Shown here: one piece after another, positions 1 to 64,000 of the stretch
How positions within the stretch are numbered: the stretch's first letter is position 1
How the letters are laid out: each line of letters starts with the position of its first letter
Assembly: GCA_963769885.1 (NCBI GenBank)
Contig: CAVYNH010000007.1
Coordinates: forward strand, 160,001-224,000
DNA: 64,000 bases
DNA from: Methanobacteriota archaeon
GTDB taxonomy: Archaea > Thermoplasmatota > E2 > DHVEG-1
Reading direction: 5' to 3'
The notes under the pieces: generated by a model
The model's database searches: none
Seen by the model: the letters and a program-made list of their open reading frames with translations, nothing else
What the model was told of the DNA's origin: nothing
Program-made: the position numbers and the translations under genes

Positions 1-1
1 C

Positions 2-127
2 GACAACGGCGCGATGATTGCCTGGCTCGGCATCGTCATGCACAATAGCGGTGTGCGGATGGCGCTGGCCGACAGCAAGATCAACCAGCGATTCAGGACC
101 GACATGGTGGAGGTCACCTGGCGATGA
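2..127 (+). CDS. kae1: Kae1/TsaD t6A synthase, C-terminal fragment (5' truncated by window)
   Basis: Manual translation [10 protein letters not shown]...[13 protein letters not shown]; ATGA overlap with bud32. Confidence 0.92.
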
Positions 128-747
128 CACAGCAAATCCTCTACCGGGGAGCAGAAGCCGAGATTCGCGTCTCGTCACACCTGGGAAAAGACGTGGTCCA
201 AAAACGCCGACTGCCCAAGCACTATCGCCTCCCGGAGATTGACCATGCGCTTATCGGCTACCGGACCCGGGAGGAATCAAAGCTCATCACCGAGGCACGT
301 GCTGCCGGCGTCAGCGTCCCCGTGCTCTACGACATCGACCTTCAAGGGGGAGTCATCACGATGGAGTACATCAGAGGCCGCCGCGTCAAAGACATCCTCA
401 ACACCCTCCCTGAACCCGAGCGAAAACAACTGTGCGTCCTGATCGGTAAAAGCATCGCCATGCTCCATAATCATGATATCATCCATGGTGATATCACCAC
501 ATCGAACATGATCCTAGCGGATAACAGAGTCACCTTCATCGATTTCGGCCTCGGCAGCAAAAGCATCGAGCTTGAAGCCAAAGGTGTCGACCTGCATGTC
601 CTCATGGAAGCCTTCGAATCCACGCATTCCCAGCGGCCGACCTGTTTCCAGGACGTTTTCGAAGGATACCAACAGGCGTTCACGGGCGACGCGGACGCGG
701 TCATGGGAAAAATCGAGGACATCGTCCGACGAGGGCGGTACCGATGA
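124..747 (+). CDS. bud32: KEOPS kinase Bud32
   Basis: [25 protein letters not shown] and RGRY motifs; follows kae1. Confidence 0.95.
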
Positions 748-1298
748 AGCATATCACGTTCATCACCAGCAACAAAGGCAAGGTCGCCGAAGCCAGCGCC
801 CGGCTCGCACCGCTCGGCTACGCCGTCGAGCAGCAAGACCTCGGCTACCCAGAGATCCAGGCCGATTCCCTCGAAGAGGTCGCCCGGTTTGGCGTGGACT
901 GCGTCCACAAACGCCTGCACTCCGCCTTCTTCCTTGAAGACTCTGGATTGTTCATCACCAGCCTGGCGGAATTCCCTGGCGTCTATTCAAAGTACGTCTA
1001 TCTGACCATCGGACTGCCCGGCATCCTCCGCCTGTTAGAAGGAAAGGATGATCGGTCCGCCGTCTTCCAATCCGTCATCGCCTACGTCCAGCCTGACCAT
1101 GACCCGGAAATTTTCGTTGGTGATTGCCCCGGCTCCATTGCCACGGCGCAGCGGGGGACCGGTGGGTTCGGGTACGACCCGATCTTCATCCCACACGGAT
1201 GGTCGCAGACGTTTGCCGAGGTCTCACCACAAGTCAAAAACACAGTATCGCATCGCGGGAAAGCCATGGACCTCCTCGTCCAGTGGCTCTCGCACTAA
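744..1298 (+). CDS. rdgB: Non-canonical purine NTP pyrophosphatase (RdgB/HAM1)
   Basis: TSNKGK, EDSGL, GFGYDPIF, SHRGKA motifs. Confidence 0.95.
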   Translation: MKHITFITSNKGKVAEASARLAPLGYAVEQQDLGYPEIQADSLEEVARFGVDCVHKRLHSAFFLEDSGLFITSLAEFPGVYSKYVYLTIGLPGILRLLEGKDDRSAVFQSVIAYVQPDHDPEIFVGDCPGSIATAQRGTGGFGYDPIFIPHGWSQTFAEVSPQVKNTVSHRGKAMDLLVQWLSH

Positions 1299-1345
1299 AT
1301 CCTCGATGCTTATATAGGCGTGGCCGTTTTCCTTTCTCTGTTTTC

Positions 1346-2353
1346 ATGAACGCCATCGAGGTCCAGGACCTCTCAAAAACCTACCGAGGCAACATCAAGG
1401 CCATCCGCAGCCTCTCCTTCACCGTCACAGAAGGCAGCGTCTTTGGCTTCCTTGGCCCGAACGGTGCCGGTAAATCCACCGCCATCAAAATTCTTGTTAC
1501 CTTGATTCAAGCCACCGAGGGCACCGGCCGGATTTTCGGCGTGGACGTCGCCCGTCACCCCAAGGAGATTCGTCGGATGATCGGCTACGTCCCCCAAGAA
1601 CTCTCCGCGGACGGCTCCCTGACCGGTTACGAAAACCTCCTCCTAGCAGCGAAACTCTATGATATCCCACCAAAAGAACGGGAACAACGCATCGACGAGA
1701 TCCTCGAGATGATGGATCTCTCCGACCGAGCCGATAACCTCATCGACACGTATTCTGGGGGTATGGTTCGGCGATTGGAAATCGGCCAAGCCATGCTACA
1801 TCATCCGCGACTCCTCTTCCTCGATGAACCCACCATCGGACTGGACCCGGCAGGCCGCGTCCTTGTCTGGCACCAGATCCAAAAACTGAACCGCGACGAA
1901 GGCATGACCATCTTCCTGACCACTCACTACATGGAGGAGGCAGAGGCACTCTGCACCCAGATCGGAATCATCGATCGCGGGACGCTCTCCGCGGTCGGCT
2001 CCCCCGCCCAGCTCAAAGAAAAAGTCGGCGTCGGCACTATCCGAATCGAACTCAAAGCCGTCCCCACCCCAGAGACCATCCTCGCACAGTTCAAAGCACA
2101 CATCCCTGAAGCCACCCTCTCTTTCCTGGAATCGAGCATTATTGAAATCAAAATCGCAGACCCAGCTGAGTACATCACAAAGATTTTGGATGTACTAAAA
2201 ACCAATAATGTCATCGTAAGTGACATGGAGCTCCGCGGGCCGACCCTGGAAGATGTCTTCCTGCGGTTCACCGGCTCTCGTTTCGAACAGGCAGGCCCCA
2301 AAGAATGGAAATCGATCAAACAACGACGTCGCAGCGTCCGCAGGGCATCCTAA
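1346..2353 (+). CDS. ABC-2 exporter ATP-binding subunit (DrrA-like)
   Basis: GPNGAGKS, YSGGM, LDEPT; start moved to ATG 1346 (MNAIEV), in frame with track ORF. Confidence 0.92.
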   Translation: MNAIEVQDLSKTYRGNIKAIRSLSFTVTEGSVFGFLGPNGAGKSTAIKILVTLIQATEGTGRIFGVDVARHPKEIRRMIGYVPQELSADGSLTGYENLLLAAKLYDIPPKEREQRIDEILEMMDLSDRADNLIDTYSGGMVRRLEIGQAMLHHPRLLFLDEPTIGLDPAGRVLVWHQIQKLNRDEGMTIFLTTHYMEEAEALCTQIGIIDRGTLSAVGSPAQLKEKVGVGTIRIELKAVPTPETILAQFKAHIPEATLSFLESSIIEIKIADPAEYITKILDVLKTNNVIVSDMELRGPTLEDVFLRFTGSRFEQAGPKEWKSIKQRRRSVRRAS

Positions 2354-3123
2354 GCAGACCCTGGCAGAGCATCAACAAAACACTCATTATCTTCGAGTTC
2401 GAAGTGCGCAAGCTCCGCCACGACCCACTCGAGGTCTTCGTCCGGCTCATCCAACCGACCCTCTGGCTCGTTGTCTTTGGCACAATCTTCACCAGCTACC
2501 GCGCAATCCCCACCGGAAATATCCCGTACCTCGCATTCCTGACTCCTGGTGTGATGGCACAGTCCCTCCTCTTCACCGCTATCTTTTATGGGATTGCAAT
2601 TACGTGGGATAAAGACTCAGGCATCCTAGCGAAACTCATGGTCACACCCACAAATCGAGGGTCTATTGTTGTCGGAAAAGCCATGTCGGCCGGCGTCCGC
2701 GGGCTACTCCAATCCTCGGTCATCATCCTGCTTGCCTTAGCATTGGGCGTCGCTTTTGTGGTCGGCATCATAAACAGTGTGGCTGTCATCTTCGTCATTG
2801 TGCTGGCCTCGACCTGTTTCGCATGCCTTTCAATTGTCTTCGCCTCGTTCCTTCGGAGGCGGGAACGGTTCATGGGCGTCATCCAACTCATTACCATGCC
2901 GTTGTTCTTTGCAAGTACCGCCCTCTATCCTATCGAGGTCATGCCCGATCCCCTGCGATTTGCGGCGCAGTTTAACCCACTCTACTATGTCGTAGAATGC
3001 CTCAGGGCACTCCTCATCACCAATAACCTCACGTTGGTCCCTTATGACCTCGCAATCCTGTTGCTGTTCACGATCTTTTTCATCTTCGCCGGGATTTATG
3101 GTTTAAAACGATTAATGCAGTAG
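2305..3123 (+). CDS. ABC-2 permease (DrrB-like)
   Basis: About six hydrophobic helices, FLTPGV and NPLYY motifs, overlaps ATPase gene. Confidence 0.9.
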   Translation: MEIDQTTTSQRPQGILSRPWQSINKTLIIFEFEVRKLRHDPLEVFVRLIQPTLWLVVFGTIFTSYRAIPTGNIPYLAFLTPGVMAQSLLFTAIFYGIAITWDKDSGILAKLMVTPTNRGSIVVGKAMSAGVRGLLQSSVIILLALALGVAFVVGIINSVAVIFVIVLASTCFACLSIVFASFLRRRERFMGVIQLITMPLFFASTALYPIEVMPDPLRFAAQFNPLYYVVECLRALLITNNLTLVPYDLAILLLFTIFFIFAGIYGLKRLMQ

Positions 3124-3153
3124 AAAAGAGAAAAAAGAAGGCCCTGCGTTTTT

Positions 3154-4797
3154 TTACTTATTCAAGATATGACGCAGGAAAGAAAATGTATCAGGAAAGC
3201 GTTCCAAGAGCCAGTGCAAGAATCCCGCGAGGGTGAAGTGGTACGGCATGGTGACGGGTAAGTCCGCCCAATCACTCAATGCACCCTCAGTGTCTCGTGC
3301 CTGGACTCGTACAGTATACGATCCTTTTTTTGCCCAGCTGTGAGAACGAGTGATAGTATCACCGGATGGATACGGTCCGATCCAGCTACTATTGGATCCA
3401 TCCCCCCAGTCAATGAAATACGAGACATTATCCCCATCAGGGTCCGAAGTCGAGACCGTATAGTTGTATGTGGTCTTCGGCTTACCGTGGCTTGGTCCTG
3501 TGATCAGTGGTTGCTCGGGCGGATGATTTTGAGGCGGCTGGCTCGAGGGTCGACCGATGCCGACGACCGCCTGCGGTACGAGGTTCGTCTGGGACGATAT
3601 CCCAATCGCGGCGCGCAATCCCGGGATATCCGCGATATCCATGATGACGCTGCAACTGAGGTTCAGGCTCCCGGCTTCGAGGAGTGCATTATAGGAAATC
3701 GCTCCTGCCTCGTAATACCACCATGTTTGGTAGGTGGATGAACCGACGTTCGTATCGAGACATTCCAGGAGTATCCAGGGGGCTGAGGCGAGTGAGATGT
3801 TTGCAGCGCCGACCGCATTTTGGATTAAGGCGCGCTGGTCTCCGGACAGAATCTGGGTAAGGGAATGTGATTCTGGTAGGTACCTATAAACGGCTGTTTG
3901 GTTCGCCGCATAAATCTTGAATGGATATTTGTCTATGGCGCTAGGGAGCGTTCGATGGCGGAGTATCGTCGAAGTATGCTCTGTATTATATGAGAATCCG
4001 TAAGACGCCCATATTAGCTGTGATTCCTCATACTGGGAGAGCGACTGGTTGTCCCAAGCGTTAGTAATATGGCGGTTATCGATGGCTTGTGCAAGAGTCA
4101 TGGTATTGTTCTGAACAGCCGGTAGGTTCGTTAGGGGAAGTGGATTATAGGTAAACGAGGGAGGGGTTGTTGGGTGCCCGACGTGCATAATAATCTCGGG
4201 TTTTTGATCGGAAGGAAGTCCGAGTTGATTCAAGTCGTTGACGTTCATGCCGGTGGTGATGGCAGTGAGGCCGAGGGCGTTGGCGTCGAAGTAGACGCTT
4301 TGTGCGGTCATGCCGATTTCGGCCATGGCGTCTTTTTCATCGGGGAGGAGGGTCATGTTCCAGACCATGCCGAGCTTGATGGGGGCACCTGTAGCTTGAC
4401 CAAGGTTGAGGTGGTTGCCGGTTTTGAAGAGAATGAGGCTGTGGTTCTTGGGGTTGTAGGTGTAGGTGTTGTCGCTGCGGATGACGTAGATGACGGTGGC
4501 GTAGATGCCGGTGGGGCTGTAGATGGTACGGTTGCCGTTGGTGGTGATGCCGTAGCCGGCCCAGAGGATGGTGGAGAGTTCTTGGTCGGTGAGGTTTTGG
4601 CTGGTGTAGGAGCGTATGGACATGCGTCGGCAGATTGATTTTTCCATGATCGTGCCTGGGTCGATGGGTGGTGGGAGTTGGATATCTGTTTGTGTTTGTG
4701 GGGGTGTGGTGGCTTGGGTGTAGTTCAGGCAGGGTAAGGGGGTTATTAGTATGAGTAGGATGATTCCTACAAGGATGATGTGATGATTTTTCGTCAT
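3154..4797 (-). CDS. Secreted tandem nitroreductase/SagB-like protein with C-terminal PKD-like domain
   Basis: Signal peptide; RRMSIRSY..ELSTILWAGYG and SQLIWASYG..RTLPSA repeats; DPDGD..DWGDG module. Confidence 0.75.
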   Translation of the reverse strand: MTKNHHIILVGIILLILITPLPCLNYTQATTPPQTQTDIQLPPPIDPGTIMEKSICRRMSIRSYTSQNLTDQELSTILWAGYGITTNGNRTIYSPTGIYATVIYVIRSDNTYTYNPKNHSLILFKTGNHLNLGQATGAPIKLGMVWNMTLLPDEKDAMAEIGMTAQSVYFDANALGLTAITTGMNVNDLNQLGLPSDQKPEIIMHVGHPTTPPSFTYNPLPLTNLPAVQNNTMTLAQAIDNRHITNAWDNQSLSQYEESQLIWASYGFSYNTEHTSTILRHRTLPSAIDKYPFKIYAANQTAVYRYLPESHSLTQILSGDQRALIQNAVGAANISLASAPWILLECLDTNVGSSTYQTWWYYEAGAISYNALLEAGSLNLSCSVIMDIADIPGLRAAIGISSQTNLVPQAVVGIGRPSSQPPQNHPPEQPLITGPSHGKPKTTYNYTVSTSDPDGDNVSYFIDWGDGSNSSWIGPYPSGDTITRSHSWAKKGSYTVRVQARDTEGALSDWADLPVTMPYHFTLAGFLHWLLERFPDTFSFLRHILNK

Positions 4798-4946
4798 GGT
4801 TTTTCGTGGCCTCCTCTTTGGTGTGGTGTTTTATTATGGTTAATGATTTATTAAAGGTTTTCGAGGTTGTCTTATGTCGGTGCAGGACTGATGGAGAATC
4901 CGAGAAGACTAGTGTCTGTTGGGAGGGGTCTATTAGAAAATTGTTG

Positions 4947-4971
4947 AGTGCAGGGGAAGGGATTTGAACCC
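4947..4971. repeat. 25-bp copy of tRNA-Leu 3' end (att-like)
   Basis: AGTGCAGGGGAAGGGATTTGAACCC identical to 6340-6364. Confidence 0.92.
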
Positions 4972-5025
4972 CAGTTTACCGGTGAAAATATATGTTTTCT
5001 CCTATTGAAAAAAATTGTAAAAAGA

Positions 5026-6225
5026 TTAGTGTAAAGGCTCTGGAGGCACACCTTCAGGCAAAGATGGTTGTATATCAGGTGTTTCCCAATTATGAAGATT
5101 CTCAATGTTAACAAGAAGATACATAAAAACCGGAAGGGTAGTTTCCATCCAATGAACAAGATGGTCATGTTTACCCCCACCATCGCCTGGGTCATAATCA
5201 AATGGTAAAAAATCAACCGCAAATGAAGGTATACGAAATTCTTTGAAACACCAATCCTCTGCTGAACCACTCATATAAGGATTTAATTTATCTGCATTTC
5301 CTCCCTTTTTATATTCCGTATTCTTATCAATCCAGTCTTTTACGTAATTATAGACATATTGTTCCTGTTTTGGTATCTCAAAAGGTGGTCTAAAAGCATC
5401 CCAAGGGCTAAAAAGCATAAGACCAGCGGTATGACAGTTTAAATAAAAAGAAAAATCATTATTTTCAAGTTCTCTCATAAAATCCCTCATTGCCTGAGTT
5501 TCAGGCTCTGAAAAAGGATGGCGACCGCAATTTTCAAGATGTAATGGAAAACTTGGGAACAATTTATTCAAGAGTGTGAAATCTCGGGACCAATTGGAAG
5601 GGATTTCAGGGATTTTTATACGACCAAATAACTTACCCAAAGGTATAGCACCTCCTTTTATCCTACCGAAATCAATATCAAAATTACGATTCAAATTTAT
5701 ACCATTGTCATTATATCGGGAATCAGCCTGTCTCCCATCGGGATTTACAAAAGGAACGATGTACACTTCAGATGAATTTAGAATATGAGTAATTGTCTCA
5801 TTGGCATCAAAGTTAATGAGAAGATACTCGGCAAGATACAAACACGCCTCGCCTCCTTCCCATTCAGCACCATGGATACAACCATCAATAAGACAAGACG
5901 ATTTTATCGTATTGTTCTTCTCATTGGTTAACCTGATACACCAAATATCTTTTCCAAGAACACTTTTGCCAATAGAAAATACATTTACTAAATCAGGATA
6001 TTTACCATTAAAATCATTCAGCATTTCCATGGTGCTATAGTAATCGTGGTATTCTCCATCTGTCCAATTTGGAAGAAAAGAAGGTTGGTCCAATTGTGCT
6101 TCTGGTAGTACGGTTTCTGTTGATACTGCTGTTTTTTGTTCCTGATTAATACATCCAGTAAAGAGTACAGTGAGCAAAATACCACAGAGAAACAATGCGA
6201 GTAAATGAGATAATTTCTTATCCAT
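5026..6225 (-). CDS. M14 zinc carboxypeptidase, probable lipoprotein
   Basis: HGAE, NPDG, NLNRNF, SEPET, NCHT motifs; FTGC lipobox-like signal. Confidence 0.9.
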   Translation of the reverse strand: MDKKLSHLLALFLCGILLTVLFTGCINQEQKTAVSTETVLPEAQLDQPSFLPNWTDGEYHDYYSTMEMLNDFNGKYPDLVNVFSIGKSVLGKDIWCIRLTNEKNNTIKSSCLIDGCIHGAEWEGGEACLYLAEYLLINFDANETITHILNSSEVYIVPFVNPDGRQADSRYNDNGINLNRNFDIDFGRIKGGAIPLGKLFGRIKIPEIPSNWSRDFTLLNKLFPSFPLHLENCGRHPFSEPETQAMRDFMRELENNDFSFYLNCHTAGLMLFSPWDAFRPPFEIPKQEQYVYNYVKDWIDKNTEYKKGGNADKLNPYMSGSAEDWCFKEFRIPSFAVDFLPFDYDPGDGGGKHDHLVHWMETTLPVFMYLLVNIENLHNWETPDIQPSLPEGVPPEPLH

Positions 6226-6341
6226 TTTCTATTCCTTAGAATATTTGAATAAGTTTTATAGTATATAATTATATTTTCCTGTGAATTTTACCGGTAAATA
6301 GGTGTATGTATTAATTTTATATCGCATGTAATATAAAAAAG

Positions 6342-6426
6342 TGCAGGGGAAGGGATTTGAACCCTCGGACCTCTACAGGACAAGACTCTGAATCTTGCGC
6401 CGTTGACCAAGCTTGGCTACCCCTGC
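6342..6426 (-). tRNA. tRNA-Leu(CAG)
   Basis: Reverse complement folds as cloverleaf; CAAGA-TTCAGAG-TCTTG anticodon arm, long variable arm, GGTTCAAATCC. Confidence 0.95.
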
Positions 6427-6565
6427 GTCGTGGTATCCGCAAATCACTCATCCCTATTTTAGGTTGTCGCGGAGAAGGCTCGTCGACGAACGGGGGACGG
6501 TGGTGGTTTTTTTGTTGCGGTTAAGTATAAGTATTTGCTTCGGTATGTGCCTCTCGCTTCAGTAT

Positions 6566-6639
6566 GGCCCGAGTAGTGTAGCCTGGTAACATATGGGACT
6601 GTGGATCCTCTGTGCCGGGTTCAAATCCCGGCTCGGGCC
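6566..6639 (+). tRNA. tRNA-His(GTG) with encoded G-1
   Basis: GCCCGAG/CTCGGGC acceptor stem, CT-GTG-GA loop, GGTTCAAATCC. Confidence 0.95.
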
Positions 6640-6692
6640 TATTCAGCAATCCTTAAAAGCCCTTACACGCTTCCTCCTTAGCGTGATGCGAC

Positions 6693-7940
6693 GTGACAGA
6701 CCCGATCGATGAGCGGTTGAAGCGGGCCCGGGTCTATATTGAGAAGCTGAAGACGACCCGCGAAAACAAACGGCTCTTTTTTGATTTCTACAAACAACTC
6801 GCCGGTGGAGTAAAACCGCTCTCCCAGGTCCGCCAAGACAAATACCTCTACGCTTTTTCAACAATTGTTGAACTCCTGCCGATAGATTTTCGCCAGGTCA
6901 CGAAGAAAGACATCGAACGCTTCTGCATTGGTGTCAACACACTAACCACATCCAAAGGGAAGCGATACAGTGAATGGAGTCGGCGTGACCTAAAGATCAT
7001 CATCAAGCGGCTCGTAAAATTCATCAGGGAATCAGAAGGACAAGAGTTCGAGAAGCAACAGTATCCAAAAGAAGTCTCCTGCATCGAGATTAACATCGAC
7101 AGAAAAACCACGAACTACAAAAAGAAGCACCTTGACTGGGACGATATCGTGAAGATGGCCAGAGTCGCAAACAACCTTCGGGATAAGGCATTCGTGCAGT
7201 TCCTCTATGAGAGCGGGGCGAGAATCGGCGAAGTGTTAAGCGTTCAGATCAAGGATGTGACATTTAAACAGTCCTACGCGGAAGTCCAACTACCAGTGAG
7301 TAAAACAAAACCCCGTCCAGTGTACGTCAGCCGGAGCGCACCGGCTCTCAGCCAATGGCTTCACGAGCATCCGAAAGCAGGCGACCCTGAGGCTTTCCTG
7401 TTCTGCGGCCTGTGGTCCAAGAAGAAAGGCGACGGGATCAACTACCAGACGTTCCGATTCATGCTCCAGGGCCTCGCCACACGCGCTGGCGTCAAGAAAC
7501 CGGTGAACCCGCACCACTTTCGACATAGCAGGGCGACGGAGCTGGCGCACTCGCCGGATCTGACGAACGCCCAGCTCTGCCAGCTTATGGGTTGGGTTCA
7601 GGGAAGCCGGGAACTTAAAACATATATTAACGACGTTGACACCGAAAAAGCGATGCGGAAGATGTTTGGCATTGAGGATAAAGAAGAGGAGAAGAAACAA
7701 CAGAAGATCATCGTCTGTCCGCGCTGCGGCACTGAGAACAGTCCTGGGAGCGAGTTCTGTTTTAACTGCCGTCTGGGGCTGGATGATAACGCCGTCCTCA
7801 AGTATGAGGCTGCAAGTAAGGAGTTGCTAAAACAAACCGAGGACATCAAGACTCAGAACGATCTCGCTGAGGTCGTCGCGTCCCTGCAGGACGAGGTAAG
7901 GGAGTTGAAAGAACAAATCAGAAAAAAGAATCAGAAATAA
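6693..7940 (+). CDS. Tyrosine integrase with C-terminal zinc ribbon
   Basis: ESGARIGE, SKT, HHFRHS, MGW..TY catalytic pattern; CPRC..CFNC; adjacent to attL. Confidence 0.93.
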   Translation: MTDPIDERLKRARVYIEKLKTTRENKRLFFDFYKQLAGGVKPLSQVRQDKYLYAFSTIVELLPIDFRQVTKKDIERFCIGVNTLTTSKGKRYSEWSRRDLKIIIKRLVKFIRESEGQEFEKQQYPKEVSCIEINIDRKTTNYKKKHLDWDDIVKMARVANNLRDKAFVQFLYESGARIGEVLSVQIKDVTFKQSYAEVQLPVSKTKPRPVYVSRSAPALSQWLHEHPKAGDPEAFLFCGLWSKKKGDGINYQTFRFMLQGLATRAGVKKPVNPHHFRHSRATELAHSPDLTNAQLCQLMGWVQGSRELKTYINDVDTEKAMRKMFGIEDKEEEKKQQKIIVCPRCGTENSPGSEFCFNCRLGLDDNAVLKYEAASKELLKQTEDIKTQNDLAEVVASLQDEVRELKEQIRKKNQK

Positions 7941-8013
7941 CTACATATTACGTTATACATAATACGTTAAATATTTTTATAAACCAATAATTTATTCTAT
8001 TTTTGTGATTATC

Positions 8014-8187
8014 ATGGAAAACGAAATCGAAAAAGAAGGCCACTTAGAACCGCTTGATATCCTGAACTACCTTGACTATCTCTGCAATAAGAAGACAGTA
8101 GCGGAGTTACAGGCGGCGATACACAAGATCAAGGATGTCATCGAAGCAGACCGGGTCGGCCAAATGTGTGAAATCTTTCGACCATAA
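8014..8187 (+). CDS. Small hypothetical protein
   Basis: ORF after an AT-rich promoter-like stretch, followed by hairpin and poly-T. Confidence 0.55.
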   Translation: MENEIEKEGHLEPLDILNYLDYLCNKKTVAELQAAIHKIKDVIEADRVGQMCEIFRP

Positions 8188-8190
8188 ACC

Positions 8191-8217
8191 GGGGGAGACC
8201 AGCCCCCCTCTTTTTTT
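8191..8217 (+). terminator. Hairpin plus oligo-T terminator
   Basis: GGGGG-agaccag-CCCCC followed by CTC and T7. Confidence 0.6.
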
Positions 8218-8267
8218 ATTTCTATCTCGATTATTTATAATAAATCCTGGCGCGTTAATGTGTTCTC

Positions 8268-8370
8268 GAAGCGGGTGTGGCTATTCCCCGGCCCTTGAGA
8301 GGCCGCACGAGGGGCCGCCGTCACGCCTGGGGCAAACCCCGGCCCCCTTTGTACAAATGGGTTGTACATA
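8268..8370 (+). ncRNA. Candidate structured small RNA
   Basis: GC-rich multi-helix island in AT-rich DNA about 25 nt downstream of TTTATAATAAA. Confidence 0.3.
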
Positions 8371-8399
8371 GTACCTATAGAGGTCAATGATCCACTCTT

Positions 8400-9071
8400 C
8401 TATTTTTTTAAATAGCATTGAACAAACGCCATTTGAGGAGCCTCAAGGGATTCTTTCTTCTTAATAATTTTTTCAATTTCAAGCAACGACAGGAAAATCA
8501 ACTCTCGAAGATATTTAATTTTTTTATTGTCTTCCCCTCTATCCGTTCGCATCAGAGAGTTTCTTTCCTCTTTTGTCACCCCGTAAAAAACTTGATTAAA
8601 TTTAATCCCCTCTATTTCATCGTAAAAAGATTTAATCTCACTAAATTCGTATCTTTCTAAAATCTTTTTAACTATATATCGGGAGAGTTCTACCATTCCC
8701 TTTGAAGTGACATAATATTTTTTTCCTTTTTTGTGGACAAACCTTAGTCCTTTCTTGCTTTCACCCAATCGATGATTGAGATAATGATTTAGATGAGATC
8801 GATTGCCACTCTTAATTACGCCACAATACCGATTTTCACTTTTTTGATGAGTCTTAAAAAAATCTTCTATTTTTCTATAGTTATATGCCGTTTGAGGCTC
8901 GTTCTTAATTCGTTCCGGAGTCGCATATTCATCCATGAGAAGATAACGGAGATGCTTTGGTTCCAAACCATCATTAGGATTAACAGTGTAGCAAAGAGAC
9001 CAAATAATGCCTCTAACAATTTTATTATCAAAAACATCCCTGCTCGGTGCCTTTCTTTTCTTTTGTTTCAT
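8400..9071 (-). CDS. Putative winged-helix regulator (AT-rich)
   Basis: KKGKKYYVTSKG wing-like motif; divergent from RHH gene. Confidence 0.55.
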   Translation of the reverse strand: MKQKKRKAPSRDVFDNKIVRGIIWSLCYTVNPNDGLEPKHLRYLLMDEYATPERIKNEPQTAYNYRKIEDFFKTHQKSENRYCGVIKSGNRSHLNHYLNHRLGESKKGLRFVHKKGKKYYVTSKGMVELSRYIVKKILERYEFSEIKSFYDEIEGIKFNQVFYGVTKEERNSLMRTDRGEDNKKIKYLRELIFLSLLEIEKIIKKKESLEAPQMAFVQCYLKK

Positions 9072-9195
9072 TGAACCACTTCCTGTTTAAGGAGTAATAA
9101 TCAATTGTTTTCTCCTTTGTTGTAAAAGGTAATTCTATACTTATGACACAACTAATATATGCTGACCACTATTAACACTTGTGGCAGGTGTGTTT

Positions 9196-9417
9196 ATGCC
9201 AAAGAAAGAGATGACGAAAGGGCGCCTGTCCGTCTCTGTCGATAAAGAATTTATCCGAATCATCGACCAGACACGAGGAATCGCATCAAGAAGCGCGTTC
9301 TTGAACCAATTTTTCAGGCGGCATTTAACATTTCAAACTGCTGCCGAATTGATGAAACCGCTCCCCGTTGATGGGAAATTATCACCCCCAAAACGAACAA
9401 CGAAGGCGACTCAGTGA
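9196..9417 (+). CDS. Ribbon-helix-helix regulator
   Basis: RLSVSVDKEFIRIID..GIASRSAFLN pattern; GCAGGTG SD-like site. Confidence 0.7.
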   Translation: MPKKEMTKGRLSVSVDKEFIRIIDQTRGIASRSAFLNQFFRRHLTFQTAAELMKPLPVDGKLSPPKRTTKATQ

Positions 9418-9597
9418 ACTCCATTAACTTTTTCAAACGTGAAAACTGCCTGGAATGCGCCACGCCCTGCAAACAATCCGGCATTGAACTGATCAGCTGT
9501 CTTTTGACAAGAATAAGCGAGCTCAACGCTGAGATAAAAGACTTAAAAAAAGAGCTTGCGACGAGTTGAGATTGTTAATCCTGGAAAGTGATGTGAC

Positions 9598-10065
9598 GTG
9601 ACCCGGGTTTGTGTTGACTGCGGCAAGGACATCTCCGACCTGCCGAACAGAAGTATCCGATGCGCCCCTTGCCAACACCAATACACGCGGCAACACCGGA
9701 AACACTATCAGGCGCAACGGTACGACAAGCGACACCCCAGAGGCAAAGAACGCAGAAACAGACGCCGACAAACCATAGGCCATCAGAAACGCCTGAACCG
9801 GCTCGGCAGCGGCGGGTTTAATTCGTTACGCTACGCGATCCATTTTCTGGTCGATGACGACGGCAGGATCTATGACGAAGAAAGCCTCATCCGAAAATAC
9901 GCGCAGCTCAATGAAGACGAGGAGACCGTCGGGAGAATCATCACGGAGGACGGCATGGTCGTCGGGGAATGGAAAGGCGGCCTTCCGCTCACCATCGAGA
10001 CCGTCTTCAGTCTGACGTCAAACTATCGACATTGGCACTATTGGCGCGACCTTCTACGGGAGTAA
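9598..10065 (+). CDS. Zinc-finger protein
   Basis: CVDCG...CAPC followed by basic helix. Confidence 0.6.
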   Translation: MTRVCVDCGKDISDLPNRSIRCAPCQHQYTRQHRKHYQAQRYDKRHPRGKERRNRRRQTIGHQKRLNRLGSGGFNSLRYAIHFLVDDDGRIYDEESLIRKYAQLNEDEETVGRIITEDGMVVGEWKGGLPLTIETVFSLTSNYRHWHYWRDLLRE

Positions 10066-10110
10066 AACCCCAAAGTGTTGAAAACATGATATATTATTGG
10101 AGGGCTAGGG

Positions 10111-10437
10111 ATGGCTCAAACAGTAGAACAGCGGCTCAACGCCGCCTTCAAGGCAGCGATGGAATCTATCACCGTTAAGGATGCCCAACACCCGGTGTGG
10201 ATGACTTTACGAGTTGATGGCGGTGCCGCCAAGATCCTCACGACGGCTGCTGCGCGGCTCAATCTCACGCCGGACGAACTTTTGACTCGTATCATCCAGG
10301 AGTACGCTTCTTTTCGATATTTCGACTGCTACTTTAGGATAGACGAAAAAACACTCGGAGAGATCGCCAGCCAGAAACACATGATTATTACTTATCGGAA
10401 AGAGGTTCGTCTCATCGATGAAGACAAAGGTGCCTAA
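10111..10437 (+). CDS. Hypothetical protein, RHH-like segment
   Basis: MTLRVD..AAARLNLTPDELLTRII; GGAGG SD. Confidence 0.55.
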   Translation: MAQTVEQRLNAAFKAAMESITVKDAQHPVWMTLRVDGGAAKILTTAAARLNLTPDELLTRIIQEYASFRYFDCYFRIDEKTLGEIASQKHMIITYRKEVRLIDEDKGA

Positions 10438-10440
10438 AAA

Positions 10441-12300
10441 ATGACCGGAGAGAATCCCCCAAGCGCCTCAAAAAGCCATGTGTATCTCCAGGGCTCGCCG
10501 GCGCCCCCCGAGACCGCCCTGCAACTCCGCATCGACGTACGCGACGCCTTGAACACCCCCATCATCACCCTCGCCGCCAGCGACTTCGTCTTCAACCTCG
10601 GCGGAAAAACCGGGACGATCACATGGTCGAATTTCTATAACCAAGGCGACGGGAACTACACCTGGGATGCCACTGATACTGACGCCGAATCCGTCAACAT
10701 TACCACAACAATCGCGGACATCACCCTCGACGACGTCGTCACCGGCGTCTGGACCAACGAGGACAACACCTGGGACAAATACCAAGAATATGGGAAAATC
10801 GGCACAGAGATCGGCGTCGTCACCATCACGGACGCAGGAACCACCACCAGCCTCGACTGGTCCGGCTCCATGAAACTCATGAAGGCGATGGAAGGACTCT
10901 GGGCCACATTCACCTATCTCGATGAATCAAACCGCTATCTGATTCAATACGCCTACAGCCTCGACGAAGGCCTCACCTGGACCACCGGCAACGTCTGCTA
11001 CGATGTCGCCTACGACCAACGCTACCCCAGCATCGGCGTCGACCGCGCCCGCCTCGTGCATTTCGCCTGGACAGGGAAAAACAGCGGCAGCACATCCTAC
11101 ACACAAGCCCGCTACCGCAGCCTCAACATTTCAACGATGACCCTTGGAACCCTCTACAACGTCAGCAGCGAGACCAGCAACGTCATCTACGCCATCGCCG
11201 TCTGCGACCAGGACAACGGCGCCCACATCATCTGGATCGCCGCCAACATCCTGAAACATCAATACACCCTCAACCAGGGTGCTTCTTGGCTTGGAGTCAG
11301 CAGCATCACCGCGACGAACCCCATCGTCACCCCCACGCTCTACATCAGTCCGGACAACATCCTCCATCTCGCCTACGTCGACCCGACCGCCAAAGCCCTC
11401 TACTACGCCCGTAGCCTCGACCGCGGGGCGACCTGGAGCAGCCCCGTCTGCCTTTGCGCCACCACCTACATCCCCTACAACCCCTGCATCGGCATGGGCA
11501 ACGACGGCATCGCCTACCTCGTTTGGCAGCAGAGGATCAGCGCAGGAAACGCCTACCAGCAAATCCACCTGCGGATGAGTCTGGACAATGGCGTGACCTG
11601 GCAGACCGAGACGCAATGCAGCAGCCCGATCACCACGGACGCGAACTACGACCAGGAATACCCGACCATCGCCTGCGACCCGGCAATCAACGGCATGCAC
11701 CTCTTCTGGGACAGCAACAGCGCGGCCTACGGTGTTAAAAACATCAGACATGTCACCTACGACCATGGTCTCATCGGCTCCATGGAATGGGTCACGACCG
11801 GGACGGTGAACGACTGGACCCGACCGATCCCACTACGTCAACTCACGCCGTTCGAGGCACCATGGAACGGCTACGTCTTCCTCTGGCAATCCTGGACTAC
11901 CATAAAATTCTACTACAATGTGGACGACTGCTGGCTGCCGCCCGACGGCGACTACCTCCTTTACCCCACCAGCGACCGGACGCAGGCCGTCCCCGTCCCC
12001 TACCCCACCTCAGCGACCATCACCAGCACCGAAGAGATCAAACGCTGCTACTACACGGACAACACCAGCACCTCACGCGACGAAGGCAAAGAAGGCGACA
12101 CGATAACGTTGGGCGGCATCTTCTACGACGACGACCTCGTCGGCCTCCTCGAGGACCTCGAAGGCCAAGAGGTCGCAATCCTCGGCATGTCGGACAACAA
12201 TTTGGACGGCATCTATCTCATCTCAGATTTCCGCGTGCAGCGCGGACCCGGCAGCGAAGGCCAATGGCCCTATACATTGACTCTGGAGGCAGTCGAATGA
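10441..12300 (+). CDS. Putative tail-tip/adhesin: Ig-like, Asp-box propeller and GpU/Dit-like C-terminus
   Basis: GDGNYTW Ig-like motif; four Asp-box-like motifs (SLDEGLTW, TLNQGASW, SLDRGATW, SLDNGVTW); GDTITLGG..GIYLISDF..YTLTLE tail; directly upstream of TMP. Confidence 0.6.
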   Translation: MTGENPPSASKSHVYLQGSPAPPETALQLRIDVRDALNTPIITLAASDFVFNLGGKTGTITWSNFYNQGDGNYTWDATDTDAESVNITTTIADITLDDVVTGVWTNEDNTWDKYQEYGKIGTEIGVVTITDAGTTTSLDWSGSMKLMKAMEGLWATFTYLDESNRYLIQYAYSLDEGLTWTTGNVCYDVAYDQRYPSIGVDRARLVHFAWTGKNSGSTSYTQARYRSLNISTMTLGTLYNVSSETSNVIYAIAVCDQDNGAHIIWIAANILKHQYTLNQGASWLGVSSITATNPIVTPTLYISPDNILHLAYVDPTAKALYYARSLDRGATWSSPVCLCATTYIPYNPCIGMGNDGIAYLVWQQRISAGNAYQQIHLRMSLDNGVTWQTETQCSSPITTDANYDQEYPTIACDPAINGMHLFWDSNSAAYGVKNIRHVTYDHGLIGSMEWVTTGTVNDWTRPIPLRQLTPFEAPWNGYVFLWQSWTTIKFYYNVDDCWLPPDGDYLLYPTSDRTQAVPVPYPTSATITSTEEIKRCYYTDNTSTSRDEGKEGDTITLGGIFYDDDLVGLLEDLEGQEVAILGMSDNNLDGIYLISDFRVQRGPGSEGQWPYTLTLEAVE

Positions 12301-12330
12301 ACAAGAAGGCAGATTTGCAGGGAGGTTTCA

Positions 12331-14535
12331 ATGCCAGAAACAAGCGTTGATGTTGATGTAAAAAGCAAAGGCGACATGGTCATTGACCAGCTCACCAGGA
12401 AACTGGGTATTTTCAACAAGGCTGGCATCGGGATGGGCGTCGCCTTCGCCGGCGTGAATATCGCCGTCGGACTCGTACAACAAGGCATCTCCGGACTGAT
12501 TAACTACATCACCGAAGGCGTCGAAAAGAACCGACAGTTCGAGCTCTCCCTGACGCGCATCGGACTTGAAGCGGGAGACACCAGCGCCGTCGGCCTCGCC
12601 AACCTCCGCTCCGAGGTCGGCGCACTCAGCATCGCATTCGCTACAAGCACCAGCGAGATCGCCGCCGGCATGCAAAGTTTCATACGCGAAGGCGCGAACG
12701 CCAGTCAGGCCATCAACCAGATGGTCGTCGCCGAACGCCTCGCAGTCGTCACCGGCGATGATTTCACCGCGACACAACAGGCTATCACCACCAGTCTTGA
12801 AGTCTTCGACCTCGATGTCGAACAGACAAATAACGTTGCGGAGGATTTGAACCGCATCTGGCACACGACCGGCCTGACCATGGGTGACGTCGCCCGAGTC
12901 TTCGGAAGCAACGCCGGCAAAATCAACGAAGCAGGATTGTCATTAGACGACATGGTCGGCATCATGACGGAACTCGACCAGGAAGGCTGGAGCAACCGGA
13001 CCATGATCAGCCAGCTTGGCGACATCCTCGGCGACTACAAGACCGCTATCGACAAAGCGACCGAAGGCAACAAAAACTTCCGGGATAACCCCCCGATCCC
13101 CACTACCACCGAGGCGTACGAAAAGATCAGCGCGACCACGGAATACACAGATAAGATGATCGCCAGCCTCAGGGAGTACAAACAGATGGACCTCGGCGGC
13201 AAACTCGACATCGGCGCCACCTTCAATAAAGGATTATTTGATAATGCGAAGCAATGGATTGAAATACTGAAAACCGACGGGATCACCACACTCGCGGATT
13301 TCAATCAACAAGTGCAGGCGGCCCATAACCCGTTGACCATCGCCGCTGGACTCCTCGGTCTCTGTTCAGATAAAGAACGCGACATGATAGCAGTGGCTAG
13401 TCAGGCAGGCGGCGACGTTCTCTGGCTTGTCCGCGAGATGCTCGCTTACAATGCTGCCATGGACAAGATGGCTACAGTGACGGACCAGACGAAAAAAACC
13501 CTCAAGGATTGGGTCTCTGGCCTCAACTCCGCGAACGATAAACTCGCTGATTACAACAAGACCGCCGGTGACATCAGCATGGAAGAGCGGCGGATCACGG
13601 CCGTCCACGATCTGACCAGCCAGCTTCACTATATGGACCTCGGACTCAAGGACGCAAGCTACGCCGACCGGATACTGGATGCGCAGACCGCCTCGCTCGT
13701 CGACAGCCTGCGAATGCAGCGGGATGCCATCGATGAACTCACTCAGGCGAACGAACAATATAGTCTCCAGAGCAACGAGAACAGCCTGGAGATGATGAAG
13801 ATACAATACGAGGCGGACGAACACGGTGGCAGGATGACCCGTGAGCAGGAGGCCCGGCTGAAAGAACTCCAGCACGCCAACAACCTCCTGCGGATCAACA
13901 CCATGGAGAACCAGGACCAGATAGATAAAACGCAGATGGACATGGGGCCGGAACAGGCGCGTCTCAACGCAATTAAGACCCGGATGGGCGAAGAAGTCGC
14001 CACGTACCAAGATACCTACAACAAGGAGATTCTGGCGCTGGAGGACAAACGACGCGCTGAAGATCAATTGATCGACGGCGAGATATTGAAACGGCAGGGG
14101 GCCTTGGATGCTATCGCCAAGATTCATAACGAGCAATGGTTGATAGAGCATACAAGCGGCCCGATCACCGGCCCGCAATTCGCTCAATATACTGCTCCTG
14201 TTCCGCCTGGATGGGGTCTCTACCAAGGGCAACCGATCTCCCCGATCCTCGTTCCACTCTATAGGGATCTTCCCGGCTACCGGCAGTATCACGTCGGCGG
14301 TGACGTCCTCGAAACCGGCCTCGCCATGGTCCGCCAGGGAGAACGGATCACGCCGCCCGGCGGGACGCCACCCGGCCCAGCCCTACAGACCCGCCCGGTA
14401 TTCCCACGGATCGAAATCTACCTGCATGTCGAGAACGCCGACAACCTCGACAGATTCGCCCGGAAACTCGGCGAAGCCATCGGGAAGAAACTCATCACCG
14501 GAGACATCCAGAGCGTCTATCATTTCAAAGGGTGA
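12331..14535 (+). CDS. Tail tape measure protein (TP901-like)
   Basis: Ala/Gly helical N-terminal core, long coiled coil, GG.VLETG.AMV..GE.I.P C-terminal motif. Confidence 0.8.
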   Translation: MPETSVDVDVKSKGDMVIDQLTRKLGIFNKAGIGMGVAFAGVNIAVGLVQQGISGLINYITEGVEKNRQFELSLTRIGLEAGDTSAVGLANLRSEVGALSIAFATSTSEIAAGMQSFIREGANASQAINQMVVAERLAVVTGDDFTATQQAITTSLEVFDLDVEQTNNVAEDLNRIWHTTGLTMGDVARVFGSNAGKINEAGLSLDDMVGIMTELDQEGWSNRTMISQLGDILGDYKTAIDKATEGNKNFRDNPPIPTTTEAYEKISATTEYTDKMIASLREYKQMDLGGKLDIGATFNKGLFDNAKQWIEILKTDGITTLADFNQQVQAAHNPLTIAAGLLGLCSDKERDMIAVASQAGGDVLWLVREMLAYNAAMDKMATVTDQTKKTLKDWVSGLNSANDKLADYNKTAGDISMEERRITAVHDLTSQLHYMDLGLKDASYADRILDAQTASLVDSLRMQRDAIDELTQANEQYSLQSNENSLEMMKIQYEADEHGGRMTREQEARLKELQHANNLLRINTMENQDQIDKTQMDMGPEQARLNAIKTRMGEEVATYQDTYNKEILALEDKRRAEDQLIDGEILKRQGALDAIAKIHNEQWLIEHTSGPITGPQFAQYTAPVPPGWGLYQGQPISPILVPLYRDLPGYRQYHVGGDVLETGLAMVRQGERITPPGGTPPGPALQTRPVFPRIEIYLHVENADNLDRFARKLGEAIGKKLITGDIQSVYHFKG

Positions 14536-14565
14536 CCATGGGGGTGATGTGACACGGACAAAGAG

Positions 14566-14772
14566 ATGATCGAGAGACTCATCGGCGGGCAACTACCTTC
14601 CAATGTCTGCAACCTCGTTTTGAGAGGCAACACCCAATACGCCTTCGCGCTCACCGGGGTCGTTCTGGCTATCGGTGATTCTTCGCTGCTCTTCAAGACG
14701 AAACAGAAAGAGGCCGTAATTGATTTTGCGTATATTTTGAAGTTGGAGCCCAACGATCGGAAGGAGTTATGA
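14566..14772 (+). CDS. Small hypothetical protein
   Basis: Tightly packed ORF, ATGA overlap with next gene. Confidence 0.5.
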   Translation: MIERLIGGQLPSNVCNLVLRGNTQYAFALTGVVLAIGDSSLLFKTKQKEAVIDFAYILKLEPNDRKEL

Positions 14773-15026
14773 TAATGCCTCACATTGAACAGGGCAGAGC
14801 CGTGGCGGGTACCCCCTCAACACCCGCCGACTCACCCCAATCACAAAACCGGACTGCGGGCGCACCACCATCAGCGCCCGCAGTTCCACCTCCTTCTCAA
14901 ACCAAGCAAACATATTTCATCTGCTTTAGAGGCGTGACTGGGGACGAAGCCAGAACACTCCTCCGCAACATCCGCCAGAATGCCAAGATCTTCCACATCA
15001 CGGTACGCAGGAGCGCGGACCAATGA
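14769..15026 (+). CDS. Small Pro-rich hypothetical protein
   Basis: AAGGAG SD; ATGA overlaps on both sides. Confidence 0.55.
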   Translation: MIMPHIEQGRAVAGTPSTPADSPQSQNRTAGAPPSAPAVPPPSQTKQTYFICFRGVTGDEARTLLRNIRQNAKIFHITVRRSADQ

Positions 15027-16810
15027 CCGATATCCAGTTCACCAGGGATGTCCCCCCGTTCAAAGCCGGCGAGATCCTCCACGACGCCACAGACAGGGAA
15101 ATCACAGTCTGGCGGACCGTCAACGGCGTCGAAGTCGTCGACAAACAAAAGCCAAAGCCAGAATCACCATCTAAAGAAAAAGAACCCACGCCGCCACCAG
15201 TGCAGGATATTGAACGACAGCCAAATACCGACCAACAACGACTCCGCTGCAGTAGCTGCGGGGCCGCCGCACCCGCCAGCACGCCCGAAGGCGCAGGGCA
15301 CTGCCCGGTGTGTGGCCAGGACACCATCTTCATCCCCCAGCCCGATAATGAGCCTCCAGAGCCAGATCCACTCGCAGGGATCATGGAACGCGCCCTGGAC
15401 CAAGAACAAGACCGGCGACAACGCGAAAACCGCCTCCTGCAATACCTCGTCTTCGAGAAAGACAAGGACGGTAAACCCACTGGCGCCGTTAACTGCATCC
15501 GACTCGCCAGACTCCTCCTCGACGGCGACGGACGAAACTACATCTCAACGGAAGACAACCAGGAAATCTTCAGCTACAACGGCAGTCATTACGTCCCGCA
15601 AGGCGACGCCCTTATCAAACAACGCGTCCAATACTACCTCGGGGACGAAGTCCGCGGACTCGAACACATCAAAAACGAAGTTGTCGGTTACGTCCGAAAC
15701 AACCAGTACATCGACCGCGAGCAGTTCAACCCCCCATTGCACCTCATCAATGTCAACAACGGAATCTACAACCTGCAGACAGGCGAACTACTACCGCATT
15801 CACCCGACCATTATTTCCTGCAGAAAATCCTGGTTGACTACAAACCAGGCGCGAAAATAGACAAGATAGCGGCGTTCCTTGAACAGACATTCAATCAAGA
15901 AGACATCCCGATCCTGCAGGAATTCCTCGGAGACAGCCTCTACCGTTCACACCGCTACAAAAAAGCCCTCATCCTCGTCGGACCCACCGACACCGGGAAA
16001 TCACAGTTCCTCTCCCTCATCGGCAAATTCATCGGGGAAAAAAACGTCGCACACGTCCCCCTCGACCGCCTCTGCCACGATAAATTCACACCCGTCGAAC
16101 TTTACGGCAAACTCATCAACATCCGCGCGGAACTCCACGTCAAAACCCTCCGCAGCATCGACATGTTCCTCATGCTCACCGGCGGCGACGTCATCGGCGC
16201 CGAACGGAAATACCAAAACGGCTTCAACTTCCGCAACTACTCAAAACAAGTCTACAGCTGCAACGAGACCCCAGACTCAGAGAACAAAAACGACGCCTAC
16301 TACAACCGATGGATCCCCGTCGAATGCAGCAACACCATCCCCAAAGAAAACCAAATCCCCAACTATTTTGAGACCATCAGCACAGACGAAGAACTCAGTG
16401 GTTTATTGAACTGGGCCCTCAAAGGACTCTACCGACTCCTCAAACAAGGACACTACTCCCATCACCGATCCATCGACGAAGTCCGAGAATTCATGACCAA
16501 AGGCAAAAACCCCATCCGCGACTTCGCCGACCAATACATCATCAAAGACCCCGACGCAGAGATCACCAACGGCGAACTCTACAACAGTTATAGGGACTTC
16601 TGCAAACTCATGGGCCACCCCATCAAAGACAGCAGCGTATTCTCCAAACTCGTCCACCCCCTCCTCCCACAAGGAACCCAAAAAGGCGAAACCAGCAAAG
16701 ATGGCCATAAACGCGTCTGGCGCGGCATCACCTGCACCTACGTCACCGCCGACCTCACCACCCTCGACCACGACTCAACAGATAAGACCCTTCAGGAAAC
16801 ATTTCCTTAA
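15023..16810 (+). CDS. P4-family/D5-like SF3 helicase with zinc ribbon
   Basis: INVNNGIYNLQTGELLPHSPDHY (D5_N), GPTDTGKS, LTGGD..AERKY, CNETP, RW, LLNWALKG. Confidence 0.9.
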   Translation: MTDIQFTRDVPPFKAGEILHDATDREITVWRTVNGVEVVDKQKPKPESPSKEKEPTPPPVQDIERQPNTDQQRLRCSSCGAAAPASTPEGAGHCPVCGQDTIFIPQPDNEPPEPDPLAGIMERALDQEQDRRQRENRLLQYLVFEKDKDGKPTGAVNCIRLARLLLDGDGRNYISTEDNQEIFSYNGSHYVPQGDALIKQRVQYYLGDEVRGLEHIKNEVVGYVRNNQYIDREQFNPPLHLINVNNGIYNLQTGELLPHSPDHYFLQKILVDYKPGAKIDKIAAFLEQTFNQEDIPILQEFLGDSLYRSHRYKKALILVGPTDTGKSQFLSLIGKFIGEKNVAHVPLDRLCHDKFTPVELYGKLINIRAELHVKTLRSIDMFLMLTGGDVIGAERKYQNGFNFRNYSKQVYSCNETPDSENKNDAYYNRWIPVECSNTIPKENQIPNYFETISTDEELSGLLNWALKGLYRLLKQGHYSHHRSIDEVREFMTKGKNPIRDFADQYIIKDPDAEITNGELYNSYRDFCKLMGHPIKDSSVFSKLVHPLLPQGTQKGETSKDGHKRVWRGITCTYVTADLTTLDHDSTDKTLQETFP

Positions 16811-16844
16811 GGGGTCAGGCAACAAGAGAAGCTACAATGCTGAC

Positions 16845-16973
16845 CATCCACAGCATCCACACCAACCCGGGCTTACCTTTCCCCCCGCACGCGAGCGCAT
16901 TAAGTACACAGTTACACTAAACGCGCACACACGGGGAAAACAGTAATCACTTACAGCCGTGGATGCCGTGGAC
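16845..16973. other. Putative replication origin of element 1
   Basis: Nested inverted repeats directly downstream of the helicase gene; strand skew flips nearby. Confidence 0.5.
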
Positions 16974-17194
16974 GACTAAAACACTATAAAACCCCACCCT
17001 CGTACCTCATCCCGCGTCTCGGCCTTGTCTTTGGAAATTCGATCTTAGATTTTACAGTCCAGAATCCGACTATAGTTCAAAGCCCTGGCTGGGACTATGT
17101 GCCAGACCTGCACTTCCCGCATGGTTTTTCTGCTTGGGTATTTAAAGGAAATTCAAGTTTTTCGAGGGATAAAAATCATGGAGTGTGTTCTTGA

Positions 17195-17740
17195 ATGGCA
17201 GACGAGACATCATCTGAGAGCAAGACCCAGGATCCAATCACGGCCTCGACAGAGGAACCTAGTGGAGAGCCGGTGAAGACGCCGCCGGCAGAGCGCCGCG
17301 TCATCATCAAGAGGTTGATCGAGGAGAAGGGCCTGCATGCCTTGAACAAGCTGGAGTTGGGGCGGCGGTTCGGTATCAGCGATCAGCAGATCACCCGGGA
17401 CGTCGAGGAGATCATGGGTGATCTCCCACCGGTCGATTGGGGGAAGCTTTTCAATAAGACCTTGTTGGACATCGACCGTAGTTTGGACATTGCGAACAAG
17501 GCGTTGGATAAGGCGACGGATGAGCGGATCCGGGGCCGTCTGGCGAATCAGATCTCTGAGATTCTTCTGAAGAAGACGACGATCTTGGAGAAGATGGAGA
17601 AGCTACTGCCCGCATCTGCGAAGGCAGAACCGGTCACGATCACGTACCGCTGCGTCGAGCCCATCAAGGAGAAGAAGGACCTGGAGCCGCCTATGGAGGA
17701 GCCCGTGGTGGATCTCAGTGGGGTGCCTGCCAGTGGTTGA
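17195..17740 (+). CDS. Putative terminase small subunit (HTH)
   Basis: NKLELGRRFGISDQQITRD HTH, helical core, PVTITY strand; overlaps terL. Confidence 0.65.
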   Translation: MADETSSESKTQDPITASTEEPSGEPVKTPPAERRVIIKRLIEEKGLHALNKLELGRRFGISDQQITRDVEEIMGDLPPVDWGKLFNKTLLDIDRSLDIANKALDKATDERIRGRLANQISEILLKKTTILEKMEKLLPASAKAEPVTITYRCVEPIKEKKDLEPPMEEPVVDLSGVPASG

Positions 17741-18977
17741 CGTCGCCTGTCCGCGGGTGTTCCTTGAGAAGCAGAAGGAGTTCCTGGAGAGCGATGCGCG
17801 TTTCATCTATTATTGCGGCGGCTTTGGCAGTGGGAAAACGCTGTGTCTGGCTCATAAGATCATCCGGGGGTCTCTGGAGAATCCGGGAGCGGTGAGTCTG
17901 ATGGCGTCAGCAACGTATCCGATGCTTCGAGACACGGTTCTGCGGACGTTCTTGGAGGAGACGACGTTGTTGCAGAAGGCGTTTGATGAGGCGGGGGCTG
18001 GTGTGAAACTCATCAGGGAGTTCAACCGCGGGGAGCTGCGGATCGTGTTCTTTAATGGCTCGGTCGTCTTGTTTCGGTCGTGTGATTCTCCGGAGAAGTT
18101 CAAGAGTTTGAATCTGGATTTTGTGGGGTTGGATGAGCCGACGGATGTCTCTGAGGATGTGTTTAGGATGTTGCAGGGTCGTCTTCGTGGTCGGCATGCG
18201 AGGAATCAGAGGCATTTCCTTGCGATGAGTGGGAATCCGGGGTCGCGGCTGCATTGGTTGTATGGGTTGTTTTTTGAGCATCCTCCGAGCGGTGACTATA
18301 AGGTGATTAGTACGACGTCGTATGATAATTGTTTCTTGCCGGCGAGTTATATTTCTTCGTTGGAGGCGGGGTATAGTGAGGAGTATAAGCGGCGGTATCT
18401 GCGGGGTCAGTGGGTGAGTTTTGAGGGTCTTGTGTATCCTGAGTTCTCTCGTGAGGTCCATGTCGGTGACTTCCGGGATCGGATGTTCAGTTCGTATGGT
18501 GGGGGGCTGGATGTGGGGTTCACGAATCCGTCGGCCTTCGTTTTGGTGGGGCGTGATGGTGACGATAATTTGTTTGTGCTTCAGGAGTTGTATCAGAGTA
18601 GGTTGACGCCGGTGGAGTTGGCGGCGGCGGTCCGTGAGATGGTCGCGCCGGTGATGGGGTCGTTTAGCGAGGTGTTGTGTGACCCGTCTGCTCCGGGTGT
18701 GATTGAGTCGGTGGGTCGGTTTGTGCGGTGTTCAGGGGCGGATAATGACGTGTTCAGTGGGATCGGGCGGGTGAGGAGTCGGTTTCATCTGCGGCGGTTG
18801 TTCATCGACCGGGGGTGTGTGAACCTGGTCCGGGAGCTGGAGGGCTATGTTTATCAGAAGGAGAAGCAGGGGGCGGAGTATAGTGAGGTGCCGGTGAAGA
18901 AGAATGATCATTTGTGTGACGCGCTCCGGTATTGTTGCATGGAGCCGGGTGGGACGGCCGCGTTCCTCATCGGGTAA
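17718..18977 (+). CDS. Terminase large subunit (PBSX-like)
   Basis: GGFGSGKT, GLDEP, SGNP, GLDVGF, DPS, NDHLCDALRY; exact start uncertain. Confidence 0.93.
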   Translation: MGCLPVVDVACPRVFLEKQKEFLESDARFIYYCGGFGSGKTLCLAHKIIRGSLENPGAVSLMASATYPMLRDTVLRTFLEETTLLQKAFDEAGAGVKLIREFNRGELRIVFFNGSVVLFRSCDSPEKFKSLNLDFVGLDEPTDVSEDVFRMLQGRLRGRHARNQRHFLAMSGNPGSRLHWLYGLFFEHPPSGDYKVISTTSYDNCFLPASYISSLEAGYSEEYKRRYLRGQWVSFEGLVYPEFSREVHVGDFRDRMFSSYGGGLDVGFTNPSAFVLVGRDGDDNLFVLQELYQSRLTPVELAAAVREMVAPVMGSFSEVLCDPSAPGVIESVGRFVRCSGADNDVFSGIGRVRSRFHLRRLFIDRGCVNLVRELEGYVYQKEKQGAEYSEVPVKKNDHLCDALRYCCMEPGGTAAFLIG

Positions 18978-18990
18978 TGAAGGTGACATC

Positions 18991-19338
18991 ATGGATAAAG
19001 AGAACATCGAATCATTGAAGGAACAGATTGACGAGCAAGGCAAACTCATCAACGACCTCCAAATAGTTATCAGACAGCTCGTCGCATTCAACAAAAACGT
19101 CGTCAATCATGCGAAGGCGATCCATGACCTTACAGCCTTCACCAAGACCTTCGTGGGCCTCGAGAATGCACAGAGAAAGACCATCGAACTCCTGCAATTC
19201 AGGATCGACGCGCTCGAGAGACAGGCCGCGGAACTGATTAAAGCCGTCACGTTTGAGAAAAAGGTCGATGAGTTGTCCAATGCCGCCGTCAGTCCGCCGA
19301 AGGACCAGGGCGACATCCACGACCGCAGCTACAGCTAG
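18991..19338 (+). CDS. Coiled-coil protein
   Basis: AAGGTGA SD before ATG 18991; heptad pattern. Confidence 0.65.
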   Translation: MDKENIESLKEQIDEQGKLINDLQIVIRQLVAFNKNVVNHAKAIHDLTAFTKTFVGLENAQRKTIELLQFRIDALERQAAELIKAVTFEKKVDELSNAAVSPPKDQGDIHDRSYS

Positions 19339-19462
19339 ACCACTGAACTACGCCAACGACTAGCATAATTATATATATAATGTTCTGCTTACATAATCGT
19401 AATTAGAGTCTATTTTGTTTTTTTAACTTCAATTAATTGAGCGGGATGTGTAGAATAAACAC

Positions 19463-19481
19463 CAAATCCCGGCTCGGGCCT
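19463..19481. repeat. attR of element 1
   Basis: Exact copy of 6622-6640. Confidence 0.92.
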
Positions 19482-19582
19482 TTACGTTATTGGTGCAAAG
19501 CCCGAACATTTAACACTGGCCGCAGGGTGTTTTCGTGTGTCTATAGGGATACCGCGTCACTGCTTGACCGCTAGATGTTGTT

Positions 19583-19798
19583 CTAACGATTTGCATCAAA
19601 TAATTGGTTAACAAATTTACAACCACGATTATTTGAAGGGTTATAAAAGCACATCTTGATTGATTCCTCCTTTGAAAATTTTAAACATCCCCAACATTGA
19701 CTAAATAATCGCACTTTATGCTCATCTCTATACTTTTTACATAATTTGATTGCTTCCTCTAAAGAAATTGGATTATTATCCGTCATGGTGAAACTCAT
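19583..19798 (-). CDS. Small Cys-rich AT-rich protein
   Basis: QCWGC..C..RGC; fills an AT-rich island. Confidence 0.65.
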   Translation of the reverse strand: MSFTMTDNNPISLEEAIKLCKKYRDEHKVRLFSQCWGCLKFSKEESIKMCFYNPSNNRGCKFVNQLFDANR

Positions 19799-19837
19799 CT
19801 ATTTTTGATATTTAATTCTAATTTTATTCTTATCAGT

Positions 19838-20530
19838 AGCGGCCGGGAATACTGCGTGGTCTGAACCGCAGTGAAGACCCGCAGATGAGAGGCCGCTCGT
19901 CGTCTTTTTCTCACAACACTCGTTACATTTTTTGTCGCGGCGGGCAGGCGTCCGCCTGCCCCTTTACCGCGCGACAGGAGTACAAAAACTTATGGAGAGT
20001 GTATCGAGCGGCAGCTCTAAAAAGGTTGCGGGTGACACCCGCAACAACTGGGTGACCATAATGTTCCCGACACACAAAAGGTACCGGAACTTCCGAAAAC
20101 AAAGCCACATCGACACCTGCACCCAGACGTTCCACAACCTGGAACGCCTTGGGTTCGAGTTCGGCGAATTCGGATTCGCCGAAACCCATGTACATCTCCA
20201 GGTCAACGTTCCCAAGCGGTACTCCATTGAAACCGCTGAGATTATTCTCAAGTCTTACACCTCCCGGAGAATGTTCCAGGCTCACCCCGGGTTCCACAAA
20301 CGCTACCCCCGCGGGGGATTCTGGAGCGGGTACGAGCACCACGAGTCCACCGGATTGACCAGCCTTGATGAATCCTCAGCCTACCTACGCGATCAGCAAC
20401 ACCATCACAACGTGACCATCATCGACGACCGACAACAACGCCTGACCGCCGAGTGAGATACGGCAATGCCCAAGAGGGCTTGCCGAGGAACGAAGGCGGA
20501 ACGGGGTCATAGGGGCGCAGCCCCTATTTC
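19838..20530 (+). mobile_element. IS200-like element (tnpA only); ends approximate
   Basis: Y1 transposase flanked by GC-rich hairpins near 19845-19875, 19933-19976, 20461-20485 and 20509-20527. Confidence 0.7.
19992..20456 (+). CDS. tnpA: IS200/IS605 TnpA Y1 (HUH) transposase
   Basis: KRYR, HVHL, LKSYTSR, FWS, YLRDQ motifs. Confidence 0.88.
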   Translation: MESVSSGSSKKVAGDTRNNWVTIMFPTHKRYRNFRKQSHIDTCTQTFHNLERLGFEFGEFGFAETHVHLQVNVPKRYSIETAEIILKSYTSRRMFQAHPGFHKRYPRGGFWSGYEHHESTGLTSLDESSAYLRDQQHHHNVTIIDDRQQRLTAE

Positions 20531-20718
20531 ATCATATCATGTAAATGAATCCAATGGATAGTAATCTTAACCTGTTTTGTTAAGGGAAGAAGACAAAATG
20601 CGCTGTGCTATTCTGGTCTTCTTGTTTATATATTTGCGGAGGCATCCAACGAATTTTCTCAAGGATGTCGACATGCTTATTAAACCAGGGGGTGTTCAGT
20701 GCTTATTTATGGTGAGTC

Positions 20719-21375
20719 ATGGAGATCGTCCCTGGCATCCATTGGGTCGAAGGCGTGAATGGGAACGTCTACGTTCTGACTGAACCTGAGCTGACATTGG
20801 TTGATACCGGGCTTCCGCACCATGCTAAGAGAATCCTTACCTACGTGACCGACGAACTCCATCGGAAACCAAGCGAGTTAACGACGATTATTCTCACGCA
20901 TTATCACATCGACCATATCGCGAACGCGGAGGAGCTCCGGCAGCTCACTGGCGCGAAGATTGCAGTCCACCAGGATGACGCCGACTATATCGAAGGGAAA
21001 AAACCCCTTCCGCACCCGAAGAATCTCCTGTTCCGACTCGCGACTTCCTTCATGCGCGTCCGTCCGTTTCATGTTGATATTCGCCTCCAGGATGCCAGCG
21101 TCGTCGCTGGGTGCACCGTCGTTCATCTTCCCGGTCATACCCCCGGCAGCATCGCCCTTTTCGTGCCACAACAGTCTACCCTGCTCTGCGGCGACACGGT
21201 ACGCTCACCTCATGGGAGCCTCAAGGCTCCCTCCCCGCAGTTCTCGTTCGATTATGAACAGGCGCTGCAGTCGGTCCAGAGGATCAAGACGCTTGAATTC
21301 GATGTCCTTCTCAGCGGGCATGGAAAGCCGGTGCGCCCGCAAGCCTCCGTTAAGGTACGGTCGGCGTTCCCCTAA
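20719..21375 (+). CDS. MBL-fold metallo-hydrolase
   Basis: THYHIDH, PGHTPG, GD, SGHG. Confidence 0.92.
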   Translation: MEIVPGIHWVEGVNGNVYVLTEPELTLVDTGLPHHAKRILTYVTDELHRKPSELTTIILTHYHIDHIANAEELRQLTGAKIAVHQDDADYIEGKKPLPHPKNLLFRLATSFMRVRPFHVDIRLQDASVVAGCTVVHLPGHTPGSIALFVPQQSTLLCGDTVRSPHGSLKAPSPQFSFDYEQALQSVQRIKTLEFDVLLSGHGKPVRPQASVKVRSAFP

Positions 21376-21516
21376 TTGAACATCACCTGCTGCAGTACCA
21401 ATGATCCTATGGTATGGGCGCCGCGCATCCAAGATATTTAAATAACGGACCCTATACACTCAAGGCTCCTGAGACCTGACCTTCACTCCTTTCGCGATAA
21501 TATAGGAGGTGAAACC

Positions 21517-21792
21517 ATTCCCGAAACAAAAAATGAGGGCAAAGAATCTATCGTACTATATGCGTTAAGCACCTGCATTTGGTGTCGGAAAACGAAGCAG
21601 CTGCTCAATAGTCTTGGGGTCAAGTACCTCATCGTTGATGTCGATTTACTGGAGGGACCTGCCCGTGATCGAGCGGAAGACGAAGTCCACAAGTACAATC
21701 CTCAAGGTACATTCCCTACCCTCGTCATCAACGCGAAGCAGTGCATCAGGGGATATCAAGAGGACGAAATACGGAAGGTCTTTGCGAATTGA
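21517..21792 (+). CDS. Glutaredoxin (CIWC), absent from ORF track; probable ATT start
   Basis: Manual translation IPETKNEGKESIVLYALSTCIWCRKTK...TFPTLVIN..CIRGY; AGGAGGTGA SD just upstream. Confidence 0.85.
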   Translation: MPETKNEGKESIVLYALSTCIWCRKTKQLLNSLGVKYLIVDVDLLEGPARDRAEDEVHKYNPQGTFPTLVINAKQCIRGYQEDEIRKVFAN

Positions 21793-22310
21793 CCATAGTC
21801 CCGCCATCGAATGAACAGGTTGCCGCCGCCTACCAGCGGTACAAAAAAGACGCCGAGGCCAGCGGGTACAACCTCAACCCTGATGTCGAGTTCACGACAG
21901 CGTTGGTCGTGAGCTTGCTGGTGAACCAGCGGCGATACGGGTACCCCGCCTGTCCATGTCGGCTTGCTGCGGGGACAAAACAGGAGGATGTCGACATCAT
22001 TTGCCCCTGCGATTATCGCGACGCGGACCTCACGACGTATGGGGCATGCTACTGCGGGTTCTATGTCTCTCAGGCGGTGTTGAACGGGGAGGCATCGCTT
22101 CACCCCATTCCGGAACGACGACCATCACAAAGGGAGGACCGCCCTCAATTCCAGCGTTCGACGTCTCTGTTTCGTCTGGGGAAACCGGTGTGGCGCTGTC
22201 GGGTCTGCGGCTATCTGTGCGCTCGGGACGATCCCCCGGATATCTGCCCGATTTGCAAGGCGAAAAAAGACCGCTTTGAGTTGTTCATTGCTTCCAAGGG
22301 TTCACCGTAG
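21789..22310 (+). CDS. Ferredoxin:thioredoxin reductase catalytic domain fused to rubredoxin-like domain
   Basis: CPCR, CPC, CYC and WRCRVCG..CPIC; TTG start overlaps glutaredoxin stop. Confidence 0.88.
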   Translation: MTIVPPSNEQVAAAYQRYKKDAEASGYNLNPDVEFTTALVVSLLVNQRRYGYPACPCRLAAGTKQEDVDIICPCDYRDADLTTYGACYCGFYVSQAVLNGEASLHPIPERRPSQREDRPQFQRSTSLFRLGKPVWRCRVCGYLCARDDPPDICPICKAKKDRFELFIASKGSP

Positions 22311-22435
22311 ACACCATCGGCTGGGTTGAGCCGAGGTTTTCCTCACTGTCGCCTATCGGCGCATATTCTATTCACTAGCGTTAAACGATAACGGTTATAA
22401 AGGACAGAAAGCTTACCTGTACATTGGAGAGACAC

Positions 22436-22729
22436 ATGGCTGTGCATAGGCACCTCCTCGAAATCGAAGGTCAGCGGGGCATCCTGCAGATCCTCCTCGT
22501 CCTCAAGGAGAACGGCGACACGCTGTACGCCAACCTCTACAACAACCCCTCCGTCATCAACATCAGCAATAACGTGACCGCCAAGCGCGCCTTGGACATC
22601 CTTCTCAAGCATGAGCTGATCCGCCAGCGACGAGAGAAAGGCAAGCGAGCCATCTACTACTGCCTCACCGACAAGGGCAAGAAATTCACCAGTCACGTCT
22701 GCGTCATGCAGCGGATCCTCACCGAGTAG
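22436..22729 (+). CDS. Winged-helix regulator (HxlR/MarR-like)
   Basis: YCLTDKG wing motif. Confidence 0.7.
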   Translation: MAVHRHLLEIEGQRGILQILLVLKENGDTLYANLYNNPSVINISNNVTAKRALDILLKHELIRQRREKGKRAIYYCLTDKGKKFTSHVCVMQRILTE

Positions 22730-22736
22730 GTCGGGC

Positions 22737-23147
22737 ATGGAGCGGTCCAGCGGCGGCGTAATCCGACACGCCGACCACTACCTCGTCCTGCAGTACGACC
22801 TCGGCCATTGGGGCTTCGTCAAAGGCCACATCGAGGCAAACGAGACTCCCGTCAACGCCTTCCTGAGGGAAGCATATGAAGAAACTGGCCTGACGGTGCA
22901 GGACCTCATCATCATCCCGGACTTCCACGAAAAGATCCATTATTTTTACAAGAAAGGCAGCCAGACTATCTTCAAAGAAGTCCAATATTTCCTTGCGGAC
23001 TCCCGCTCTCGGACCATCGCCCTCTCCTTTGAGCATAAGACCTACCTCTGGCTCCCGTTCATGGAGGCTATCAAGACCATCACCTTCCCTGAAGACCGGG
23101 AAATCCTCGAGAAGGCACACGCCTTCCTCTACCGAGCGAAGAAATAG
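22737..23147 (+). CDS. NUDIX hydrolase (Ap4A hydrolase-like)
   Basis: HWGFVKG..E..AFLREAYEETGL, LSFEH. Confidence 0.88.
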   Translation: MERSSGGVIRHADHYLVLQYDLGHWGFVKGHIEANETPVNAFLREAYEETGLTVQDLIIIPDFHEKIHYFYKKGSQTIFKEVQYFLADSRSRTIALSFEHKTYLWLPFMEAIKTITFPEDREILEKAHAFLYRAKK

Positions 23148-23359
23148 AGATAGTCCCAGACGTCCACATCCTCCCCCGATCGCTACCTAAAGGACTTACG
23201 GGCCCCTTCGATAATCACCCGCGCCACGTCGCTTGGATTCGCGCCGCTAAGCCCCATCATTCTCGTCTCCGTCCTTAGGCTATATAACGATGATTCAACA
23301 ATGATTTAAACAAGAAACACAATCTATTTGAGACGTCTTCTTTTTCTCTCGTCTTGCGT

Positions 23360-24475
23360 ATGGTGCTTTCTCCTAAGGCAAAGCGGGTTTCTCTGCAAGT
23401 ACTGAATAAGTATTGTCGGAAAGGGAACATGGCGCGCAGTCTTCGCGACTTCCTGCCGTCCGCCGGCCTTTCAAGGGAGGAGCGGCGAGATGTTGCTGAT
23501 CTCATGCATCGGGTGGTGCGGTGGAAGAAATTGTACGCCTATCTTGCGGAGAGGGCCGGAATAGATCTAACCCCCCAAACACTACTCGCCTATTCGGAGG
23601 AGAATGCACCGGCCAGTGACAACGCTCTTCCCATGGAGTATCGGAATTCGTGCTCGTCGTATGTTGCCGGGCTTTTCAAGGAGCACCCGGGGTGGGCTGA
23701 GTATCTTAATTCTGATCCTCCTACGACTTTATGCGTCAATCAGATTTTGACGACGCGAGAGGCGGTCAAGGTGAGACTTGTTGGAGAACAGCTCTCGGTC
23801 CGTGACGGTACGCTGCCGACGGCTCTCCTCTCAGATTCTTCTGAAGTGAAGGATGCTGCTGTGCTTCAGGAGAAGCTTGTACATGTTCTTGACGAGAGCA
23901 GTCAGTTGGTCTCCTTGCTTGCGGTAAGCCTTGGGGATCGAGTCTTTGATTATTGTGCAGGGAATGGCGGGAAGACGCTAGCTATGGCGTCTCTTTCAAG
24001 GAATTCAAGGCTGCTTTTTGCCTATGAGACTGATGAGTCGCGGTTGGCCACACTGCGACGTCGGCTCGAGGAGTACCAAGCCGTGGTTAGGACTGAAACG
24101 ATGCCGCCGACTGATTCCATGGATGTTGTCCTCCTTGATGCTCCCTGCACGGGGCTTGGTGCGGCTCGACGGAATCCAGAAGCAAAGTACATCGAGAGTC
24201 CCGGTGATTTTCCTCGGGTTCAGGCGTCGATTCTTCGGGAGTCGATGAGATTCGTCAGGCCTCAGGGGTTTCTGGTGTACGTGGTCTGCACGATTACGCC
24301 GGAGGAAACCTCGGATGTGATTTCTTCGTTCGTCAAGGAGGCGCCCTTCAAGATTTCAAAACCTCCCTCTTCACTTGCCTCTTCTTTTGAACCAACTGTT
24401 AATGGGTATTTTACACGGATTCCGCAGGGTGACTTGTTTTTTGTCAGCATCCTTCAGAGAAAAATTACAGGTTAG
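23360..24475 (+). CDS. RsmB/NOP2 RNA m5C methyltransferase
   Basis: DYCAGNGGKT, DAPCTG, YVVCT. Confidence 0.88.
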   Translation: MVLSPKAKRVSLQVLNKYCRKGNMARSLRDFLPSAGLSREERRDVADLMHRVVRWKKLYAYLAERAGIDLTPQTLLAYSEENAPASDNALPMEYRNSCSSYVAGLFKEHPGWAEYLNSDPPTTLCVNQILTTREAVKVRLVGEQLSVRDGTLPTALLSDSSEVKDAAVLQEKLVHVLDESSQLVSLLAVSLGDRVFDYCAGNGGKTLAMASLSRNSRLLFAYETDESRLATLRRRLEEYQAVVRTETMPPTDSMDVVLLDAPCTGLGAARRNPEAKYIESPGDFPRVQASILRESMRFVRPQGFLVYVVCTITPEETSDVISSFVKEAPFKISKPPSSLASSFEPTVNGYFTRIPQGDLFFVSILQRKITG

Positions 24476-24632
24476 TTAAAAACGGGAGGAAGGAATGGGG
24501 AAAACATGAAGAGGCAGCTGGGATGTTAAGCGCGGATTCCCTTCCTCACCAAGGTTCTATTTCTTCATGAAGCTATTTATAGGTTCAGGGGAAATATGGC
24601 AGAATGCCGATTTTACCATCGCGTTGTCAGGG

Positions 24633-25931
24633 TCACATCTTATACATGACCAGCCCGGAGAGCATCTTGGGCAGGAAGTACGTCGATTTCTGCGGCATGA
24701 CTTCTTGGGCGTCGGCAATCGCCTTCAGCTGTTCGATTCTCGTGGCGTTAAGGAAGAAGGAGAAGTCGTATCTCCCGTCGTCGACGAGCTGGACCGCTTC
24801 GGCGTCGACGCGGGTGTATTTGACGTGGTCTTCGATGTTTTTTTCCGTGATGCCGAGGATCTCTTCGAGGATGAGCTTGTGGAGGATGGAGACGTCCAGG
24901 GTCCGCCAGGTTTTTAAGTGCTCGGAGGCGATCTTATCCATGACTCCTTCATCGTTAAGCGTCAGGATCCAGTACCCATTTCGGGTGTAGAGCCCAAACT
25001 TATGCTGGGACGTCGTGGCCAGGGCAGCCATCGCAGCGGCACCCCGTTCCTCAGCGGTTTTTTTCCCAGTGAGCGATGTTTTTTCTATCGTGAAGTATTT
25101 TCCGAGGCGTTCCTCAAGTTCTGCGAAGTCGGCGTCTGGTAAGGTGATGAGCCGGTGTGTCGGGAGGATTGAAAGGCCGGGGTCGAACATGTTGCAGAGG
25201 ACGACCATGATATAATTGTAGGGTGCATTCGGGTCTGGAGTCTTCCCCTGTGGCTGTTCCGTTGCATAATTGATTGAGGTTTGGTACCGGTGGTGGCCAT
25301 CGGCGATGAAGAGAATCTTGTCTTTGAGGGCGTTGACGGTGGCGGTAACGGCGGCGGGGTCGTCGAGCTTCCAGAGGGTGTGGGTGAATCCGTCGTAGCC
25401 TTTGACCTGGATTTGCGGGGCGCCGCGTGCCTTGTCGATGGTTTTACGGATGGTGTCGTGTTGGTCCATGTACATGAGTTGGATGGGTTCGAGGTTGGCT
25501 TTGCAGGCGCGCAGGAGGTTGAGGCGGTCGACCTTGGGTTTAGAAAGGGTTTTTTCATGGGCTTTGACGGTCTTGTAGTCTGGGTCGAGGTGCAGGAGGA
25601 TGAAGAAGCCATGCATCTGTTCTTTCTGTCCTTTGGTGGTGTAGTCGACTTGGTAGGGGTAGATGGCGGGGGTGGTGGTGGAGGTGAGAATCTGGTGTTG
25701 TTGCCAATCGTCGAAGAGGGTTTTGGCGCGGGTGTAGCGGTTGTCTGTATCGGTGTCGGTGGGCTGGATTTTGTTGAGGATGAGTCGGACGAAGTTGCGG
25801 GGGTCTTGGTCGTAGAGGTGCTGTTGCATCGTGTCTGAGATGATGTCGTAGGGGGGTGACATGACGGCGTCGAGGTTTTTGATCTTGGTTGTGTTATATT
25901 GGACACCTTTGAAGGGGGCGACATGAACCAT
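24633..25931 (-). CDS. DUF1015 family protein
   Basis: PPYDII, HEKT, IADGHHRY, PTHR, MPQKSTYF.PK. Confidence 0.9.
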   Translation of the reverse strand: MVHVAPFKGVQYNTTKIKNLDAVMSPPYDIISDTMQQHLYDQDPRNFVRLILNKIQPTDTDTDNRYTRAKTLFDDWQQHQILTSTTTPAIYPYQVDYTTKGQKEQMHGFFILLHLDPDYKTVKAHEKTLSKPKVDRLNLLRACKANLEPIQLMYMDQHDTIRKTIDKARGAPQIQVKGYDGFTHTLWKLDDPAAVTATVNALKDKILFIADGHHRYQTSINYATEQPQGKTPDPNAPYNYIMVVLCNMFDPGLSILPTHRLITLPDADFAELEERLGKYFTIEKTSLTGKKTAEERGAAAMAALATTSQHKFGLYTRNGYWILTLNDEGVMDKIASEHLKTWRTLDVSILHKLILEEILGITEKNIEDHVKYTRVDAEAVQLVDDGRYDFSFFLNATRIEQLKAIADAQEVMPQKSTYFLPKMLSGLVMYKM

Positions 25932-26179
25932 ATGATGGGGCCTCCGGTTCTCCCGTAGCTGGTGTCTTTTTAAAAATGTTCTCTTTTGCCGAGGAGAGTA
26001 GAATCTTGGTGTCCTCTTATTGTGTAGAAGAAACGTTGTTTTCCCGGAGCATTTTTTTTCATCTCACACCAAGGGATGGCCGATGCAGAGGCTGTGATTC
26101 GAATGCGGTCAGGGCCAAAGATGAAGTCGCCGGTCTGAATCTCAAATCGTCATAGGGAAACATTTTAACAGGAAGCTGT

Positions 26180-27358
26180 ATGTCCAAGCCGAGAAACAGA
26201 ATGGATCGACCCACAAACTCCCTGGAAGACTATTCCTTATGCGACGCGTGTTCTCAAAGGCTGACAAAGTTCCAACAGGATAAAAACATCTCGATTCAGA
26301 TTGTTCCCCTGAAGGAATGCTGGCTCTGCCAAGGGCTCTTGTCTGAGATCCCTCATTTCGCAGATCTCATTGAATCAGCACTGAGAGAGTTCGAGTATGG
26401 GTCTTTTCTCATCGGCTCCAAGGTTGATGACAACCTCGCCTCGCGGGAAGAGCTCCTGTGGCAGCATCTCGGCATCCAAGGCGAACCGATCAAGATGCAG
26501 CTGAACCGGGAGATCGGCAAACTCCTCGAACCACGACTTGGGAAACCAGTGGATTTTGAGCATCCGGATATCGTTGCCATGATTGATACCAGCTTTGATG
26601 TTGTGTCTCTCCAGATCAGCTCTGTGTACATTTACGGTCGCTACCGGAAACTCGCCCGTGGTATTCCGCAGACGAAATGGCCGTGTCGGATCTGTAATGG
26701 GAAAGGCTGCCGGTCCTGCGGGTTCAAAGGAAAACTCTATGAGACCAGCGTGGAAGAGCTCATCGCGGGCCCGCTCCTCGCCGCGGCTCAGGGCACTGAA
26801 CATGCTATGCATGGCTGTGGCCGGGAGGATATCGACGCCCGGATGCTCGGCACCGGACGCCCCTTCGTTGTAGAAATCAAAAACCCGAAAGTCCGCAACT
26901 TAGACCTCTTGGAGCTCTCCCGAGTGATTAACAAGTCGGCTGTAGGTCAGATAGAGGCCTTGGAGCTGCGGTTTACGAAGAAAGATGACGTGGAGCGGTT
27001 GAAGAGCGCGGAGTTCCGGAAAGTCTATCAAGTGCTGGTGGAAACGCAACAGGCGATTCCGAAAGAAAGGTTTATAAAGACGGTACAGGGATTACGGGGT
27101 GCAACCATTCAACAGTATACACCGACCAGAGTTGCTCATCGGCGAGCTCATAAGGTTAGAGTTCGCACGATATACAATTGCAGTGTTGAATCGGTAGCGG
27201 ATACCAGAGCACATCTGACGATTGAGACAGAGTCTGGCACCTATATCAAGGAGTTCGTCTCGGGCGACGGCGGGAAAACACAGCCGAACCTCAGCGACTT
27301 GCTCGGCACACCGTGTGTCGTCCGGGAACTTGACGTCATCGACGTCAAGGGGGAATAG
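26180..27358 (+). CDS. pus10: tRNA pseudouridine 54/55 synthase
   Basis: GRYRKLARGIPQTKW, GREDIDARMLG, TPTRV, GTYIKE. Confidence 0.95.
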   Translation: MSKPRNRMDRPTNSLEDYSLCDACSQRLTKFQQDKNISIQIVPLKECWLCQGLLSEIPHFADLIESALREFEYGSFLIGSKVDDNLASREELLWQHLGIQGEPIKMQLNREIGKLLEPRLGKPVDFEHPDIVAMIDTSFDVVSLQISSVYIYGRYRKLARGIPQTKWPCRICNGKGCRSCGFKGKLYETSVEELIAGPLLAAAQGTEHAMHGCGREDIDARMLGTGRPFVVEIKNPKVRNLDLLELSRVINKSAVGQIEALELRFTKKDDVERLKSAEFRKVYQVLVETQQAIPKERFIKTVQGLRGATIQQYTPTRVAHRRAHKVRVRTIYNCSVESVADTRAHLTIETESGTYIKEFVSGDGGKTQPNLSDLLGTPCVVRELDVIDVKGE

Positions 27359-27361
27359 CCC

Positions 27362-27655
27362 ATGGTCATACGATCGAAAGGAACGCGAAACAAGAGTCGG
27401 TACATCATGCGAAAGAAGCCGCGGGCCCGCGGCATCTCGGCCATCACCCGCGCGCTGCAGACCTTCCAAATCGGCGATAGCGTTGCTATCACGATAGACT
27501 CAGCCGTGCATAAGGGTATGCCCCATCACCGGTTCCAGGGGTTCACTGGGAAGGTCGAGGGCATGCAGGGGAACGCGTACCTAGTCGGCGTGGTCGTCGG
27601 CCACAAGCATAAGACCCTGGTCGTGCGCCCCGAGCACCTTGGGAGAGTCGTGTAA
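27362..27655 (+). CDS. rpl21e: Ribosomal protein L21e
   Basis: HKGMPHHRFQGFTG, VRPEHL. Confidence 0.95.
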   Translation: MVIRSKGTRNKSRYIMRKKPRARGISAITRALQTFQIGDSVAITIDSAVHKGMPHHRFQGFTGKVEGMQGNAYLVGVVVGHKHKTLVVRPEHLGRVV

Positions 27656-27657
27656 TC

Positions 27658-27993
27658 ATGGCCGAGGAACACGCCAAGCCCGTGTCGCTTGCCGAGGTTA
27701 AGAACATCCTGCGCAAGATCAGCAAGGAACGCAAGGAGCTCATCTACGAGCAGCGGATCGCGCTTGAGCATGCGGAGCGGTTCTCCACGTTGTCTGCGAA
27801 GCAGACCAAGGACCTGACCGCCGAGCTGTTGAAACTAGAGCATATCGAGGAGTTTCATGCTTATAAGATCGCGGACATCCTCCCGCGGACGGTGGATGAT
27901 GTGAAGGCGATCTTCGCAAAGGAACGAGTGTCTCCGAACGAGAAGGAGATTAAGGCCATCATCGAGTTGGTCAATAAGTACTCGGTTGAGTAG
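27658..27993 (+). CDS. rpoF: RNA polymerase subunit Rpo4 (F)
   Basis: YEQRIALEH, KIADILP; conserved position after rpl21e. Confidence 0.92.
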   Translation: MAEEHAKPVSLAEVKNILRKISKERKELIYEQRIALEHAERFSTLSAKQTKDLTAELLKLEHIEEFHAYKIADILPRTVDDVKAIFAKERVSPNEKEIKAIIELVNKYSVE

Positions 27994-28017
27994 GACACAG
28001 AGCGAGAGGGTGAGAGA

Positions 28018-28599
28018 GTGGAGGACTACGTCTATGTGTTAGATTTCTTACCGAAAGGCAGGGGAGATCTTCCACCGTTTAAGCGGACCCCGCTCGTGTA
28101 CGGCATCGGGGAGAGCCAGTTCACCTTCCTGGAGTTGATCCCGAAGCATGAGGCGACATTCACCATCGGCGAGCGGGTGTACGTCGGCAAGGAGCCCCTG
28201 CAGCGCGTCAAGATCGAGAAGATCAAGGGCCGGGTGAACTTCGACAACCTGACCGCGACCGCGCATGGCGAGCTGCCCTATGTGATTAACGACATCGTGA
28301 AGAACCAGGAGGCGCAGTTCGTGAAGTTCTTTAACGAGGCGTCCGCGATCTCCACACGCTTTCATGTCCTTGAATTACTCCCGGGTTTGGGGAAGAAGAT
28401 GATGCACCAGATTCTGGATGAGCGGAAGAAGAAGCCGTTCACGAGTTTTCAGGAGATGCAGGACCGAATCGATTTTCTGCGCTCCCCGGACAAGCTGATC
28501 TCCAAGCGCATCGAGCTGGAGCTGACAGACCCGAACCAGAAGTACCGGATTTTTACGCGGGCGCCGATCTCTCACGACTCCGAATCGTCGCATTATTGA
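28018..28599 (+). CDS. DUF655 family nucleic-acid-binding protein
   Basis: YVLDFLPKG, LELLPGLGKK, KPFTSF; conserved position. Confidence 0.9.
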   Translation: MEDYVYVLDFLPKGRGDLPPFKRTPLVYGIGESQFTFLELIPKHEATFTIGERVYVGKEPLQRVKIEKIKGRVNFDNLTATAHGELPYVINDIVKNQEAQFVKFFNEASAISTRFHVLELLPGLGKKMMHQILDERKKKPFTSFQEMQDRIDFLRSPDKLISKRIELELTDPNQKYRIFTRAPISHDSESSHY

Positions 28600-28609
28600 T
28601 AGCGGTGCC

Positions 28610-29365
28610 ATGGCATCGGCTCGTCTCGGCCAGCATTTTCTCATAGACCCTGCCGTCGCGCAGCGGGAAATCGACTACGCGCAACTGACATGGGACGATG
28701 TCGTCCTTGAAATCGGGCCAGGCACCGGTGCGCTCACCCGCCTGCTCGCCAAAGCCGCCCGGCAGGTCATCGCCATCGAGCTCGACACCGCGCTTGCGAA
28801 CCAACTTACGAAATCAATGCCCGACAACGTACAGCTTCTTCGAGGGAACGCGGTCACTGTGGACTTCGCCAGCCTCCCACAGTTCAATAAAGTCGTCGCC
28901 AACCTCCCCTTCTGGATTTCTACCGACATCACCATAAAGCTGCTTCATTGGCCAATAGAAAAGGCCGTGCTTATCTACCAATGGGAGTTCGCCCGACGGC
29001 TCGCCGCCGCCCCAGGCTCCAAACACTATGGTCGTCTGTCGGTTCTGGTCTCTTATCGAGCAACCTGCCGGCTCCTGGAACGCGTCCCCCGAACGAGCTT
29101 CAATCCACCACCCGCTGTCGACGCAGCCATCGTCGAACTCATTCCCCGGGCCATGCCGGCGTTCACCGTCCGAGACGAAGCGTTCTTCTTCGATGTCGTC
29201 CGACGCCTGTTCACCCATCGCCGCAAGAAGATCAAAACAATCCTCAAAGCGTTCACCCCAGACCTCGAAGGGCTCCCGTTCCTCGATGACCGAGTCGAAC
29301 ACCTGTCCCCGGAGCAGATCGGCCGACTTAGCGACCTCCTCCTGAAAAAAATCAGACGATCCTAG
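28610..29365 (+). CDS. ksgA: 16S rRNA dimethyladenosine transferase
   Basis: LGQHFL, EIGPGTG, ANLPF, YGRLSV. Confidence 0.93.
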   Translation: MASARLGQHFLIDPAVAQREIDYAQLTWDDVVLEIGPGTGALTRLLAKAARQVIAIELDTALANQLTKSMPDNVQLLRGNAVTVDFASLPQFNKVVANLPFWISTDITIKLLHWPIEKAVLIYQWEFARRLAAAPGSKHYGRLSVLVSYRATCRLLERVPRTSFNPPPAVDAAIVELIPRAMPAFTVRDEAFFFDVVRRLFTHRRKKIKTILKAFTPDLEGLPFLDDRVEHLSPEQIGRLSDLLLKKIRRS

Positions 29366-29390
29366 ACAAACTCCTCTTTTTCTCACGGGC

Positions 29391-29609
29391 TCAGTGCACG
29401 AGGTTCATGAGCTGCTGCTGAAGCCATGCTAGGGCACCTAACATATCAAGGACTACGAGGAATAGGATAATGAGGATGATATATAGGAAATACCGCACCG
29501 CGAACCGGATCACCAGCCAAATCACCAAAAATACCAAAATGATGAGAAACAAGAACGCCCACAGTGGGACCGTATACGAAAAGAACTCGACGGCCACAAT
29601 CCCAAGCAT
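29391..29609 (-). CDS. Small membrane protein
   Basis: Two hydrophobic helices. Confidence 0.6.
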   Translation of the reverse strand: MLGIVAVEFFSYTVPLWAFLFLIILVFLVIWLVIRFAVRYFLYIILIILFLVVLDMLGALAWLQQQLMNLVH

Positions 29610-29696
29610 ATCCCCGGAACCAATATAAACATTTGGAAAAACCATACCGCCTAACGTCCCCAAATCTCAAAAACTCCTCAACCATCTCAGTTCTCT

Positions 29697-31961
29697 GTGT
29701 ACATCACCCAAGAGCACGTCAAACCCGACGCCCTCGAAGCCCGCGACTACCAACGAAACATCGCCGCGGCAGCCCAGAAGGCCAGCACCCTCGTCGTCCT
29801 CCCCACCGGCATGGGCAAAACCATCATCGCCCTCCTCCTCATCGCCGAACACCTCAAAAACCCAACGAACAAGATTCTCTTCCTCGCCCCCACCAAACCC
29901 CTCGTCAACCAACACAGCACATTTCTTAAAACCAATCTTACCACCCCAGACCAAGTCACCACCTTCACCGGCGAGATCAGCCCCGACCAACGCCTCAAGG
30001 ACTGGAACACCCACCACATCATCGTCTCCACCCCCCAAGTCATCGAAAACAACCTCATCGCCAACCGACTCACCCTCCAAGACATCTCCCTCATCGTCTT
30101 CGACGAAGCCCACCGCGCAGTCGGCAACTACTCCTACGTCTTCGTCGCCCAAACCTACCGCCGCCACCGCCAGGACCGCCTTTGCCTTGCCATGACCGCC
30201 TCCCCCGGCAACGATATCCAAAAAATCCTCGAAATCTGCCACAACCTCGAAATCAAAACCATAGAAATCCGCACCCCCACCGACCCCGACGTCCGCCCCT
30301 ACGTCCACGACCTCGACGTCCAATGGAAAGAAATCCCCCTCCCCAAAGAATTCGCTGCCGTCCTCCAACACCTCAGACGCGCCCTCCTCGACCGCCTCCA
30401 CCGCATCAACGACCTCAAACTCACCGAGCCCCTCACCATCACCACCGTCAACCGCAAAAAACTCCTCGAGCTGCAGCAATGCATCCAAGAACGCCTCCGC
30501 AGCACCCCCACCCCCGATGGACGCCTCTACACCGCCGCCTCCACGCAGAACGCCGCCTTCAAGCTCTACCTCGCCATCGAACTCCTCCAGACCCAAGGCG
30601 TCACCGCCCTGCGCAGCTACTTCACCCGCATCCTCCAAGACGCCGCCACGAAAGGAGGCAGCAAAGCCTCCCGCGACCTCGCCAAGGACCCCAATATCCT
30701 CGAAGCCATCGCCCTCACCCGGACCCTCATCATTGATCATCCGAAAATCCCCGAAATCGGCGCGATCATCAAGAATCAATTTCAAGTGAATCCCCATTCA
30801 AAGATCATTGTCTTCACCCACTATCGCGGCACGGCCAACAACGTCGCCACCCACCTCGCCACCATCCCCAGCGTTAGACCCATCCGCTTCGTCGGACAGG
30901 CAGGAAAAGGAGACGATAAGGGCCTCACCCAAAAAGAGCAGATTGAAATCATCCGACGGTTCGAACATGACGACTACAACGTCCTCATCGCCACCTCAGT
31001 CGGCGAAGAAGGCCTCGACATCCCCTCCACCGACCTCGTTATCTTCTACGAACCCGTCCCCTCAGAGATCCGCACCATCCAACGCCGCGGCCGCACCGCC
31101 CGAAAAATGCCGGGTAAAGCCATCATCCTCATCGCTAAAGACACCCCCGACGAAGCCTATTACTGGAGCTCCCGGCACAAAGAAAAACAGATGCACACGG
31201 AGCTGGAAGTCCTCAGATCCTCCCTGCGCCGCCACTTCGATACCAAGCCAGCCCCAGCCACACAAATGACCCTGGGCGAACAGCAAGCAAAACTCACCGA
31301 CTACCACCCCGACAAAACCCTGACCGTCATCGTCGATCACCGCGAATCCCGCAGCCAGGTTATCCGCTGCCTCGCTGGTCACAACATCACCGTCCAGGTC
31401 CAAGACCTCGACATTGGCGACTACATCGTCTCCCAACGCGTCGGCGTCGAACGCAAGACCGTCGACGACTTCCTCAACTCACTCCTCGAAGGAAAACTCT
31501 TCCAGCAGCTCAAGGACCTCCGCCAGACCTTCTCCCGGCCGCTCCTCATCATCGAAGGCGACGGCCTCTTCACCACGCGAAATATCTCCCACGCTGCCCT
31601 CTTCGGCAGCCTCGCCTCCATCCTCATCGACTTCGGCGTTTCCATCATGTCAACCAAAACCCCGCAGGAGACCGCTGACTTCCTTGTTGCCGTCGCCCGC
31701 CGCGAACAACGAGATTCCACAAAACCTGTTGCGGTCCGCGGCGAAAAATGGGCATCTAGCCCCCAGGAACAACAACAGTTCGTCATCGAAGGCCTCCCCA
31801 ACATCTCGGCGGTCCTCGCCAAACGACTCCTCGAACACTTCGGCAGCATCCGCGCCATCGCCAACGCCACCGTCGACGACCTCATGGAAGTGCACGGCAT
31901 CGGAAAAGCGACCGCGCAGGAACTCCATTCACTCATTTCCCGGGAGTATGACGCCTCATAG
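29697..31961 (+). CDS. hef: Hef helicase-nuclease (DEAH + ERCC4 + HhH)
   Basis: PTGMGKT, DEAH, QRRGRTAR, GDY..ERK, HhH repeats. Confidence 0.95.
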   Translation: MYITQEHVKPDALEARDYQRNIAAAAQKASTLVVLPTGMGKTIIALLLIAEHLKNPTNKILFLAPTKPLVNQHSTFLKTNLTTPDQVTTFTGEISPDQRLKDWNTHHIIVSTPQVIENNLIANRLTLQDISLIVFDEAHRAVGNYSYVFVAQTYRRHRQDRLCLAMTASPGNDIQKILEICHNLEIKTIEIRTPTDPDVRPYVHDLDVQWKEIPLPKEFAAVLQHLRRALLDRLHRINDLKLTEPLTITTVNRKKLLELQQCIQERLRSTPTPDGRLYTAASTQNAAFKLYLAIELLQTQGVTALRSYFTRILQDAATKGGSKASRDLAKDPNILEAIALTRTLIIDHPKIPEIGAIIKNQFQVNPHSKIIVFTHYRGTANNVATHLATIPSVRPIRFVGQAGKGDDKGLTQKEQIEIIRRFEHDDYNVLIATSVGEEGLDIPSTDLVIFYEPVPSEIRTIQRRGRTARKMPGKAIILIAKDTPDEAYYWSSRHKEKQMHTELEVLRSSLRRHFDTKPAPATQMTLGEQQAKLTDYHPDKTLTVIVDHRESRSQVIRCLAGHNITVQVQDLDIGDYIVSQRVGVERKTVDDFLNSLLEGKLFQQLKDLRQTFSRPLLIIEGDGLFTTRNISHAALFGSLASILIDFGVSIMSTKTPQETADFLVAVARREQRDSTKPVAVRGEKWASSPQEQQQFVIEGLPNISAVLAKRLLEHFGSIRAIANATVDDLMEVHGIGKATAQELHSLISREYDAS

Positions 31962-32023
31962 TCCTCCATAATATATTTATCCACGATATCCCTTACCCTC
32001 CCCTCATACCAGGGTGATGACGA

Positions 32024-32281
32024 ATGCAGGCAGTGGATAAAAGACTCGACCAGATTTGCGACGGCTTAAACATGATCAGCGAAGACAGCGCTATCCCCAG
32101 GAACATCCGCCGAGGCGCCGAAGAAGTCAAAGCACTCCTTCTCAAACTCGACAACCCCATCGACCTCCGAGTCGCCTCAGCGACCTCAAGACTCGACGAA
32201 CTCGCCAACGACCCAAACATCCCGCTCCACGGTCGAACCCTGATCTGGAACATCATGAGCCGATTGGAGGAATTGGCGTAA
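32024..32281 (+). CDS. UPF0147 family protein
   Basis: IPRNIRR, NDPNIPLHGRTLIW. Confidence 0.88.
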   Translation: MQAVDKRLDQICDGLNMISEDSAIPRNIRRGAEEVKALLLKLDNPIDLRVASATSRLDELANDPNIPLHGRTLIWNIMSRLEELA

Positions 32282-32336
32282 GACCCCTATTCTCACCACA
32301 CCCATGAAATCGACACCCAAACCCTCTGGAGGAAGA

Positions 32337-33209
32337 ATGATTCGGATCGGCCAAGCAGGCATCCCCCTCTCCTGCAAAGGACGCACCAACAAAGACGGCA
32401 TCGTCTACACCCACAAAAACCTCGACCTCAACGCCATCGAAATCCAATTCGTCCGCGGTCTCTACGTCATGCCCGAAGAAGAAGCCGACTTCATCAAAGA
32501 CTACGCGATGAAAAACAACATCGAAATCCACGTCCACGCCCCCTACTACCTCAACCTCGCCGGCGACCAAGAAGAAGTCGACATGAGCTTCGACAAAATC
32601 CTCAAATCCGCTCAAATGGCCCACAACATCGGCGCCAAAAACCTCGTCATCCACCCCGGCTTCTACGGCGACAACGGCGAACGACGCACCCTTAACCTCA
32701 TCGTCAAAAACACCACCCGCGTCGTCGGACTTCTCAAAAAAGAAAAAATAAAAACCAAACTCGCCCTCGAAACCATGGGTAAACAAAAAGTCTTCGGTAG
32801 CATCGACGAAATCATCAACGTCTGCAAACACGTCAAAGACATCGTCCCGGCCATCGACCTCGGCCACATCCACGCCCGCTGCAACGGCTGCCTCAAAGAA
32901 CGCGAAGACTTCGACGTCCTCTTCGACAAACTCAAACCACTCCGCCTCCGCCATTACCTCATCCACATCACCGGCGTCCTCTACGAAAAAGGAAACGAAT
33001 ACTACCACCTCCCCATCAAAAAAGGAGATATGCCCCTCGCTCCCCTCATCGACCTCATCCTCGACAGAAAACTCAACGTCACCCTCATCTCTGAATCCCC
33101 CCTCCTTGAACACGACGCCGTCTACATCAAACTCCAAGTCGAAAAGGCGATTATGAAACGCACCGGAAAGGAAGTCGCCTACTACAAAGATCTCTCAGAG
33201 GTCCAATGA
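32337..33209 (+). CDS. Endonuclease IV-like TIM-barrel protein
   Basis: HAPYYLNL, HPGFY, ETMGK, D.GHIHAR, ISESP. Confidence 0.88.
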   Translation: MIRIGQAGIPLSCKGRTNKDGIVYTHKNLDLNAIEIQFVRGLYVMPEEEADFIKDYAMKNNIEIHVHAPYYLNLAGDQEEVDMSFDKILKSAQMAHNIGAKNLVIHPGFYGDNGERRTLNLIVKNTTRVVGLLKKEKIKTKLALETMGKQKVFGSIDEIINVCKHVKDIVPAIDLGHIHARCNGCLKEREDFDVLFDKLKPLRLRHYLIHITGVLYEKGNEYYHLPIKKGDMPLAPLIDLILDRKLNVTLISESPLLEHDAVYIKLQVEKAIMKRTGKEVAYYKDLSEVQ

Positions 33210-33766
33210 CCCACCCCTACCAAGCCTCCCAACACTTCATCCAAGACGGCATCAGCCGCATCCTTCCCACGGTCAGCGAAAACGACGTCAACCAGCTCAT
33301 CACCGCCTTCTTCGAAGCAAAACGCATCTTCCTCTACGGCGCCGGCCGCTCCGGCCTCGTCGCCAGAGCCTTCGCCATCAGACTCGTCCACCTCGGCTTC
33401 CAAACCTTCGTCATCGGAGAAACTATCGGCGCCCCCGTCCAAAAAGACAACCTCGTCATCCTCATCTCCGGATCAGGAGAAACCATCCCCGCCGTCATGA
33501 CCGCCGACATCGCCCACGGAATTGGCGCCAAAGTCGTCGCCGTCACCGGCGAACCACGCTCAAAGATTACCACCAACGCAGACCTCACTCTCGTCCTCGC
33601 CCCCACCAAGGAAAGTCGCGAACGCAAACGATACGCCCCCCTCGGCACCCTCTTCGAAGCCAGCGCCTGGATCTTCCTCGACAGCATCATCGCCGAACTC
33701 ATGGACCGCAAAAAAGAAACCGAAGAATCCATGCGATCACGACACGCCACCCTCGACCTCCCCTAG
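33206..33766 (+). CDS. hxlB: 6-phospho-3-hexuloisomerase
   Basis: GAGRSG, SGSGET, APLGTLFE, RHA. Confidence 0.9.
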   Translation: MTHPYQASQHFIQDGISRILPTVSENDVNQLITAFFEAKRIFLYGAGRSGLVARAFAIRLVHLGFQTFVIGETIGAPVQKDNLVILISGSGETIPAVMTADIAHGIGAKVVAVTGEPRSKITTNADLTLVLAPTKESRERKRYAPLGTLFEASAWIFLDSIIAELMDRKKETEESMRSRHATLDLP

Positions 33767-33854
33767 CACCGACACATCTCCCCCCTCACTCACTAGAGAT
33801 ATCTTTTTATAACGTATCTTCTTCTACCGCAGTAGGAGCCAGAAAGGTGATGTC

Positions 33855-35606
33855 ATGGCAATCCGCCAACCCATTGTCAGCGTTCTCGGCCACGTCGACC
33901 ACGGAAAAACCTCCTTCCTAGACTACATCAGAGGATCAACCGTCGCCGCCCGGGAATCCGGCGCCATCACCCAACACATCGGCGCCACCGAAGTCCCCAT
34001 CGACGCCATCTACCACCTCTGCGGCAACCTCCTCGGCGGAAAAAAATTCTCCCTCCCCGGCCTCCTCTTCATCGACACTCCCGGACATCACGCTTTCACC
34101 ACCCTCCGATCCCGCGGAGGATCACTCGCGGACCTCGCCGTCCTCGTCATCGACATCCAAGAAACCGTCATGCCCCAGACCCACGAGTCCATCAACATCC
34201 TCAAACAATACAAGACCCCCTTCATCATCGCCGCCAACAAAATCGACGCCATCTCCGGTTGGCAAAAAACCGACAACGTCGGCAAATCACGCATTGACGC
34301 CCAACGCCCCCAGACCAAACAAATCTTCGAAGATAAACTCTACGACATCATCGGCACCATCTACGACAAAGGATTCGACACAGACCTCTACTACAACATC
34401 GCCGACTTCACCAAAGCCATCCCCATCATCCCCATCTCCGCCAAAACCGGCGAAGGCATCCCTGAGATCCTCATGGTCCTCGTCGGCCTCGCCCAACGAT
34501 TCCTCGAAGGCCGACTCGCCGTCGAAACCGGACCGGGAAAAGGCACCGTCCTCGAAGTCAAAGAAGACGTCGGCCTCGGCACGACCATCGACGCCATCAT
34601 CTACGCCGGCACCATCCACAAAGAAGACGAAATCGTCATCGGAACCCAATCCGAGCCAGTCGTCACCCGAATCAAGGCACTCCTCAAACCAAAACCACTC
34701 GATGAAATCCGCGACCCTCGAGAACGCTTCGATAGCGTCAAACAAGTTTCAGCCGCCGCAGGAATCAAGATCTCTGCACCTAACCTCGCCAACGTCGTCC
34801 CCGGCGCCCCCCTCCGAGTCATCGGTGGAGACCGACAAGCGATCATTGACGAAATACGACTCCAGTCCAAGGTCAACATCGAGCTCGACAAAGAAGGCAT
34901 CGTCATAAAGGCAGACACCATCGGATCCCTCGAAGCGCTTGTCAAAGAAGCTCGAGAACAAAAAGGAATCAAAATCAGGCACGTCGACATCGGAAACGTC
35001 TCCAAAAGAGATATTGTGGACACCGCCGCGGTCACCAACCCCCTCGACCGGGTCATCTTCGCCTTCAACGTCAAAGTCCTCCCAGAAGCCAAAGAAGAAC
35101 AAACGACGGCCAATGTCACTGTCTTCAATGAGGACGTCATCTACACGATCATGGAGGATTACGATGAATGGTACGAGAAGACGAAAGCCGAGATGGAACG
35201 GAAGCGCCGTGAAGACTACATCCATCCCGGAATGGTCAAGTTCCTCCCCCAGTACATCTTCCGTGCCAATAACCCTGCCATTATCGGCATCCGGGTGCTG
35301 GCCGGACGCATCAAGGTCGACACGCGCCTTATGAAGGAGGATGGGAAAGTTGTCGGCACCATCCGGGGGATTCAATCCCAGAACAAACCCGTCGAGGAGG
35401 CAATCCAAGGCGACGAGGTCGCCATCTCCATCGATGGACCCACCGTCGGCAGGCAGATTAAAGGCGACGACATCTTCTTCACCGTTATCCCGGAAGGCGA
35501 TGCCAAGAAGCTCCAGGAGCTCGACGTACTCAACGCTGATGAAAAAGACGTGCTTACAAAAATCATCGACATCAACAGGAAGCAGAACAAGTTCTGGGGC
35601 ATGTAA
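33855..35606 (+). CDS. infB: Translation initiation factor aIF5B/IF-2
   Basis: GHVDHGKT, ITQHIGAT, DTPGH, NKID. Confidence 0.97.
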   Translation: MAIRQPIVSVLGHVDHGKTSFLDYIRGSTVAARESGAITQHIGATEVPIDAIYHLCGNLLGGKKFSLPGLLFIDTPGHHAFTTLRSRGGSLADLAVLVIDIQETVMPQTHESINILKQYKTPFIIAANKIDAISGWQKTDNVGKSRIDAQRPQTKQIFEDKLYDIIGTIYDKGFDTDLYYNIADFTKAIPIIPISAKTGEGIPEILMVLVGLAQRFLEGRLAVETGPGKGTVLEVKEDVGLGTTIDAIIYAGTIHKEDEIVIGTQSEPVVTRIKALLKPKPLDEIRDPRERFDSVKQVSAAAGIKISAPNLANVVPGAPLRVIGGDRQAIIDEIRLQSKVNIELDKEGIVIKADTIGSLEALVKEAREQKGIKIRHVDIGNVSKRDIVDTAAVTNPLDRVIFAFNVKVLPEAKEEQTTANVTVFNEDVIYTIMEDYDEWYEKTKAEMERKRREDYIHPGMVKFLPQYIFRANNPAIIGIRVLAGRIKVDTRLMKEDGKVVGTIRGIQSQNKPVEEAIQGDEVAISIDGPTVGRQIKGDDIFFTVIPEGDAKKLQELDVLNADEKDVLTKIIDINRKQNKFWGM

Positions 35607-35666
35607 CAACAATTCTAACTATCAAAAAGGGGAAAAAAGAGGAAAAAAGAAGTAAGAGCGTATTTT

Positions 35667-36077
35667 TTACACTTCTTTTCCGATGTCGTAGATTGCCTTT
35701 ATCGCCAATATACCGGCGGCCGGGGCAATGAATATCGACAAGGTCAGCGAGACTCCAGCGAATAATGGGCCAAGCCAATATCCAATGGTATGGCTAAGAT
35801 TCTGGAACACGCCGTACATGACAAGCAGTGCGATGCTTGCCGTCAGGAACGCTGGGACTTCCGCTTTGGTGATTGTCCCTTTTCCCAGGAAAGCCAGGAT
35901 GCCTACTATCGCGCCAATCACTGCAAGCACCCAGGCGACCATAGATCCGGAATCGGTCGCCATGAAATTGTCTCCGTTCTGTATCGTGTACGCTTGGTAC
36001 AATCCCACGAGTAGGGCGATGATGGTGCCTATGATGAATGCCCATATTGCTAGCTTTCCTACAATTTTGTTTTCCAT
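35667..36077 (-). CDS. Four-helix membrane protein
   Basis: Hydrophobic segments; AGGAGAG SD-like site. Confidence 0.7.
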   Translation of the reverse strand: MENKIVGKLAIWAFIIGTIIALLVGLYQAYTIQNGDNFMATDSGSMVAWVLAVIGAIVGILAFLGKGTITKAEVPAFLTASIALLVMYGVFQNLSHTIGYWLGPLFAGVSLTLSIFIAPAAGILAIKAIYDIGKEV

Positions 36078-36189
36078 AGCTTTGACTCTCCTCAACTATT
36101 CTTGGAGTTATCCGGCTCAATATTGAAGTCTTCTATTTAAGAGTTCCTCTTTTTTCAGACCAGGAGGCGTTATCCTAGGAGAAACCGTA

Positions 36190-36651
36190 TCACCGTTCTT
36201 CCGTCAACCATGCTTCATCAATGCGGGTATAGGAGGCGAGTTCCTCTTCGGAGAACCACAAGTCGATCTCTTTCTGCGCATTCTCAAGGCTGTCTGAGCC
36301 GTGGACGATGTTGCGGCCGATGAACTGCCCGAAATCCCCCCGAATCGTGCCCATCTCCGCTTTCTGAGGATCAGTCTTGCCCATCATATTGCGGGCCATC
36401 TCGACGGCGTTGAAGCCTTCCAGGACCATGGCGACGACCGGAGATGATGTGATATAGGCGACGGTCGGCTCAAAGAAGGGTTTCCCATGGTGGACACCGT
36501 AATGTTGTTCAGCTAAGGTTCGATCGACTGCGACTAGTTTCATGGCAACAATCTTGAGTCCTTTCCGTTCGAATCGGGTGATAATTTCGCCGACGAGGCC
36601 TCGTTGTACCCCATCGGGTTTGACCATGACGAATGTACGCTGCGTGGACAT
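36190..36651 (-). CDS. ndk: Nucleoside diphosphate kinase
   Basis: [21 protein letters not shown]. Confidence 0.96.
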
Positions 36652-36700
36652 CGGTGACACCTACAGGTAGGCATCGTGCCCTGGCTTATGAAACTAACGT

Positions 36701-37450
36701 TTAGATGCCGATGGATTTCCCGAAGAAAAACAGGGTGATACTCGTCACATTAACGAGGATATGAGCGAGGATGGAGGAGTAGAGGTTCTTCGTTCTGATG
36801 ACAACGACGGCGAAGACGAGGCCAAGCATGGTAGCCATCACCGCGGTATAAAACATCCCATATGAGAGGTGGGCGATGCCGAAGAGAACGGCTGAGGATA
36901 CGACTCCGACCCAGGGTCTAGACAACGCGGAGATTTTTTCGAGGAGAAACCCTCGGAAGAAGATCTCTTCGGCTATCGGTTGGACGGTGATGAGGACAAC
37001 GAGTGTTGGAATGGAGAAGAGCTGTTCGAGCTGTGGGATGTTGCTCATCTTTGTGACGTCAACGCCAAATTGCAGGATGACGAGATCGAGGGCTACAGAA
37101 ATGACGAAGGCGGTGACGGCGGCGATAAAACCCCAGAGCAGGGCGTTTCCGAGACCTTCTCGGCGAAGGCCGAGCCGTTGGAATGTTTCCCGCAATCGGA
37201 GGTTGTTGACGAGGATATACCAGATGATGGGGATGACGACCATGAGGATGACGACGAAGAGTAAGGAAAATAGGAGAACGTAGACCTCAATGATGGTCTT
37301 TATGACTCCTGAATAATTGCTGCCTATCCCGTTTGAAGTTGGGAAGGGTTGGAAGTACGCTATCGCCGCATAGACAATGAGCAGGAAGAATGAGATTGCC
37401 ATGAGGAACAATGCGAGTATATGCTTTGGCTTACGGAAGTCAAAGTCCAT
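36701..37450 (-). CDS. CPBP/CAAX intramembrane protease
   Basis: EEIFFRG, FGIAH, AHILVN. Confidence 0.9.
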   Translation of the reverse strand: MDFDFRKPKHILALFLMAISFFLLIVYAAIAYFQPFPTSNGIGSNYSGVIKTIIEVYVLLFSLLFVVILMVVIPIIWYILVNNLRLRETFQRLGLRREGLGNALLWGFIAAVTAFVISVALDLVILQFGVDVTKMSNIPQLEQLFSIPTLVVLITVQPIAEEIFFRGFLLEKISALSRPWVGVVSSAVLFGIAHLSYGMFYTAVMATMLGLVFAVVVIRTKNLYSSILAHILVNVTSITLFFFGKSIGI

Positions 37451-37561
37451 AGGCGGCTATCAACAGGCGAAGGCTAAATAAAGATTGTTACCAGGCTTCC
37501 TAAAGACTCATTAGACAGCTAGAAAATGGAATAATTTGTAAAGAAAAAAGGTGAAGCTGTT

Positions 37562-39760
37562 CTATGGTCCTGTCCAGAGTGCCAAGACATCTCCACCGCA
37601 ATCGGGGGTTTCTGCCTTCTTTGAAAGGTCTGATGGCTGTAGCTGCCAGACTCGATTCGTCGCCCCACCAATGTACAAATACACACCATCATAGCTGATC
37701 TCATCGATGGCACCACCATAATTGCTACTCTCTCCGACTTTCGTGAGATTCGTTGGCCAATACTTGAACACCTTCTGAGTGTTATGACCGCCCGCATAGA
37801 GATACGTGCCGTCGAAGCACAGGGTGTAGATGGTGCCTCCATATGGGGCGCTGTTGATTTCGGCTAAGTCAGATGCTCGATACTGTAACACCACCCCTCC
37901 CTGGTAGGGGCTGGTGGATCCAACGAATATGCTTGAACCTACCGCCAAGACGCTCCAAAAACGACCACCATCAACGTTAGCCACATGCCGCACGGTCATG
38001 TTCGAAGTCCAGAATTGGTAGATATAGCCATACCCCCAATCAAGCCCTCCGACAGCATACAGATAGCCTCCCTGGCAGCTCAAACCGCAGACGCCGTTAT
38101 CCGGCAGAACAATGCTTTCTTGTTTTTTCGTCAGGTTCGATGCCCAGAATTGAGCGACCCTATTGACAGAGGGCCAACCGCCAGCGTAGACATATGTTCC
38201 GTCACAGGCGAGGTCACTTACGATGCCCCAATTAGCGCTTACCGTTCTTATCGTAAGGTTTGACGGCCAGAGCTGCCAGATAGCCCCCTGGTTTCCGGCG
38301 GTATACAAATATTGGCCATCGCTGATAACATCGTTCAGTTTGGTCCCGTAGTTTCCACTCTCCAAATTCTTAGTGAGATCCTCCTTAGAATAGCGGGCTA
38401 TGGTTTGTGACTCCCCACCCACATATAAGTACGGATCGATTCCTTCCTTGATGACTGTGAAAGTGAAAACCTGATGGTTCGGATTGGTTCCATCAGTCGC
38501 ATTCAGATACCACGTGTATGTCGTGTCGTATTGAAGTAAGCTTGTTTGGATGGGAACACTGTACCGTCCATTACTGACGTGAGTGCCACTTCCCGAACCT
38601 ATTGCAGGATTCGTCTGTAATGTCCAGTCAATCGGATCATTTTGATGGTCATGAAGTGTAAAATTCAGGCTTGAGAGTGTAATCGGGACATAATACGCAC
38701 CGTTGATTGGAGCTGGATCGAGGATCTGAGGAGCGAAATATTCGGTGGTGAATGTGAAGGTCTTCGTGACTAAGTCTTTGGTATCGCTGACCTGGACCGC
38801 CCAGCTATATGTCGTCGAACTTTGGAGGCCGCTGATTGGGATTGTGTAGGTCCCATCGAGTTTCAGGTTGCCGTTCCCGCCGCCGACGTCCGGGGAGGTG
38901 GTGACGCTGTAGCTCATCCGGTCGCCGTCTGCGTCTTGGATGTGGAATTGGAGTTGGGTAGTGGTGATAGGGACGTAGGTTGCGCCGTTGAGGGGGTAGA
39001 CGGCAGAGATTTCAGGGGGGTTGTTGGGCGGCCATTGTTCGATGTAGTCTGCGGTGACTTTGGTGTAAGCCGCATATCCTATGAGGCCGTAGCCGCAGAG
39101 GGGCGGGAGGAACACGCTGAAGCCGATGCCCCAGAAGCCGAGGGCGAGGCCCTGCTGGCTTCCCTCAGCGATGAACCCGGTCCGGGAGACAAGGCCGCCG
39201 ACTGAGGTGATCCCGTATGAGGTCTTCCATCCGACGAACAGGCGGGGGATCGGGAGTTGGATAATAGGGATGAGCCTGGGGAGGATGATGATGGGGAAGG
39301 CGCTGCCGGACCCGGAGGTGGCGAAGTTACAGAGAAACTCTCGGTCGGTCGTCCCATAGGGGAGAAGCGAGGCGTGGGCTGCGGCGTGGGCGGCGAGGTG
39401 TTCGCCGTATTGCTGGAGCTGGGTGTGGACCTCGGTCGCGGTCATGCCTTTGGGGAGGAGGCCGAAGGCCTCCGCCTTAGCAAGGAGTTGCTGTTGGAGG
39501 GCTTGGGTTTTGGTGGATTGGGGATTGTCTGCGGTCGCCTTTGTATACTTGGTGAGAAGGGTCTGGAAATCTTGGGCGGCCTGCATTGTGACAGTGACGG
39601 TTTTTGGTGTACCACCGAAATAGCAGGTGATCTTCGTCACTTCGTTTTTCTCTTGCTCTATGGTGTTTGAGGCTTGGTGCGATATCCAGGAGGCTGGTAC
39701 AGTGGAGCTGGTCAATATGAGAATAATAATAACGATTGAGAGGAGTATCTTGTTTTTCAT
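37562..39760 (-). CDS. Secreted protein with two Ig/FN3-like repeats and a beta-propeller
   Basis: Signal peptide; DADGD..TYSW repeats; DG.YLY.GG..W.SNLT repeats. Confidence 0.75.
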   Translation of the reverse strand: MKNKILLSIVIIILILTSSTVPASWISHQASNTIEQEKNEVTKITCYFGGTPKTVTVTMQAAQDFQTLLTKYTKATADNPQSTKTQALQQQLLAKAEAFGLLPKGMTATEVHTQLQQYGEHLAAHAAAHASLLPYGTTDREFLCNFATSGSGSAFPIIILPRLIPIIQLPIPRLFVGWKTSYGITSVGGLVSRTGFIAEGSQQGLALGFWGIGFSVFLPPLCGYGLIGYAAYTKVTADYIEQWPPNNPPEISAVYPLNGATYVPITTTQLQFHIQDADGDRMSYSVTTSPDVGGGNGNLKLDGTYTIPISGLQSSTTYSWAVQVSDTKDLVTKTFTFTTEYFAPQILDPAPINGAYYVPITLSSLNFTLHDHQNDPIDWTLQTNPAIGSGSGTHVSNGRYSVPIQTSLLQYDTTYTWYLNATDGTNPNHQVFTFTVIKEGIDPYLYVGGESQTIARYSKEDLTKNLESGNYGTKLNDVISDGQYLYTAGNQGAIWQLWPSNLTIRTVSANWGIVSDLACDGTYVYAGGWPSVNRVAQFWASNLTKKQESIVLPDNGVCGLSCQGGYLYAVGGLDWGYGYIYQFWTSNMTVRHVANVDGGRFWSVLAVGSSIFVGSTSPYQGGVVLQYRASDLAEINSAPYGGTIYTLCFDGTYLYAGGHNTQKVFKYWPTNLTKVGESSNYGGAIDEISYDGVYLYIGGATNRVWQLQPSDLSKKAETPDCGGDVLALWTGP

Positions 39761-40080
39761 ATGCTCGTCCTTCCTTTAACCCCGTAAATAAGAAGAATAT
39801 TCTCGTATTTATTTCTTTCCAAATGCTCAGATAAAGAACGGCGTGGAAACCCTTTGTGGAGGATGTCACGCTCTATATTCTTTTTACAATTTTTTAGTTT
39901 TTTTCTGATTCAATACGAGTTTACTCTTTCAATTGTGTGGAGGCAGTCTGGCGGTAACATGAAATTGGATCAGGGCTTTTCTTTTATACCCATAGTCGGA
40001 ATCTGTAATGATTTGTTTACAGATTTGATACCCGAATAAGTATTTTTAAATATCCCATGTCCGTTCACCCTTTCACTCCT

Positions 40081-40155
40081 GGGCCTGTAGGGTAGCTTGG
40101 TCCATCCTTTTAGCTTTGGGAGCTAGAGACTCCAGTTCAAATCTGGACAGGCCCA
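40081..40155 (+). tRNA. tRNA-Pro(TGG)
   Basis: GGGCCTG/CAGGCCC acceptor stem, TT-TGG-GA loop, GTTCAAATC; TTTTTAAAT box upstream. Confidence 0.95.
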
Positions 40156-41256
40156 CTCCTTTTTCTCGGAGGGATTCTCCGAGACACCCCCGTTTTCTAT
40201 ACAAGTGTCTCTTTTCCCATCAGGCTTTCCCCCAACCAATGCTAGTGGTTGTCTGAGGGCCTGATGGAACAAATCCCGCCGTTTCCCCTTGACTTGGTTC
40301 TCTATTTCCTGTGAGAGAAAAACGTAGTGGTCTACGTTCTGGGTCTTCACGTGTCCGAGGCTGAGAGCAACCTTCTTGATGTCTTTCGTGCGGTCGTACA
40401 GGTAGGTCGCGTAGGTATGCCGCATGTCGTAGAGGATCGTGTCGTGGTCCTGCATGGTTTCCTTGAACACCGGCGCGATATGCCGTCTGAGGTACGCCCC
40501 GGTCACCCGCCGTCCGTTCGGCTCTAGGAACAGGGCGTTGCCGCTTCTTGCGTCGTCGTAGGCCAGGGGCCGCCATGTGTCCCGGTAATTCTTCGGAGTC
40601 CGGTAGACCCTGCTGGACAGCACCACGGGGTCCCAGGGGTAGACACGGCGGTTTTTCCCGTGTTTCTTATCCTCGGTCAATATGACGTACCCGGTCCCAT
40701 CCGGGTTAATCACCAAGTCGTTTACATCAAGGTTGCATATCTCAGATGGGGGCCGTGGCCCATAGTTGAATCCGAAGAACACGACGCTCTGGAGGAGCGC
40801 ATTCTCATAGGGGTCCGTGCTGTACTCTGCATGGTAGAGCCGGTTGACGATCGACGGCAGCGGGATCACGACGTCTCTATGGGCTTCTGAGGCTCGAATG
40901 CGGGGTGTTTTCACGTATTTATCCCAGTCTTCGGTGTACTGCCTGAATGCCTTCAGGAACATCAACACCGCTTTTTTCTCGTGGTACAACGCGTTCGGTG
41001 ACGCGCCCTCGTGTTCAATCCGGTAGTCCATGTGCCGCAGGAAATCCTCGGGCTTGAGGTCTCGGAAGTTGATGGGGCAGACATGGGTTTCCATCATCCG
41101 GGCGTACCGCAGATGCTTCTCGATGGTCGATAGTCCGAGTTCTTGGCGTACATGCGCGTGGACGGCGACGTCGTTGAAGGTCGCTGTCCGTGGGTCTAGG
41201 AAATAGGGGACGTCAGTTCGCCTGATATTGGTGAGTAGGCTTTGCAGGTCCTCCAT
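40123..41256 (-). CDS. Tyrosine integrase; 3' end runs across att into tRNA antisense
   Basis: GPRPPSE, DKK, YDMRHTYAT, LGH..HY; start uncertain (41256 or up to 41409). Confidence 0.9.
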   Translation of the reverse strand: MEDLQSLLTNIRRTDVPYFLDPRTATFNDVAVHAHVRQELGLSTIEKHLRYARMMETHVCPINFRDLKPEDFLRHMDYRIEHEGASPNALYHEKKAVLMFLKAFRQYTEDWDKYVKTPRIRASEAHRDVVIPLPSIVNRLYHAEYSTDPYENALLQSVVFFGFNYGPRPPSEICNLDVNDLVINPDGTGYVILTEDKKHGKNRRVYPWDPVVLSSRVYRTPKNYRDTWRPLAYDDARSGNALFLEPNGRRVTGAYLRRHIAPVFKETMQDHDTILYDMRHTYATYLYDRTKDIKKVALSLGHVKTQNVDHYVFLSQEIENQVKGKRRDLFHQALRQPLALVGGKPDGKRDTCIENGGVSENPSEKKEWACPDLNWSL

Positions 41257-41421
41257 GAGTTCCCCGGGTGGGGGTAATGTCGGGTCCAGTAGAGAGTGGC
41301 CTATCTGTCCTAAATTCTCGCAACTTTTTACACCTCCTCGCAGGTCAAACGATCTGCAAGGGTGTGAATCCTTTGAATCTATTTTAGGGTTTTCGTCGCT
41401 GGGTTTCAATTCTTCTGTACC

Positions 41422-43689
41422 TCACCCTGCTCTGAATCGTGATTTCGTTGTCACCGGCGGCTGTATGATCGTCGTCGATGTCGGCGTCCTGCCCGTCCGA
41501 GTCGTGACCTGTGTGCCTGGGACGAGGATGTGCGCGCCGGTCTTCCGGCTGATCACGTCCTGACTGGCACCGTTCGTGACTGAGAGGACACCGTTGGCGA
41601 TGCTGGCACCGAGACGTTTGCCCCAGTCCTCGACGCTCTGGCCATGCTCAAGCGTCGCATGAACATCTATTGAGACAGCGCAATTTATCACCCCAGACGG
41701 GCCGCCCTGGGCCACACCCGCTGGGACGACGTATTCGCCTTTGTGGACGATAGCGGCCCCCGTCTCTAGGATGCTGCCGCCTTCCTGAAGCCACGGCACC
41801 CGACCGAATAACCGGTCGGTGATCGGCGTCGACGTGCCGCCTACCGCGCTGACGCCTCCTACGTCCTGCCCGGTGAGCTCCAGCCATTCCCGGTACTTGT
41901 CGATGCTCGCCTGGACTGCTTTCACGTTGTCAACGCCGTACCATTTCAGCCACGCTTGAGCACCCTCAGAGCCGGGGAAGGCGGCCATAGTGGCCTCTAT
42001 CACGCTGATCTGCTGGGTTGTGGCGTCCTTTATCCTGGTGTTGAGCGCGGTGATGCTGTCGCCGTAGGCAGTCATAAGGAGTCCCTCGTGCTGGATACTC
42101 AAATCGAGCGACGAGATCTCCTGTTCGTAGGTGAACGCCCTGGTCTGCTGGGTGATATCCTGGGTTAGTCCGGTGCGTTCGAGCTCGGCCTGCATCTCCT
42201 GGATGCGCAGGCCGAGGTCCTGGTGTTGAAGCTCCTTGAGTTGAGCCTGTTGGTCTCGGTTGAGGCCATGCCGGGTGTCCGCGTTGTACTGCAGTTGCAT
42301 TTCCGCGATGCTGTTCTTAGTGAGTGCCATGCCTAGCGTGTTGATCGCGTCGTCCAGGACCCACGTCTGCTTCGTCTGGTCCTCAAGGCTCTTCAGGAAG
42401 TCGAGGCGGCCTTGGTCCTGGCTCATCTGTTGATTCAAGAGGGCCTGTTGCGAGGTGAGTTGCGGGTAGAGGTCGACGAGGTTCTGGATCTCGGTCCCGA
42501 GGTCCTTGGCGGCTCCCGCCATGTATTGGATCGGTTCGAGGCTCTGCGCGCTGGCGACGGCGGCTATCGCTTCTTTGATGCTGCCGCCGGCGAACAGGTT
42601 GATCGCGGGGAGGGTCGCTATCGTCTGGATGATCCGCGCGGGAAGGTCCAGCCAGCTGCCCATCGTTCGATATCCTGCCTCCCGTTGCTGTGTTTGTTTC
42701 TGGGTGACGAGGTCGGCGGTGTTCAGGTAATCCTTGTACTGCTGCAGAATCTCTTTTCCAGTCAACTTCGAGGTGTCGATGCCGCCGCCCGCTAGGATCG
42801 CCATGCCGGCCGCATAGCTCTGTACGCCTCCGACGAGGCTTTGGAATGCGCTGGCGTTCCCCGCGGTCGCCGTCTGAATCCTGTTAAGGATGCCTTCGAC
42901 GCCCATCGCCTTCAATACGAGACTGTCGTAGGCGATGCCCAAAGAGTTCATGGTCGCAACCTGGTCTTTCGACGGGCTGCTGAGGTTGCTGAGGACTTCC
43001 GTGAGCCCGCTGAACGCGCTCCTGGCTGGAAGGCCTTTCTCGGCCATGTCGCTGACCGCCGAGACCACCTGGTCGAGGCTCATGCCTGCCGCCTGCGCGA
43101 AAGGAGCAAGCCTTTGAATTTCGGTGCCCAGATCGGCCATAGAGATGTTTGTCGTCTGGTACGCCTGGGTGAGCAATTGGCCGACGTAGGCCGACGCGCT
43201 CGCGCTCAGGCTGAAGGCGTCCATCACGTCCGCCAGGGTTTTCGCGGCTGTCGTCTGATCCGTGAACGTCCTAAGGGAGAGCATCATGGACTCGGTGAGG
43301 AGCGTCATACTGTCCTGGATTCGGAACCCTGACTTCTCGATCTCCGTGAATGAGTCGGCGAGCTCCTGGATGCTTTTCCCGCCGCCGATGCTCAGGTTCT
43401 GGAGTTCTTTCTGAAGGTCTGGGAGGAGCGTCTTCTCCTGGTCGGTCAGGATGCTGCTTATCTTGAGCATCTCGGTCGAATAGCTGCGGTAGGATTGGAT
43501 GCTGTCCTCGATGCCCTGCGTCATGCTGTGGACGCCCTGCATGAGGTAGCCGATAGCCATATTCATGGCACTAAAGGCCGCGCCCATCGCCAAGCCTTGG
43601 ACTGAGAAGGCCTTGAATCTCTGTGCCGCTTGGTCCAGGACGCTGCTCATCTGGTCCCTGGCTTTTAAGTCCACACTGATCTCGGTCAT
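41422..43689 (-). CDS. Tail tape measure protein (TP901-like)
   Basis: SVDLKARD start, LAPFAQAAGMSLDQ core, coiled coil, GGSILETGAAIVHKGEYVVP. Confidence 0.87.
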   Translation of the reverse strand: MTEISVDLKARDQMSSVLDQAAQRFKAFSVQGLAMGAAFSAMNMAIGYLMQGVHSMTQGIEDSIQSYRSYSTEMLKISSILTDQEKTLLPDLQKELQNLSIGGGKSIQELADSFTEIEKSGFRIQDSMTLLTESMMLSLRTFTDQTTAAKTLADVMDAFSLSASASAYVGQLLTQAYQTTNISMADLGTEIQRLAPFAQAAGMSLDQVVSAVSDMAEKGLPARSAFSGLTEVLSNLSSPSKDQVATMNSLGIAYDSLVLKAMGVEGILNRIQTATAGNASAFQSLVGGVQSYAAGMAILAGGGIDTSKLTGKEILQQYKDYLNTADLVTQKQTQQREAGYRTMGSWLDLPARIIQTIATLPAINLFAGGSIKEAIAAVASAQSLEPIQYMAGAAKDLGTEIQNLVDLYPQLTSQQALLNQQMSQDQGRLDFLKSLEDQTKQTWVLDDAINTLGMALTKNSIAEMQLQYNADTRHGLNRDQQAQLKELQHQDLGLRIQEMQAELERTGLTQDITQQTRAFTYEQEISSLDLSIQHEGLLMTAYGDSITALNTRIKDATTQQISVIEATMAAFPGSEGAQAWLKWYGVDNVKAVQASIDKYREWLELTGQDVGGVSAVGGTSTPITDRLFGRVPWLQEGGSILETGAAIVHKGEYVVPAGVAQGGPSGVINCAVSIDVHATLEHGQSVEDWGKRLGASIANGVLSVTNGASQDVISRKTGAHILVPGTQVTTRTGRTPTSTTIIQPPVTTKSRFRAG

Positions 43690-43916
43690 GGCTCGTCTTC
43701 TTCCTCGCCGATGCTCACGTCCTCGTCGGTGATGAGCGTGTAGTCCTCAGGCTGAAAAACAATGGTGGCGAGGCCGACGCCGCCGAGGAGACACTCGACC
43801 TTCTCCCTGGTGACGGCAGGATCGAGATCATGCAAGGCGTTGTAGACCCTGGTCGCGTCAACCGGCGTCCGCACGTCGATCAGGACGCGTTCCACGAGAC
43901 CGCAAGGCTGGCTCAT
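43686..43916 (-). CDS. Small acidic-tailed hypothetical protein
   Basis: ATGA overlaps with both neighbours. Confidence 0.6.
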   Translation of the reverse strand: MSQPCGLVERVLIDVRTPVDATRVYNALHDLDPAVTREKVECLLGGVGLATIVFQPEDYTLITDEDVSIGEEEDEP

Positions 43917-44572
43917 GCCACGGCTCCCTGGTCTTCCGTCTTCGAGTCAAGACCATGCTCCCGTTTTATCTGCTTTCGGAACTCTTCGCGGCTCATTTTC
44001 AGAGGCGTCGGCTGTGTGGTCTTTACCACGGGCGACCCCGCGCCAGGGGAGGACATCTGCCTTCTGAACTCGAAGGGGTCGCCTTTGTGGACGAACACGT
44101 CGCTGACGAACAGGTCTTCCGCAGCCATGTAAGAAGCGACATTGGGTTTCTTCCTGCCGTCCCGGATTTCGATGTTATGAAGCCGTAGAATCTGGCTGAT
44201 GCCTCGTACCCTCTCATTGGGCCGCATGTTTGTTGCGGTGAGAAGGCCCTTATTCGATATCCTGATTAAGGCTATCGCAAAACGCTCGGTGACGTCGCCT
44301 TCAAGGCAGCTTTTCTGAAGGTCGTCCCAGTATTGTTTTTCGACTATGTTGCGGGCTTGACCGACCTCAAACGCCTCTTTATCCCGTTTGGCTCGGAGGG
44401 CTTCTTTTTCCTCGGCGAGCCGTTTGAGTTCAGCGGCGGTGAGTTGGCTGGCGAGTTTCGTCTTCGTCTGGTCCCATTGCAACGCCGCGAGCTCTTCCGG
44501 GGTCTGATAGCCGCTCTCGGCCTGCTCTCTTCGTTCCTGTTCGATTCGTGCTTGTTGTTCTTTCTCATCCAT
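43913..44572 (-). CDS. Hypothetical protein with N-terminal coiled coil
   Basis: AGGAG SD; packed in operon. Confidence 0.7.
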   Translation of the reverse strand: MDEKEQQARIEQERREQAESGYQTPEELAALQWDQTKTKLASQLTAAELKRLAEEKEALRAKRDKEAFEVGQARNIVEKQYWDDLQKSCLEGDVTERFAIALIRISNKGLLTATNMRPNERVRGISQILRLHNIEIRDGRKKPNVASYMAAEDLFVSDVFVHKGDPFEFRRQMSSPGAGSPVVKTTQPTPLKMSREEFRKQIKREHGLDSKTEDQGAVA

Positions 44573-44579
44573 TTTTATC

Positions 44580-45077
44580 TCAACTCCTGATATTCCTCTT
44601 CTGTGTTGTCGCGGTAGTGATGGGTCGCAGGTCGTCCCTCATGGTTTCACCTGGACCCGTATATGAACTCTGACTGACTCTGTGACCGAGATACGGATCG
44701 TCGTCGGTGTCCTGGGAGTCCCGTGGCACGGTCCACCAGACCGTCCCATCCCGGGCGATGTCCACCCGCATGTAGCCCTTCACGTTTGATGAGCCGATGA
44801 TTGCGTTGTAGATCACGTCTGTGAGCGTGCGGCCTTCCGCATGGGACTCGAAGTGTTGGCCGCACGAGGGACACTGCCGGGGGATGCTCTGAATCCGGTG
44901 GATCTTCTGACATTTCAAACACATGATAACAAACGGCACGCCTCGCTTGACGACAGGTTGTTTTATCTCGATGAAATCCCGTAGGACACCGCAACGCGGG
45001 CAGTACCGCCGTGTGATGGGCTTGCGGGTCACGTAGATGGTCTCGCATTCCAAGCATTGCATCTTGATTTTAGGCAT
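44580..45077 (-). CDS. Double zinc-ribbon protein
   Basis: CLEC..CPRC and CLKC..CPSC; GGAGGAGG SD before ATG 45077. Confidence 0.72.
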   Translation of the reverse strand: MPKIKMQCLECETIYVTRKPITRRYCPRCGVLRDFIEIKQPVVKRGVPFVIMCLKCQKIHRIQSIPRQCPSCGQHFESHAEGRTLTDVIYNAIIGSSNVKGYMRVDIARDGTVWWTVPRDSQDTDDDPYLGHRVSQSSYTGPGETMRDDLRPITTATTQKRNIRS

Positions 45078-45600
45078 GGTCCTCCTCCTCGTCGCCGTCG
45101 CCCGTGTACGGCACAAGGTCGTCTATATCTTCGTCCACGGGCGATTCCTGGGCACGTGGGGGCGTCATCGGCGTGCTGGTGGCCATCTTTCGCACCTCTC
45201 GCTGTTGATCGAGATCATGCAAGGCGTCAATCATAGCGTTGAATTCCGCAATGGTGGGTTTCTTGCGACATAAGACACAAGAGTCAGGTTCGGAAATCTT
45301 CACCTGTTCATGCCGTCCGAACTCAGTAGGATACTTGCGCTCCAGCAGCCATGCGCTTGCTTGCCATGAGCCGTTGTTGCTCGCCCTGGTGATGAGCGCG
45401 ATATGCCGTCTCTTGAACTCAGCTTCTCCTTTTCGCGTAGCGTTCACTAATTCCGCAAAAAGGCTGTCGGTGTTGTTGTCTGCATCGCTTGTGCCGATTC
45501 GCATCCAGTCGTAAAACGCGGTCTTCCCAACGCCCAAAAGCGCGCAGATGTCTTTCTTATTCGTCCCTTTTTTGACTTCCCGGTAGATCGTCGTTATCAT
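45070..45600 (-). CDS. Terminase small subunit-like HTH protein (may start at ACG 45639)
   Basis: ICALLGVGKTAFYDW HTH; WQASAWLLERKYPTEFGR motif of the kind seen in phage genes preceding terL. Confidence 0.65.
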   Translation of the reverse strand: MITTIYREVKKGTNKKDICALLGVGKTAFYDWMRIGTSDADNNTDSLFAELVNATRKGEAEFKRRHIALITRASNNGSWQASAWLLERKYPTEFGRHEQVKISEPDSCVLCRKKPTIAEFNAMIDALHDLDQQREVRKMATSTPMTPPRAQESPVDEDIDDLVPYTGDGDEEEDHA

Positions 45601-45631
45601 CTCGGGTGTGAGTCGGAGTTTCCGTCCTCGT

Positions 45632-45886
45632 TTAGCCGTAGCTGACCACGCTCCCCTGGAGTCGTTCCGTCATGGTGTCAACCTTGCTCGTGAGAAGCCT
45701 GTTCTGCCGCGCGAGGTCACAGAGTTCGTTCACTTGCTTCGCTACTAGTTCGTTCTTCATTTTGAGGAGCTCCCGGAGGCTTGCGATCTCATGCTCAAGG
45801 GCATCGATCCGGATGAACTGAAACTCCGTTTTCCGTAGGATTAACATTCCGTGTCCTCTAACTTCGACCCGTGGGCGTGTTTCCAC
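45632..45886 (-). CDS. Small coiled-coil protein
   Basis: Heptad pattern RIDALEHEIASLRELL; start uncertain. Confidence 0.5.
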   Translation of the reverse strand: METRPRVEVRGHGMLILRKTEFQFIRIDALEHEIASLRELLKMKNELVAKQVNELCDLARQNRLLTSKVDTMTERLQGSVVSYG

Positions 45887-45940
45887 TTGCGGATAAAACC
45901 AGGTTCAAACTCCGGGTCCATCTCGCTGGGCATCATTTCG

Positions 45941-46879
45941 TTAGGTCCTCGCCTCGGCTGACGCCTGGGTTTGGCGTCGTTTGAGCATGGCTTCGGTGGC
46001 GTTCATCCAATCTTGGAGTCGTTTCGCCTCTTGTTTTTCCCGTTGTTCGCGGATTTCTATTATATAAGAAGTCTCGTTGTGGTCTTGGTGTTGTTGTCGG
46101 ATTTTGTCTCGGAGTATCTTGGAGAAGCGGATGAATATCTTGTAGAATCGTCCTTCGAGGTTGTGGAGGGCGTCCCATTGTTGTTTGAGGATGCCGTGGA
46201 GGTTGTGAGACTGCCTCTTGCCTCGTATCCAGTTGAATCCTTCTTTGGTCTTTTCGAGGAGTCTGGCGCGTCGTACTTCGAGGAGGCGGTAGAGGGTATG
46301 GAAGATGGCTGCTCGGATTTCGCTGGGGTCTCGTCGGCGGCGTTTGCTGACGTTGACGACGTTGATGGTGAAGATCTGGTGGTGCCGGGCTAGGGTGTTG
46401 AGTTCGAGGGGCGTGGTCTTCCCTTTGAGTTTCCCGGCGAGGAAGATGGTCATTGATGGTTTTTTGCCGGTGCGGTCGATGGGTGCTTTGTTGTTGTGGG
46501 TTTGCCCTGCTGTGAGTCCGGCGATGGTCCGGAGGTCTTCGCCGTAGTAGTAGGGTGTGGTGGCGAAGGCGACGAGGTGGTAGTGAAGGACGTTGTGTTC
46601 AGAGAAGGTCGGGAATTTGATCCATCGGACGGTGAGCGGCTGGTCGTCGTCGAGGTTTGCGGTGAAGATGCCGGTGAGTTCGTCGTCGTTGTATTGGCGG
46701 ACACCGATGATGCCTTCTGCCTCATGGTTCTGTTTTTTGACGACGTCTACGAGGCTTTCTTGGACGATGTCGAAGTGGTGTGCGTGAAGGCGGTTCTCTC
46801 GGTTGATGACGGTCTGCAGCTCCTGCCCGTAACTTTTATATCTTTGATTGTGTTTTATTTCTTGCAAAGTAGCTAGCAC
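45941..46879 (-). CDS. Hypothetical protein, possible HUH replication initiator
   Basis: 312-aa ORF with C/A-rich coding bias; LHYHLVAF motif; function speculative. Confidence 0.5.
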   Translation of the reverse strand: MLATLQEIKHNQRYKSYGQELQTVINRENRLHAHHFDIVQESLVDVVKKQNHEAEGIIGVRQYNDDELTGIFTANLDDDQPLTVRWIKFPTFSEHNVLHYHLVAFATTPYYYGEDLRTIAGLTAGQTHNNKAPIDRTGKKPSMTIFLAGKLKGKTTPLELNTLARHHQIFTINVVNVSKRRRRDPSEIRAAIFHTLYRLLEVRRARLLEKTKEGFNWIRGKRQSHNLHGILKQQWDALHNLEGRFYKIFIRFSKILRDKIRQQHQDHNETSYIIEIREQREKQEAKRLQDWMNATEAMLKRRQTQASAEART

Positions 46880-47020
46880 CTCTTTGTGTTATTGGCCCGG
46901 CGGTCACTCGCTGGGTCAGTATTGTTTTTGTTCTCTCCTCACCATTTTTTGGAGGCTAGGCGACCGGGATTCGCTCTCGGTCGCCGATGAGTGCATGTTT
47001 TCTTCAAAGGCAACTTCGGA

Positions 47021-47161
47021 TTATTGTTCGGGCGGCTCGAATTTTATGTGGATGCTTTCGTTCGGGTTTTCCCGAAGGTAGGACATGATCCCAGAACCCA
47101 CGATCCGCCTGCGGATCTCCTTGATTCGTTTCTTGTCTGCCTCAGATAGATTTTCAGTCAT
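47021..47161 (-). CDS. 46-aa hypothetical protein (not in track)
   Basis: MTENLSEADKKRIKEIRRRIVGSG...; AAGGAG SD; overlaps upstream ORF. Confidence 0.45.
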   Translation of the reverse strand: MTENLSEADKKRIKEIRRRIVGSGIMSYLRENPNESIHIKFEPPEQ

Positions 47162-47330
47162 TGTTTTTTTTCTCCTTTGATAGTTTATACTCTATGATTT
47201 TTTTAGCTAGAAATTCCCGGTCGGCTACCAGGGACAACAGGTAGTCGTGCCAAGTCTGCGTTTTGCAGTCTTTGGCTCGCTCCAGCCTTCGGAATTCAGC
47301 GTCGGTGAAGGTTTCATTTAAGTTCCTCAT
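47154..47330 (-). CDS. 58-aa RHH-like protein (not in track)
   Basis: MRNLNETFTDAEFRRLERAK..TWHDYLLSLV; GAGGT SD. Confidence 0.6.
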   Translation of the reverse strand: MRNLNETFTDAEFRRLERAKDCKTQTWHDYLLSLVADREFLAKKIIEYKLSKEKKNND

Positions 47331-47771
47331 TTTTTTTACCTCGCTACCTTAGCTACCTTAGTCTCTACCTCATAGTAGCAAACTGTATTTTTCCGGACGT
47401 TTTTCTTTATATACTGTCCAGAAGAAAAAGCAAGGGAAATTAAAAAAAGGGGGGCCTAGCGTGTGCGGCGGCAGTCGCCGTCGAGGTGCACGCGTCGGCC
47501 TTCGATGAGTTGGTAACTGTTTGGGTCGATGGGGCCGCCGCATTTTGGGCAGCGTTTGTTCCGTGGGCGGCTCTGTCGTCTTGTGCTGGGGTTGTAGACG
47601 CCCACGATTAGCACCCCGGTTGTGTGCTGATCTCGCGGGGTTCCGTGCCCATGCTGACGTCGCCGACCGTGATATTGAGCCGGGTGCAGCCGAGGGCCTC
47701 CAGGGCCGCCTGGACGGCGTCCAGGGCACTGAGTTCGTCGCCTGGGACCAGGCCGGTGACGCGTAGGCTGT

Positions 47772-48137
47772 TCATTCGACCTCTCGGATCTCGACCGGCG
47801 TGACGATGAGGCGGCTGCCGACGATCTTGACGCTGCAGTAATCGGTCGGATGCCCTGCCGCGAGGACTTTTTCCTCGAGGGTCTGCAGCCAGTTCTGCTT
47901 GAGGACCTCGTCGATGTCATCCCAAGCGACTATCTGCGTGGGCTCGAAGTCGAGCTCGCCGGTGATCGTGACCGTCCCCTCGTTCCCATCGCCTATGGTT
48001 TCCCGCATGGGTGGTACCTGCGTCGGCATTTTGGGCATTCGACTGGGTTCGGGCTTCTCGGCCACCACTGATGCTTGCAGTGGGGGCATTCTTCCATCAA
48101 TGATTTTCTTTTTGCCATTCACTATATCACCGGGCAT
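47772..48137 (-). CDS. Hypothetical protein
   Basis: First ORF after divergent AT-rich promoter region. Confidence 0.55.
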   Translation of the reverse strand: MPGDIVNGKKKIIDGRMPPLQASVVAEKPEPSRMPKMPTQVPPMRETIGDGNEGTVTITGELDFEPTQIVAWDDIDEVLKQNWLQTLEEKVLAAGHPTDYCSVKIVGSRLIVTPVEIREVE

Positions 48138-48159
48138 ATGTATGACACATCAGTATTTA

Positions 48160-48205
48160 ATTATTACGTGTAAATTACGTAATACGTAATATTAAAAACG
48201 TAATC
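48160..48205. promoter_or_regulatory. Operator-like repeat array in divergent promoter
   Basis: ATTACGT, palindrome ATTACGTAAT (48174-48183), ATACGTAAT, ACGTAAT. Confidence 0.55.
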
Positions 48206-48223
48206 AGGGTTTCTCCCTATGGG

Positions 48224-48376
48224 ATGCCAAGACCATCGAAAAAGAAGAAGCCGGAGCCGGTGATGACGATCACGATGCCGCCGGAAATCAGGGAAAAGCT
48301 ACGTCGGATAGCGAAGAAAGAGAAAAGGAGCAAAAGTTCGATGATTCATTACCTCATCGAGCATTACCAAGAATAG
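48224..48376 (+). CDS. 50-aa Arc/CopG-like RHH regulator (not in track)
   Basis: MTITMPPEIREKLRRIAKKEKRSKSSMIHYLIE. Confidence 0.78.
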   Translation: MPRPSKKKKPEPVMTITMPPEIREKLRRIAKKEKRSKSSMIHYLIEHYQE

Positions 48377-48528
48377 AAAAAGAGAGGAGACGTCCCCGCC
48401 TGGATGCCATGGGCAGGGACGCCCCCCATGTTTTAGTGAGGAAGAGAACTGACAACCCTATTTTTTGGAGACTACGTGTTTTTTCTGCAGGTGTCTCCGA
48501 TTTCCTCTCCTGTTGACCAGACCACCTT

Positions 48529-48540
48529 TGGACAGGCCCA
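48529..48540. repeat. attR of element 2
   Basis: Copy of tRNA-Pro 3' 12 bp. Confidence 0.75.
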
Positions 48541-48602
48541 TGTCCTTTTCTCCCCCACTTTTTACACAATAATGAAAAGAAGAACGGATTGGAAATCGGG
48601 GG

Positions 48603-51248
48603 CTAAGTGAGACCGACCCAGAAGAGGAACACGAAGCCGGTCGCTGTTTTTGAGTGTTCCGGGGCGTCGTCTGCTTTCACGGTTACGGTGATGAGGATCG
48701 AACCAAGGCCGATGATTGGCATTGCCTGGATGGCCTGTTGCGTCCCGGCTTCAAGAGAATCCAGGGTTCCAGTAACAGATCTTCCTTTTAGGATAATTCC
48801 GCCAGTTAGATTGACGATCCAGGAGACATTTGTGGCTGGTCCCGTCCCGTTATTTGACAGCTCGGTGGCCACTCCGAAGAATCCTCCGGTGAGGGGACCG
48901 AGGGTGAGGTCTGGTTTGTATTCATTGATCGTGACTGTCAAAGGTGAAGACCAGTTGCTTTGGAATCCGACGGTGTCCTTGGCTTTGACCTTCACGTCAT
49001 AGGTGCCGGGGGTGACCCAGGTGAAGGAGACTTCGACGGTCGCGCCTGAGTCGAACGGCCCCGCCCAGTCCAGTATTGATGAGCCGAACTGCCATTGGTA
49101 CCAGACTTGATCGCCGTCAGGGTCAGTGGTGTTCGTTGAGTAGGTGTACTCCACATTTGTTTTTCCCGCGGTGGCTCCTGCTGGTTTCATGGGCGTTGCT
49201 GGCGGGTTGTCATCTCCGACGATGACGGTTGCGGTGTTCTCTGAAGGGAGGTAGTTCTGTTTTGTGACGGTGACAGACATGCTGCCTGGTGTTCCCGGGG
49301 AGGGGGTGAAGCTGGCGACGCCGTTTTCATTGGTCATGCCGACGAGGTAGACTTCGGAGCCTTTCCAGAGGCAGACGGTCGCTTGGTTCACGGGGCTTCC
49401 GTTGGCGGTGACGGTGACGGTGAAATCAGTTGTTCCGATGGGGAGCTGTGTGGGGTAGTTGACGGCGAGCGTGCCGGGGTCGGCGAGCCAGATCGGCAGC
49501 TCCGGGTCTCCGAGGAGCGTGAGCTCGGTGAAGATGTAGCGGTAGTAATCGTCGATATTGACGGCATCGTTCTTATGGTCGGTGAAGGCTTCGCCGAGTC
49601 GGTAGTAGCCTTGGTTGAAGAGGGAGCGGAAGAAGTAGGTGTCGAACTTCATGGAAAGGGTGTTGTAGGATCCGGCGCTGTACCATCCGTAGCGGCTGTT
49701 ACCGATGAAGGCGATGCCACCGCCGTTGCTGTCACGGACGAAGTGTTCGGCGATGCAGTTGGAGGCGTCGAAGGCGCACGGGTCACAGCCCATGCTGTAG
49801 AAGATGCCTTGTTTGTTGCCGTTATTGAGGGCGTCCATGTCGCTGGGGCTGAGGCCCCAGTTGTGGTTGAGGTAGCCGGTGCCCATGTAGTCGTCGGCGG
49901 AGTGGTCGGCGTGGTTCATGAGGTTCTGGCCGGCGTTGATGGCGGCGATGACGTTGGTCTTATGGTTGCCGGTCTGGCTGTCGTAGACGTTGGTCATGGT
50001 CCAGCTGGCGGGGATATAGGTGTTGTCAATGGTGATCTTGCATTGTTCGGCGTGGGTGCTGGAGTCGAGGTCGAAGCCGAACATGGCGGCTTTGGTGGCG
50101 TAGTTCGTCAGGGGCGGTGATTTCTCATAGGTGAGGATCTTGTTGATGAAGGTGCCGATCTGGCCGGTGCCGGTGCCTGGTCCGGTGACGGAGGCGCGTC
50201 CGACATTGACTTCGCAGAGCCAGTCGCTGTCGAAGTCCGCGTAATAGGTGTCGTTGGGGACGGGGTCAGGGTCGACGCTGGAGAAGGTCCGGGTGCTGCA
50301 GGGGACGGTGCCGGTGTCGCCGCCGAGGAGGAAGAAGGTGGCGCCCCAATTGGTATAGGCGTCTTGGATGAAGGCTCTGATTTTTTCTTGGTTTGTTCCG
50401 GTGTAGCCGCCTTGGTTGTAGATCCAGTCGGTGGTGACGATGGTGGCGGGGACGCCTTTTTCGGTCTTCCAGTCAGCGAGAGGCTGGAAGGCGGTGACCC
50501 AGCTGGAGGAGGTGATTATGACGTAGTCGTAGTCTCCGGCGGGGACGCCGGTGGTGTGGGGCCGGGGGTCGGTCTGAAGTTGGACGTTATTGGTATTGAT
50601 GACCATGTTTTTTACATGACTGGTGAGGGTCTGTCGGTCCGTGGTTGTTATCCGGCGGGGGAGGTAGTCTCCGTAGGTGTAGCCGGGGGTGGTTTGGATG
50701 GTGAGAGTGACGGAGGTGAGGAGTCGGAGTTGGTGGGCGTGTCCGACGTAGCGGAGAGGGTAGACGGTGAGTTCGGCCATGGCTTGGCCGACGAGGTCGG
50801 ATTGTCCCGTGAGGGTGATGAATGTGTTGGGGTAGGGGCTGGTGGATTGGTAGACGGTGGGGTCGGGGGCGGCGAAGGTGGTGTCTTTGGAGTTCATGGT
50901 TGTTGGCGGTTGGGCGGGGTAAATGGTGTAAGTGCCTTGGAGGGTCTGTTCATGGGTGTCGGTGACTTTGACGGCGGTGGCGGTGACGTTGGGGGGGAGG
51001 GCGATGCGGATGGGGACAGTGGGGAGCATGGGTTTGGCGGGGTCGGTGAGGAGGCTGCCGTTTTGGATGCTGACGCGGTTGTAGCCGTTGATGGTGTCGA
51101 AAGTAAAATCGGATTGGGTGAAGGTGAGGGTCACCGTGATGTTATCGGTGGGGTCTGCGCGGGCTATGTTATGGGTGAAAAATGGGCAGGTGAGAAGGGT
51201 GCTGATGGCGAGTGCGACAGCGAGTGATTTAATAAAGGTCGCGTGGAT
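48603..51248 (-). CDS. Gingipain-like C25 cysteine peptidase with propeptide, Ig and PKD-like domains
   Basis: YVIIT, WKTEKG, LLGGD, VGRA, NHADH, MGC, IGNSR, LLGDP; in-frame signal peptide upstream of track start 51134, so start inferred. Confidence 0.88.
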   Translation of the reverse strand: MHATFIKSLAVALAISTLLTCPFFTHNIARADPTDNITVTLTFTQSDFTFDTINGYNRVSIQNGSLLTDPAKPMLPTVPIRIALPPNVTATAVKVTDTHEQTLQGTYTIYPAQPPTTMNSKDTTFAAPDPTVYQSTSPYPNTFITLTGQSDLVGQAMAELTVYPLRYVGHAHQLRLLTSVTLTIQTTPGYTYGDYLPRRITTTDRQTLTSHVKNMVINTNNVQLQTDPRPHTTGVPAGDYDYVIITSSSWVTAFQPLADWKTEKGVPATIVTTDWIYNQGGYTGTNQEKIRAFIQDAYTNWGATFFLLGGDTGTVPCSTRTFSSVDPDPVPNDTYYADFDSDWLCEVNVGRASVTGPGTGTGQIGTFINKILTYEKSPPLTNYATKAAMFGFDLDSSTHAEQCKITIDNTYIPASWTMTNVYDSQTGNHKTNVIAAINAGQNLMNHADHSADDYMGTGYLNHNWGLSPSDMDALNNGNKQGIFYSMGCDPCAFDASNCIAEHFVRDSNGGGIAFIGNSRYGWYSAGSYNTLSMKFDTYFFRSLFNQGYYRLGEAFTDHKNDAVNIDDYYRYIFTELTLLGDPELPIWLADPGTLAVNYPTQLPIGTTDFTVTVTANGSPVNQATVCLWKGSEVYLVGMTNENGVASFTPSPGTPGSMSVTVTKQNYLPSENTATVIVGDDNPPATPMKPAGATAGKTNVEYTYSTNTTDPDGDQVWYQWQFGSSILDWAGPFDSGATVEVSFTWVTPGTYDVKVKAKDTVGFQSNWSSPLTVTINEYKPDLTLGPLTGGFFGVATELSNNGTGPATNVSWIVNLTGGIILKGRSVTGTLDSLEAGTQQAIQAMPIIGLGSILITVTVKADDAPEHSKTATGFVFLFWVGLT

Positions 51249-51325
51249 TAGGAATACCCCCTTTTTGATTCTAATACGTCTTAGTGGATATATATAGTTT
51301 CCTGGAGTGCCCCAGAAGGAGGGGG

Positions 51326-52786
51326 CTAGGGTTGTTTCTTGGGCGTGATTGTGATGTTTTCGGTGATGTCGGCGAGGCGTTTGGCGAGGGCGATGTAGTG
51401 GTCAATGTCGATGGCGGTATTGATGACGTGTTTGGCGCCGTCGGGGCTGCCGCCGCCGTGCATGCAGCCGGGGACGCCGCTGCCGATGGTGAGCCATTCG
51501 ATGAGTCGGGCGATCTTGGCGCGGGTCTCGCCGGTGCAGTTGGCGGTGAGGTATTTTTTGAGGAGGTCGCCGTAGCGGGGGTCGTTGAGGTCTGTGCAGC
51601 TGGGGAGGCAGCCGGTTTCGGCGATGCCGCCGGCGATCTCCTGGGCAAGGCGTTTGGTTTCGTAGGGGAGGGTGGCGACGTGGACTTTGTTGATGTTGGA
51701 GAGGAGTTGGCTGGGGATCCAGACACCGGAGGGATGCTTGGTGCCGAGGACGCCGGCCGCGATGCCCATACCAAACGTGGTCTCGTTGTTGATGACCATC
51801 TGGGTGAGTTTGTCGCGGAAGGTTTTTTCGCTGAGGCCGTTGGCGCGGGCCATGAGGGCGGCGGCGCCGACCATGACGTCGCCTTGGCCGGCGACGCAGC
51901 CGCCGATAGCGGCTCGATAGGGGGCGATGAAGTTCATGACGGCGGCGGCGGTGTGATCTGCTTCGCCGTTGAGGAAGACGCGGTCGGTGGGGATGAAGAC
52001 GTCGTCGAAGAGGAGGTAGGCTTGGGTGATGCCGCCGATACTGACGGGGTTGTCGAATCCTTCTTCGAGCTCGCGGGTGTCGCTGGGGCGGCGGGCTTCG
52101 ACGATGGTGAGGCCTTGGATGTCGCGGGGGATGGCGAAGCTGACGGCGTAGGCTTTGTCTGGTTCTTTGTAGCCGGAGCCTGGCATGATGAAGAGTTCGT
52201 TGGCGGCGGCGACGCCGCAGATCATGACTTTGGCGCCGCGGACGGTGATACCGTCCTTGGTTTCGTTGCTGATGTGGAGGCTGAGGTCGGGGTCTTTCTG
52301 CTGGCTGGGAGTTTTGCTGCGGTCTCCTTTGGGGTCGGTGAGGGCGCCGGCGAGGGTGATGTCGCGGGTTTGGGCGTCCTTAAGCCAGGCGCGGAGGCGG
52401 TCGTGGTAGTGGGTGTGTTTGGCTTTGTCGATGTCGTAGGTGGCGGCCCACATGGCGTTGAGGGCGTTGAAGCCGGCGCAGCGTCCACCGGTGCAGGTGC
52501 CGGTGAGGTTGAACATGAGGCGTTTCATTTTGAGGTTGGCGATCATGTCCTCAGGGGATGAAATGATGGAGAGATAGCGGCTTACACGGGTGTTAGTGAG
52601 AGGGCTGATGGTGGTGAGGATATCCTGGTACTTGGGGTCGAGAGAAGCTTGGAAGATCTGGGCGTGGCCTTCGACGGTGCGTCTGGTGGCGGGGTGGGTG
52701 GTGACGTCTTTGATGAGTTCGCCGAATTTGTAGATGTTGGCCCGCATTTGTTGAAGGCTGCGTTTGTATTCCTCTGGTGTCTTCAT
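51326..52786 (-). CDS. 4-hydroxybutyryl-CoA dehydratase/HpaB family flavoprotein
   Basis: TDPKGDRS, GITVRGAK, FDDVFIP..RVF, MHGGGSP; Cys/His ligand spacing deviates from canonical AbfD. Confidence 0.85.
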   Translation of the reverse strand: MKTPEEYKRSLQQMRANIYKFGELIKDVTTHPATRRTVEGHAQIFQASLDPKYQDILTTISPLTNTRVSRYLSIISSPEDMIANLKMKRLMFNLTGTCTGGRCAGFNALNAMWAATYDIDKAKHTHYHDRLRAWLKDAQTRDITLAGALTDPKGDRSKTPSQQKDPDLSLHISNETKDGITVRGAKVMICGVAAANELFIMPGSGYKEPDKAYAVSFAIPRDIQGLTIVEARRPSDTRELEEGFDNPVSIGGITQAYLLFDDVFIPTDRVFLNGEADHTAAAVMNFIAPYRAAIGGCVAGQGDVMVGAAALMARANGLSEKTFRDKLTQMVINNETTFGMGIAAGVLGTKHPSGVWIPSQLLSNINKVHVATLPYETKRLAQEIAGGIAETGCLPSCTDLNDPRYGDLLKKYLTANCTGETRAKIARLIEWLTIGSGVPGCMHGGGSPDGAKHVINTAIDIDHYIALAKRLADITENITITPKKQP

Positions 52787-52927
52787 TGAGTTCACCTTTG
52801 TTTAATGCTCCCTTATGTCTGTATTAACGAGGGTAAAGAGAGGTTATTGAATAAATGTCGCCCTTTGCAAAGTCGGATAGTGTTATTAAAGGGAAGGTTG
52901 TTCTAAGATTGAAAGGAGGATCTATCT

Positions 52928-54862
52928 ATGCTTAAGAAAGGGTTTGCTGTCGGCATCGTTTTCTTATTTCTCATCACGATTTTTCCATATAGTTACCTTT
53001 TACATTCTGAAGTCGAGGCAACGCATTCTGAGTGCAACTCCTCTGGAAATTTTTCAGCATTGGTTCGTTTACTTTTTCCTCATCATATGAATAATGAGAG
53101 CTTGAAACCTTATATCGAAAAATATTCTTTGATTGAACGGGATAGAGAAAAGGAATCATTGCAGGATGTTTCGCCAAGCAACTATGTTCAGGCTTTATCT
53201 CCGAAATCCGAAGAAGGACTAATGGATTCACCATGGCCGATGTTTTGCCACGATCTCAATCATTCAGGGCAAAGTCCTTTTAGTACGGAAAATACCACCG
53301 TTTTAGAAAAATGGAGATTTATAACTTCGTACGGAGTCGAAGGATCGCCTATCCTTGGAAAAGATGGGACGGTTTATGTTGGTGACTTTGAAGGATATTT
53401 CAACGCACTTCTCCCCAATGGGACCTTAAAATGGAGATTCCCAACAGCCGGAGATATTTGGTGTGCAGCTGCCCTGGACGATAATGAGACCATATATTTT
53501 GGAACCTTCGCTAAGGGCTTCTATGCCCTTTACCCGAATGGCACTCAAAAGTGGTATATTGGTGGAAAAGGGAAAGCTTCTTCACCAGCGATAGCCAGTG
53601 ATGGCACTATTATTTATTCGGATATGGGGGGAAAAATTACATCTCTGTATCCGAATAATGGAACTATCAAATGGTCATATCAGACCGGAGATACAATTAC
53701 TACTTCTCCTGCCATAGCTCAAGATGGTACGATTTATTGTAGTTCATTTGATGGCTACTTATATGCCTTGAATCCTAATGGAACTTTGAAGTGGAGATTC
53801 CTTTTTCATGCTTGGGAATGGAGTCATGGTTCACCAACAATAGCAGCTGATGGGACCATTTACTTTGGTGCAGATGATGATTATCTTTATGCCGTTAATC
53901 CAAATGGGTCTTTGAAATGGAAATTGAGAACAGGTGCGTTCAGTCAGAGTCCTGCTCTTGATAAAAACGGGATTATCTATATTGGAACTGTATGGAATTG
54001 GGTGGATGCCGTATATCCTAATGGAACAATGAAATGGTCTTTCAACCTTGGTTCAGGAGATACTTGGTTATCCTCAATTGCTATTTCAAAAGAAGGAACA
54101 CTGTACGTAGGTGTACAAGATGGTGGAGCTTATGTCGGGGGCGGAGATATTCTTGCCCTTAACCCAAATGGAACACAATTGTGGAGAAAAAGGATTGGAA
54201 CAGCTTTCGCCGAATCAGCGCCTTGCATTGGAAAGGATGGCACCGTTTATATAGGGTCTAGTTCGGATAGAAGAAAAGGACCTGGAAATAATTGGATGTC
54301 AATTGGGTATGTCCACGCTTTTGGTCCAGTGCAATCAAATCACAAACCCAATCCTCCACTGATTTTAGGTGATAACTATGGCTATCCCAGAGTTGAAAGA
54401 GACCATTGGTTCAAGGGGTTTGACCAAGACAACAATCCATTGGAACTCTATGTAGATTGGGGCGATGGCACTTTTGCTAACTGGAGCGGCGAGTACGCGC
54501 CTAATGAGCTTGTTGTGCTGGCTCATAAATGGACGAGGTATGGCAATTACACCGTTCGAGCAAAAGTCAGAGATGTTTTTGGTGAAGAAAGTGATTGGAG
54601 CACTTTCCACTATAGAGTATGTGGAATCCCCTTACATTTGGCTCTCTACAATGGAACAATCTATGATTGGTATGATTATTGTAATGGTGTAGTTCGCTTC
54701 AAAGCTAAAGACCTCGTTCTATTCAATCTATTTCCTCCATTAATTCGACATTGTCAATCAGGCGAAGAGATATACATTATAATAGGACAAGAATTTCAAG
54801 CCCCTCACAACAATTATGATTTCGGCATTATTTATAAAGGATTTGTCAAGATTCGAGATTAA
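52928..54862 (+). CDS. Secreted PQQ-like beta-propeller protein with PKD-like domain (AT-rich)
   Basis: SPWPMFCHD; repeated SPAI..DGTIY..LYALNPNGTLKW; DWGDG. Confidence 0.88.
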   Translation: MLKKGFAVGIVFLFLITIFPYSYLLHSEVEATHSECNSSGNFSALVRLLFPHHMNNESLKPYIEKYSLIERDREKESLQDVSPSNYVQALSPKSEEGLMDSPWPMFCHDLNHSGQSPFSTENTTVLEKWRFITSYGVEGSPILGKDGTVYVGDFEGYFNALLPNGTLKWRFPTAGDIWCAAALDDNETIYFGTFAKGFYALYPNGTQKWYIGGKGKASSPAIASDGTIIYSDMGGKITSLYPNNGTIKWSYQTGDTITTSPAIAQDGTIYCSSFDGYLYALNPNGTLKWRFLFHAWEWSHGSPTIAADGTIYFGADDDYLYAVNPNGSLKWKLRTGAFSQSPALDKNGIIYIGTVWNWVDAVYPNGTMKWSFNLGSGDTWLSSIAISKEGTLYVGVQDGGAYVGGGDILALNPNGTQLWRKRIGTAFAESAPCIGKDGTVYIGSSSDRRKGPGNNWMSIGYVHAFGPVQSNHKPNPPLILGDNYGYPRVERDHWFKGFDQDNNPLELYVDWGDGTFANWSGEYAPNELVVLAHKWTRYGNYTVRAKVRDVFGEESDWSTFHYRVCGIPLHLALYNGTIYDWYDYCNGVVRFKAKDLVLFNLFPPLIRHCQSGEEIYIIIGQEFQAPHNNYDFGIIYKGFVKIRD

Positions 54863-55386
54863 ACCCTTAACTTTAATTCCCATTCGCACCAGTTGTCGGG
54901 CTGGTGGGGGTCGGGGGGGCAATGAGCGCAGGTGAGCTGAAGGGCGGGGTTGAGTTCGTGGAAGAAGGCGGTGAGGAAGCCGAGGCGGACGGGTTTGCAG
55001 CCGAATTCGGTGAGTCCTTTGGAGAGCCTGGTGGTCTGGACGCGACAGCGGCGGTTGCGGATGACGGCGTTGATCTTGTCGATTTCGACTTCTTTGTCTT
55101 CGAGGTCGAGGGCCCAGCCGGTGAACTGTAAGAGTTTCATCGCGGTCGGGACATCGATGGTCTTGGGTTGGAAAAATTCTTTGAGCTTGAGGGCCTCGAT
55201 TTTACCCATGACGCTCCAAACTTTGGCATCGATCTCGGTGGCGGTTTCTGTGCCGTATTCTTCTTCGATGCCGAGGAAGTAGAGGCCGTCGACCGCCCAG
55301 AGGTTCCGAAGCTGCATGAAGAGAAATTCGGTCTGTTTTTCTGCGGGAAGCTCTGCCAGCAATTTTCTATCGAGGGCTCGAGTCAT
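54859..55386 (-). CDS. DUF6125-like protein
   Basis: AVDGLYF..E, CRVQ..R, CPPDPH..WCEW. Confidence 0.7.
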   Translation of the reverse strand: MTRALDRKLLAELPAEKQTEFLFMQLRNLWAVDGLYFLGIEEEYGTETATEIDAKVWSVMGKIEALKLKEFFQPKTIDVPTAMKLLQFTGWALDLEDKEVEIDKINAVIRNRRCRVQTTRLSKGLTEFGCKPVRLGFLTAFFHELNPALQLTCAHCPPDPHQPDNWCEWELKLRV

Positions 55387-55439
55387 TCAACGATCTCCTG
55401 GGAAAAGACAGAAAAAGGGGAGATAAGGGCAGCGGCGGC

Positions 55440-56393
55440 TCATGCCGAGTGCCCTTTCACGGCTTCGGTCAGTTTGGGGAGGACCTGATACAAGTCACCG
55501 ACGATGCCGTAGTCCGCGGACTTGAAGATGAGCGCGTCGGGGTCCTTGTTGATGGCGACGACGACGCCGGAGTCGCGCATGCCTGCGATGTGCTGAATCT
55601 GCCCGGAGATGCCGCAGGCGACGTACAGCTTCGGCTTGACCTTGTGGCCGGAGAGCCCAATCCAGTGGTCCTCGGAGAGCCATTTGAGGTCCGCGGAGAT
55701 GGGCCGACTGCAGCCGATTGTTTTGCCTTTGAGGGCGGCGGCGAGGTCGCTGATCAACTGAATGTCGGTCTTGTTCTTCAGGCCGCGGCCGCAGGAGACG
55801 ATAATCTCCGCATCCTCGACGTGCACGCCTTCGCTGGCGGCCTCGTGGACGGACTGGATCTTCGAGGGATACTCCTTGAGCGTCACCTGTTTTTTCATGA
55901 TCTGCGCATGGTGCTGGGGATTTTTTGGGAGGGGGTCGGTGGCTCGCGGCGGAATCGTGACGATGGCGGGGGTGGCAGTGAACTGTTCGACGGCGATGCC
56001 GGTGCCGCTGTAGACGATGCGTTCGGCGGTGACGGTCTTGTCGTGGGCGGTGACGTTGGTGGCGTCCATGATGCAGCCGGTGTTAAGGAGAGCGGCGAGC
56101 CGGCCGGCGAGCTCCTTGCCGTTCTTGTCGGAGCCGATGAGGACTACGTCTGGTTTATGCTCGATGATGAGGTCTTTGAGGAGGTTGGCGTATTCCTCGG
56201 CTTTGAATTTCGGGATGTTCGTGGATAGCTCGTGGACGACGTCTGCGCCGTGCGCACCGTACTCCTGCGCGAGGGTGTCGGGGGCGTTGATTGTGACGGC
56301 GTACACCTTGTCGCTGAAGCTGGGTGCGAGTTTCTTGCCGAGCGCGATGAGTTCGAGAGAAAGCCTTTTATCATCTGAGTAGACGAGCACCAT
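55440..56393 (-). CDS. etfA: Electron transfer flavoprotein alpha subunit
   Basis: GRG, GCSRP, GISGQIQH, AINKD, DYGIVGD. Confidence 0.93.
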   Translation of the reverse strand: MVLVYSDDKRLSLELIALGKKLAPSFSDKVYAVTINAPDTLAQEYGAHGADVVHELSTNIPKFKAEEYANLLKDLIIEHKPDVVLIGSDKNGKELAGRLAALLNTGCIMDATNVTAHDKTVTAERIVYSGTGIAVEQFTATPAIVTIPPRATDPLPKNPQHHAQIMKKQVTLKEYPSKIQSVHEAASEGVHVEDAEIIVSCGRGLKNKTDIQLISDLAAALKGKTIGCSRPISADLKWLSEDHWIGLSGHKVKPKLYVACGISGQIQHIAGMRDSGVVVAINKDPDALIFKSADYGIVGDLYQVLPKLTEAVKGHSA

Positions 56394-56398
56394 GGGAA

Positions 56399-57163
56399 TC
56401 ACCTCAGCACTCCTTCCTTTGCAAGGTCGTTGACGAGTTTATGAATGGAGGCGTCCAGGTCATCTTGGTAGACGATGTTCTTGCGGCTCATGGGTACGCC
56501 TTTGATGTCGACGGTCTTCACCTTCGGGGTGAGGAGGCCGCCGGCGAGCTCTTCTGCCTTCCATTCTTTGAGCGGTTTACTGGAGGAAGCGAGGATCTGC
56601 ATGAGGCTGGGCAGTCGGGGCGTGTTGATCTCCTTGGTAACGGTAATCAAGACAGGGTAGGGGGAGGTCTCGGTGACGGCATGGTCGCCGAGGTTGCGCT
56701 CTGCGGTGACATGGTCCTTGTCCACGGTCAGTTTCGTGGTGTAAGTCAACTCTGGGATATCGAGAAGCCCTGCAAGGCGAGGACCTAATTGTCCTGAGAA
56801 GAGGTCGATGGAGGCCTCGCCGCAGAGGATGGCGTCGACCTGCCCGAGTTTCTTGATAGCTGCAGCAAGCAAAGTTGCGGTCCCCGCGTAATCGATATCT
56901 GCGGGGGCGGCAATGACGATTCCTTCGTCCGCGCCCATCGCGAGCAGCTCCTTGATTCGGTCTTTCGCGTCAGGGGTGCCGACGGTCATGACCGTGATGC
57001 GCCCCCCGACCTTCTCTTTCATCTTGATGGCTTCTTCCATCGCGTTCTTGTCGATGTCGCTGATCTTCTTGGCGACGCCGGTGAGCACGGGTTTCTTCGT
57101 CGAGGTATCGACCTTGATTTCGGAGACGTCGACGACTTGCTTGGCACAGACGACAATGTTCAT
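56399..57163 (-). CDS. etfB: Electron transfer flavoprotein beta subunit
   Basis: CAKQV, LAMGAD, NTPRLPSL. Confidence 0.93.
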   Translation of the reverse strand: MNIVVCAKQVVDVSEIKVDTSTKKPVLTGVAKKISDIDKNAMEEAIKMKEKVGGRITVMTVGTPDAKDRIKELLAMGADEGIVIAAPADIDYAGTATLLAAAIKKLGQVDAILCGEASIDLFSGQLGPRLAGLLDIPELTYTTKLTVDKDHVTAERNLGDHAVTETSPYPVLITVTKEINTPRLPSLMQILASSSKPLKEWKAEELAGGLLTPKVKTVDIKGVPMSRKNIVYQDDLDASIHKLVNDLAKEGVLR

Positions 57164-58788
57164 TTCACTCCTCCTTTCCTCTGCTGTTCTCGCTCCCGCA
57201 AATCCTTCCTTTTAATTTTCCCACTCTGGGTCTTGGGTAACTCGGTGACGAACTCGATCTCCCGCGGGTACTTGTATGGGGCGGCGACCCGCTTCGCATG
57301 CTCCTGAATCTCGGTGACCAGGGCAGGAGACGCCTTCGAATGGTCCTTTAAAACGACGAAGGATTTGATGATCGTGCCGCGCATCGGGTCCGGGCTGGCG
57401 ACGACCGCGCACTCCAGCACCAGGGGATGGGAGATGACCGCGGACTCGACCTCGAAGGGCGAGATCCGGTAGCCGCTGGCCTTGATGAGGTCGTCGTTGC
57501 GGCCGCTGAACCAGTAGTAGCCGTCTTCGTCCTGGTAGAGGACGTCGCCGCTGAGGAACCAGTCGCCGCGGAAGCACTCCGCGGTCTTCTCCGGCTTGTT
57601 CCAGTACTCCCGGAACAACCCAGGGTCGTCCTTACTTACCGCCAGGATGCCAGTTTCGCCGACCGGGACCGGTTTCCCCTCGTCGTTGACGAGGGCACAG
57701 CGGTGCCCCGGCTGGGGTTTTGCACAGGATCCGGGCTTGATGGGGAGGATCGGCTGGTTTGAGACATAGACCATGATCTCGGTCATGCCGATGCCATCAT
57801 AGATGTCGAGGTTGAAGCGTTCGCGCCATTGCTTGAGGACTTCAGGGTTCAACGGCTCGCCTGCGGAGATGCAGTGTCGTAGCGCGGAAAGGTCGTAGTT
57901 TTTCTCTGCATCTTTGATTGTGAGGAACATCCGATAGGCAGTCGGGACTGAGGCGAGGTTCGTCACCCGGTATTTCTCCAGGAGTCTGAACCAGGCTTCG
58001 GGGTCGAACTTCCCGGCGTAGACGAGGGTCGACAGCCCCCAGCGCCAAACATAGAGGAAGCCGTTGCCGAGGGGGTAGATCCAGTTGAGGTCCCCGGTGT
58101 GGGCGATAATGTCGGTCTCTCTGCCGTCCTGCCAGTAGTGGACGCTGGGGTCATTTCCAATCGCCCAACGGTGCAGGTGGACCGCGCCTTTCGGGTTGCC
58201 CGTGGTCCCCGACGTGTAGCAGAAGAACGCCATGTCCGTGCTCGTCGTCGGCTCAAGGGTGAGGTTCTTGGAGGCGGATTTCACAAGGTCTTGGAACGAC
58301 AGCTCGTCGCCCTTGGGTTCGTCGGTGACAATGATGTGCTTCAATGTCGGGCAGTTCTTTGCGATGGCGTGGACTTCCTTGGCATATTGCGCGGTGGTGA
58401 TCACGGCCTTCGCCTGGCTGTCGTTGAGGCGATACTCCACCTCATGTTCGCGGAACATCACACTCGAAGGAATGGGGACGGCCCCGATTTTGACGCCGCC
58501 GACGAAGGAGATCTGGAACGGCGGGATGTTTGGCAGCCGGATGAGGAACCGGTCGCCCTTCTTGAAACCGAGGCTGCGGAGCGCATTTCCAAACCGATCG
58601 GTGAGGACTTTGAGGTCTCCGAAGGTGAACTGCTCGGTCGCGCCGGCCGCGTTTTCCCAGAACAAGGCGACCTTGTTGCGGTTCGCGGACGCCGCATGCT
58701 TGTCTATGACGTCGGCGCCGAGGTTGTACTGCTTTGGGATTTTCCATTTCCACTGCTTACAGGCCTGAACGTACTCTGACTCCCCCAT
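57160..58788 (-). CDS. Acyl-CoA synthetase (medium-chain/ACSM-like)
   Basis: YTSGTTGNPKG, SAGEPL, GMTE, PYKYPR, LPKTQSGKI. Confidence 0.92.
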   Translation of the reverse strand: MGESEYVQACKQWKWKIPKQYNLGADVIDKHAASANRNKVALFWENAAGATEQFTFGDLKVLTDRFGNALRSLGFKKGDRFLIRLPNIPPFQISFVGGVKIGAVPIPSSVMFREHEVEYRLNDSQAKAVITTAQYAKEVHAIAKNCPTLKHIIVTDEPKGDELSFQDLVKSASKNLTLEPTTSTDMAFFCYTSGTTGNPKGAVHLHRWAIGNDPSVHYWQDGRETDIIAHTGDLNWIYPLGNGFLYVWRWGLSTLVYAGKFDPEAWFRLLEKYRVTNLASVPTAYRMFLTIKDAEKNYDLSALRHCISAGEPLNPEVLKQWRERFNLDIYDGIGMTEIMVYVSNQPILPIKPGSCAKPQPGHRCALVNDEGKPVPVGETGILAVSKDDPGLFREYWNKPEKTAECFRGDWFLSGDVLYQDEDGYYWFSGRNDDLIKASGYRISPFEVESAVISHPLVLECAVVASPDPMRGTIIKSFVVLKDHSKASPALVTEIQEHAKRVAAPYKYPREIEFVTELPKTQSGKIKRKDLREREQQRKGGVK

Positions 58789-58838
58789 AAATTCTACCTC
58801 GTGTATCAAGTTGTGAATTCGTAATCAGGAATCGGCTG

Positions 58839-59978
58839 TTATCCGAGGAGGCTTGAGGCGATGACCATGCGCTGGACTTCCGAGGTGCCTTCGTAGATCT
58901 CGGTGATTTTTGCGTCGCGGAAGAGCCGCTCCACGGTGTACTCCTTGGTGTAGCCGTACCCGCCGTGGATCTGCACGGCGTCGATGACCGCCTGCATTGC
59001 GGTTTCCGAGGCGAACAGCTTCGCCATTGCCGCCTGCTTGCTGATCCGCTCGCCCTTGTCCTTCGCATACGCGGCGTTGTAGACCAAGAGCCTTGCGGCC
59101 TCTATCCTCGTCGCCATGTTCGCGATCATCCACTGGATCGCCTGGAACTTCGCGATGGGCTGGCCGAACTGCTCCCGCTGCTTCGCATACGAGATGCTCT
59201 CATCTAAGGCGGCTTGGGCGATGCCGACCGCCTGACAGGCGATGCCGATCCGGCCCCCGTCTAAGGTGCTTAATGCGATCTTGAACCCGTCGCCCTCTTT
59301 GCCCAGGAGGTTCTCCTTGGGGACCTCCATGTTCTCAAAGATGAGCTCGGAGGTCTGCGAGGCGTGGACTCCGAGTTTTTCGAAGATGCTGCCTACCTTG
59401 TAGCCCTTGAACGTGTTCTCGACGATGAACGCGCTGATGCCCTTCGTCCCGGCGGCATTGTTCGTGATGGCGAATACGATAATGATGCCCGCCTTCGGCC
59501 CGCTGGTGATGAACGTCTTGCTCCCATTCATAATGTAGTGGTTGCCCTGGAGGACCGCGGTGGTCTTCATGGCGCCGAGGTCTGAGCCCGCGTTGGGCTC
59601 GGTGCCTGCGAACGCCCCGATCCGCTCCCCCTTCGCCAACAGCGGGAGGTACTTCTTTTTCTGTGCTTCGTTGCCGTATTTCATGATCGGCCAGGCGGTC
59701 AATGAATTGTGAACAGAAGTTATTACACCAGTTGACGCGCATTTCCGCGAGATCTCCTCGATTACGGTCGCATACGAGATGGTGTCGAGGCCGGCGCCTC
59801 CATATTCAGTCGGAATAATGATTCCAAGAAGCCCAAGACCCGCCATTTTTTCAAGCGTCTTCGTCGGATACTCTTCCGTCTTGTCCAGCTCCGCGGCGAT
59901 CGGCGCAATCTCCTTTTCGGCGAACTCACGGACCATGTTGCGGATCATCTTTTGCTGCTCTGTCAGTTCCAGTTGCAT
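58839..59978 (-). CDS. Acyl-CoA (butyryl-CoA-type) dehydrogenase
   Basis: TEPNAGSD, LDGGRIGIA, QIHGGYGY, IYEGTSE. Confidence 0.95.
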   Translation of the reverse strand: MQLELTEQQKMIRNMVREFAEKEIAPIAAELDKTEEYPTKTLEKMAGLGLLGIIIPTEYGGAGLDTISYATVIEEISRKCASTGVITSVHNSLTAWPIMKYGNEAQKKKYLPLLAKGERIGAFAGTEPNAGSDLGAMKTTAVLQGNHYIMNGSKTFITSGPKAGIIIVFAITNNAAGTKGISAFIVENTFKGYKVGSIFEKLGVHASQTSELIFENMEVPKENLLGKEGDGFKIALSTLDGGRIGIACQAVGIAQAALDESISYAKQREQFGQPIAKFQAIQWMIANMATRIEAARLLVYNAAYAKDKGERISKQAAMAKLFASETAMQAVIDAVQIHGGYGYTKEYTVERLFRDAKITEIYEGTSEVQRMVIASSLLG

Positions 59979-60267
59979 GGCTGAAGGGAATTCGATGAAT
60001 GGACATAAATCTATCGGTGAAAAGACAGGGGAGAAACGCCATAAAATTAGGGATGAAACCGGTCGAAAACAAGCGAGGGTAGGAGAGAGGGCCTATGAAG
60101 ACAAAAGAAGAAGGGGGAAAACCTCTCTCGCCTCCTCACTCTCAACATAACAATAACAATACCGCGTTAAAAAAACTTTCCATGAAGAAATTGTAACAAA
60201 AAAATACTCCACAACTCCGGCAACGAAGTTTAATAATCCACACCCGTTTCCTAGGACCAGCAGACCC

Positions 60268-60792
60268 ATGACCATAGACTACGGCTGCATCCATATCTAT
60301 ACCGGCAACGGCAAAGGTAAAACCACCGCCGCCATCGGCCAGGGCATCCGCGCCGTCGGCCACGGCCTCACTGTGTATATGATCCAATTCATGAAAGGAC
60401 GCCGCTACAGCGAACTCAACACCCTCGAAAAAATCCCCGGTTTCACCATTAAACAGTTCGGCCGCGACGAATTCGTCAACAAACAAAAACCAGACCAAAT
60501 CGACATCGACCTCGCCCACCAAGGACTCCACCACGCCACACAAATAATCACTGCAAACAAACACAACCTCGTCATCCTCGACGAAATCAACGTCGCCATC
60601 GACTACCACCTCATCCCCCTCCAAGATGTCCTCGCCCTTCTCGACCACAAACCACCGGCAATGGACCTGATCCTCACCGGCCGCTACGCACCCCCCGAAC
60701 TTATACAGAAAGCGGACCTCGTCAGCGAAATCCTCGAAATCAAACACCCCTACCAAAAAGGCACCCCCTGCCGCCAAGGAATCGACTGGTAA
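60268..60792 (+). CDS. cobO: Cob(I)alamin adenosyltransferase (CobA/CobO/BtuR)
   Basis: [23 protein letters not shown]. Confidence 0.92.
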
Positions 60793-60794
60793 CT

Positions 60795-62417
<1,623 letters not shown>

Positions 62418-62443
62418 AAAAAGAATAAGGAACCACGACCACC

Positions 62444-62839
62444 ATGACAAAAAAGATCCGCGTCCTCATCGCCAAACCCGGCCTCGACGGCCACGACCGC
62501 GGCGCCAAAATCGTCGCCCGAGCACTCAGAGACGCCGGCATGGAAGTCATCTATACCGGCCTCCACCAGACCGCCGAACAAATCGTCGCTAGCGCCATCC
62601 AAGAAGACGTCGACGTCATCGGCCTCAGCCTCCTCTCCGGCGCCCACATGACCCTCTTCCTCGACGTCGCCACCCACATGAAAACCCACCACCTCACCGA
62701 CGTCCTCCTCATCGGCGGCGGCATCATCCCCCAAGAAGATATCCCCGCCCTCAAACAAGCAGGCATCAGCGCCGTCTTCGGCCCCGGCACCCCCGTCGAA
62801 GACATCGTCACCTACATCCAACAACACGTGAAACGATGA
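62444..62839 (+). CDS. Acyl-CoA mutase B12-binding small subunit
   Basis: [21 protein letters not shown]. Confidence 0.94.
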
Positions 62840-63774
62840 CCGACCTCACTACCAACATCCTCAAGGCAGACCACCGATCCATCGCCCGCCTCATCACCCT
62901 TGTAGAAAACGAAGACCCAACAGCAATCACCACACTGAAAAACCTCTACAAACACACAGGAAAAGCCCACGTCATCGGCGTCACCGGTGTCATGGGCAGC
63001 GGCAAAAGCAGCCTCCTCCTCGAACTCACCACCGCCTACCGACGCCAAAGCAAAAAAATCGGAATCATCGCCATCGACCCCACCAGCCCCTTCAGCGGCG
63101 GCGCACTCCTCGGCGACCGCATCCGCATGACCGAGCTGTCCACCGACCCCGGCGTCTTCATCCGCAGCATGGGTACCCGCGGCGCCCTCGGCGGCCTCAC
63201 CACCGCCGTCTACGACGTCGTCGACATCCTCGACGCCGCCGGCATGGACATCATCCTTATCGAAACCGTCGGCGTCGGCCAAGACGAAGTCGAAATCATC
63301 AAAGTCGCGGACACCACCATCGTCGTCACCGTCCCCGGACTCGGCGACGCCATCCAGACCATCAAAGCCGGCCTCATGGAGATCGCCGACATCTTCGTCG
63401 TCAACAAAGCAGACAAGCCTGGCATTGAACAGACCATCGCCGAACTCCAGTCCATGGTCGACCTCACCGAAGACCGCGACTGGAAACCACCAATCATCCC
63501 CACCTCCGCCAAAGAAAAAAAAGGAATACCCGACCTCATCGAACACATCACAGCCCACGACGAGTACCTCCACAGCAGCGACCTCTTCCAAGAACGGCGA
63601 CGTAGCCGCTACGAAACCGAGCTTATTGACCTTCTCAGAAAACGTATCATCAGTTACGTCCTGGACGACAAAAAACTCAAGGCTCAGGTCGACGACTGCC
63701 TCAAAAAAATCAGCCTCCGAGAACTCGACCCGTACACCGCCGCAGACGAAATCCTCAACGCCCTTTTGCAATAA
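62836..63774 (+). CDS. meaB: MeaB/ArgK GTPase chaperone
   Basis: [33 protein letters not shown]. Confidence 0.94.
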
Positions 63775-63789
63775 AAAAGGGGAGGGGGC

Positions 63790-64000
63790 TTACTGCCCCG
63801 AGAACTTCGCCGGCCGTTTCTCCAGGAACGCGCTCATGCCCTCCTGCTGGTCATGGGACATGAAGCTGGCGGCAAACGACGCAATCTCCAAGTCGGAAGC
63901 AACCGAGAGCGCCACATCACGGCCGCGATTCACTAAGGCCTTGATATACGAAATCTGCAGGGGGGATTTCTCCGAAATCTGCGCCGCGAGAACCCCGGCT
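63790..64000 (-). CDS. Enoyl-CoA hydratase/crotonase, C-terminal fragment (truncated by window)
   Basis: Manual translation ..KSPLQISYIKALVNRG...DQQEGMSAFLEKRPAKFSGQ*. Confidence 0.85.
   Translation of the reverse strand, partial: AGVLAAQISEKSPLQISYIKALVNRGRDVALSVASDLEIASFAASFMSHDQQEGMSAFLEKRPAKFSGQ

What the first reader, a model, noticed from the sequence alone, without database searches (positions are those of the whole stretch)
6622..48540. Two capsid-less tRNA-integrated elements each carry a tape measure protein plus terminase genes: candidate family of archaeal tail-remodelling satellites
Seen: element 1 (6622-19481) and element 2 (40144-48540) both have matching att repeats, open integrase frames, RHH regulators, a TerS-like gene and a 734/755-aa tape measure protein (TMP). 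I recognise no capsid, portal, head protease or tail-tube gene in either, and there is no unassigned ORF of portal size. Integrases, target tRNAs, gene order and replication genes differ. Known: bacterial PICIs are of this size, carry int + pri/rep + terS and hijack a helper phage; cf-PICIs encode capsids but no tails; Vibrio PLEs have been reported to supply tail components. Inference: these are satellites of an archaeal tailed virus that redirect packaging and substitute their own TMP, either building chimeric tails or disrupting helper tail assembly. Two independent decays leaving the same odd gene set seem less likely. I know of no such system described in archaea.
Basis: partly seen in the sequence, partly recalled or inferred. 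Interest (0 to 1): 0.92.

Follow-up and report, generated by a model that had tools for sequence, protein, structure and literature searches.

The report
Two capsid-less archaeal elements carrying tape-measure genes
Two small mobile elements inserted in tRNA genes of an archaeon each carry a full-length viral tail tape-measure gene and DNA-packaging genes but no recognisable capsid, so they may be the first archaeal counterparts of bacterial phage satellites that build chimeric tails, although broken-down proviruses are not excluded.

Summary
The observation largely holds. E1 (6641-19481, tRNA-His, 19-nt att) and E2 (40156-48540, tRNA-Pro, 12-nt att) are discrete insertions in an archaeal chromosome. 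A same-genus genome lacks both. A metagenome contig joins 40143 directly to 48529, which is an empty site for E2.

Each element has an intact tyrosine integrase, a full-length PF10145 tape measure protein (TMP; the two are collinear at 24-25% identity) and terminase genes. E2 has TerS. E1 has TerL plus an upstream TerS-position gene.

No capsid, portal or tube gene was found. Its last 100 residues match a tail protein encoded two genes after the TMP in complete viruses.

Where context could be seen, relatives of these TMPs lie in full structural modules (33-36 kb contigs and proviruses). I found no sibling small elements, so a "family" is not shown.

Dense gene packing, non-viral gene order and intact genes favour satellite-like elements (about 0.45) over provirus remnants (about 0.3). 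TMP-carrying satellites are already published for bacteria (Vibrio PLEs, EPIPs). I found none reported for archaeal tailed viruses.

The parts
6566..6640 (+). tRNA-His(GTG), integration target of E1; its last 19 nt form attL
   Evidence: ARAGORN; repeat
6622..6640 (+). E1 attL, 19-nt exact direct repeat
   Evidence: 2 copies in the window; 0 of 100 shuffles reached 2
6693..7940 (+). E1 tyrosine integrase (415 aa) with a C-terminal zinc ribbon
   Evidence: PF00589 2e-21
8005..8187 (+). E1 60-aa ORF with a weak homologue in the complete virus contig L026
   Evidence: tblastn 43% over 42 aa, 2e-4
8400..9071 (-). E1 223-aa ORFan on the opposite strand, low G+C; possible cargo or regulator
   Evidence: No hit in Pfam, PHROGs, PADLOC or PDB; G+C 0.40
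9181..9417 (+). E1 78-aa ORF, RHH-like by eye only
   Evidence: No Pfam hit; inference from the sequence
9598..10065 (+). E1 155-aa Cys-rich (zinc-ribbon-like) protein
   Evidence: Sequence; weak phrog_4852 hit at 0.0024
10111..10437 (+). E1 108-aa ORF of unknown function
   Evidence: no hits
10441..12300 (+). E1 619-aa tail-associated protein. It combines a sialidase-type beta-propeller with a C-terminal ~100-aa domain shared with a conserved protein encoded two genes downstream of the TMP in complete viruses. It is a candidate receptor-binding or tail-tip protein, not a portal.
   Evidence: 3 Asp-boxes; homologues carry PF15892/PF13088; AF2 residues 250-400 have pLDDT 68-88; Foldseek top hits are glycoside hydrolase and sialidase propellers, best 8e-9; C-terminal residues 522-616 match the L026 444-aa protein at 30% identity, 3e-9
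12331..14535 (+). E1 tape measure protein, 734 aa, full length
   Evidence: PF10145 1.2e-13; 11 PHROG TMP families; aligns over residues 4-696 with the TMP of L113
14566..15026 (+). E1 68-aa and 85-aa ORFs linking the TMP to the replication gene through 4-nt overlaps
15023..16810 (+). E1 D5-type primase-helicase (595 aa)
   Evidence: PF19263 1.1e-14, PF08706 1.1e-11, PF03288 7.8e-5
17195..17740 (+). E1 181-aa protein in the TerS position (overlaps the TerL start by 23 nt)
   Evidence: Position; phrog_15023, unknown function, 8.3e-6
17718..18977 (+). E1 large terminase TerL (419 aa), full length
   Evidence: PF04466, PF03237, PF17288; 38-41% identity over residues 13-409 to the TerL of provirus G034:C22
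18904..19338 (+). E1 144-aa coiled-coil ORF, last gene before attR
19463..19481 (+). E1 attR
40081..40156 (+). tRNA-Pro(TGG), integration target of E2
40144..40155 (+). E2 attL, 12-nt exact core, inside the 3' end of the integrase ORF
   Evidence: joint 40143->48529
40123..41409 (-). E2 tyrosine integrase (428 aa); its stop codon lies inside the tRNA gene
   Evidence: PF00589 1.3e-7
41422..43689 (-). E2 tape measure protein, 755 aa, full length
   Evidence: PF10145 1.3e-23; 18 PHROG TMP-annotated families among 19 hits; full-length relatives such as P0013 over residues 2-755
43686..43916 (-). E2 76-aa gene overlapping the TMP start; candidate tail assembly chaperone
   Evidence: 52% identity over 31 aa (2.6e-5) to the C-terminal half of the 140-aa ORF upstream of the closest TMP2 relative in L115 (a 66-aa ORF lies between it and that TMP)
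43913..44572 (-). E2 219-aa ORFan with a charged helical N-terminus
   Evidence: No hits
44580..45116 (-). E2 178-aa double zinc-ribbon protein
   Evidence: Sub-threshold zinc-ribbon Pfam hits
45070..45600 (-). E2 small terminase TerS (176 aa)
   Evidence: phrog_4102 4.6e-24
45632..45886 (-). E2 84-aa coiled-coil ORF
45941..46879 (-). E2 312-aa ORFan; the only capsid-sized unassigned ORF in E2; possibly a replication protein (HYH motif). Fold unresolved.
   Evidence: The only hit among 5.8 billion clusters is itself; AF2 pLDDT 43; Atlas and PDB gave nothing usable
47021..47775 (-). E2 four small ORFs (46, 58, ~50-aa zinc ribbon, 55 aa)
47772..48137 (-). E2 121-aa ORF, first gene of the long leftward operon
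48224..48376 (+). E2 RHH (CopG/Arc-type) regulator, divergent from the operon; TACGTA repeats lie in the spacer
   Evidence: PF07878 32.6 bits, cut-off 26; repeat at 48176-48191
48529..48540 (+). E2 attR

Best explanation
E1 (12.8 kb, tRNA-His) and E2 (8.4 kb, tRNA-Pro) are two unrelated integrative mobile elements of an archaeon. They behave like PICI/PLE-type satellites of head-tailed archaeal viruses.

SHOWN. Each is a discrete att-bounded insertion with an intact tyrosine integrase. E2 has a confirmed RHH regulator. E1 has its own D5-type primase-helicase. E2 has TerS; E1 has TerL plus a TerS-position gene. Each has a full-length TMP from a family that otherwise sits in complete structural modules of tailed viruses. 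Each also has one tail accessory. In E2 it is a small gene homologous to the chaperone-position gene of a related virus. In E1 it is a sialidase-like propeller carrying the C-terminal domain of a conserved tail-tip protein. No capsid, portal or tube gene is detectable.

INFERRED. On infection by a helper tailed virus, the element excises and replicates. Its terminase subunit(s) direct its own DNA into helper-made capsids. Its TMP, together with the chaperone or tail-tip protein, is built into otherwise helper-encoded tails. This would give chimeric tails as demonstrated for Vibrio PLEs, and in E1 possibly an altered receptor specificity.
For: 1. Discrete insertion. A Logan contig of run X2 joins 40143 to 48529, skipping 8385 nt exactly at the 12-nt repeat. 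Its right flank of 972 nt has 16 differences.
2. Absent from a close relative. The same-genus genome G001 is syntenic on both sides of both elements. It has the same tRNAs with host genes beside them, and none of the 27 element proteins hit it.
3. Intact genes. Both TMPs align end to end with family members. E1 TerL aligns over residues 13-409 of 419.
4. Compact organisation. Coding fraction is 0.90 (E1) and 0.93 (E2). New junctions are tight: E2 TerS|178 aa -8 nt, 219|76 -4, 76|TMP -4, TMP|int 12 nt; E1 68|85 -4, 85|D5 -4.
5. Gene order cannot come from the canonical order by deletion alone. The canonical order TerL-portal-MCP-...-TMP-179-444-...-int is seen in L107 and L026. E1 reads int-regulators-619-TMP-primase-TerS-TerL.
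6. No head or tube genes. Of 16 L026 structural-module proteins, 12 hit L112. Only the TMP and the ~100-aa C-terminal domain hit E1, and only the TMP hit E2. Pfam and PHROGs give no capsid, portal or tube hit.
7. The portal-sized ORF is a sialidase-type propeller.
8. Precedent. PLEs encode TMP, TAC and baseplate hub and assemble chimeric tails (PMC12987554). EPIP satellites carry TerS and a TMP (PMC12822802).
Against: 1. No sibling element of either architecture was found. The A2 profile hit 5 of 401 genomes of the phylum (G000 included), and the contexts I examined (L107, L108) are full modules. IMG/VR, metagenome and genome-contig scans gave only full-module or very short contexts.
2. No selection test was possible, because there are no close DNA relatives.
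3. No helper was found. The own genome (92% complete) has no other TerL, no PF05065 or PF04860 match, and no match to the L107 portal or MCP.
4. There is no evidence of excision, circular forms, packaging or expression.
5. The empty-site joint rests on one contig in one run, with only 27 nt on its short side; the tool flags that as weak.
6. Capsid folds are not excluded for the ORFans. The E2 312-aa model was unusable (pLDDT 43), and the 219-aa and 223-aa ORFs were not folded.
7. The E1 'TerS' is positional only.
8. A comparable archaeal element with only TerS-TerL (NitKor-E1) was judged a likely relic by its authors.
Confidence: 0.45

Rival explanations
1. Both are defective remnants of integrated head-tailed proviruses. 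They lost head, connector, tube and lysis genes by deletion and rearrangement. The integrase and att sites may still allow excision, but the TMP and terminase genes are leftovers without a current function.
For: The TMP family lies in complete viruses wherever context was visible. L026 has MCP, minor tail protein, TMP and integrase. L112 is collinear with it. L107 has TerL, portal, MCP and TMP. E1 TerL is 38-41% identical to the TerL of the complete provirus L107. No sibling small elements were found. No helper is present in the genome. NitKor-E1 is a precedent read as a relic. TMP is a long gene and is therefore often represented in remnants (general knowledge).
Against: No truncated or frame-broken structural gene was seen. 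Both TMPs and the TerL are full length. Coding density is 0.90-0.93, with overlapping start and stop codons at junctions that do not exist in the complete viruses. The E1 order needs rearrangement, not only deletion. Two unrelated elements retain the same functional subset. A strain whose flank differs at 16 of 972 aligned positions (about 98% identity) lacks E2 precisely at att, which leaves little time for multi-step decay after integration.
Confidence: 0.3
2. They are integrative plasmid-like elements that captured viral genes as defence cargo. The TMP (and the TerS/TerL) would act as decoys that poison tail assembly or packaging of infecting tailed viruses, protecting the host. The element itself would not be packaged.
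For: Each element has its own integrase and regulator, E1 has a replication gene, and neither has head genes. Tail assembly is a known target of element-encoded defences: Tai systems (PMC11364771, abstract from the search listing only) and PLE11 Rta.
Against: 0 of 10 unassigned proteins match PADLOC. An intact TerL with nuclease-domain matches, plus a TerS, is more than a decoy needs. A full-length TMP together with a chaperone-like or tail-tip-like partner suggests productive assembly.
Confidence: 0.12
3. They are complete, very small viruses whose capsid (and portal) genes are too divergent to recognise.
For: Several ORFans remain unresolved (E2 312, 219 and 121 aa; E1 223, 155, 108 and 144 aa). 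The single-sequence AF2 model of the 312-aa ORF failed.
Against: E1 has no unassigned ORF above 223 aa apart from the propeller protein. E2 lacks TerL, and neither element has a portal candidate. MCPs of the related viruses are recognisable by PHROGs and by tblastn among themselves but not in E1 or E2. A genome of 8-13 kb cannot hold a head-tail morphogenesis module, which takes about 15 kb in L107 and L026.
Confidence: 0.03

Closest known systems
Vibrio cholerae PLEs (PLE11, PLE1, PLE4), satellites of phage ICP1 that assemble chimeric tails (PMC12987554, Nature 2026; passages read)
   Same: Small integrated element without capsid genes that encodes its own TMP plus tail accessories (TAC, baseplate hub) and takes the rest of the virion from a helper. 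E2 has a TMP plus a chaperone-position gene. E1 has a TMP plus a tail-tip-domain protein.
   Different: PLEs are bacterial and specific to a myovirus. They do not integrate in tRNA genes, and they are shown experimentally to package and transduce. No sequence relationship was tested or is expected. E1 and E2 carry terminase subunits (E1 even TerL), and nothing about a helper or particles is known. The gene maps of Extended Data Fig. 10 (tmp in PLE-like elements and some cf-PICIs) could not be seen; only the legend was read.
EPIPs, satellites of Mycolicibacterium aichiense prophage HerbertWM (PMC12822802, bioRxiv Dec 2025; passages read)
   Same: Satellites that carry TerS, an integrase and a TMP and that lack most tail genes and holins.
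   Different: EPIPs are bacterial, use a serine integrase, and also list scaffold, MCP and head-tail adaptor genes. Particles were imaged. No homology was tested.
PICIs and P4-like satellites (features recalled from general knowledge; de Sousa et al. 2023 seen only as a citation)
   Same: Size of 8-13 kb, integrase at one end next to att, divergent regulator, D5/P4-alpha-type primase-helicase (E1), TerS for redirecting packaging, no capsid genes.
   Different: Classical PICIs carry no TMP and no TerL. They are bacterial. Their regulators and interference genes (AlpA, Ppi/Rpp, Sid/Psu) were not looked for here.
NitKor-E1 of Ca. Nitrosopumilus koreensis (PMC6563490; passages read)
   Same: Archaeal integrated element with a tyrosine integrase and TerS-TerL but no other head-tail virus genes.
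   Different: It has no TMP or tail gene. Its authors classed it as a cryptic integrated element and likely relic. It belongs to another phylum.
Archaeal satellites described so far: pSSVx/pSSVi, SRCEs and NMV2S (10.1101/2025.02.15.638363 and 10.64898/2026.08.12.739948; passages read)
   Same: Archaeal elements proposed to depend on a helper virus for particles. NMV2S is linked to a siphovirus-like Asgard virus.
   Different: These are plasmid-derived circles of 2.7-9 kb. Most parasitise spindle-shaped viruses. None is reported with terminase or TMP genes or with tRNA integration.

Membership tests
Tape measure protein (Pfam PF10145 PhageMin_Tail) | Score above the Pfam gathering cut-off and overall TMP architecture | tested here: met
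   E1 scores 51.9 bits and E2 84.4 bits against a cut-off of 33.2. PHROG TMP families match. Both are full-length and collinear with 700-830-aa relatives.
Complete head-tailed (Caudoviricetes) provirus | HK97-fold major capsid protein | tested here: not met
   No Pfam or PHROG capsid hit. The L026 MCP hits L112 but not E1 or E2. The fold of the E2 312-aa ORF is unresolved, so exclusion is incomplete.
Complete head-tailed (Caudoviricetes) provirus | Portal protein | tested here: not met
   No hit in either element. The L107 portal and PF04860 find nothing in the whole genome. The only portal-sized ORF is a beta-propeller.
Complete head-tailed (Caudoviricetes) provirus | Large terminase | tested here: met
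   Met in E1 only (PF04466, PF03237). E2 has none. The genome holds one match in all.
Phage satellite, PICI-like | Small (about 8-15 kb) att-bounded island with an integrase | tested here: met
Phage satellite, PICI-like | Own replication initiator (primase-helicase or Rep) | tested here: inconclusive
   E1 has D5_N plus DUF5906 plus Pox_D5. The E2 312-aa ORFan is unassigned.
Phage satellite, PICI-like | Packaging-redirection gene (TerS or equivalent) | tested here: met
   E2 matches phrog_4102 at 4.6e-24. E1 has TerL plus a gene in the TerS position.
Phage satellite, PICI-like | Induction, packaging and transfer dependent on a helper virus | not testable with these tools
   No helper was found in the genome. 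Only Logan contigs of 4 runs were available.
PLE-type chimeric-tail satellite | Element-encoded TMP with chaperone and/or baseplate partner | tested here: inconclusive
   The TMP is clear. The E2 76-aa link to a chaperone-position gene rests on 31 aa. The C-terminal domain of the E1 619-aa protein matches a post-TMP tail protein at 3e-9.
PLE-type chimeric-tail satellite | Incorporation of the element TMP into helper tails | not testable with these tools
   Needs purified particles.
Defective provirus remnant | Truncated or frame-disrupted viral genes and loose, deletion-scarred organisation | tested here: not met
   TMPs and TerL are full length. Coding fraction is 0.90 and 0.93 with overlapping junctions.

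The most novel reading that the evidence does not exclude
E1 and E2 are the first satellites of archaeal head-tailed viruses. They arose independently and have converged on the strategy recently shown for Vibrio PLEs: steal the capsid and most of the tail, but bring your own tape measure protein. In E1 the element also brings its own sialidase-like tail-tip or receptor-binding protein and a complete terminase. The satellite would then control both what is packaged and how, or into which cells, the particle injects. That would make TMP substitution a cross-domain hallmark of tail-hijacking satellites.
Probability: 0.4. Interest if true: 0.8.

Novelty: new variant of a known kind. Interest (0 to 1): 0.62.

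Why it matters
Satellites of tailed viruses are well studied in bacteria. In archaea, the papers I could read report only satellites of spindle-shaped viruses plus one small putative Asgard element. If E1 and E2 are helper-dependent, PICI/PLE-like parasitism of head-tailed viruses extends to archaea. It would also mean that carrying one's own TMP evolved repeatedly; in bacteria this was shown experimentally only in 2026. E1 would add a satellite-borne TerL and a glycan-binding tail protein, which hints at satellite-determined host range. If they are remnants, they are an ordinary by-product of provirus decay and matter mainly for annotation: virus-finding tools would miss or mislabel such loci.

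Tried and rejected
SIBLING ELEMENTS
I went on with the sub-alignments A3 and A4.
- A4 found nothing in genome contigs and one weak locus in IMG/VR.
- A3 in genome contigs gave 29 loci, all titled as bacteria, and 27 of the 29 matched only the N-terminal domain.
- Single-protein IMG/VR scans with E1 TerL, E2 TerS, TMP2 and TMP1 found nothing.
- The search for homologous proteins gave only 5 hits for TMP2, only itself for the E2 312-aa ORF, and 3 weak BNR proteins for the E1 619-aa ORF.

FOLDS
- The AF2 model of the E2 312-aa ORF (single sequence, pLDDT 42.9) was too poor to search, so I did not send it to fold search.
- The Atlas gave no usable hit for the 619-aa or the 312-aa ORF.
- PDB sequence searches of the 312-, 219-, 223- and 181-aa ORFs gave nothing below E = 0.4.
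- The idea that the HYHLVAF motif in the 312-aa ORF is an HUH Rep motif could not be tested and stays a guess.

OTHER NEGATIVE OR UNINFORMATIVE RESULTS
- PADLOC matched 0 of 10 unassigned proteins.
- The sigma-70 promoter and terminator scan of E1 was no better than shuffles and does not suit archaea.
- Tandem repeats showed no iteron array.
- Flank-gene searches with the 732-aa and 843-aa neighbours of E2 hit large paralogue families and were useless as anchors. Synteny came from the 218-aa gene and a whole-window tblastn.
- Sequencing runs: no RNA holder was listed. The best holder has 0.16 of the sampled words. Large parts of E2 have no cover in any run.
- The X1 loose end after 40155 probably comes from the tRNA-Pro of another organism; I did not interpret it.

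The genomic contexts of most TMP relatives (P0006-P0036) therefore remain unseen.
- Supplements of papers were closed. The gene maps of Extended Data Fig. 10 of PMC12987554 and the supplementary tables of the archaeal satellite preprints may bear on the novelty claim.
- The statement that nothing of this kind is in print for archaeal tailed viruses rests only.

Full report
WHAT IS THERE

The window is G000:C7:160001-224000 of a 2.09-Mb, 7-contig genome that is 92% complete. The chromosome is archaeal. Between the two elements lie genes for Hef nuclease (NF010337, 941 bits, cut-off 610), aIF-2 (TIGR00491, 712 bits, cut-off 555) and archaeal Pus10 (TIGR01213, 451 bits, cut-off 200). I could not verify the phylum.

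ARAGORN finds tRNA-His at 6566-6640 and tRNA-Pro at 40081-40156.

BOUNDARIES

The last 19 nt of tRNA-His recur exactly at 19463-19481. That is 2 matches in the window even with 2 mismatches allowed, and none of 100 shuffles reached it.

For E2 only 12 nt are exact (40144-40155 and 48529-48540), with imperfect similarity around them. Two independent results show that both regions are insertions.

- Synteny with a close relative. The same-genus genome G001 (contig C15) is collinear, in reverse, with window 49-4830, 20716-37456 and 48603-56438. It carries the same tRNA-Leu/tRNA-His pair and the same tRNA-Pro. None of the 27 element proteins hit these 40 kb at E 0.01. Beside the G001 tRNAs lie ordinary secreted-protein genes: M28 peptidase, PKD and PQQ-propeller proteins, and a 663-aa surface protein. 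There is therefore no provirus at the homologous tRNAs.
- An empty site for E2. When four public runs were laid on 39600-49500, one contig of run X2 (1591 nt, depth 24) joined 40143 directly to 48529. It skips 8385 nt, and the 12-nt core fits either side. The contig continues for 972 nt of right flank with 16 differences. This is an empty site in a closely related strain. The caveat is that it is one contig in one run with only 27 nt on its short side.

GENE CONTENT

E1 reads left to right on the + strand:
- a tyrosine integrase (PF00589, 2e-21);
- a 60-aa ORF;
- a 223-aa low-G+C ORFan on the other strand;
- three small ORFs (78 aa, RHH-like by eye only; 155 aa, Cys-rich; 108 aa);
- a 619-aa protein;
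- the 734-aa TMP (PF10145, 1.2e-13);
- two small ORFs;
- a D5-type primase-helicase (PF19263, PF08706, PF03288);
- a 181-aa gene overlapping the start of a full TerL (PF04466 8.8e-21, PF03237 1.5e-15);
- a 144-aa ORF.

E2 on the - strand reads:
- an RHH regulator, divergent and on the + strand (48224-48376; PF07878, 32.6 bits, cut-off 26);
- a 121-aa ORF and four small ORFs;
- a 312-aa ORFan and an 84-aa ORF;
- TerS (phrog_4102, 4.6e-24);
- a 178-aa zinc-ribbon protein, a 219-aa ORFan and a 76-aa ORF;
- the 755-aa TMP (PF10145, 1.3e-23);
- the integrase (PF00589, 1.3e-7), whose stop codon lies inside the tRNA.

The two integrases are unrelated, and so are the two TerS-position proteins. The two TMPs are homologous at both ends: 24% identity over residues 1-238, and 25% over 482-723 of TMP1 against 457-703 of TMP2.

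IS A HEAD GENE HIDDEN?

No capsid, portal, protease or tube family matched in Pfam or PHROGs.

It has three strict Asp-boxes; only 3 of 2000 shuffles have even one. Its few homologues carry BNR families PF15892 and PF13088. An AF2 model is all-beta between residues 150 and 495, with pLDDT 68-88 over residues 250-400 (mean pLDDT 50). Its best Foldseek matches are glycoside-hydrolase and sialidase propellers (best 8e-9 in PDB; none of the listed top matches is a portal or capsid).

Its last ~100 residues match the C-terminus of a 444-aa protein encoded two genes after the TMP in the complete virus contig L026 (30% identity, 3e-9). That protein is conserved in L112, L027 and L028. The 619-aa protein is therefore best read as a tail-tip or receptor-binding protein.

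In E2 the only capsid-sized ORF (312 aa) has no relative among 5.8 billion clusters, and its single-sequence model is unusable (pLDDT 43). Its fold is open.

A direct comparison helps here. Of 16 proteins of the L026 structural module, 12 are found in L112 by tblastn. E1 matches only the TMP and the C-terminal domain, and E2 matches only the TMP.

WHERE DO THE TMPs COME FROM?

An exhaustive HMMER search found 31 representative clusters at E 1e-30 or better. Many are 700-830 aa long and collinear from residue 1.

Context could be seen for a few of them:
- L026, an IMG/VR contig of 36.4 kb, has an MCP, a minor tail protein, two small genes in the chaperone position, a 755-aa TMP, 179-aa and 444-aa genes, and an integrase.
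- L112, a metagenome contig of 33.7 kb that holds the closest visible relative of TMP1 (34% identity), is collinear with L026.
- L107, a provirus in a genome of the same family as the host, has TerL (38-41% identical to E1 TerL), a portal (phrog_146, 2.7e-28), an MCP, a minor tail protein and a TMP.
- L115 (2.9 kb) holds the closest relative of TMP2 (39% over 290 aa). In the chaperone position, upstream of that TMP (a 66-aa ORF lies between them), it has a 140-aa gene whose C-terminal half matches the E2 76-aa protein (52% over 31 aa, 2.6e-5).

The element TMPs therefore belong to a genuine tail-module family. The family is rare in genomes of the phylum: 5 of 401 with the A2 profile, G000 included. 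E1-like TerL occurs in 4 of 197 genomes of the class. The same full-length architecture also occurs in two bacterial MAG loci (L129, L137).

SATELLITE OR REMNANT?

For an evolved, helper-dependent element:
- All recognisable genes are full length.
- Coding fraction is 0.90 (E1) and 0.93 (E2).
- Junctions that do not exist in the complete viruses are tight or overlapping. In E2 they are TerS|178 aa -8 nt, 219|76 -4, 76|TMP -4 and TMP|integrase 12 nt. In E1 the TMP is chained to the primase-helicase through two ORFs with 4-nt overlaps.
- The E1 order (integrase, regulators, tail-tip protein, TMP, primase, TerS, TerL) cannot be derived from TerL-portal-head-tail-TMP-tail tip-integrase by deletions alone.
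- Two unrelated backbones carry the same functional subset.
- A strain whose flank is about 98% identical lacks E2 precisely at att.

Against:
- Each element is a singleton. I found no sibling of the reduced architecture anywhere I could look, so neither a family nor purifying selection is shown.
- The genome has no second TerL, no portal and no capsid match, so no resident helper.
- Nothing shows excision, packaging or expression.
- Fold-level exclusion of capsids is incomplete.
- The thaumarchaeal element NitKor-E1 (TerS-TerL plus integrase only) was read by its authors as a probable relic.

I put the satellite reading at about 0.45, remnants at about 0.30, a non-packaged decoy or defence island at about 0.12, and an unrecognised complete virus at about 0.03.

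MECHANISM (INFERRED)

A helper head-tailed virus supplies procapsids, connectors, tube and most of the tail. The element excises with its integrase and replicates (E1 through its D5-type primase-helicase). Its TerS, or TerS-TerL in E1, directs element DNA into helper capsids. Its TMP, assisted by the 76-aa chaperone-like protein (E2) or accompanied by the propeller tail-tip protein (E1), replaces the helper's TMP in the tail.

The element TMPs (734 and 755 aa) are about as long as those of the complete viruses (755-827 aa). Substitution is therefore more likely than a change of tail length. Possible benefits include escape from a TMP-targeting block, as with Rta in PLE11, or control of channel formation and host recognition.

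COMPARISON WITH WHAT IS KNOWN

They encode TMP, TAC and a baseplate hub and build chimeric tails. The same paper notes putative tmp genes in PLE-like elements and some cf-PICIs (PMC12987554, passages read; the figure itself was not seen).

EPIP satellites of Mycolicibacterium carry TerS and a TMP (PMC12822802, passages).

For archaea, a 2025 preprint states that only pSSVi and pSSVx had been described, and adds satellites of spindle-shaped viruses. A 2026 preprint proposes a 3.8-kb satellite of an Asgard siphovirus without such genes.

Three full-text searches found no report of an integrase-bearing, terminase- and TMP-carrying satellite of archaeal tailed viruses.

I therefore rate this as a new variant of a known kind: potentially the first archaeal example, but supported so far only by the anatomy of two singletons.

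Noticed in passing
window 19932-20456 (+): An IS200-type Y1 transposase (PF01797, 2.5e-11) lies about 450 nt to the right of E1 attR. G001 has no counterpart at that place.
   Followed up: partly
window 5026-6225 (-): A low-G+C (0.36) M14 zinc carboxypeptidase gene lies next to tRNA-Leu. It has a 79%-identical paralogue on contig C6 of the same genome and no syntenic counterpart in G001, so it may be a recent acquisition or duplication.
   Followed up: partly
window 48603-51134 (-) and 37562-39760 (-): The genes flanking E2 belong to very large paralogue families of secreted C25-peptidase/PKD proteins. They give 59-128 matches per related genome, which makes them useless as synteny anchors.
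   Followed up: no
window 40123-40156: The E2 integrase ORF ends inside the tRNA-Pro gene, and the att core lies within its last codons. Excision would therefore change the C-terminus of the integrase. This recalls, in mild form, archaeal integrases whose attP lies inside the int gene.
   Followed up: no
window 48176-48191 and 7942-7969: TACGTA-containing repeats sit in the divergent spacer between the E2 RHH gene and its operon. A 14-nt tandem repeat (2 copies) sits directly after the E1 integrase stop. Both are candidate operator or recombination-directionality sites.
   Followed up: no
L026 14162-14527: The complete virus contig L026 encodes the ~100-aa C-terminal domain of its 444-aa tail protein a second time, as a stand-alone 121-aa gene. 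That copy also matches the C-terminus of the E1 619-aa protein (7e-9).
   Followed up: partly
L129 and L137 (bacterial MAG contigs): The full-length architecture of this roughly 750-aa TMP family (matches over residues 64-740 and 2-748) also occurs in a Deltaproteobacteria MAG and an unclassified bacterial MAG. The family is therefore not restricted to archaea.
   Followed up: no
L026, L107, L108, L112: A ~300-aa protein matching phrog_290 ('minor tail protein') is conserved upstream of the TMP in all four complete modules. A ~206-aa protein is conserved too. Together they define a coherent group of archaeal-type tailed viruses with a compact structural module.
   Followed up: partly

Follow-up and report, generated by a model that had tools for sequence, protein, structure and literature searches.

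What do tape measure genes do in two small tRNA-integrated elements of an archaeal chromosome, in neither of which a capsid, portal or tail tube gene was detected? The question concerns a 64,000-nt window (contig CAVYNH010000007.1, positions 160,001–224,000; features in Table 1), for which an earlier note had proposed that the two tape measure proteins, TMP1 and TMP2, are diverged homologues with a shared internal signature. All of the peptide strings quoted there are present.

Homology between the two tape measure proteins

Both proteins passed the curated cut-offs of the TP901-1-type tape measure models in their N-terminal third. TMP1 scored 51.9 bits against PF10145 (cut-off 33.2; residues 99–250) and 29.4 bits against TIGR01760 (cut-off 28.8), and TMP2 scored 84.4 and 73.4 bits, respectively. 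All 11 PHROG families matching TMP1 are annotated as tail length tape measure protein, and tape measure families made up 17 of the 19 PHROG matches of TMP2.

BLASTP aligned residues 1–238 of both proteins (24% identity, E = 3e-20) and TMP1 482–723 with TMP2 457–703 (25% identity, E = 5e-10). When local-alignment scores were compared with those of 500 composition-preserving shuffles, no shuffle reached the score of the N-terminal part (residues 1–240; z = 30.1), the first 60 residues (z = 20.1), the C-terminal part (TMP1 452–734 versus TMP2 430–755; z = 22.2), the internal block alone (z = 12.5) or the last ~100 residues (z = 12.2), whereas the middle third (TMP1 240–451 versus TMP2 240–429) was at chance level (z = 0.6; 135 of 500 shuffles reached the score). 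The similarity also exceeded that to arbitrary TP901-family proteins: the C-terminal part of TMP1 scored 154 against TMP2 but 37–70 against nine arbitrary PF10145 tape measure proteins (P0004–P0012), against which that of TMP2 scored 42–63. These comparisons confirmed that TMP1 and TMP2 are true, strongly diverged homologues in which both ends and the internal block are kept. The reported agreement in length to within about 3% was accurate (2.9%) but uninformative, as 15 full-length-looking relatives span 552–907 aa (median 784).

Table 1. Features of the two elements and of their tape measure genes, in window coordinates
Feature	Coordinates	Strand	Evidence or remark
Element 1, 12,860 bp, at 3' end of tRNA-His (6566–6640)	6622–19481	+	19-nt direct repeat
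Tyrosine integrase, element 1	6693–7940	+	PF00589, E = 2e-21
619-aa protein with tail-protein-like C-terminal domain, directly upstream of TMP1	10441–12300	+	domain match to L031; weak BNR matches
TMP1, tape measure protein, 734 aa	12331–14535	+	PF10145, TIGR01760, PHROG matches
TMP1 N-terminal leader, residues 1–60	12331–12510	+	family's most conserved stretch
TMP1 C-terminal module, residues 452–734	13684–14532	+	profile A3
TMP1 internal signature, residues 484–525	13780–13905	+	invariant columns
TMP1 Gly-rich C-terminal block, residues 656–675	14296–14355	+	near-invariant residues in 12 rows
D5-type primase-helicase, element 1	15023–16810	+	PF19263, PF08706; phrog_864, E = 1.7e-71
181-aa ORF immediately preceding TerL, in the position of a small terminase (putative)	17195–17740	+	only phrog_15023, function unknown
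Large terminase (TerL), element 1	17718–18977	+	PF04466/PF03237; sole PF03237 match in this genome (G000)
Element 2, 8,397 bp, at 3' end of tRNA-Pro (40081–40156)	40144–48540	-	12-nt core repeat
Tyrosine integrase, element 2, 3' end overlapping tRNA-Pro	40123–41409	-	PF00589, E = 1.3e-7; phrog_1
TMP2, tape measure protein, 755 aa	41422–43689	-	PF10145, TIGR01760, PHROG matches
TMP2 C-terminal module, residues 430–755, with ~45-residue tail extension	41425–42402	-	alignment
TMP2 internal signature, residues 459–499	42193–42315	-	aligns with TMP1 block
76-aa ORF immediately preceding TMP2, candidate tail assembly chaperone (weak)	43686–43916	-	L012 match
Small terminase (TerS), element 2	45070–45600	-	phrog_4102, E = 4.6e-24

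Family architecture and viral relatives

TMP1 and TMP2 are best explained as members of one tail tape measure family from head–tail (siphovirus-like) viruses of this archaeal lineage. Its members combine a conserved 60-residue leader and a TP901-type domain (PF10145) with a variable middle and a conserved C-terminal module of ~280 residues, which opens with the internal block and continues with the Gly-rich block and a terminal helix. The mean fraction of the 12 aligned rows carrying the commonest residue peaked at residues 1–60 (0.65) and 481–540 (0.62 and 0.57) and was lowest at 331–360 (0.21). Five of the 15 invariant columns lie in the internal block (N484, Q492, R504, L513 and I522 of TMP1), and G656, G657, T662, G670, E671 and P675 are nearly invariant. 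The distance from the motif to the C-terminus is nearly fixed (median 265, quartiles 242–281.5, n = 51), and that from the N-terminus ranges over 396–623 (n = 13). The TMP1 internal signature was modelled as the end of one helix, a conserved six-residue break (498–503) and the start of a long helix (pLDDT 87–94); the Gly-rich block had a pLDDT below 50 as a monomer, and the monomer model was poor beyond the helices.

The suggestion that the internal block could serve as a search marker held up: a pattern scan built partly on it recovered 20 metagenome loci and one viral locus, including head–tail virus contigs and another small element. Its reading as a signature specific to the two elements did not, since the block is kept in all 12 aligned members, including tape measure proteins on head–tail virus contigs, and the module profile A3 matched 877 representative proteins at E ≤ 1e-3 (166 at ≤ 1e-10 and 59 at ≤ 1e-30). 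The shared motif marks the whole family, complete viruses included, and is therefore not special to the pair. Pfam offers no model for the module, and this part of TMP1 had no Pfam match; tblastn gave no match to the module among 50,697 deposited phage records, which sets the family apart from TP901-1-type proteins, and the best match of the profile to PDB sequences reached only E = 0.048. Deposited phages matched the N-terminal domain only, and none of the 230 matching records covered 80% of TMP2.

On virus contigs, family members occupy the canonical TP901-1-type place between tail tube and tail-tip genes. Three such contigs (L012, L016 and L031) each carry a PF18906 tail tube and, after the tape measure, two conserved genes of ~180 and ~460 aa; L012 also encodes a PF05065 capsid protein (E = 3.4e-5, just under the Pfam cut-off). 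Two complete-looking provirus regions (G027:C22 and G173:C40) belong to the same group.

Two tRNA-integrated elements

Element 1 is bounded by an exact 19-nt direct repeat (6622–6640 and 19463–19481; two matches against 0.00 expected), and at this site a same-genus genome carries one repeat copy and cellular genes. The repeat of element 2 is short and imperfect, with an exact 12-nt core (40144–40155 and 48529–48540; two matches against 0.01 expected) embedded in 36 nt that are 75% alike. From tRNA-Pro to the right flank the distance is 2.6 kb in the same-genus genome, which has neither element, compared with 8.8 kb here.

The tape measure gene of element 1 lies between the integrase and primase-helicase genes, not downstream of TerL. 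Directly upstream of it, the last ~100 residues of the 619-aa protein match two small nearby ORFs and the C-terminus of a 444-aa protein of virus contig L031 (E = 2.5e-7), whose gene comes after the tape measure and a 179-aa gene. Two genes upstream of TMP1, a conserved ORF of 108 aa resembles a small DNA-binding protein by eye; no gene of element 1 could clearly be taken for a chaperone. TerL is 38% identical (E = 7e-90) to its counterpart in a same-family genome, where it belongs to a provirus that looks complete. The gene order recurs in L011, a 14-kb element at a tRNA-Asp gene, with identities of 47% (integrase), 51% (tape measure), 76% (primase-helicase), 46% (181-aa ORF) and 63% (TerL); L011 has its own exact att repeat, every one of its ORFs is open, and its site is empty in the genome studied here.

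In element 2, a 31-residue stretch of the 76-aa ORF is 52% identical (E = 1.7e-5) to a 141-aa ORF shortly upstream of the L012 tape measure, and TerS is 32% identical (E = 4.9e-18) to an ORF that immediately precedes TerL in a same-class genome, within a region resembling a provirus. No replication gene was recognised in this element, and its 312-aa ORF at 45941–46879 had no relative among 5.8 billion proteins.

Many ORFs in both elements belong to no recognisable family, so a very divergent capsid or tube gene is possible. Across the host genome, which is 92% complete, PF05065, PF18906 and PF04860 had no match and TerL was single, and a tblastn search with 152 ORF products, taken from seven related loci, turned up neither a capsid nor a portal or tube gene. 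One public run yielded short low-depth contigs with the integrated form only; there was no sign of a helper virus, an excision product, a packaged form or a transcript.

When 18 ORFs of the element 1 region were compared by BLASTP with 15 of the element 2 region, all against all, only the tape measure pair came out below E = 0.01, and the integrases showed no similarity at E ≤ 1. The two elements thus have nothing recognisable in common besides the tape measure gene. Phylogenetic trees placed TMP1 and TMP2 in different well-supported subclades and showed TMP2 to be a mosaic in its sequence, with an N-terminal part grouping with P0016/L031 (support 1.000) and a C-terminal part grouping with L012, L014, L016 and P0003 (support 0.988), the only proteins that share its tail extension. 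It is very improbable that the two genes are paralogues that arose by duplication in this genome, or by exchange between the elements, and then diverged. They do share a chromosome, at a distance of 27 kb, and are similar in length, but each protein is nearer to tape measure proteins of other contexts (TMP1 to that of L011, and at 33% to that of L012; TMP2 to the L016 virus protein, at 31% over the full length, E = 4e-88) than to its partner (24–25% over two parts). The separate clades contradict this origin, no DNA similarity between the regions was found at E ≤ 1e-3, and the same-genus genome carries neither gene.

Candidate satellites and competing explanations

We consider it probable, at roughly 60%, that the two genes were captured independently, by helper-dependent satellites forming chimeric tails. 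The gene content gives both elements the look of such satellites, because each has an integrase and one or more terminase genes without a detected capsid, portal or tube gene, and element 1 adds a primase-helicase. Two unrelated elements would each have taken a tape measure gene from viruses, separately. On co-infection, the tape measure of the satellite would take the place of the helper's: its conserved C-terminal module would dock on helper tail-tip proteins, the helper tube would polymerise along it with the free-running middle as the ruler, and the outcome would be chimeric tails on satellite particles. The conserved blocks would then be the parts that still have to fit helper proteins.

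The docking role is suggested by other viruses. In HFTV1, an archaeal virus with a solved non-contractile tail, the coiled coil of the tape measure protein gp40 is described as setting tube length and its C-terminus as docking into the baseplate hub and the baseplate–tail connector (PMC12494034), which serves as our model for the module, although gp40 has 341 residues and the module profile found no sequence similarity to it. The earlier note had suggested that the conserved blocks and length reflect selection for fitting the tail chaperone or tip of related helpers. Their role as assembly interfaces agrees with conservation in complete viruses' tape measures and with the docking described for HFTV1, but that the helpers are related is doubtful, since the N- and C-terminal parts of TMP2 have different nearest relatives and two different helpers are more likely.

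Chimeric tails have a precedent in the PLE satellites of Vibrio cholerae, which according to a preprint have a chaperone, a tape measure and a baseplate hub of their own, 19–41% identical to those of the helper ICP1; the PLE tape measure is incorporated into virions, tails are shorter as its length predicts, and chimeric tails with ICP1 were shown experimentally (bioRxiv 10.1101/2025.01.29.635557). As described there, PLEs resemble our elements as small integrative elements without a tail tube but with their own tape measure, and in its distance from those of complete viruses (19–41% for PLE versus ICP1; 24–34% here versus virus contigs); the element 1 tape measure likewise adjoins a protein that has a domain in common with a tail-tip-position protein of a virus. 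Our elements differ in that their host is an archaeon and the virus group is of non-contractile type, with a PF18906 tube and no sheath seen; they integrate at tRNA genes by means of tyrosine integrases, carry TerL or TerS, and showed no homologue that could clearly be assigned to the chaperone or hub. EPIPs, ~11-kb satellites of Mycolicibacterium aichiense, also combine a small terminase with a tape measure, and their tails reportedly differ in length from the helper's; compared by description, they are bacterial and carry a serine integrase and head–tail adaptor, stopper, scaffold and capsid-related genes (preprint PMC12822802). PICIs and SaPIs are similar in size, integrase and att sites, replication gene (element 1), terminase subunit and lack of a detected capsid gene, but element 1 has TerL rather than TerS alone, the host is archaeal and a tape measure is present, which classical PICIs, as the PLE preprint puts it, are not known to carry (bioRxiv 10.1101/2025.01.29.635557).

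Alternatively, both elements could be decayed proviruses whose tape measure genes are functionless leftovers, the shared blocks reflecting common descent from related viruses. Most virion genes are absent, the att repeat of element 2 is weak, ORFs without a family are many, and element 1 has an IS200-type transposase just beyond one of its ends; at another locus (L015), two identical IS copies flank a tape measure and a TerS-like gene. TMP2 sits on the family tree's longest branch. It is the sole exception in 12 of 27 nearly invariant columns and is missing a segment present in the others, departures that could mean relaxed constraint. We nevertheless regard decay as unlikely. Both tape measure ORFs are intact over 2.2 kb, and the genes kept are those of a satellite kit (integration, replication, packaging). 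The gene order of element 1 cannot be derived by simple deletions from that of the G027 and G173 viruses, and its layout recurs in L011 at 46–76% protein identity, with open ORFs, a different tRNA gene and its own att repeat, so that continued selection and mobility would be needed.

Less likely still, the elements could be active satellites or defence islands whose tape measure acts mainly against the helper or against host barriers, either as a decoy that poisons helper tail assembly or as a variant escaping a tape-measure-targeting defence or superinfection exclusion. Conserved ends around a diverged middle would fit a protein that competes for the same tip and chaperone partners, and tape measure proteins are described as defence targets: Tab recognises the C-terminal part of the invading phage's tape measure (PMC10884400), and Rta of PLE11 targets that of ICP1 while PLE uses its own (bioRxiv 10.1101/2025.01.29.635557). 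The sequences do not tell this role from that of satellites building chimeric tails. Neither element showed a partner gene resembling Tab or Rta, a weak counterargument because such proteins lack recognisable families. According to the PLE preprint, the satellite depends on the PLE tape measure for its own transfer even when Rta is absent, so interference would be an added rather than the primary role in PLEs.

Homology of TMP1 and TMP2 and their C-terminal module

The window is archaeal chromosome, encoding Pus10, ribosomal protein L21e, Rpb4, aIF5B, and a Hef-type helicase, and it occupies G000:C7:160001-224000 within a source genome (G000) of 2.09 Mb in 7 contigs that is 92% complete. Its two tape-measure genes, TMP1 and TMP2, are carried by elements 1 and 2, respectively, and the peptide strings quoted from them in the earlier note were all found in place in both ORFs. 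Both products were assigned as tape-measure proteins by three libraries: PF10145 (TMP1, 51.9 bits; TMP2, 84.4 bits; both above the Pfam gathering score of 33.2), TIGR01760 (TMP2, 73.4 bits; TMP1, 29.4 bits and barely above the NCBI cut-off of 28.8), and PHROGs, where tape-measure families accounted for 11 of 11 TMP1 matches and 17 of 19 TMP2 matches. Pfam and PHROG searches recognised no tube or distal tail gene beside TMP1 or TMP2 in either element. Relatives on three virus contigs (L012, L016, and L031) and in a provirus region of a same-class genome (G027:C22) occupy the canonical slot between tube/chaperone and distal tail genes, so the TP901-type assignment stands, with an atypical local context.

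Coordinates of the features discussed (window positions unless a contig or locus is named)
Feature	Position	Strand	Size	Remarks
tRNA-Leu(cag)/tRNA-His(gtg)	6341-6640			140 bp apart
Element 1	6622-19481		12,860 bp	exact 19-nt repeat of the tRNA-His 3' end
619-aa protein	10441-12300	+	619 aa	directly upstream of TMP1; weak BNR/sialidase-type repeat matches
TMP1	12331-14535	+	734 aa	ORF
Gly-rich C-terminal block, TMP1	14296-14355	+		
IS200-type (Y1) transposase	19932-20456	+		beyond element 1, ~450 bp from its right att site
131-aa ORF	22343-22738	-	131 aa	outside element 1; no Pfam family
ORF adjoining the 131-aa ORF	22719-23120			no assigned family
Integrase/tRNA-Pro 3' overlap	40123-40156		34 bases	opposite strands
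Element 2	40144-48540		8,397 bp	12-nt exact core in a 36-nt imperfect repeat, tRNA-Pro
TMP2	41422-43689	-	755 aa	ORF
Gly-rich C-terminal block, TMP2	41725-41784	-		
tRNA-Leu(cag)/tRNA-His(gtg), locus L015	L015:2037-20026			17.8 kb apart
Two-ORF tape measure, G027:C22	L042:1126-4373		607 + 426 aa	consecutive ORFs
Two-ORF tape measure, G173:C40	L048:1625-5124		526 + 640 aa	consecutive ORFs
Match to virus hub-position proteins	G000:C7:286233-286733			C-terminus of the 1741-aa ORF; no tRNA nearby
1741-aa ORF	G000:C7:286231-291456 (L033:9231-14456)	-	1741 aa	read as cellular

BLASTP aligned residues 1-238 of the two proteins (24% identity, E 3e-20) as well as TMP1 482-723 with TMP2 457-703 (25% identity, E 5e-10). 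Shuffling gave z-scores of 30 for the N part, 22 for the C part, 12.5 for the internal block alone, and 12 for the last ~100 residues, with none of 500 shuffles matching the observed score in any of the four comparisons. Similarity in the middle (~240-450) was at chance level (z 0.6, reached by 135 of 500 shuffles). The C halves scored 154 against each other, whereas against nine arbitrary PF10145 tape-measure proteins TMP1 scored 37-70 and TMP2 scored 42-63. The proposal that the pair are diverged homologues was therefore borne out, their similarity exceeding that to arbitrary tape measures and to shuffled sequences; such homology is ordinary for members of one family. Their near-equal length had also been read as a signal, which did not hold up: full-length-looking relatives (n = 15) span 552-907 aa (median 784) and 12 aligned members 680-827 aa, and a 3% gap (734 vs 755) is expected of two random family members from the central range.

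The internal block, presented in the earlier note as a signature shared by the pair, proved to be a family trait, kept in 12 of 12 alignment rows and holding five of the 15 invariant columns. Conservation along TMP1 peaked at residues 1-60 (0.65; the leader) and 481-540 (0.62 and 0.57) and was lowest at 331-360 (0.21). Searches of 5.8 billion proteins returned only a handful of full-length relatives of the two proteins. A pattern scan built partly on the internal block recovered 20 metagenome loci and one viral locus, and the family alignment, used as a pattern against 185,579 species genomes, matched 122 stretches, none of them a relative. We also searched a database of 1.84 billion with a profile running from residue 452 to the end, which at E thresholds of 1e-3, 1e-10, and 1e-30 matched 877, 166, and 59 cluster representatives, respectively. 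The strict motif form occurred in 62 among the 150 matches listed. Among the matches listed, the distance from the motif to the C-terminus was nearly constant (median 265, quartiles 242-281.5, n = 51) and that to the N-terminus ranged from 396 to 623 (n = 13). Because the motif is near-fixed from the C-terminus and variable from the N-terminus, the block is placed at the start of a C-terminal module of fixed length (C module; TMP1 452-734, TMP2 430-755), and by these distances the length variation of the family sits upstream of it.

No Pfam model was found on the C module region, and the module had no match in deposited phage records; deposited phages matched the N-terminal domain only, and none of the 230 matching records covered 80% of TMP2. 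An AlphaFold model of the C module only (8-row alignment, mean pLDDT 67) contained helices at 2-46 and 53-157 (pLDDT 82-94), with a six-residue break at TMP1 498-503 between the first helix and the 105-residue second one, followed by a poorly modelled stretch holding a Gly-rich block and a short terminal helix. This block might be a small beta-hairpin trimerisation element. A PDB sequence search with the module profile gave haemagglutinin constructs as its best match (E 0.048), and the segment weakly aligned to the Gly-rich block is presumably their fibritin foldon tag; we treat this foldon-like alignment as a curiosity and not as evidence. A large conserved tape-measure module lacking a Pfam model is less ordinary than the homology of the pair; it deserves a family model of its own and gives a practical means of matching satellites to candidate helpers in metagenomic data.

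Content, boundaries, and upkeep of the two elements

Element 1 encodes, in order, an integrase, small ORFs, the 619-aa protein, TMP1, a D5-type primase-helicase, a 181-aa ORF, and a large terminase (TerL), the sole one in genome G000. Element 2 encodes an integrase, TMP2, a 76-aa ORF, a small terminase (TerS; phrog_4102, E 4.6e-24), and ORFs without an assigned family, and no replication gene was recognised in it. The core of its repeat gave two matches against 0.01 expected. Between the two element regions, no protein pair scored below E 0.01 save the tape measures, and no DNA similarity was detected. In element 2, the integrase gene and tRNA-Pro overlap at their 3' ends, placing the att core inside the integrase reading frame. 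The IS200-type transposase beyond element 1 moves independently, as its DNA matches a different contig in a same-genus genome.

The last ~100 residues of the 619-aa protein match the C-terminus of the protein in tail-tip/hub position on L031, of which it is not a full-length homologue, and L011, the sister element, lacks the 619-aa protein. The gene may have an accessory function, receptor-binding or hub-like. On the virus contigs L031 and L016, the same ~100 residues recur in two small ORFs. Upstream of TMP2, the 76-aa ORF has 31 residues in common with the pre-tape-measure ORF of L012 and is likewise not a full-length homologue. A conserved 108-aa ORF two genes upstream of TMP1 was considered as a tail chaperone and dropped, since its L011 alignment resembles a ribbon-helix-helix regulator by eye. 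For the 312-aa ORF of element 2, there was no Pfam, PHROG, or NCBIfam family, the best Protein Atlas score was 0.79 (under the useful range), and a search of 5.8 billion proteins found no relative but itself.

No Pfam or PHROG match to capsid, portal, or tube proteins was obtained for the 26 ORFs of or beside the elements, several of which have no assigned family, and BLASTP matched no element protein to the capsid, portal, and tube proteins of the virus contigs. Elsewhere in G000 there were no matches to PF05065, PF04860, or PF18906, tblastn with 152 ORF products of seven loci located no capsid, portal, or tube gene, and no helper virus was found in the genome. The terminases have relatives in the canonical places of complete proviruses: the TerL of element 1 is 38% identical (E 7e-90) to that of the G027 provirus, and the TerS of element 2 is 32% identical (E 4.9e-18) to that of the provirus of another same-class genome, G173. 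The L031 virus record, itself 48% complete, contained nothing that matched the element 1 TerL.

These observations could also fit decayed proviruses, a reading that we consider unlikely in view of the state of the elements and of L011, a small element of the element 1 type. L011 has the same layout as element 1 with all ORFs open, at identities of 47% (integrase), 51% (tape measure), 76% (primase-helicase), 46% (181-aa ORF), and 63% (TerL). Its insertion site is tRNA-Asp, where the two exact copies of its own 15-nt repeat lie 14,059 bp apart; its flanks are 74-80% identical to genes on G000 contig C5, where tRNA-Asp has a single repeat copy and no insert. Both elements of the window have integrases and flanking att repeats, and the same-genus genome G015 lacks both at the same tRNAs: its tRNA-His has a single repeat copy, with cellular genes coming next, the distance from tRNA-Pro to the right flank is 2.6 kb compared with 8.8 kb in G000, and it contains no tape-measure match. 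No public RNA run was listed as containing the sequence, and one DNA run contained 22% of the sampled words, in contigs that were short and of low depth. One of these contigs spans the right att site of element 1 as integrated, whereas a joint across the element was not found among them, and neither excised, packaged, nor transcribed copies of the elements were seen. The elements thus appear to be mobile and selected and to rely on another virus for particles.

Viral relatives and the position of TMP1 and TMP2 in the family

Seven of 21 loci, those of at least 5.2 kb, were annotated, the other 14 being short contigs. Five of the seven (L012, L016, L031, L013, and L014) are virus tail modules. 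On L012, L016, and L031, a PF18906 tail tube gene precedes the tape measure and conserved genes of ~180 and ~460 aa follow it; the L012 capsid protein matched PF05065 at E 3.4e-5 (23.8 bits, slightly below the 24.2-bit cut-off). L013 is syntenic with the tail genes of a provirus, and the 184-aa gene downstream of the L014 tape measure matches its counterpart in that provirus. L015 carries a TerS-like gene and a tape measure, has no capsid gene, and is flanked by two identical transposase copies. The tRNA-Leu/tRNA-His pair that is closely spaced in the window is far apart on L015, and between them lie the TerS-like gene, a tape measure of the family (711 aa), a pair of identical DDE_5 transposase genes, and large genes of pilin-like type.

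Two same-class genomes contain provirus regions that look complete and belong to this virus group. G027:C22 has the order TerL, portal, tube, and split tape measure, the second piece of which matches the C module, and G173:C40 has TerS, TerL, portal, capsid, tube, and tape measure. The two-ORF tape measures of these proviruses may be explained by splitting of the gene, by programmed frameshifting, or by misassembly. A further candidate provirus, on contig C7 of G000, came from tblastn with virus hub-position proteins and was read instead as a domain shared with a cellular protein: the final ~165 residues of the 1741-aa ORF form a domain shared with the N-terminal domain of those virus proteins whose genes stand two places behind the tape measure (E 1e-9). 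This may be a shared surface-binding domain. The 131-aa ORF of the window matches a 100-aa ORF of L016 (tblastn, E 6e-13).

TMP1 and TMP2 each have closer relatives than one another, as sequence identities and trees indicated. For TMP1, identity is 51% to the L011 protein and 31-33% to those of L013, L015, and L012; for TMP2, it is 31% to the L016 virus protein across the full length of TMP2 (E 4e-88). The maximum-likelihood tree grouped TMP1 with L011 and protein P0015 (support 100/98) and TMP2 with protein P0016 and L031, on the longest branch (1.52). Duplication within the genome, which the homology of two copies in one chromosome might suggest, is highly improbable given these placements and the lack of other similarity between the elements. 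Separate trees placed the N part of TMP2 with P0016/L031 (support 1.000) and its C part, which has a ~45-residue tail extension absent from TMP1, with L016/L012/L014/P0003 (support 0.988). These trees show TMP2 to be a mosaic, pointing to recombination of tape-measure genes in the variable middle. The N-terminal domain of TMP2, with its ~50-residue insertion, resembles that of the P0016/L031 subclade. In 12 of 27 nearly invariant columns, moreover, TMP2 is the row that deviates.

Possible satellite role of the tape measures

That one archaeal genome contains two unrelated satellite-like elements, both with a tape measure of the same virus family, is again less ordinary than the homology itself. 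We assign a probability of about 40% to the reading that these elements are the first PICI/PLE-like satellites of archaeal head-tail viruses, that carrying an own tape measure is a convergent strategy in both domains, and that the C module is a compatibility determinant. Satellite-encoded tape measures were first demonstrated in 2025, in the Vibrio PLEs (bioRxiv 10.1101/2025.01.29.635557), and were later reported for the mycobacterial EPIPs, which encode one too and whose tails differ in length (PMC12822802). Another 2025 preprint describes pSSVi and pSSVx as the sole archaeal satellites before its own plasmid-derived ones, all of them linked in its account to spindle-shaped viruses, and a 2026 preprint reports one putative circular satellite of an Asgard siphovirus, with no tape measure among its listed genes. 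Searches of the literature on archaeal satellites of tailed viruses listed no tRNA-integrated archaeal satellite with a terminase and a tape measure.

Structural and genetic work supplies the model for a mechanism. The tape-measure coiled coil of the archaeal siphovirus HFTV1 is reported to span the tube and to exit the particle with the DNA, its C-termini docking into the baseplate-tail connector and hub (PMC12494034). According to the PLE preprint, PLEs bring a chaperone, tape measure, and hub of their own, which share 19-41% identity with those of ICP1; PLE virions incorporate the PLE tape measure and exclude that of ICP1; and deletion of the PLE tape measure lowers transfer by 96-99.9% (bioRxiv 10.1101/2025.01.29.635557). 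By analogy, when a helper infects, each element would provide the tape measure that it encodes; the leader and C module would stay conserved because they have to fit proteins of the helper, and the middle could vary freely. We consider it improbable that the tape measures act mainly as antagonists or in evading defence.

If the convergent-strategy reading is true, a helper-family tape measure was captured independently by elements 1 and 2, L015 (a third type), PLEs, and EPIPs, each satellite keeps constant only the leader and tip-docking module, and an un-named 280-residue C-terminal module pairs a satellite with its helper. If the satellite reading holds, the interplay of viruses and their parasites in uncultured sediment archaea is of the same kind as in bacteria. 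As the C modules fall in different subclades, elements 1 and 2 probably exploit different helpers. PLE tails are 10 nm shorter, as predicted from PLE tape-measure length in the preprint, which quotes a figure of ~1.6 Å per residue (bioRxiv 10.1101/2025.01.29.635557); on this figure, the predicted tails would be roughly 117 nm for the 734 residues of TMP1 and 121 nm for the 755 residues of TMP2.
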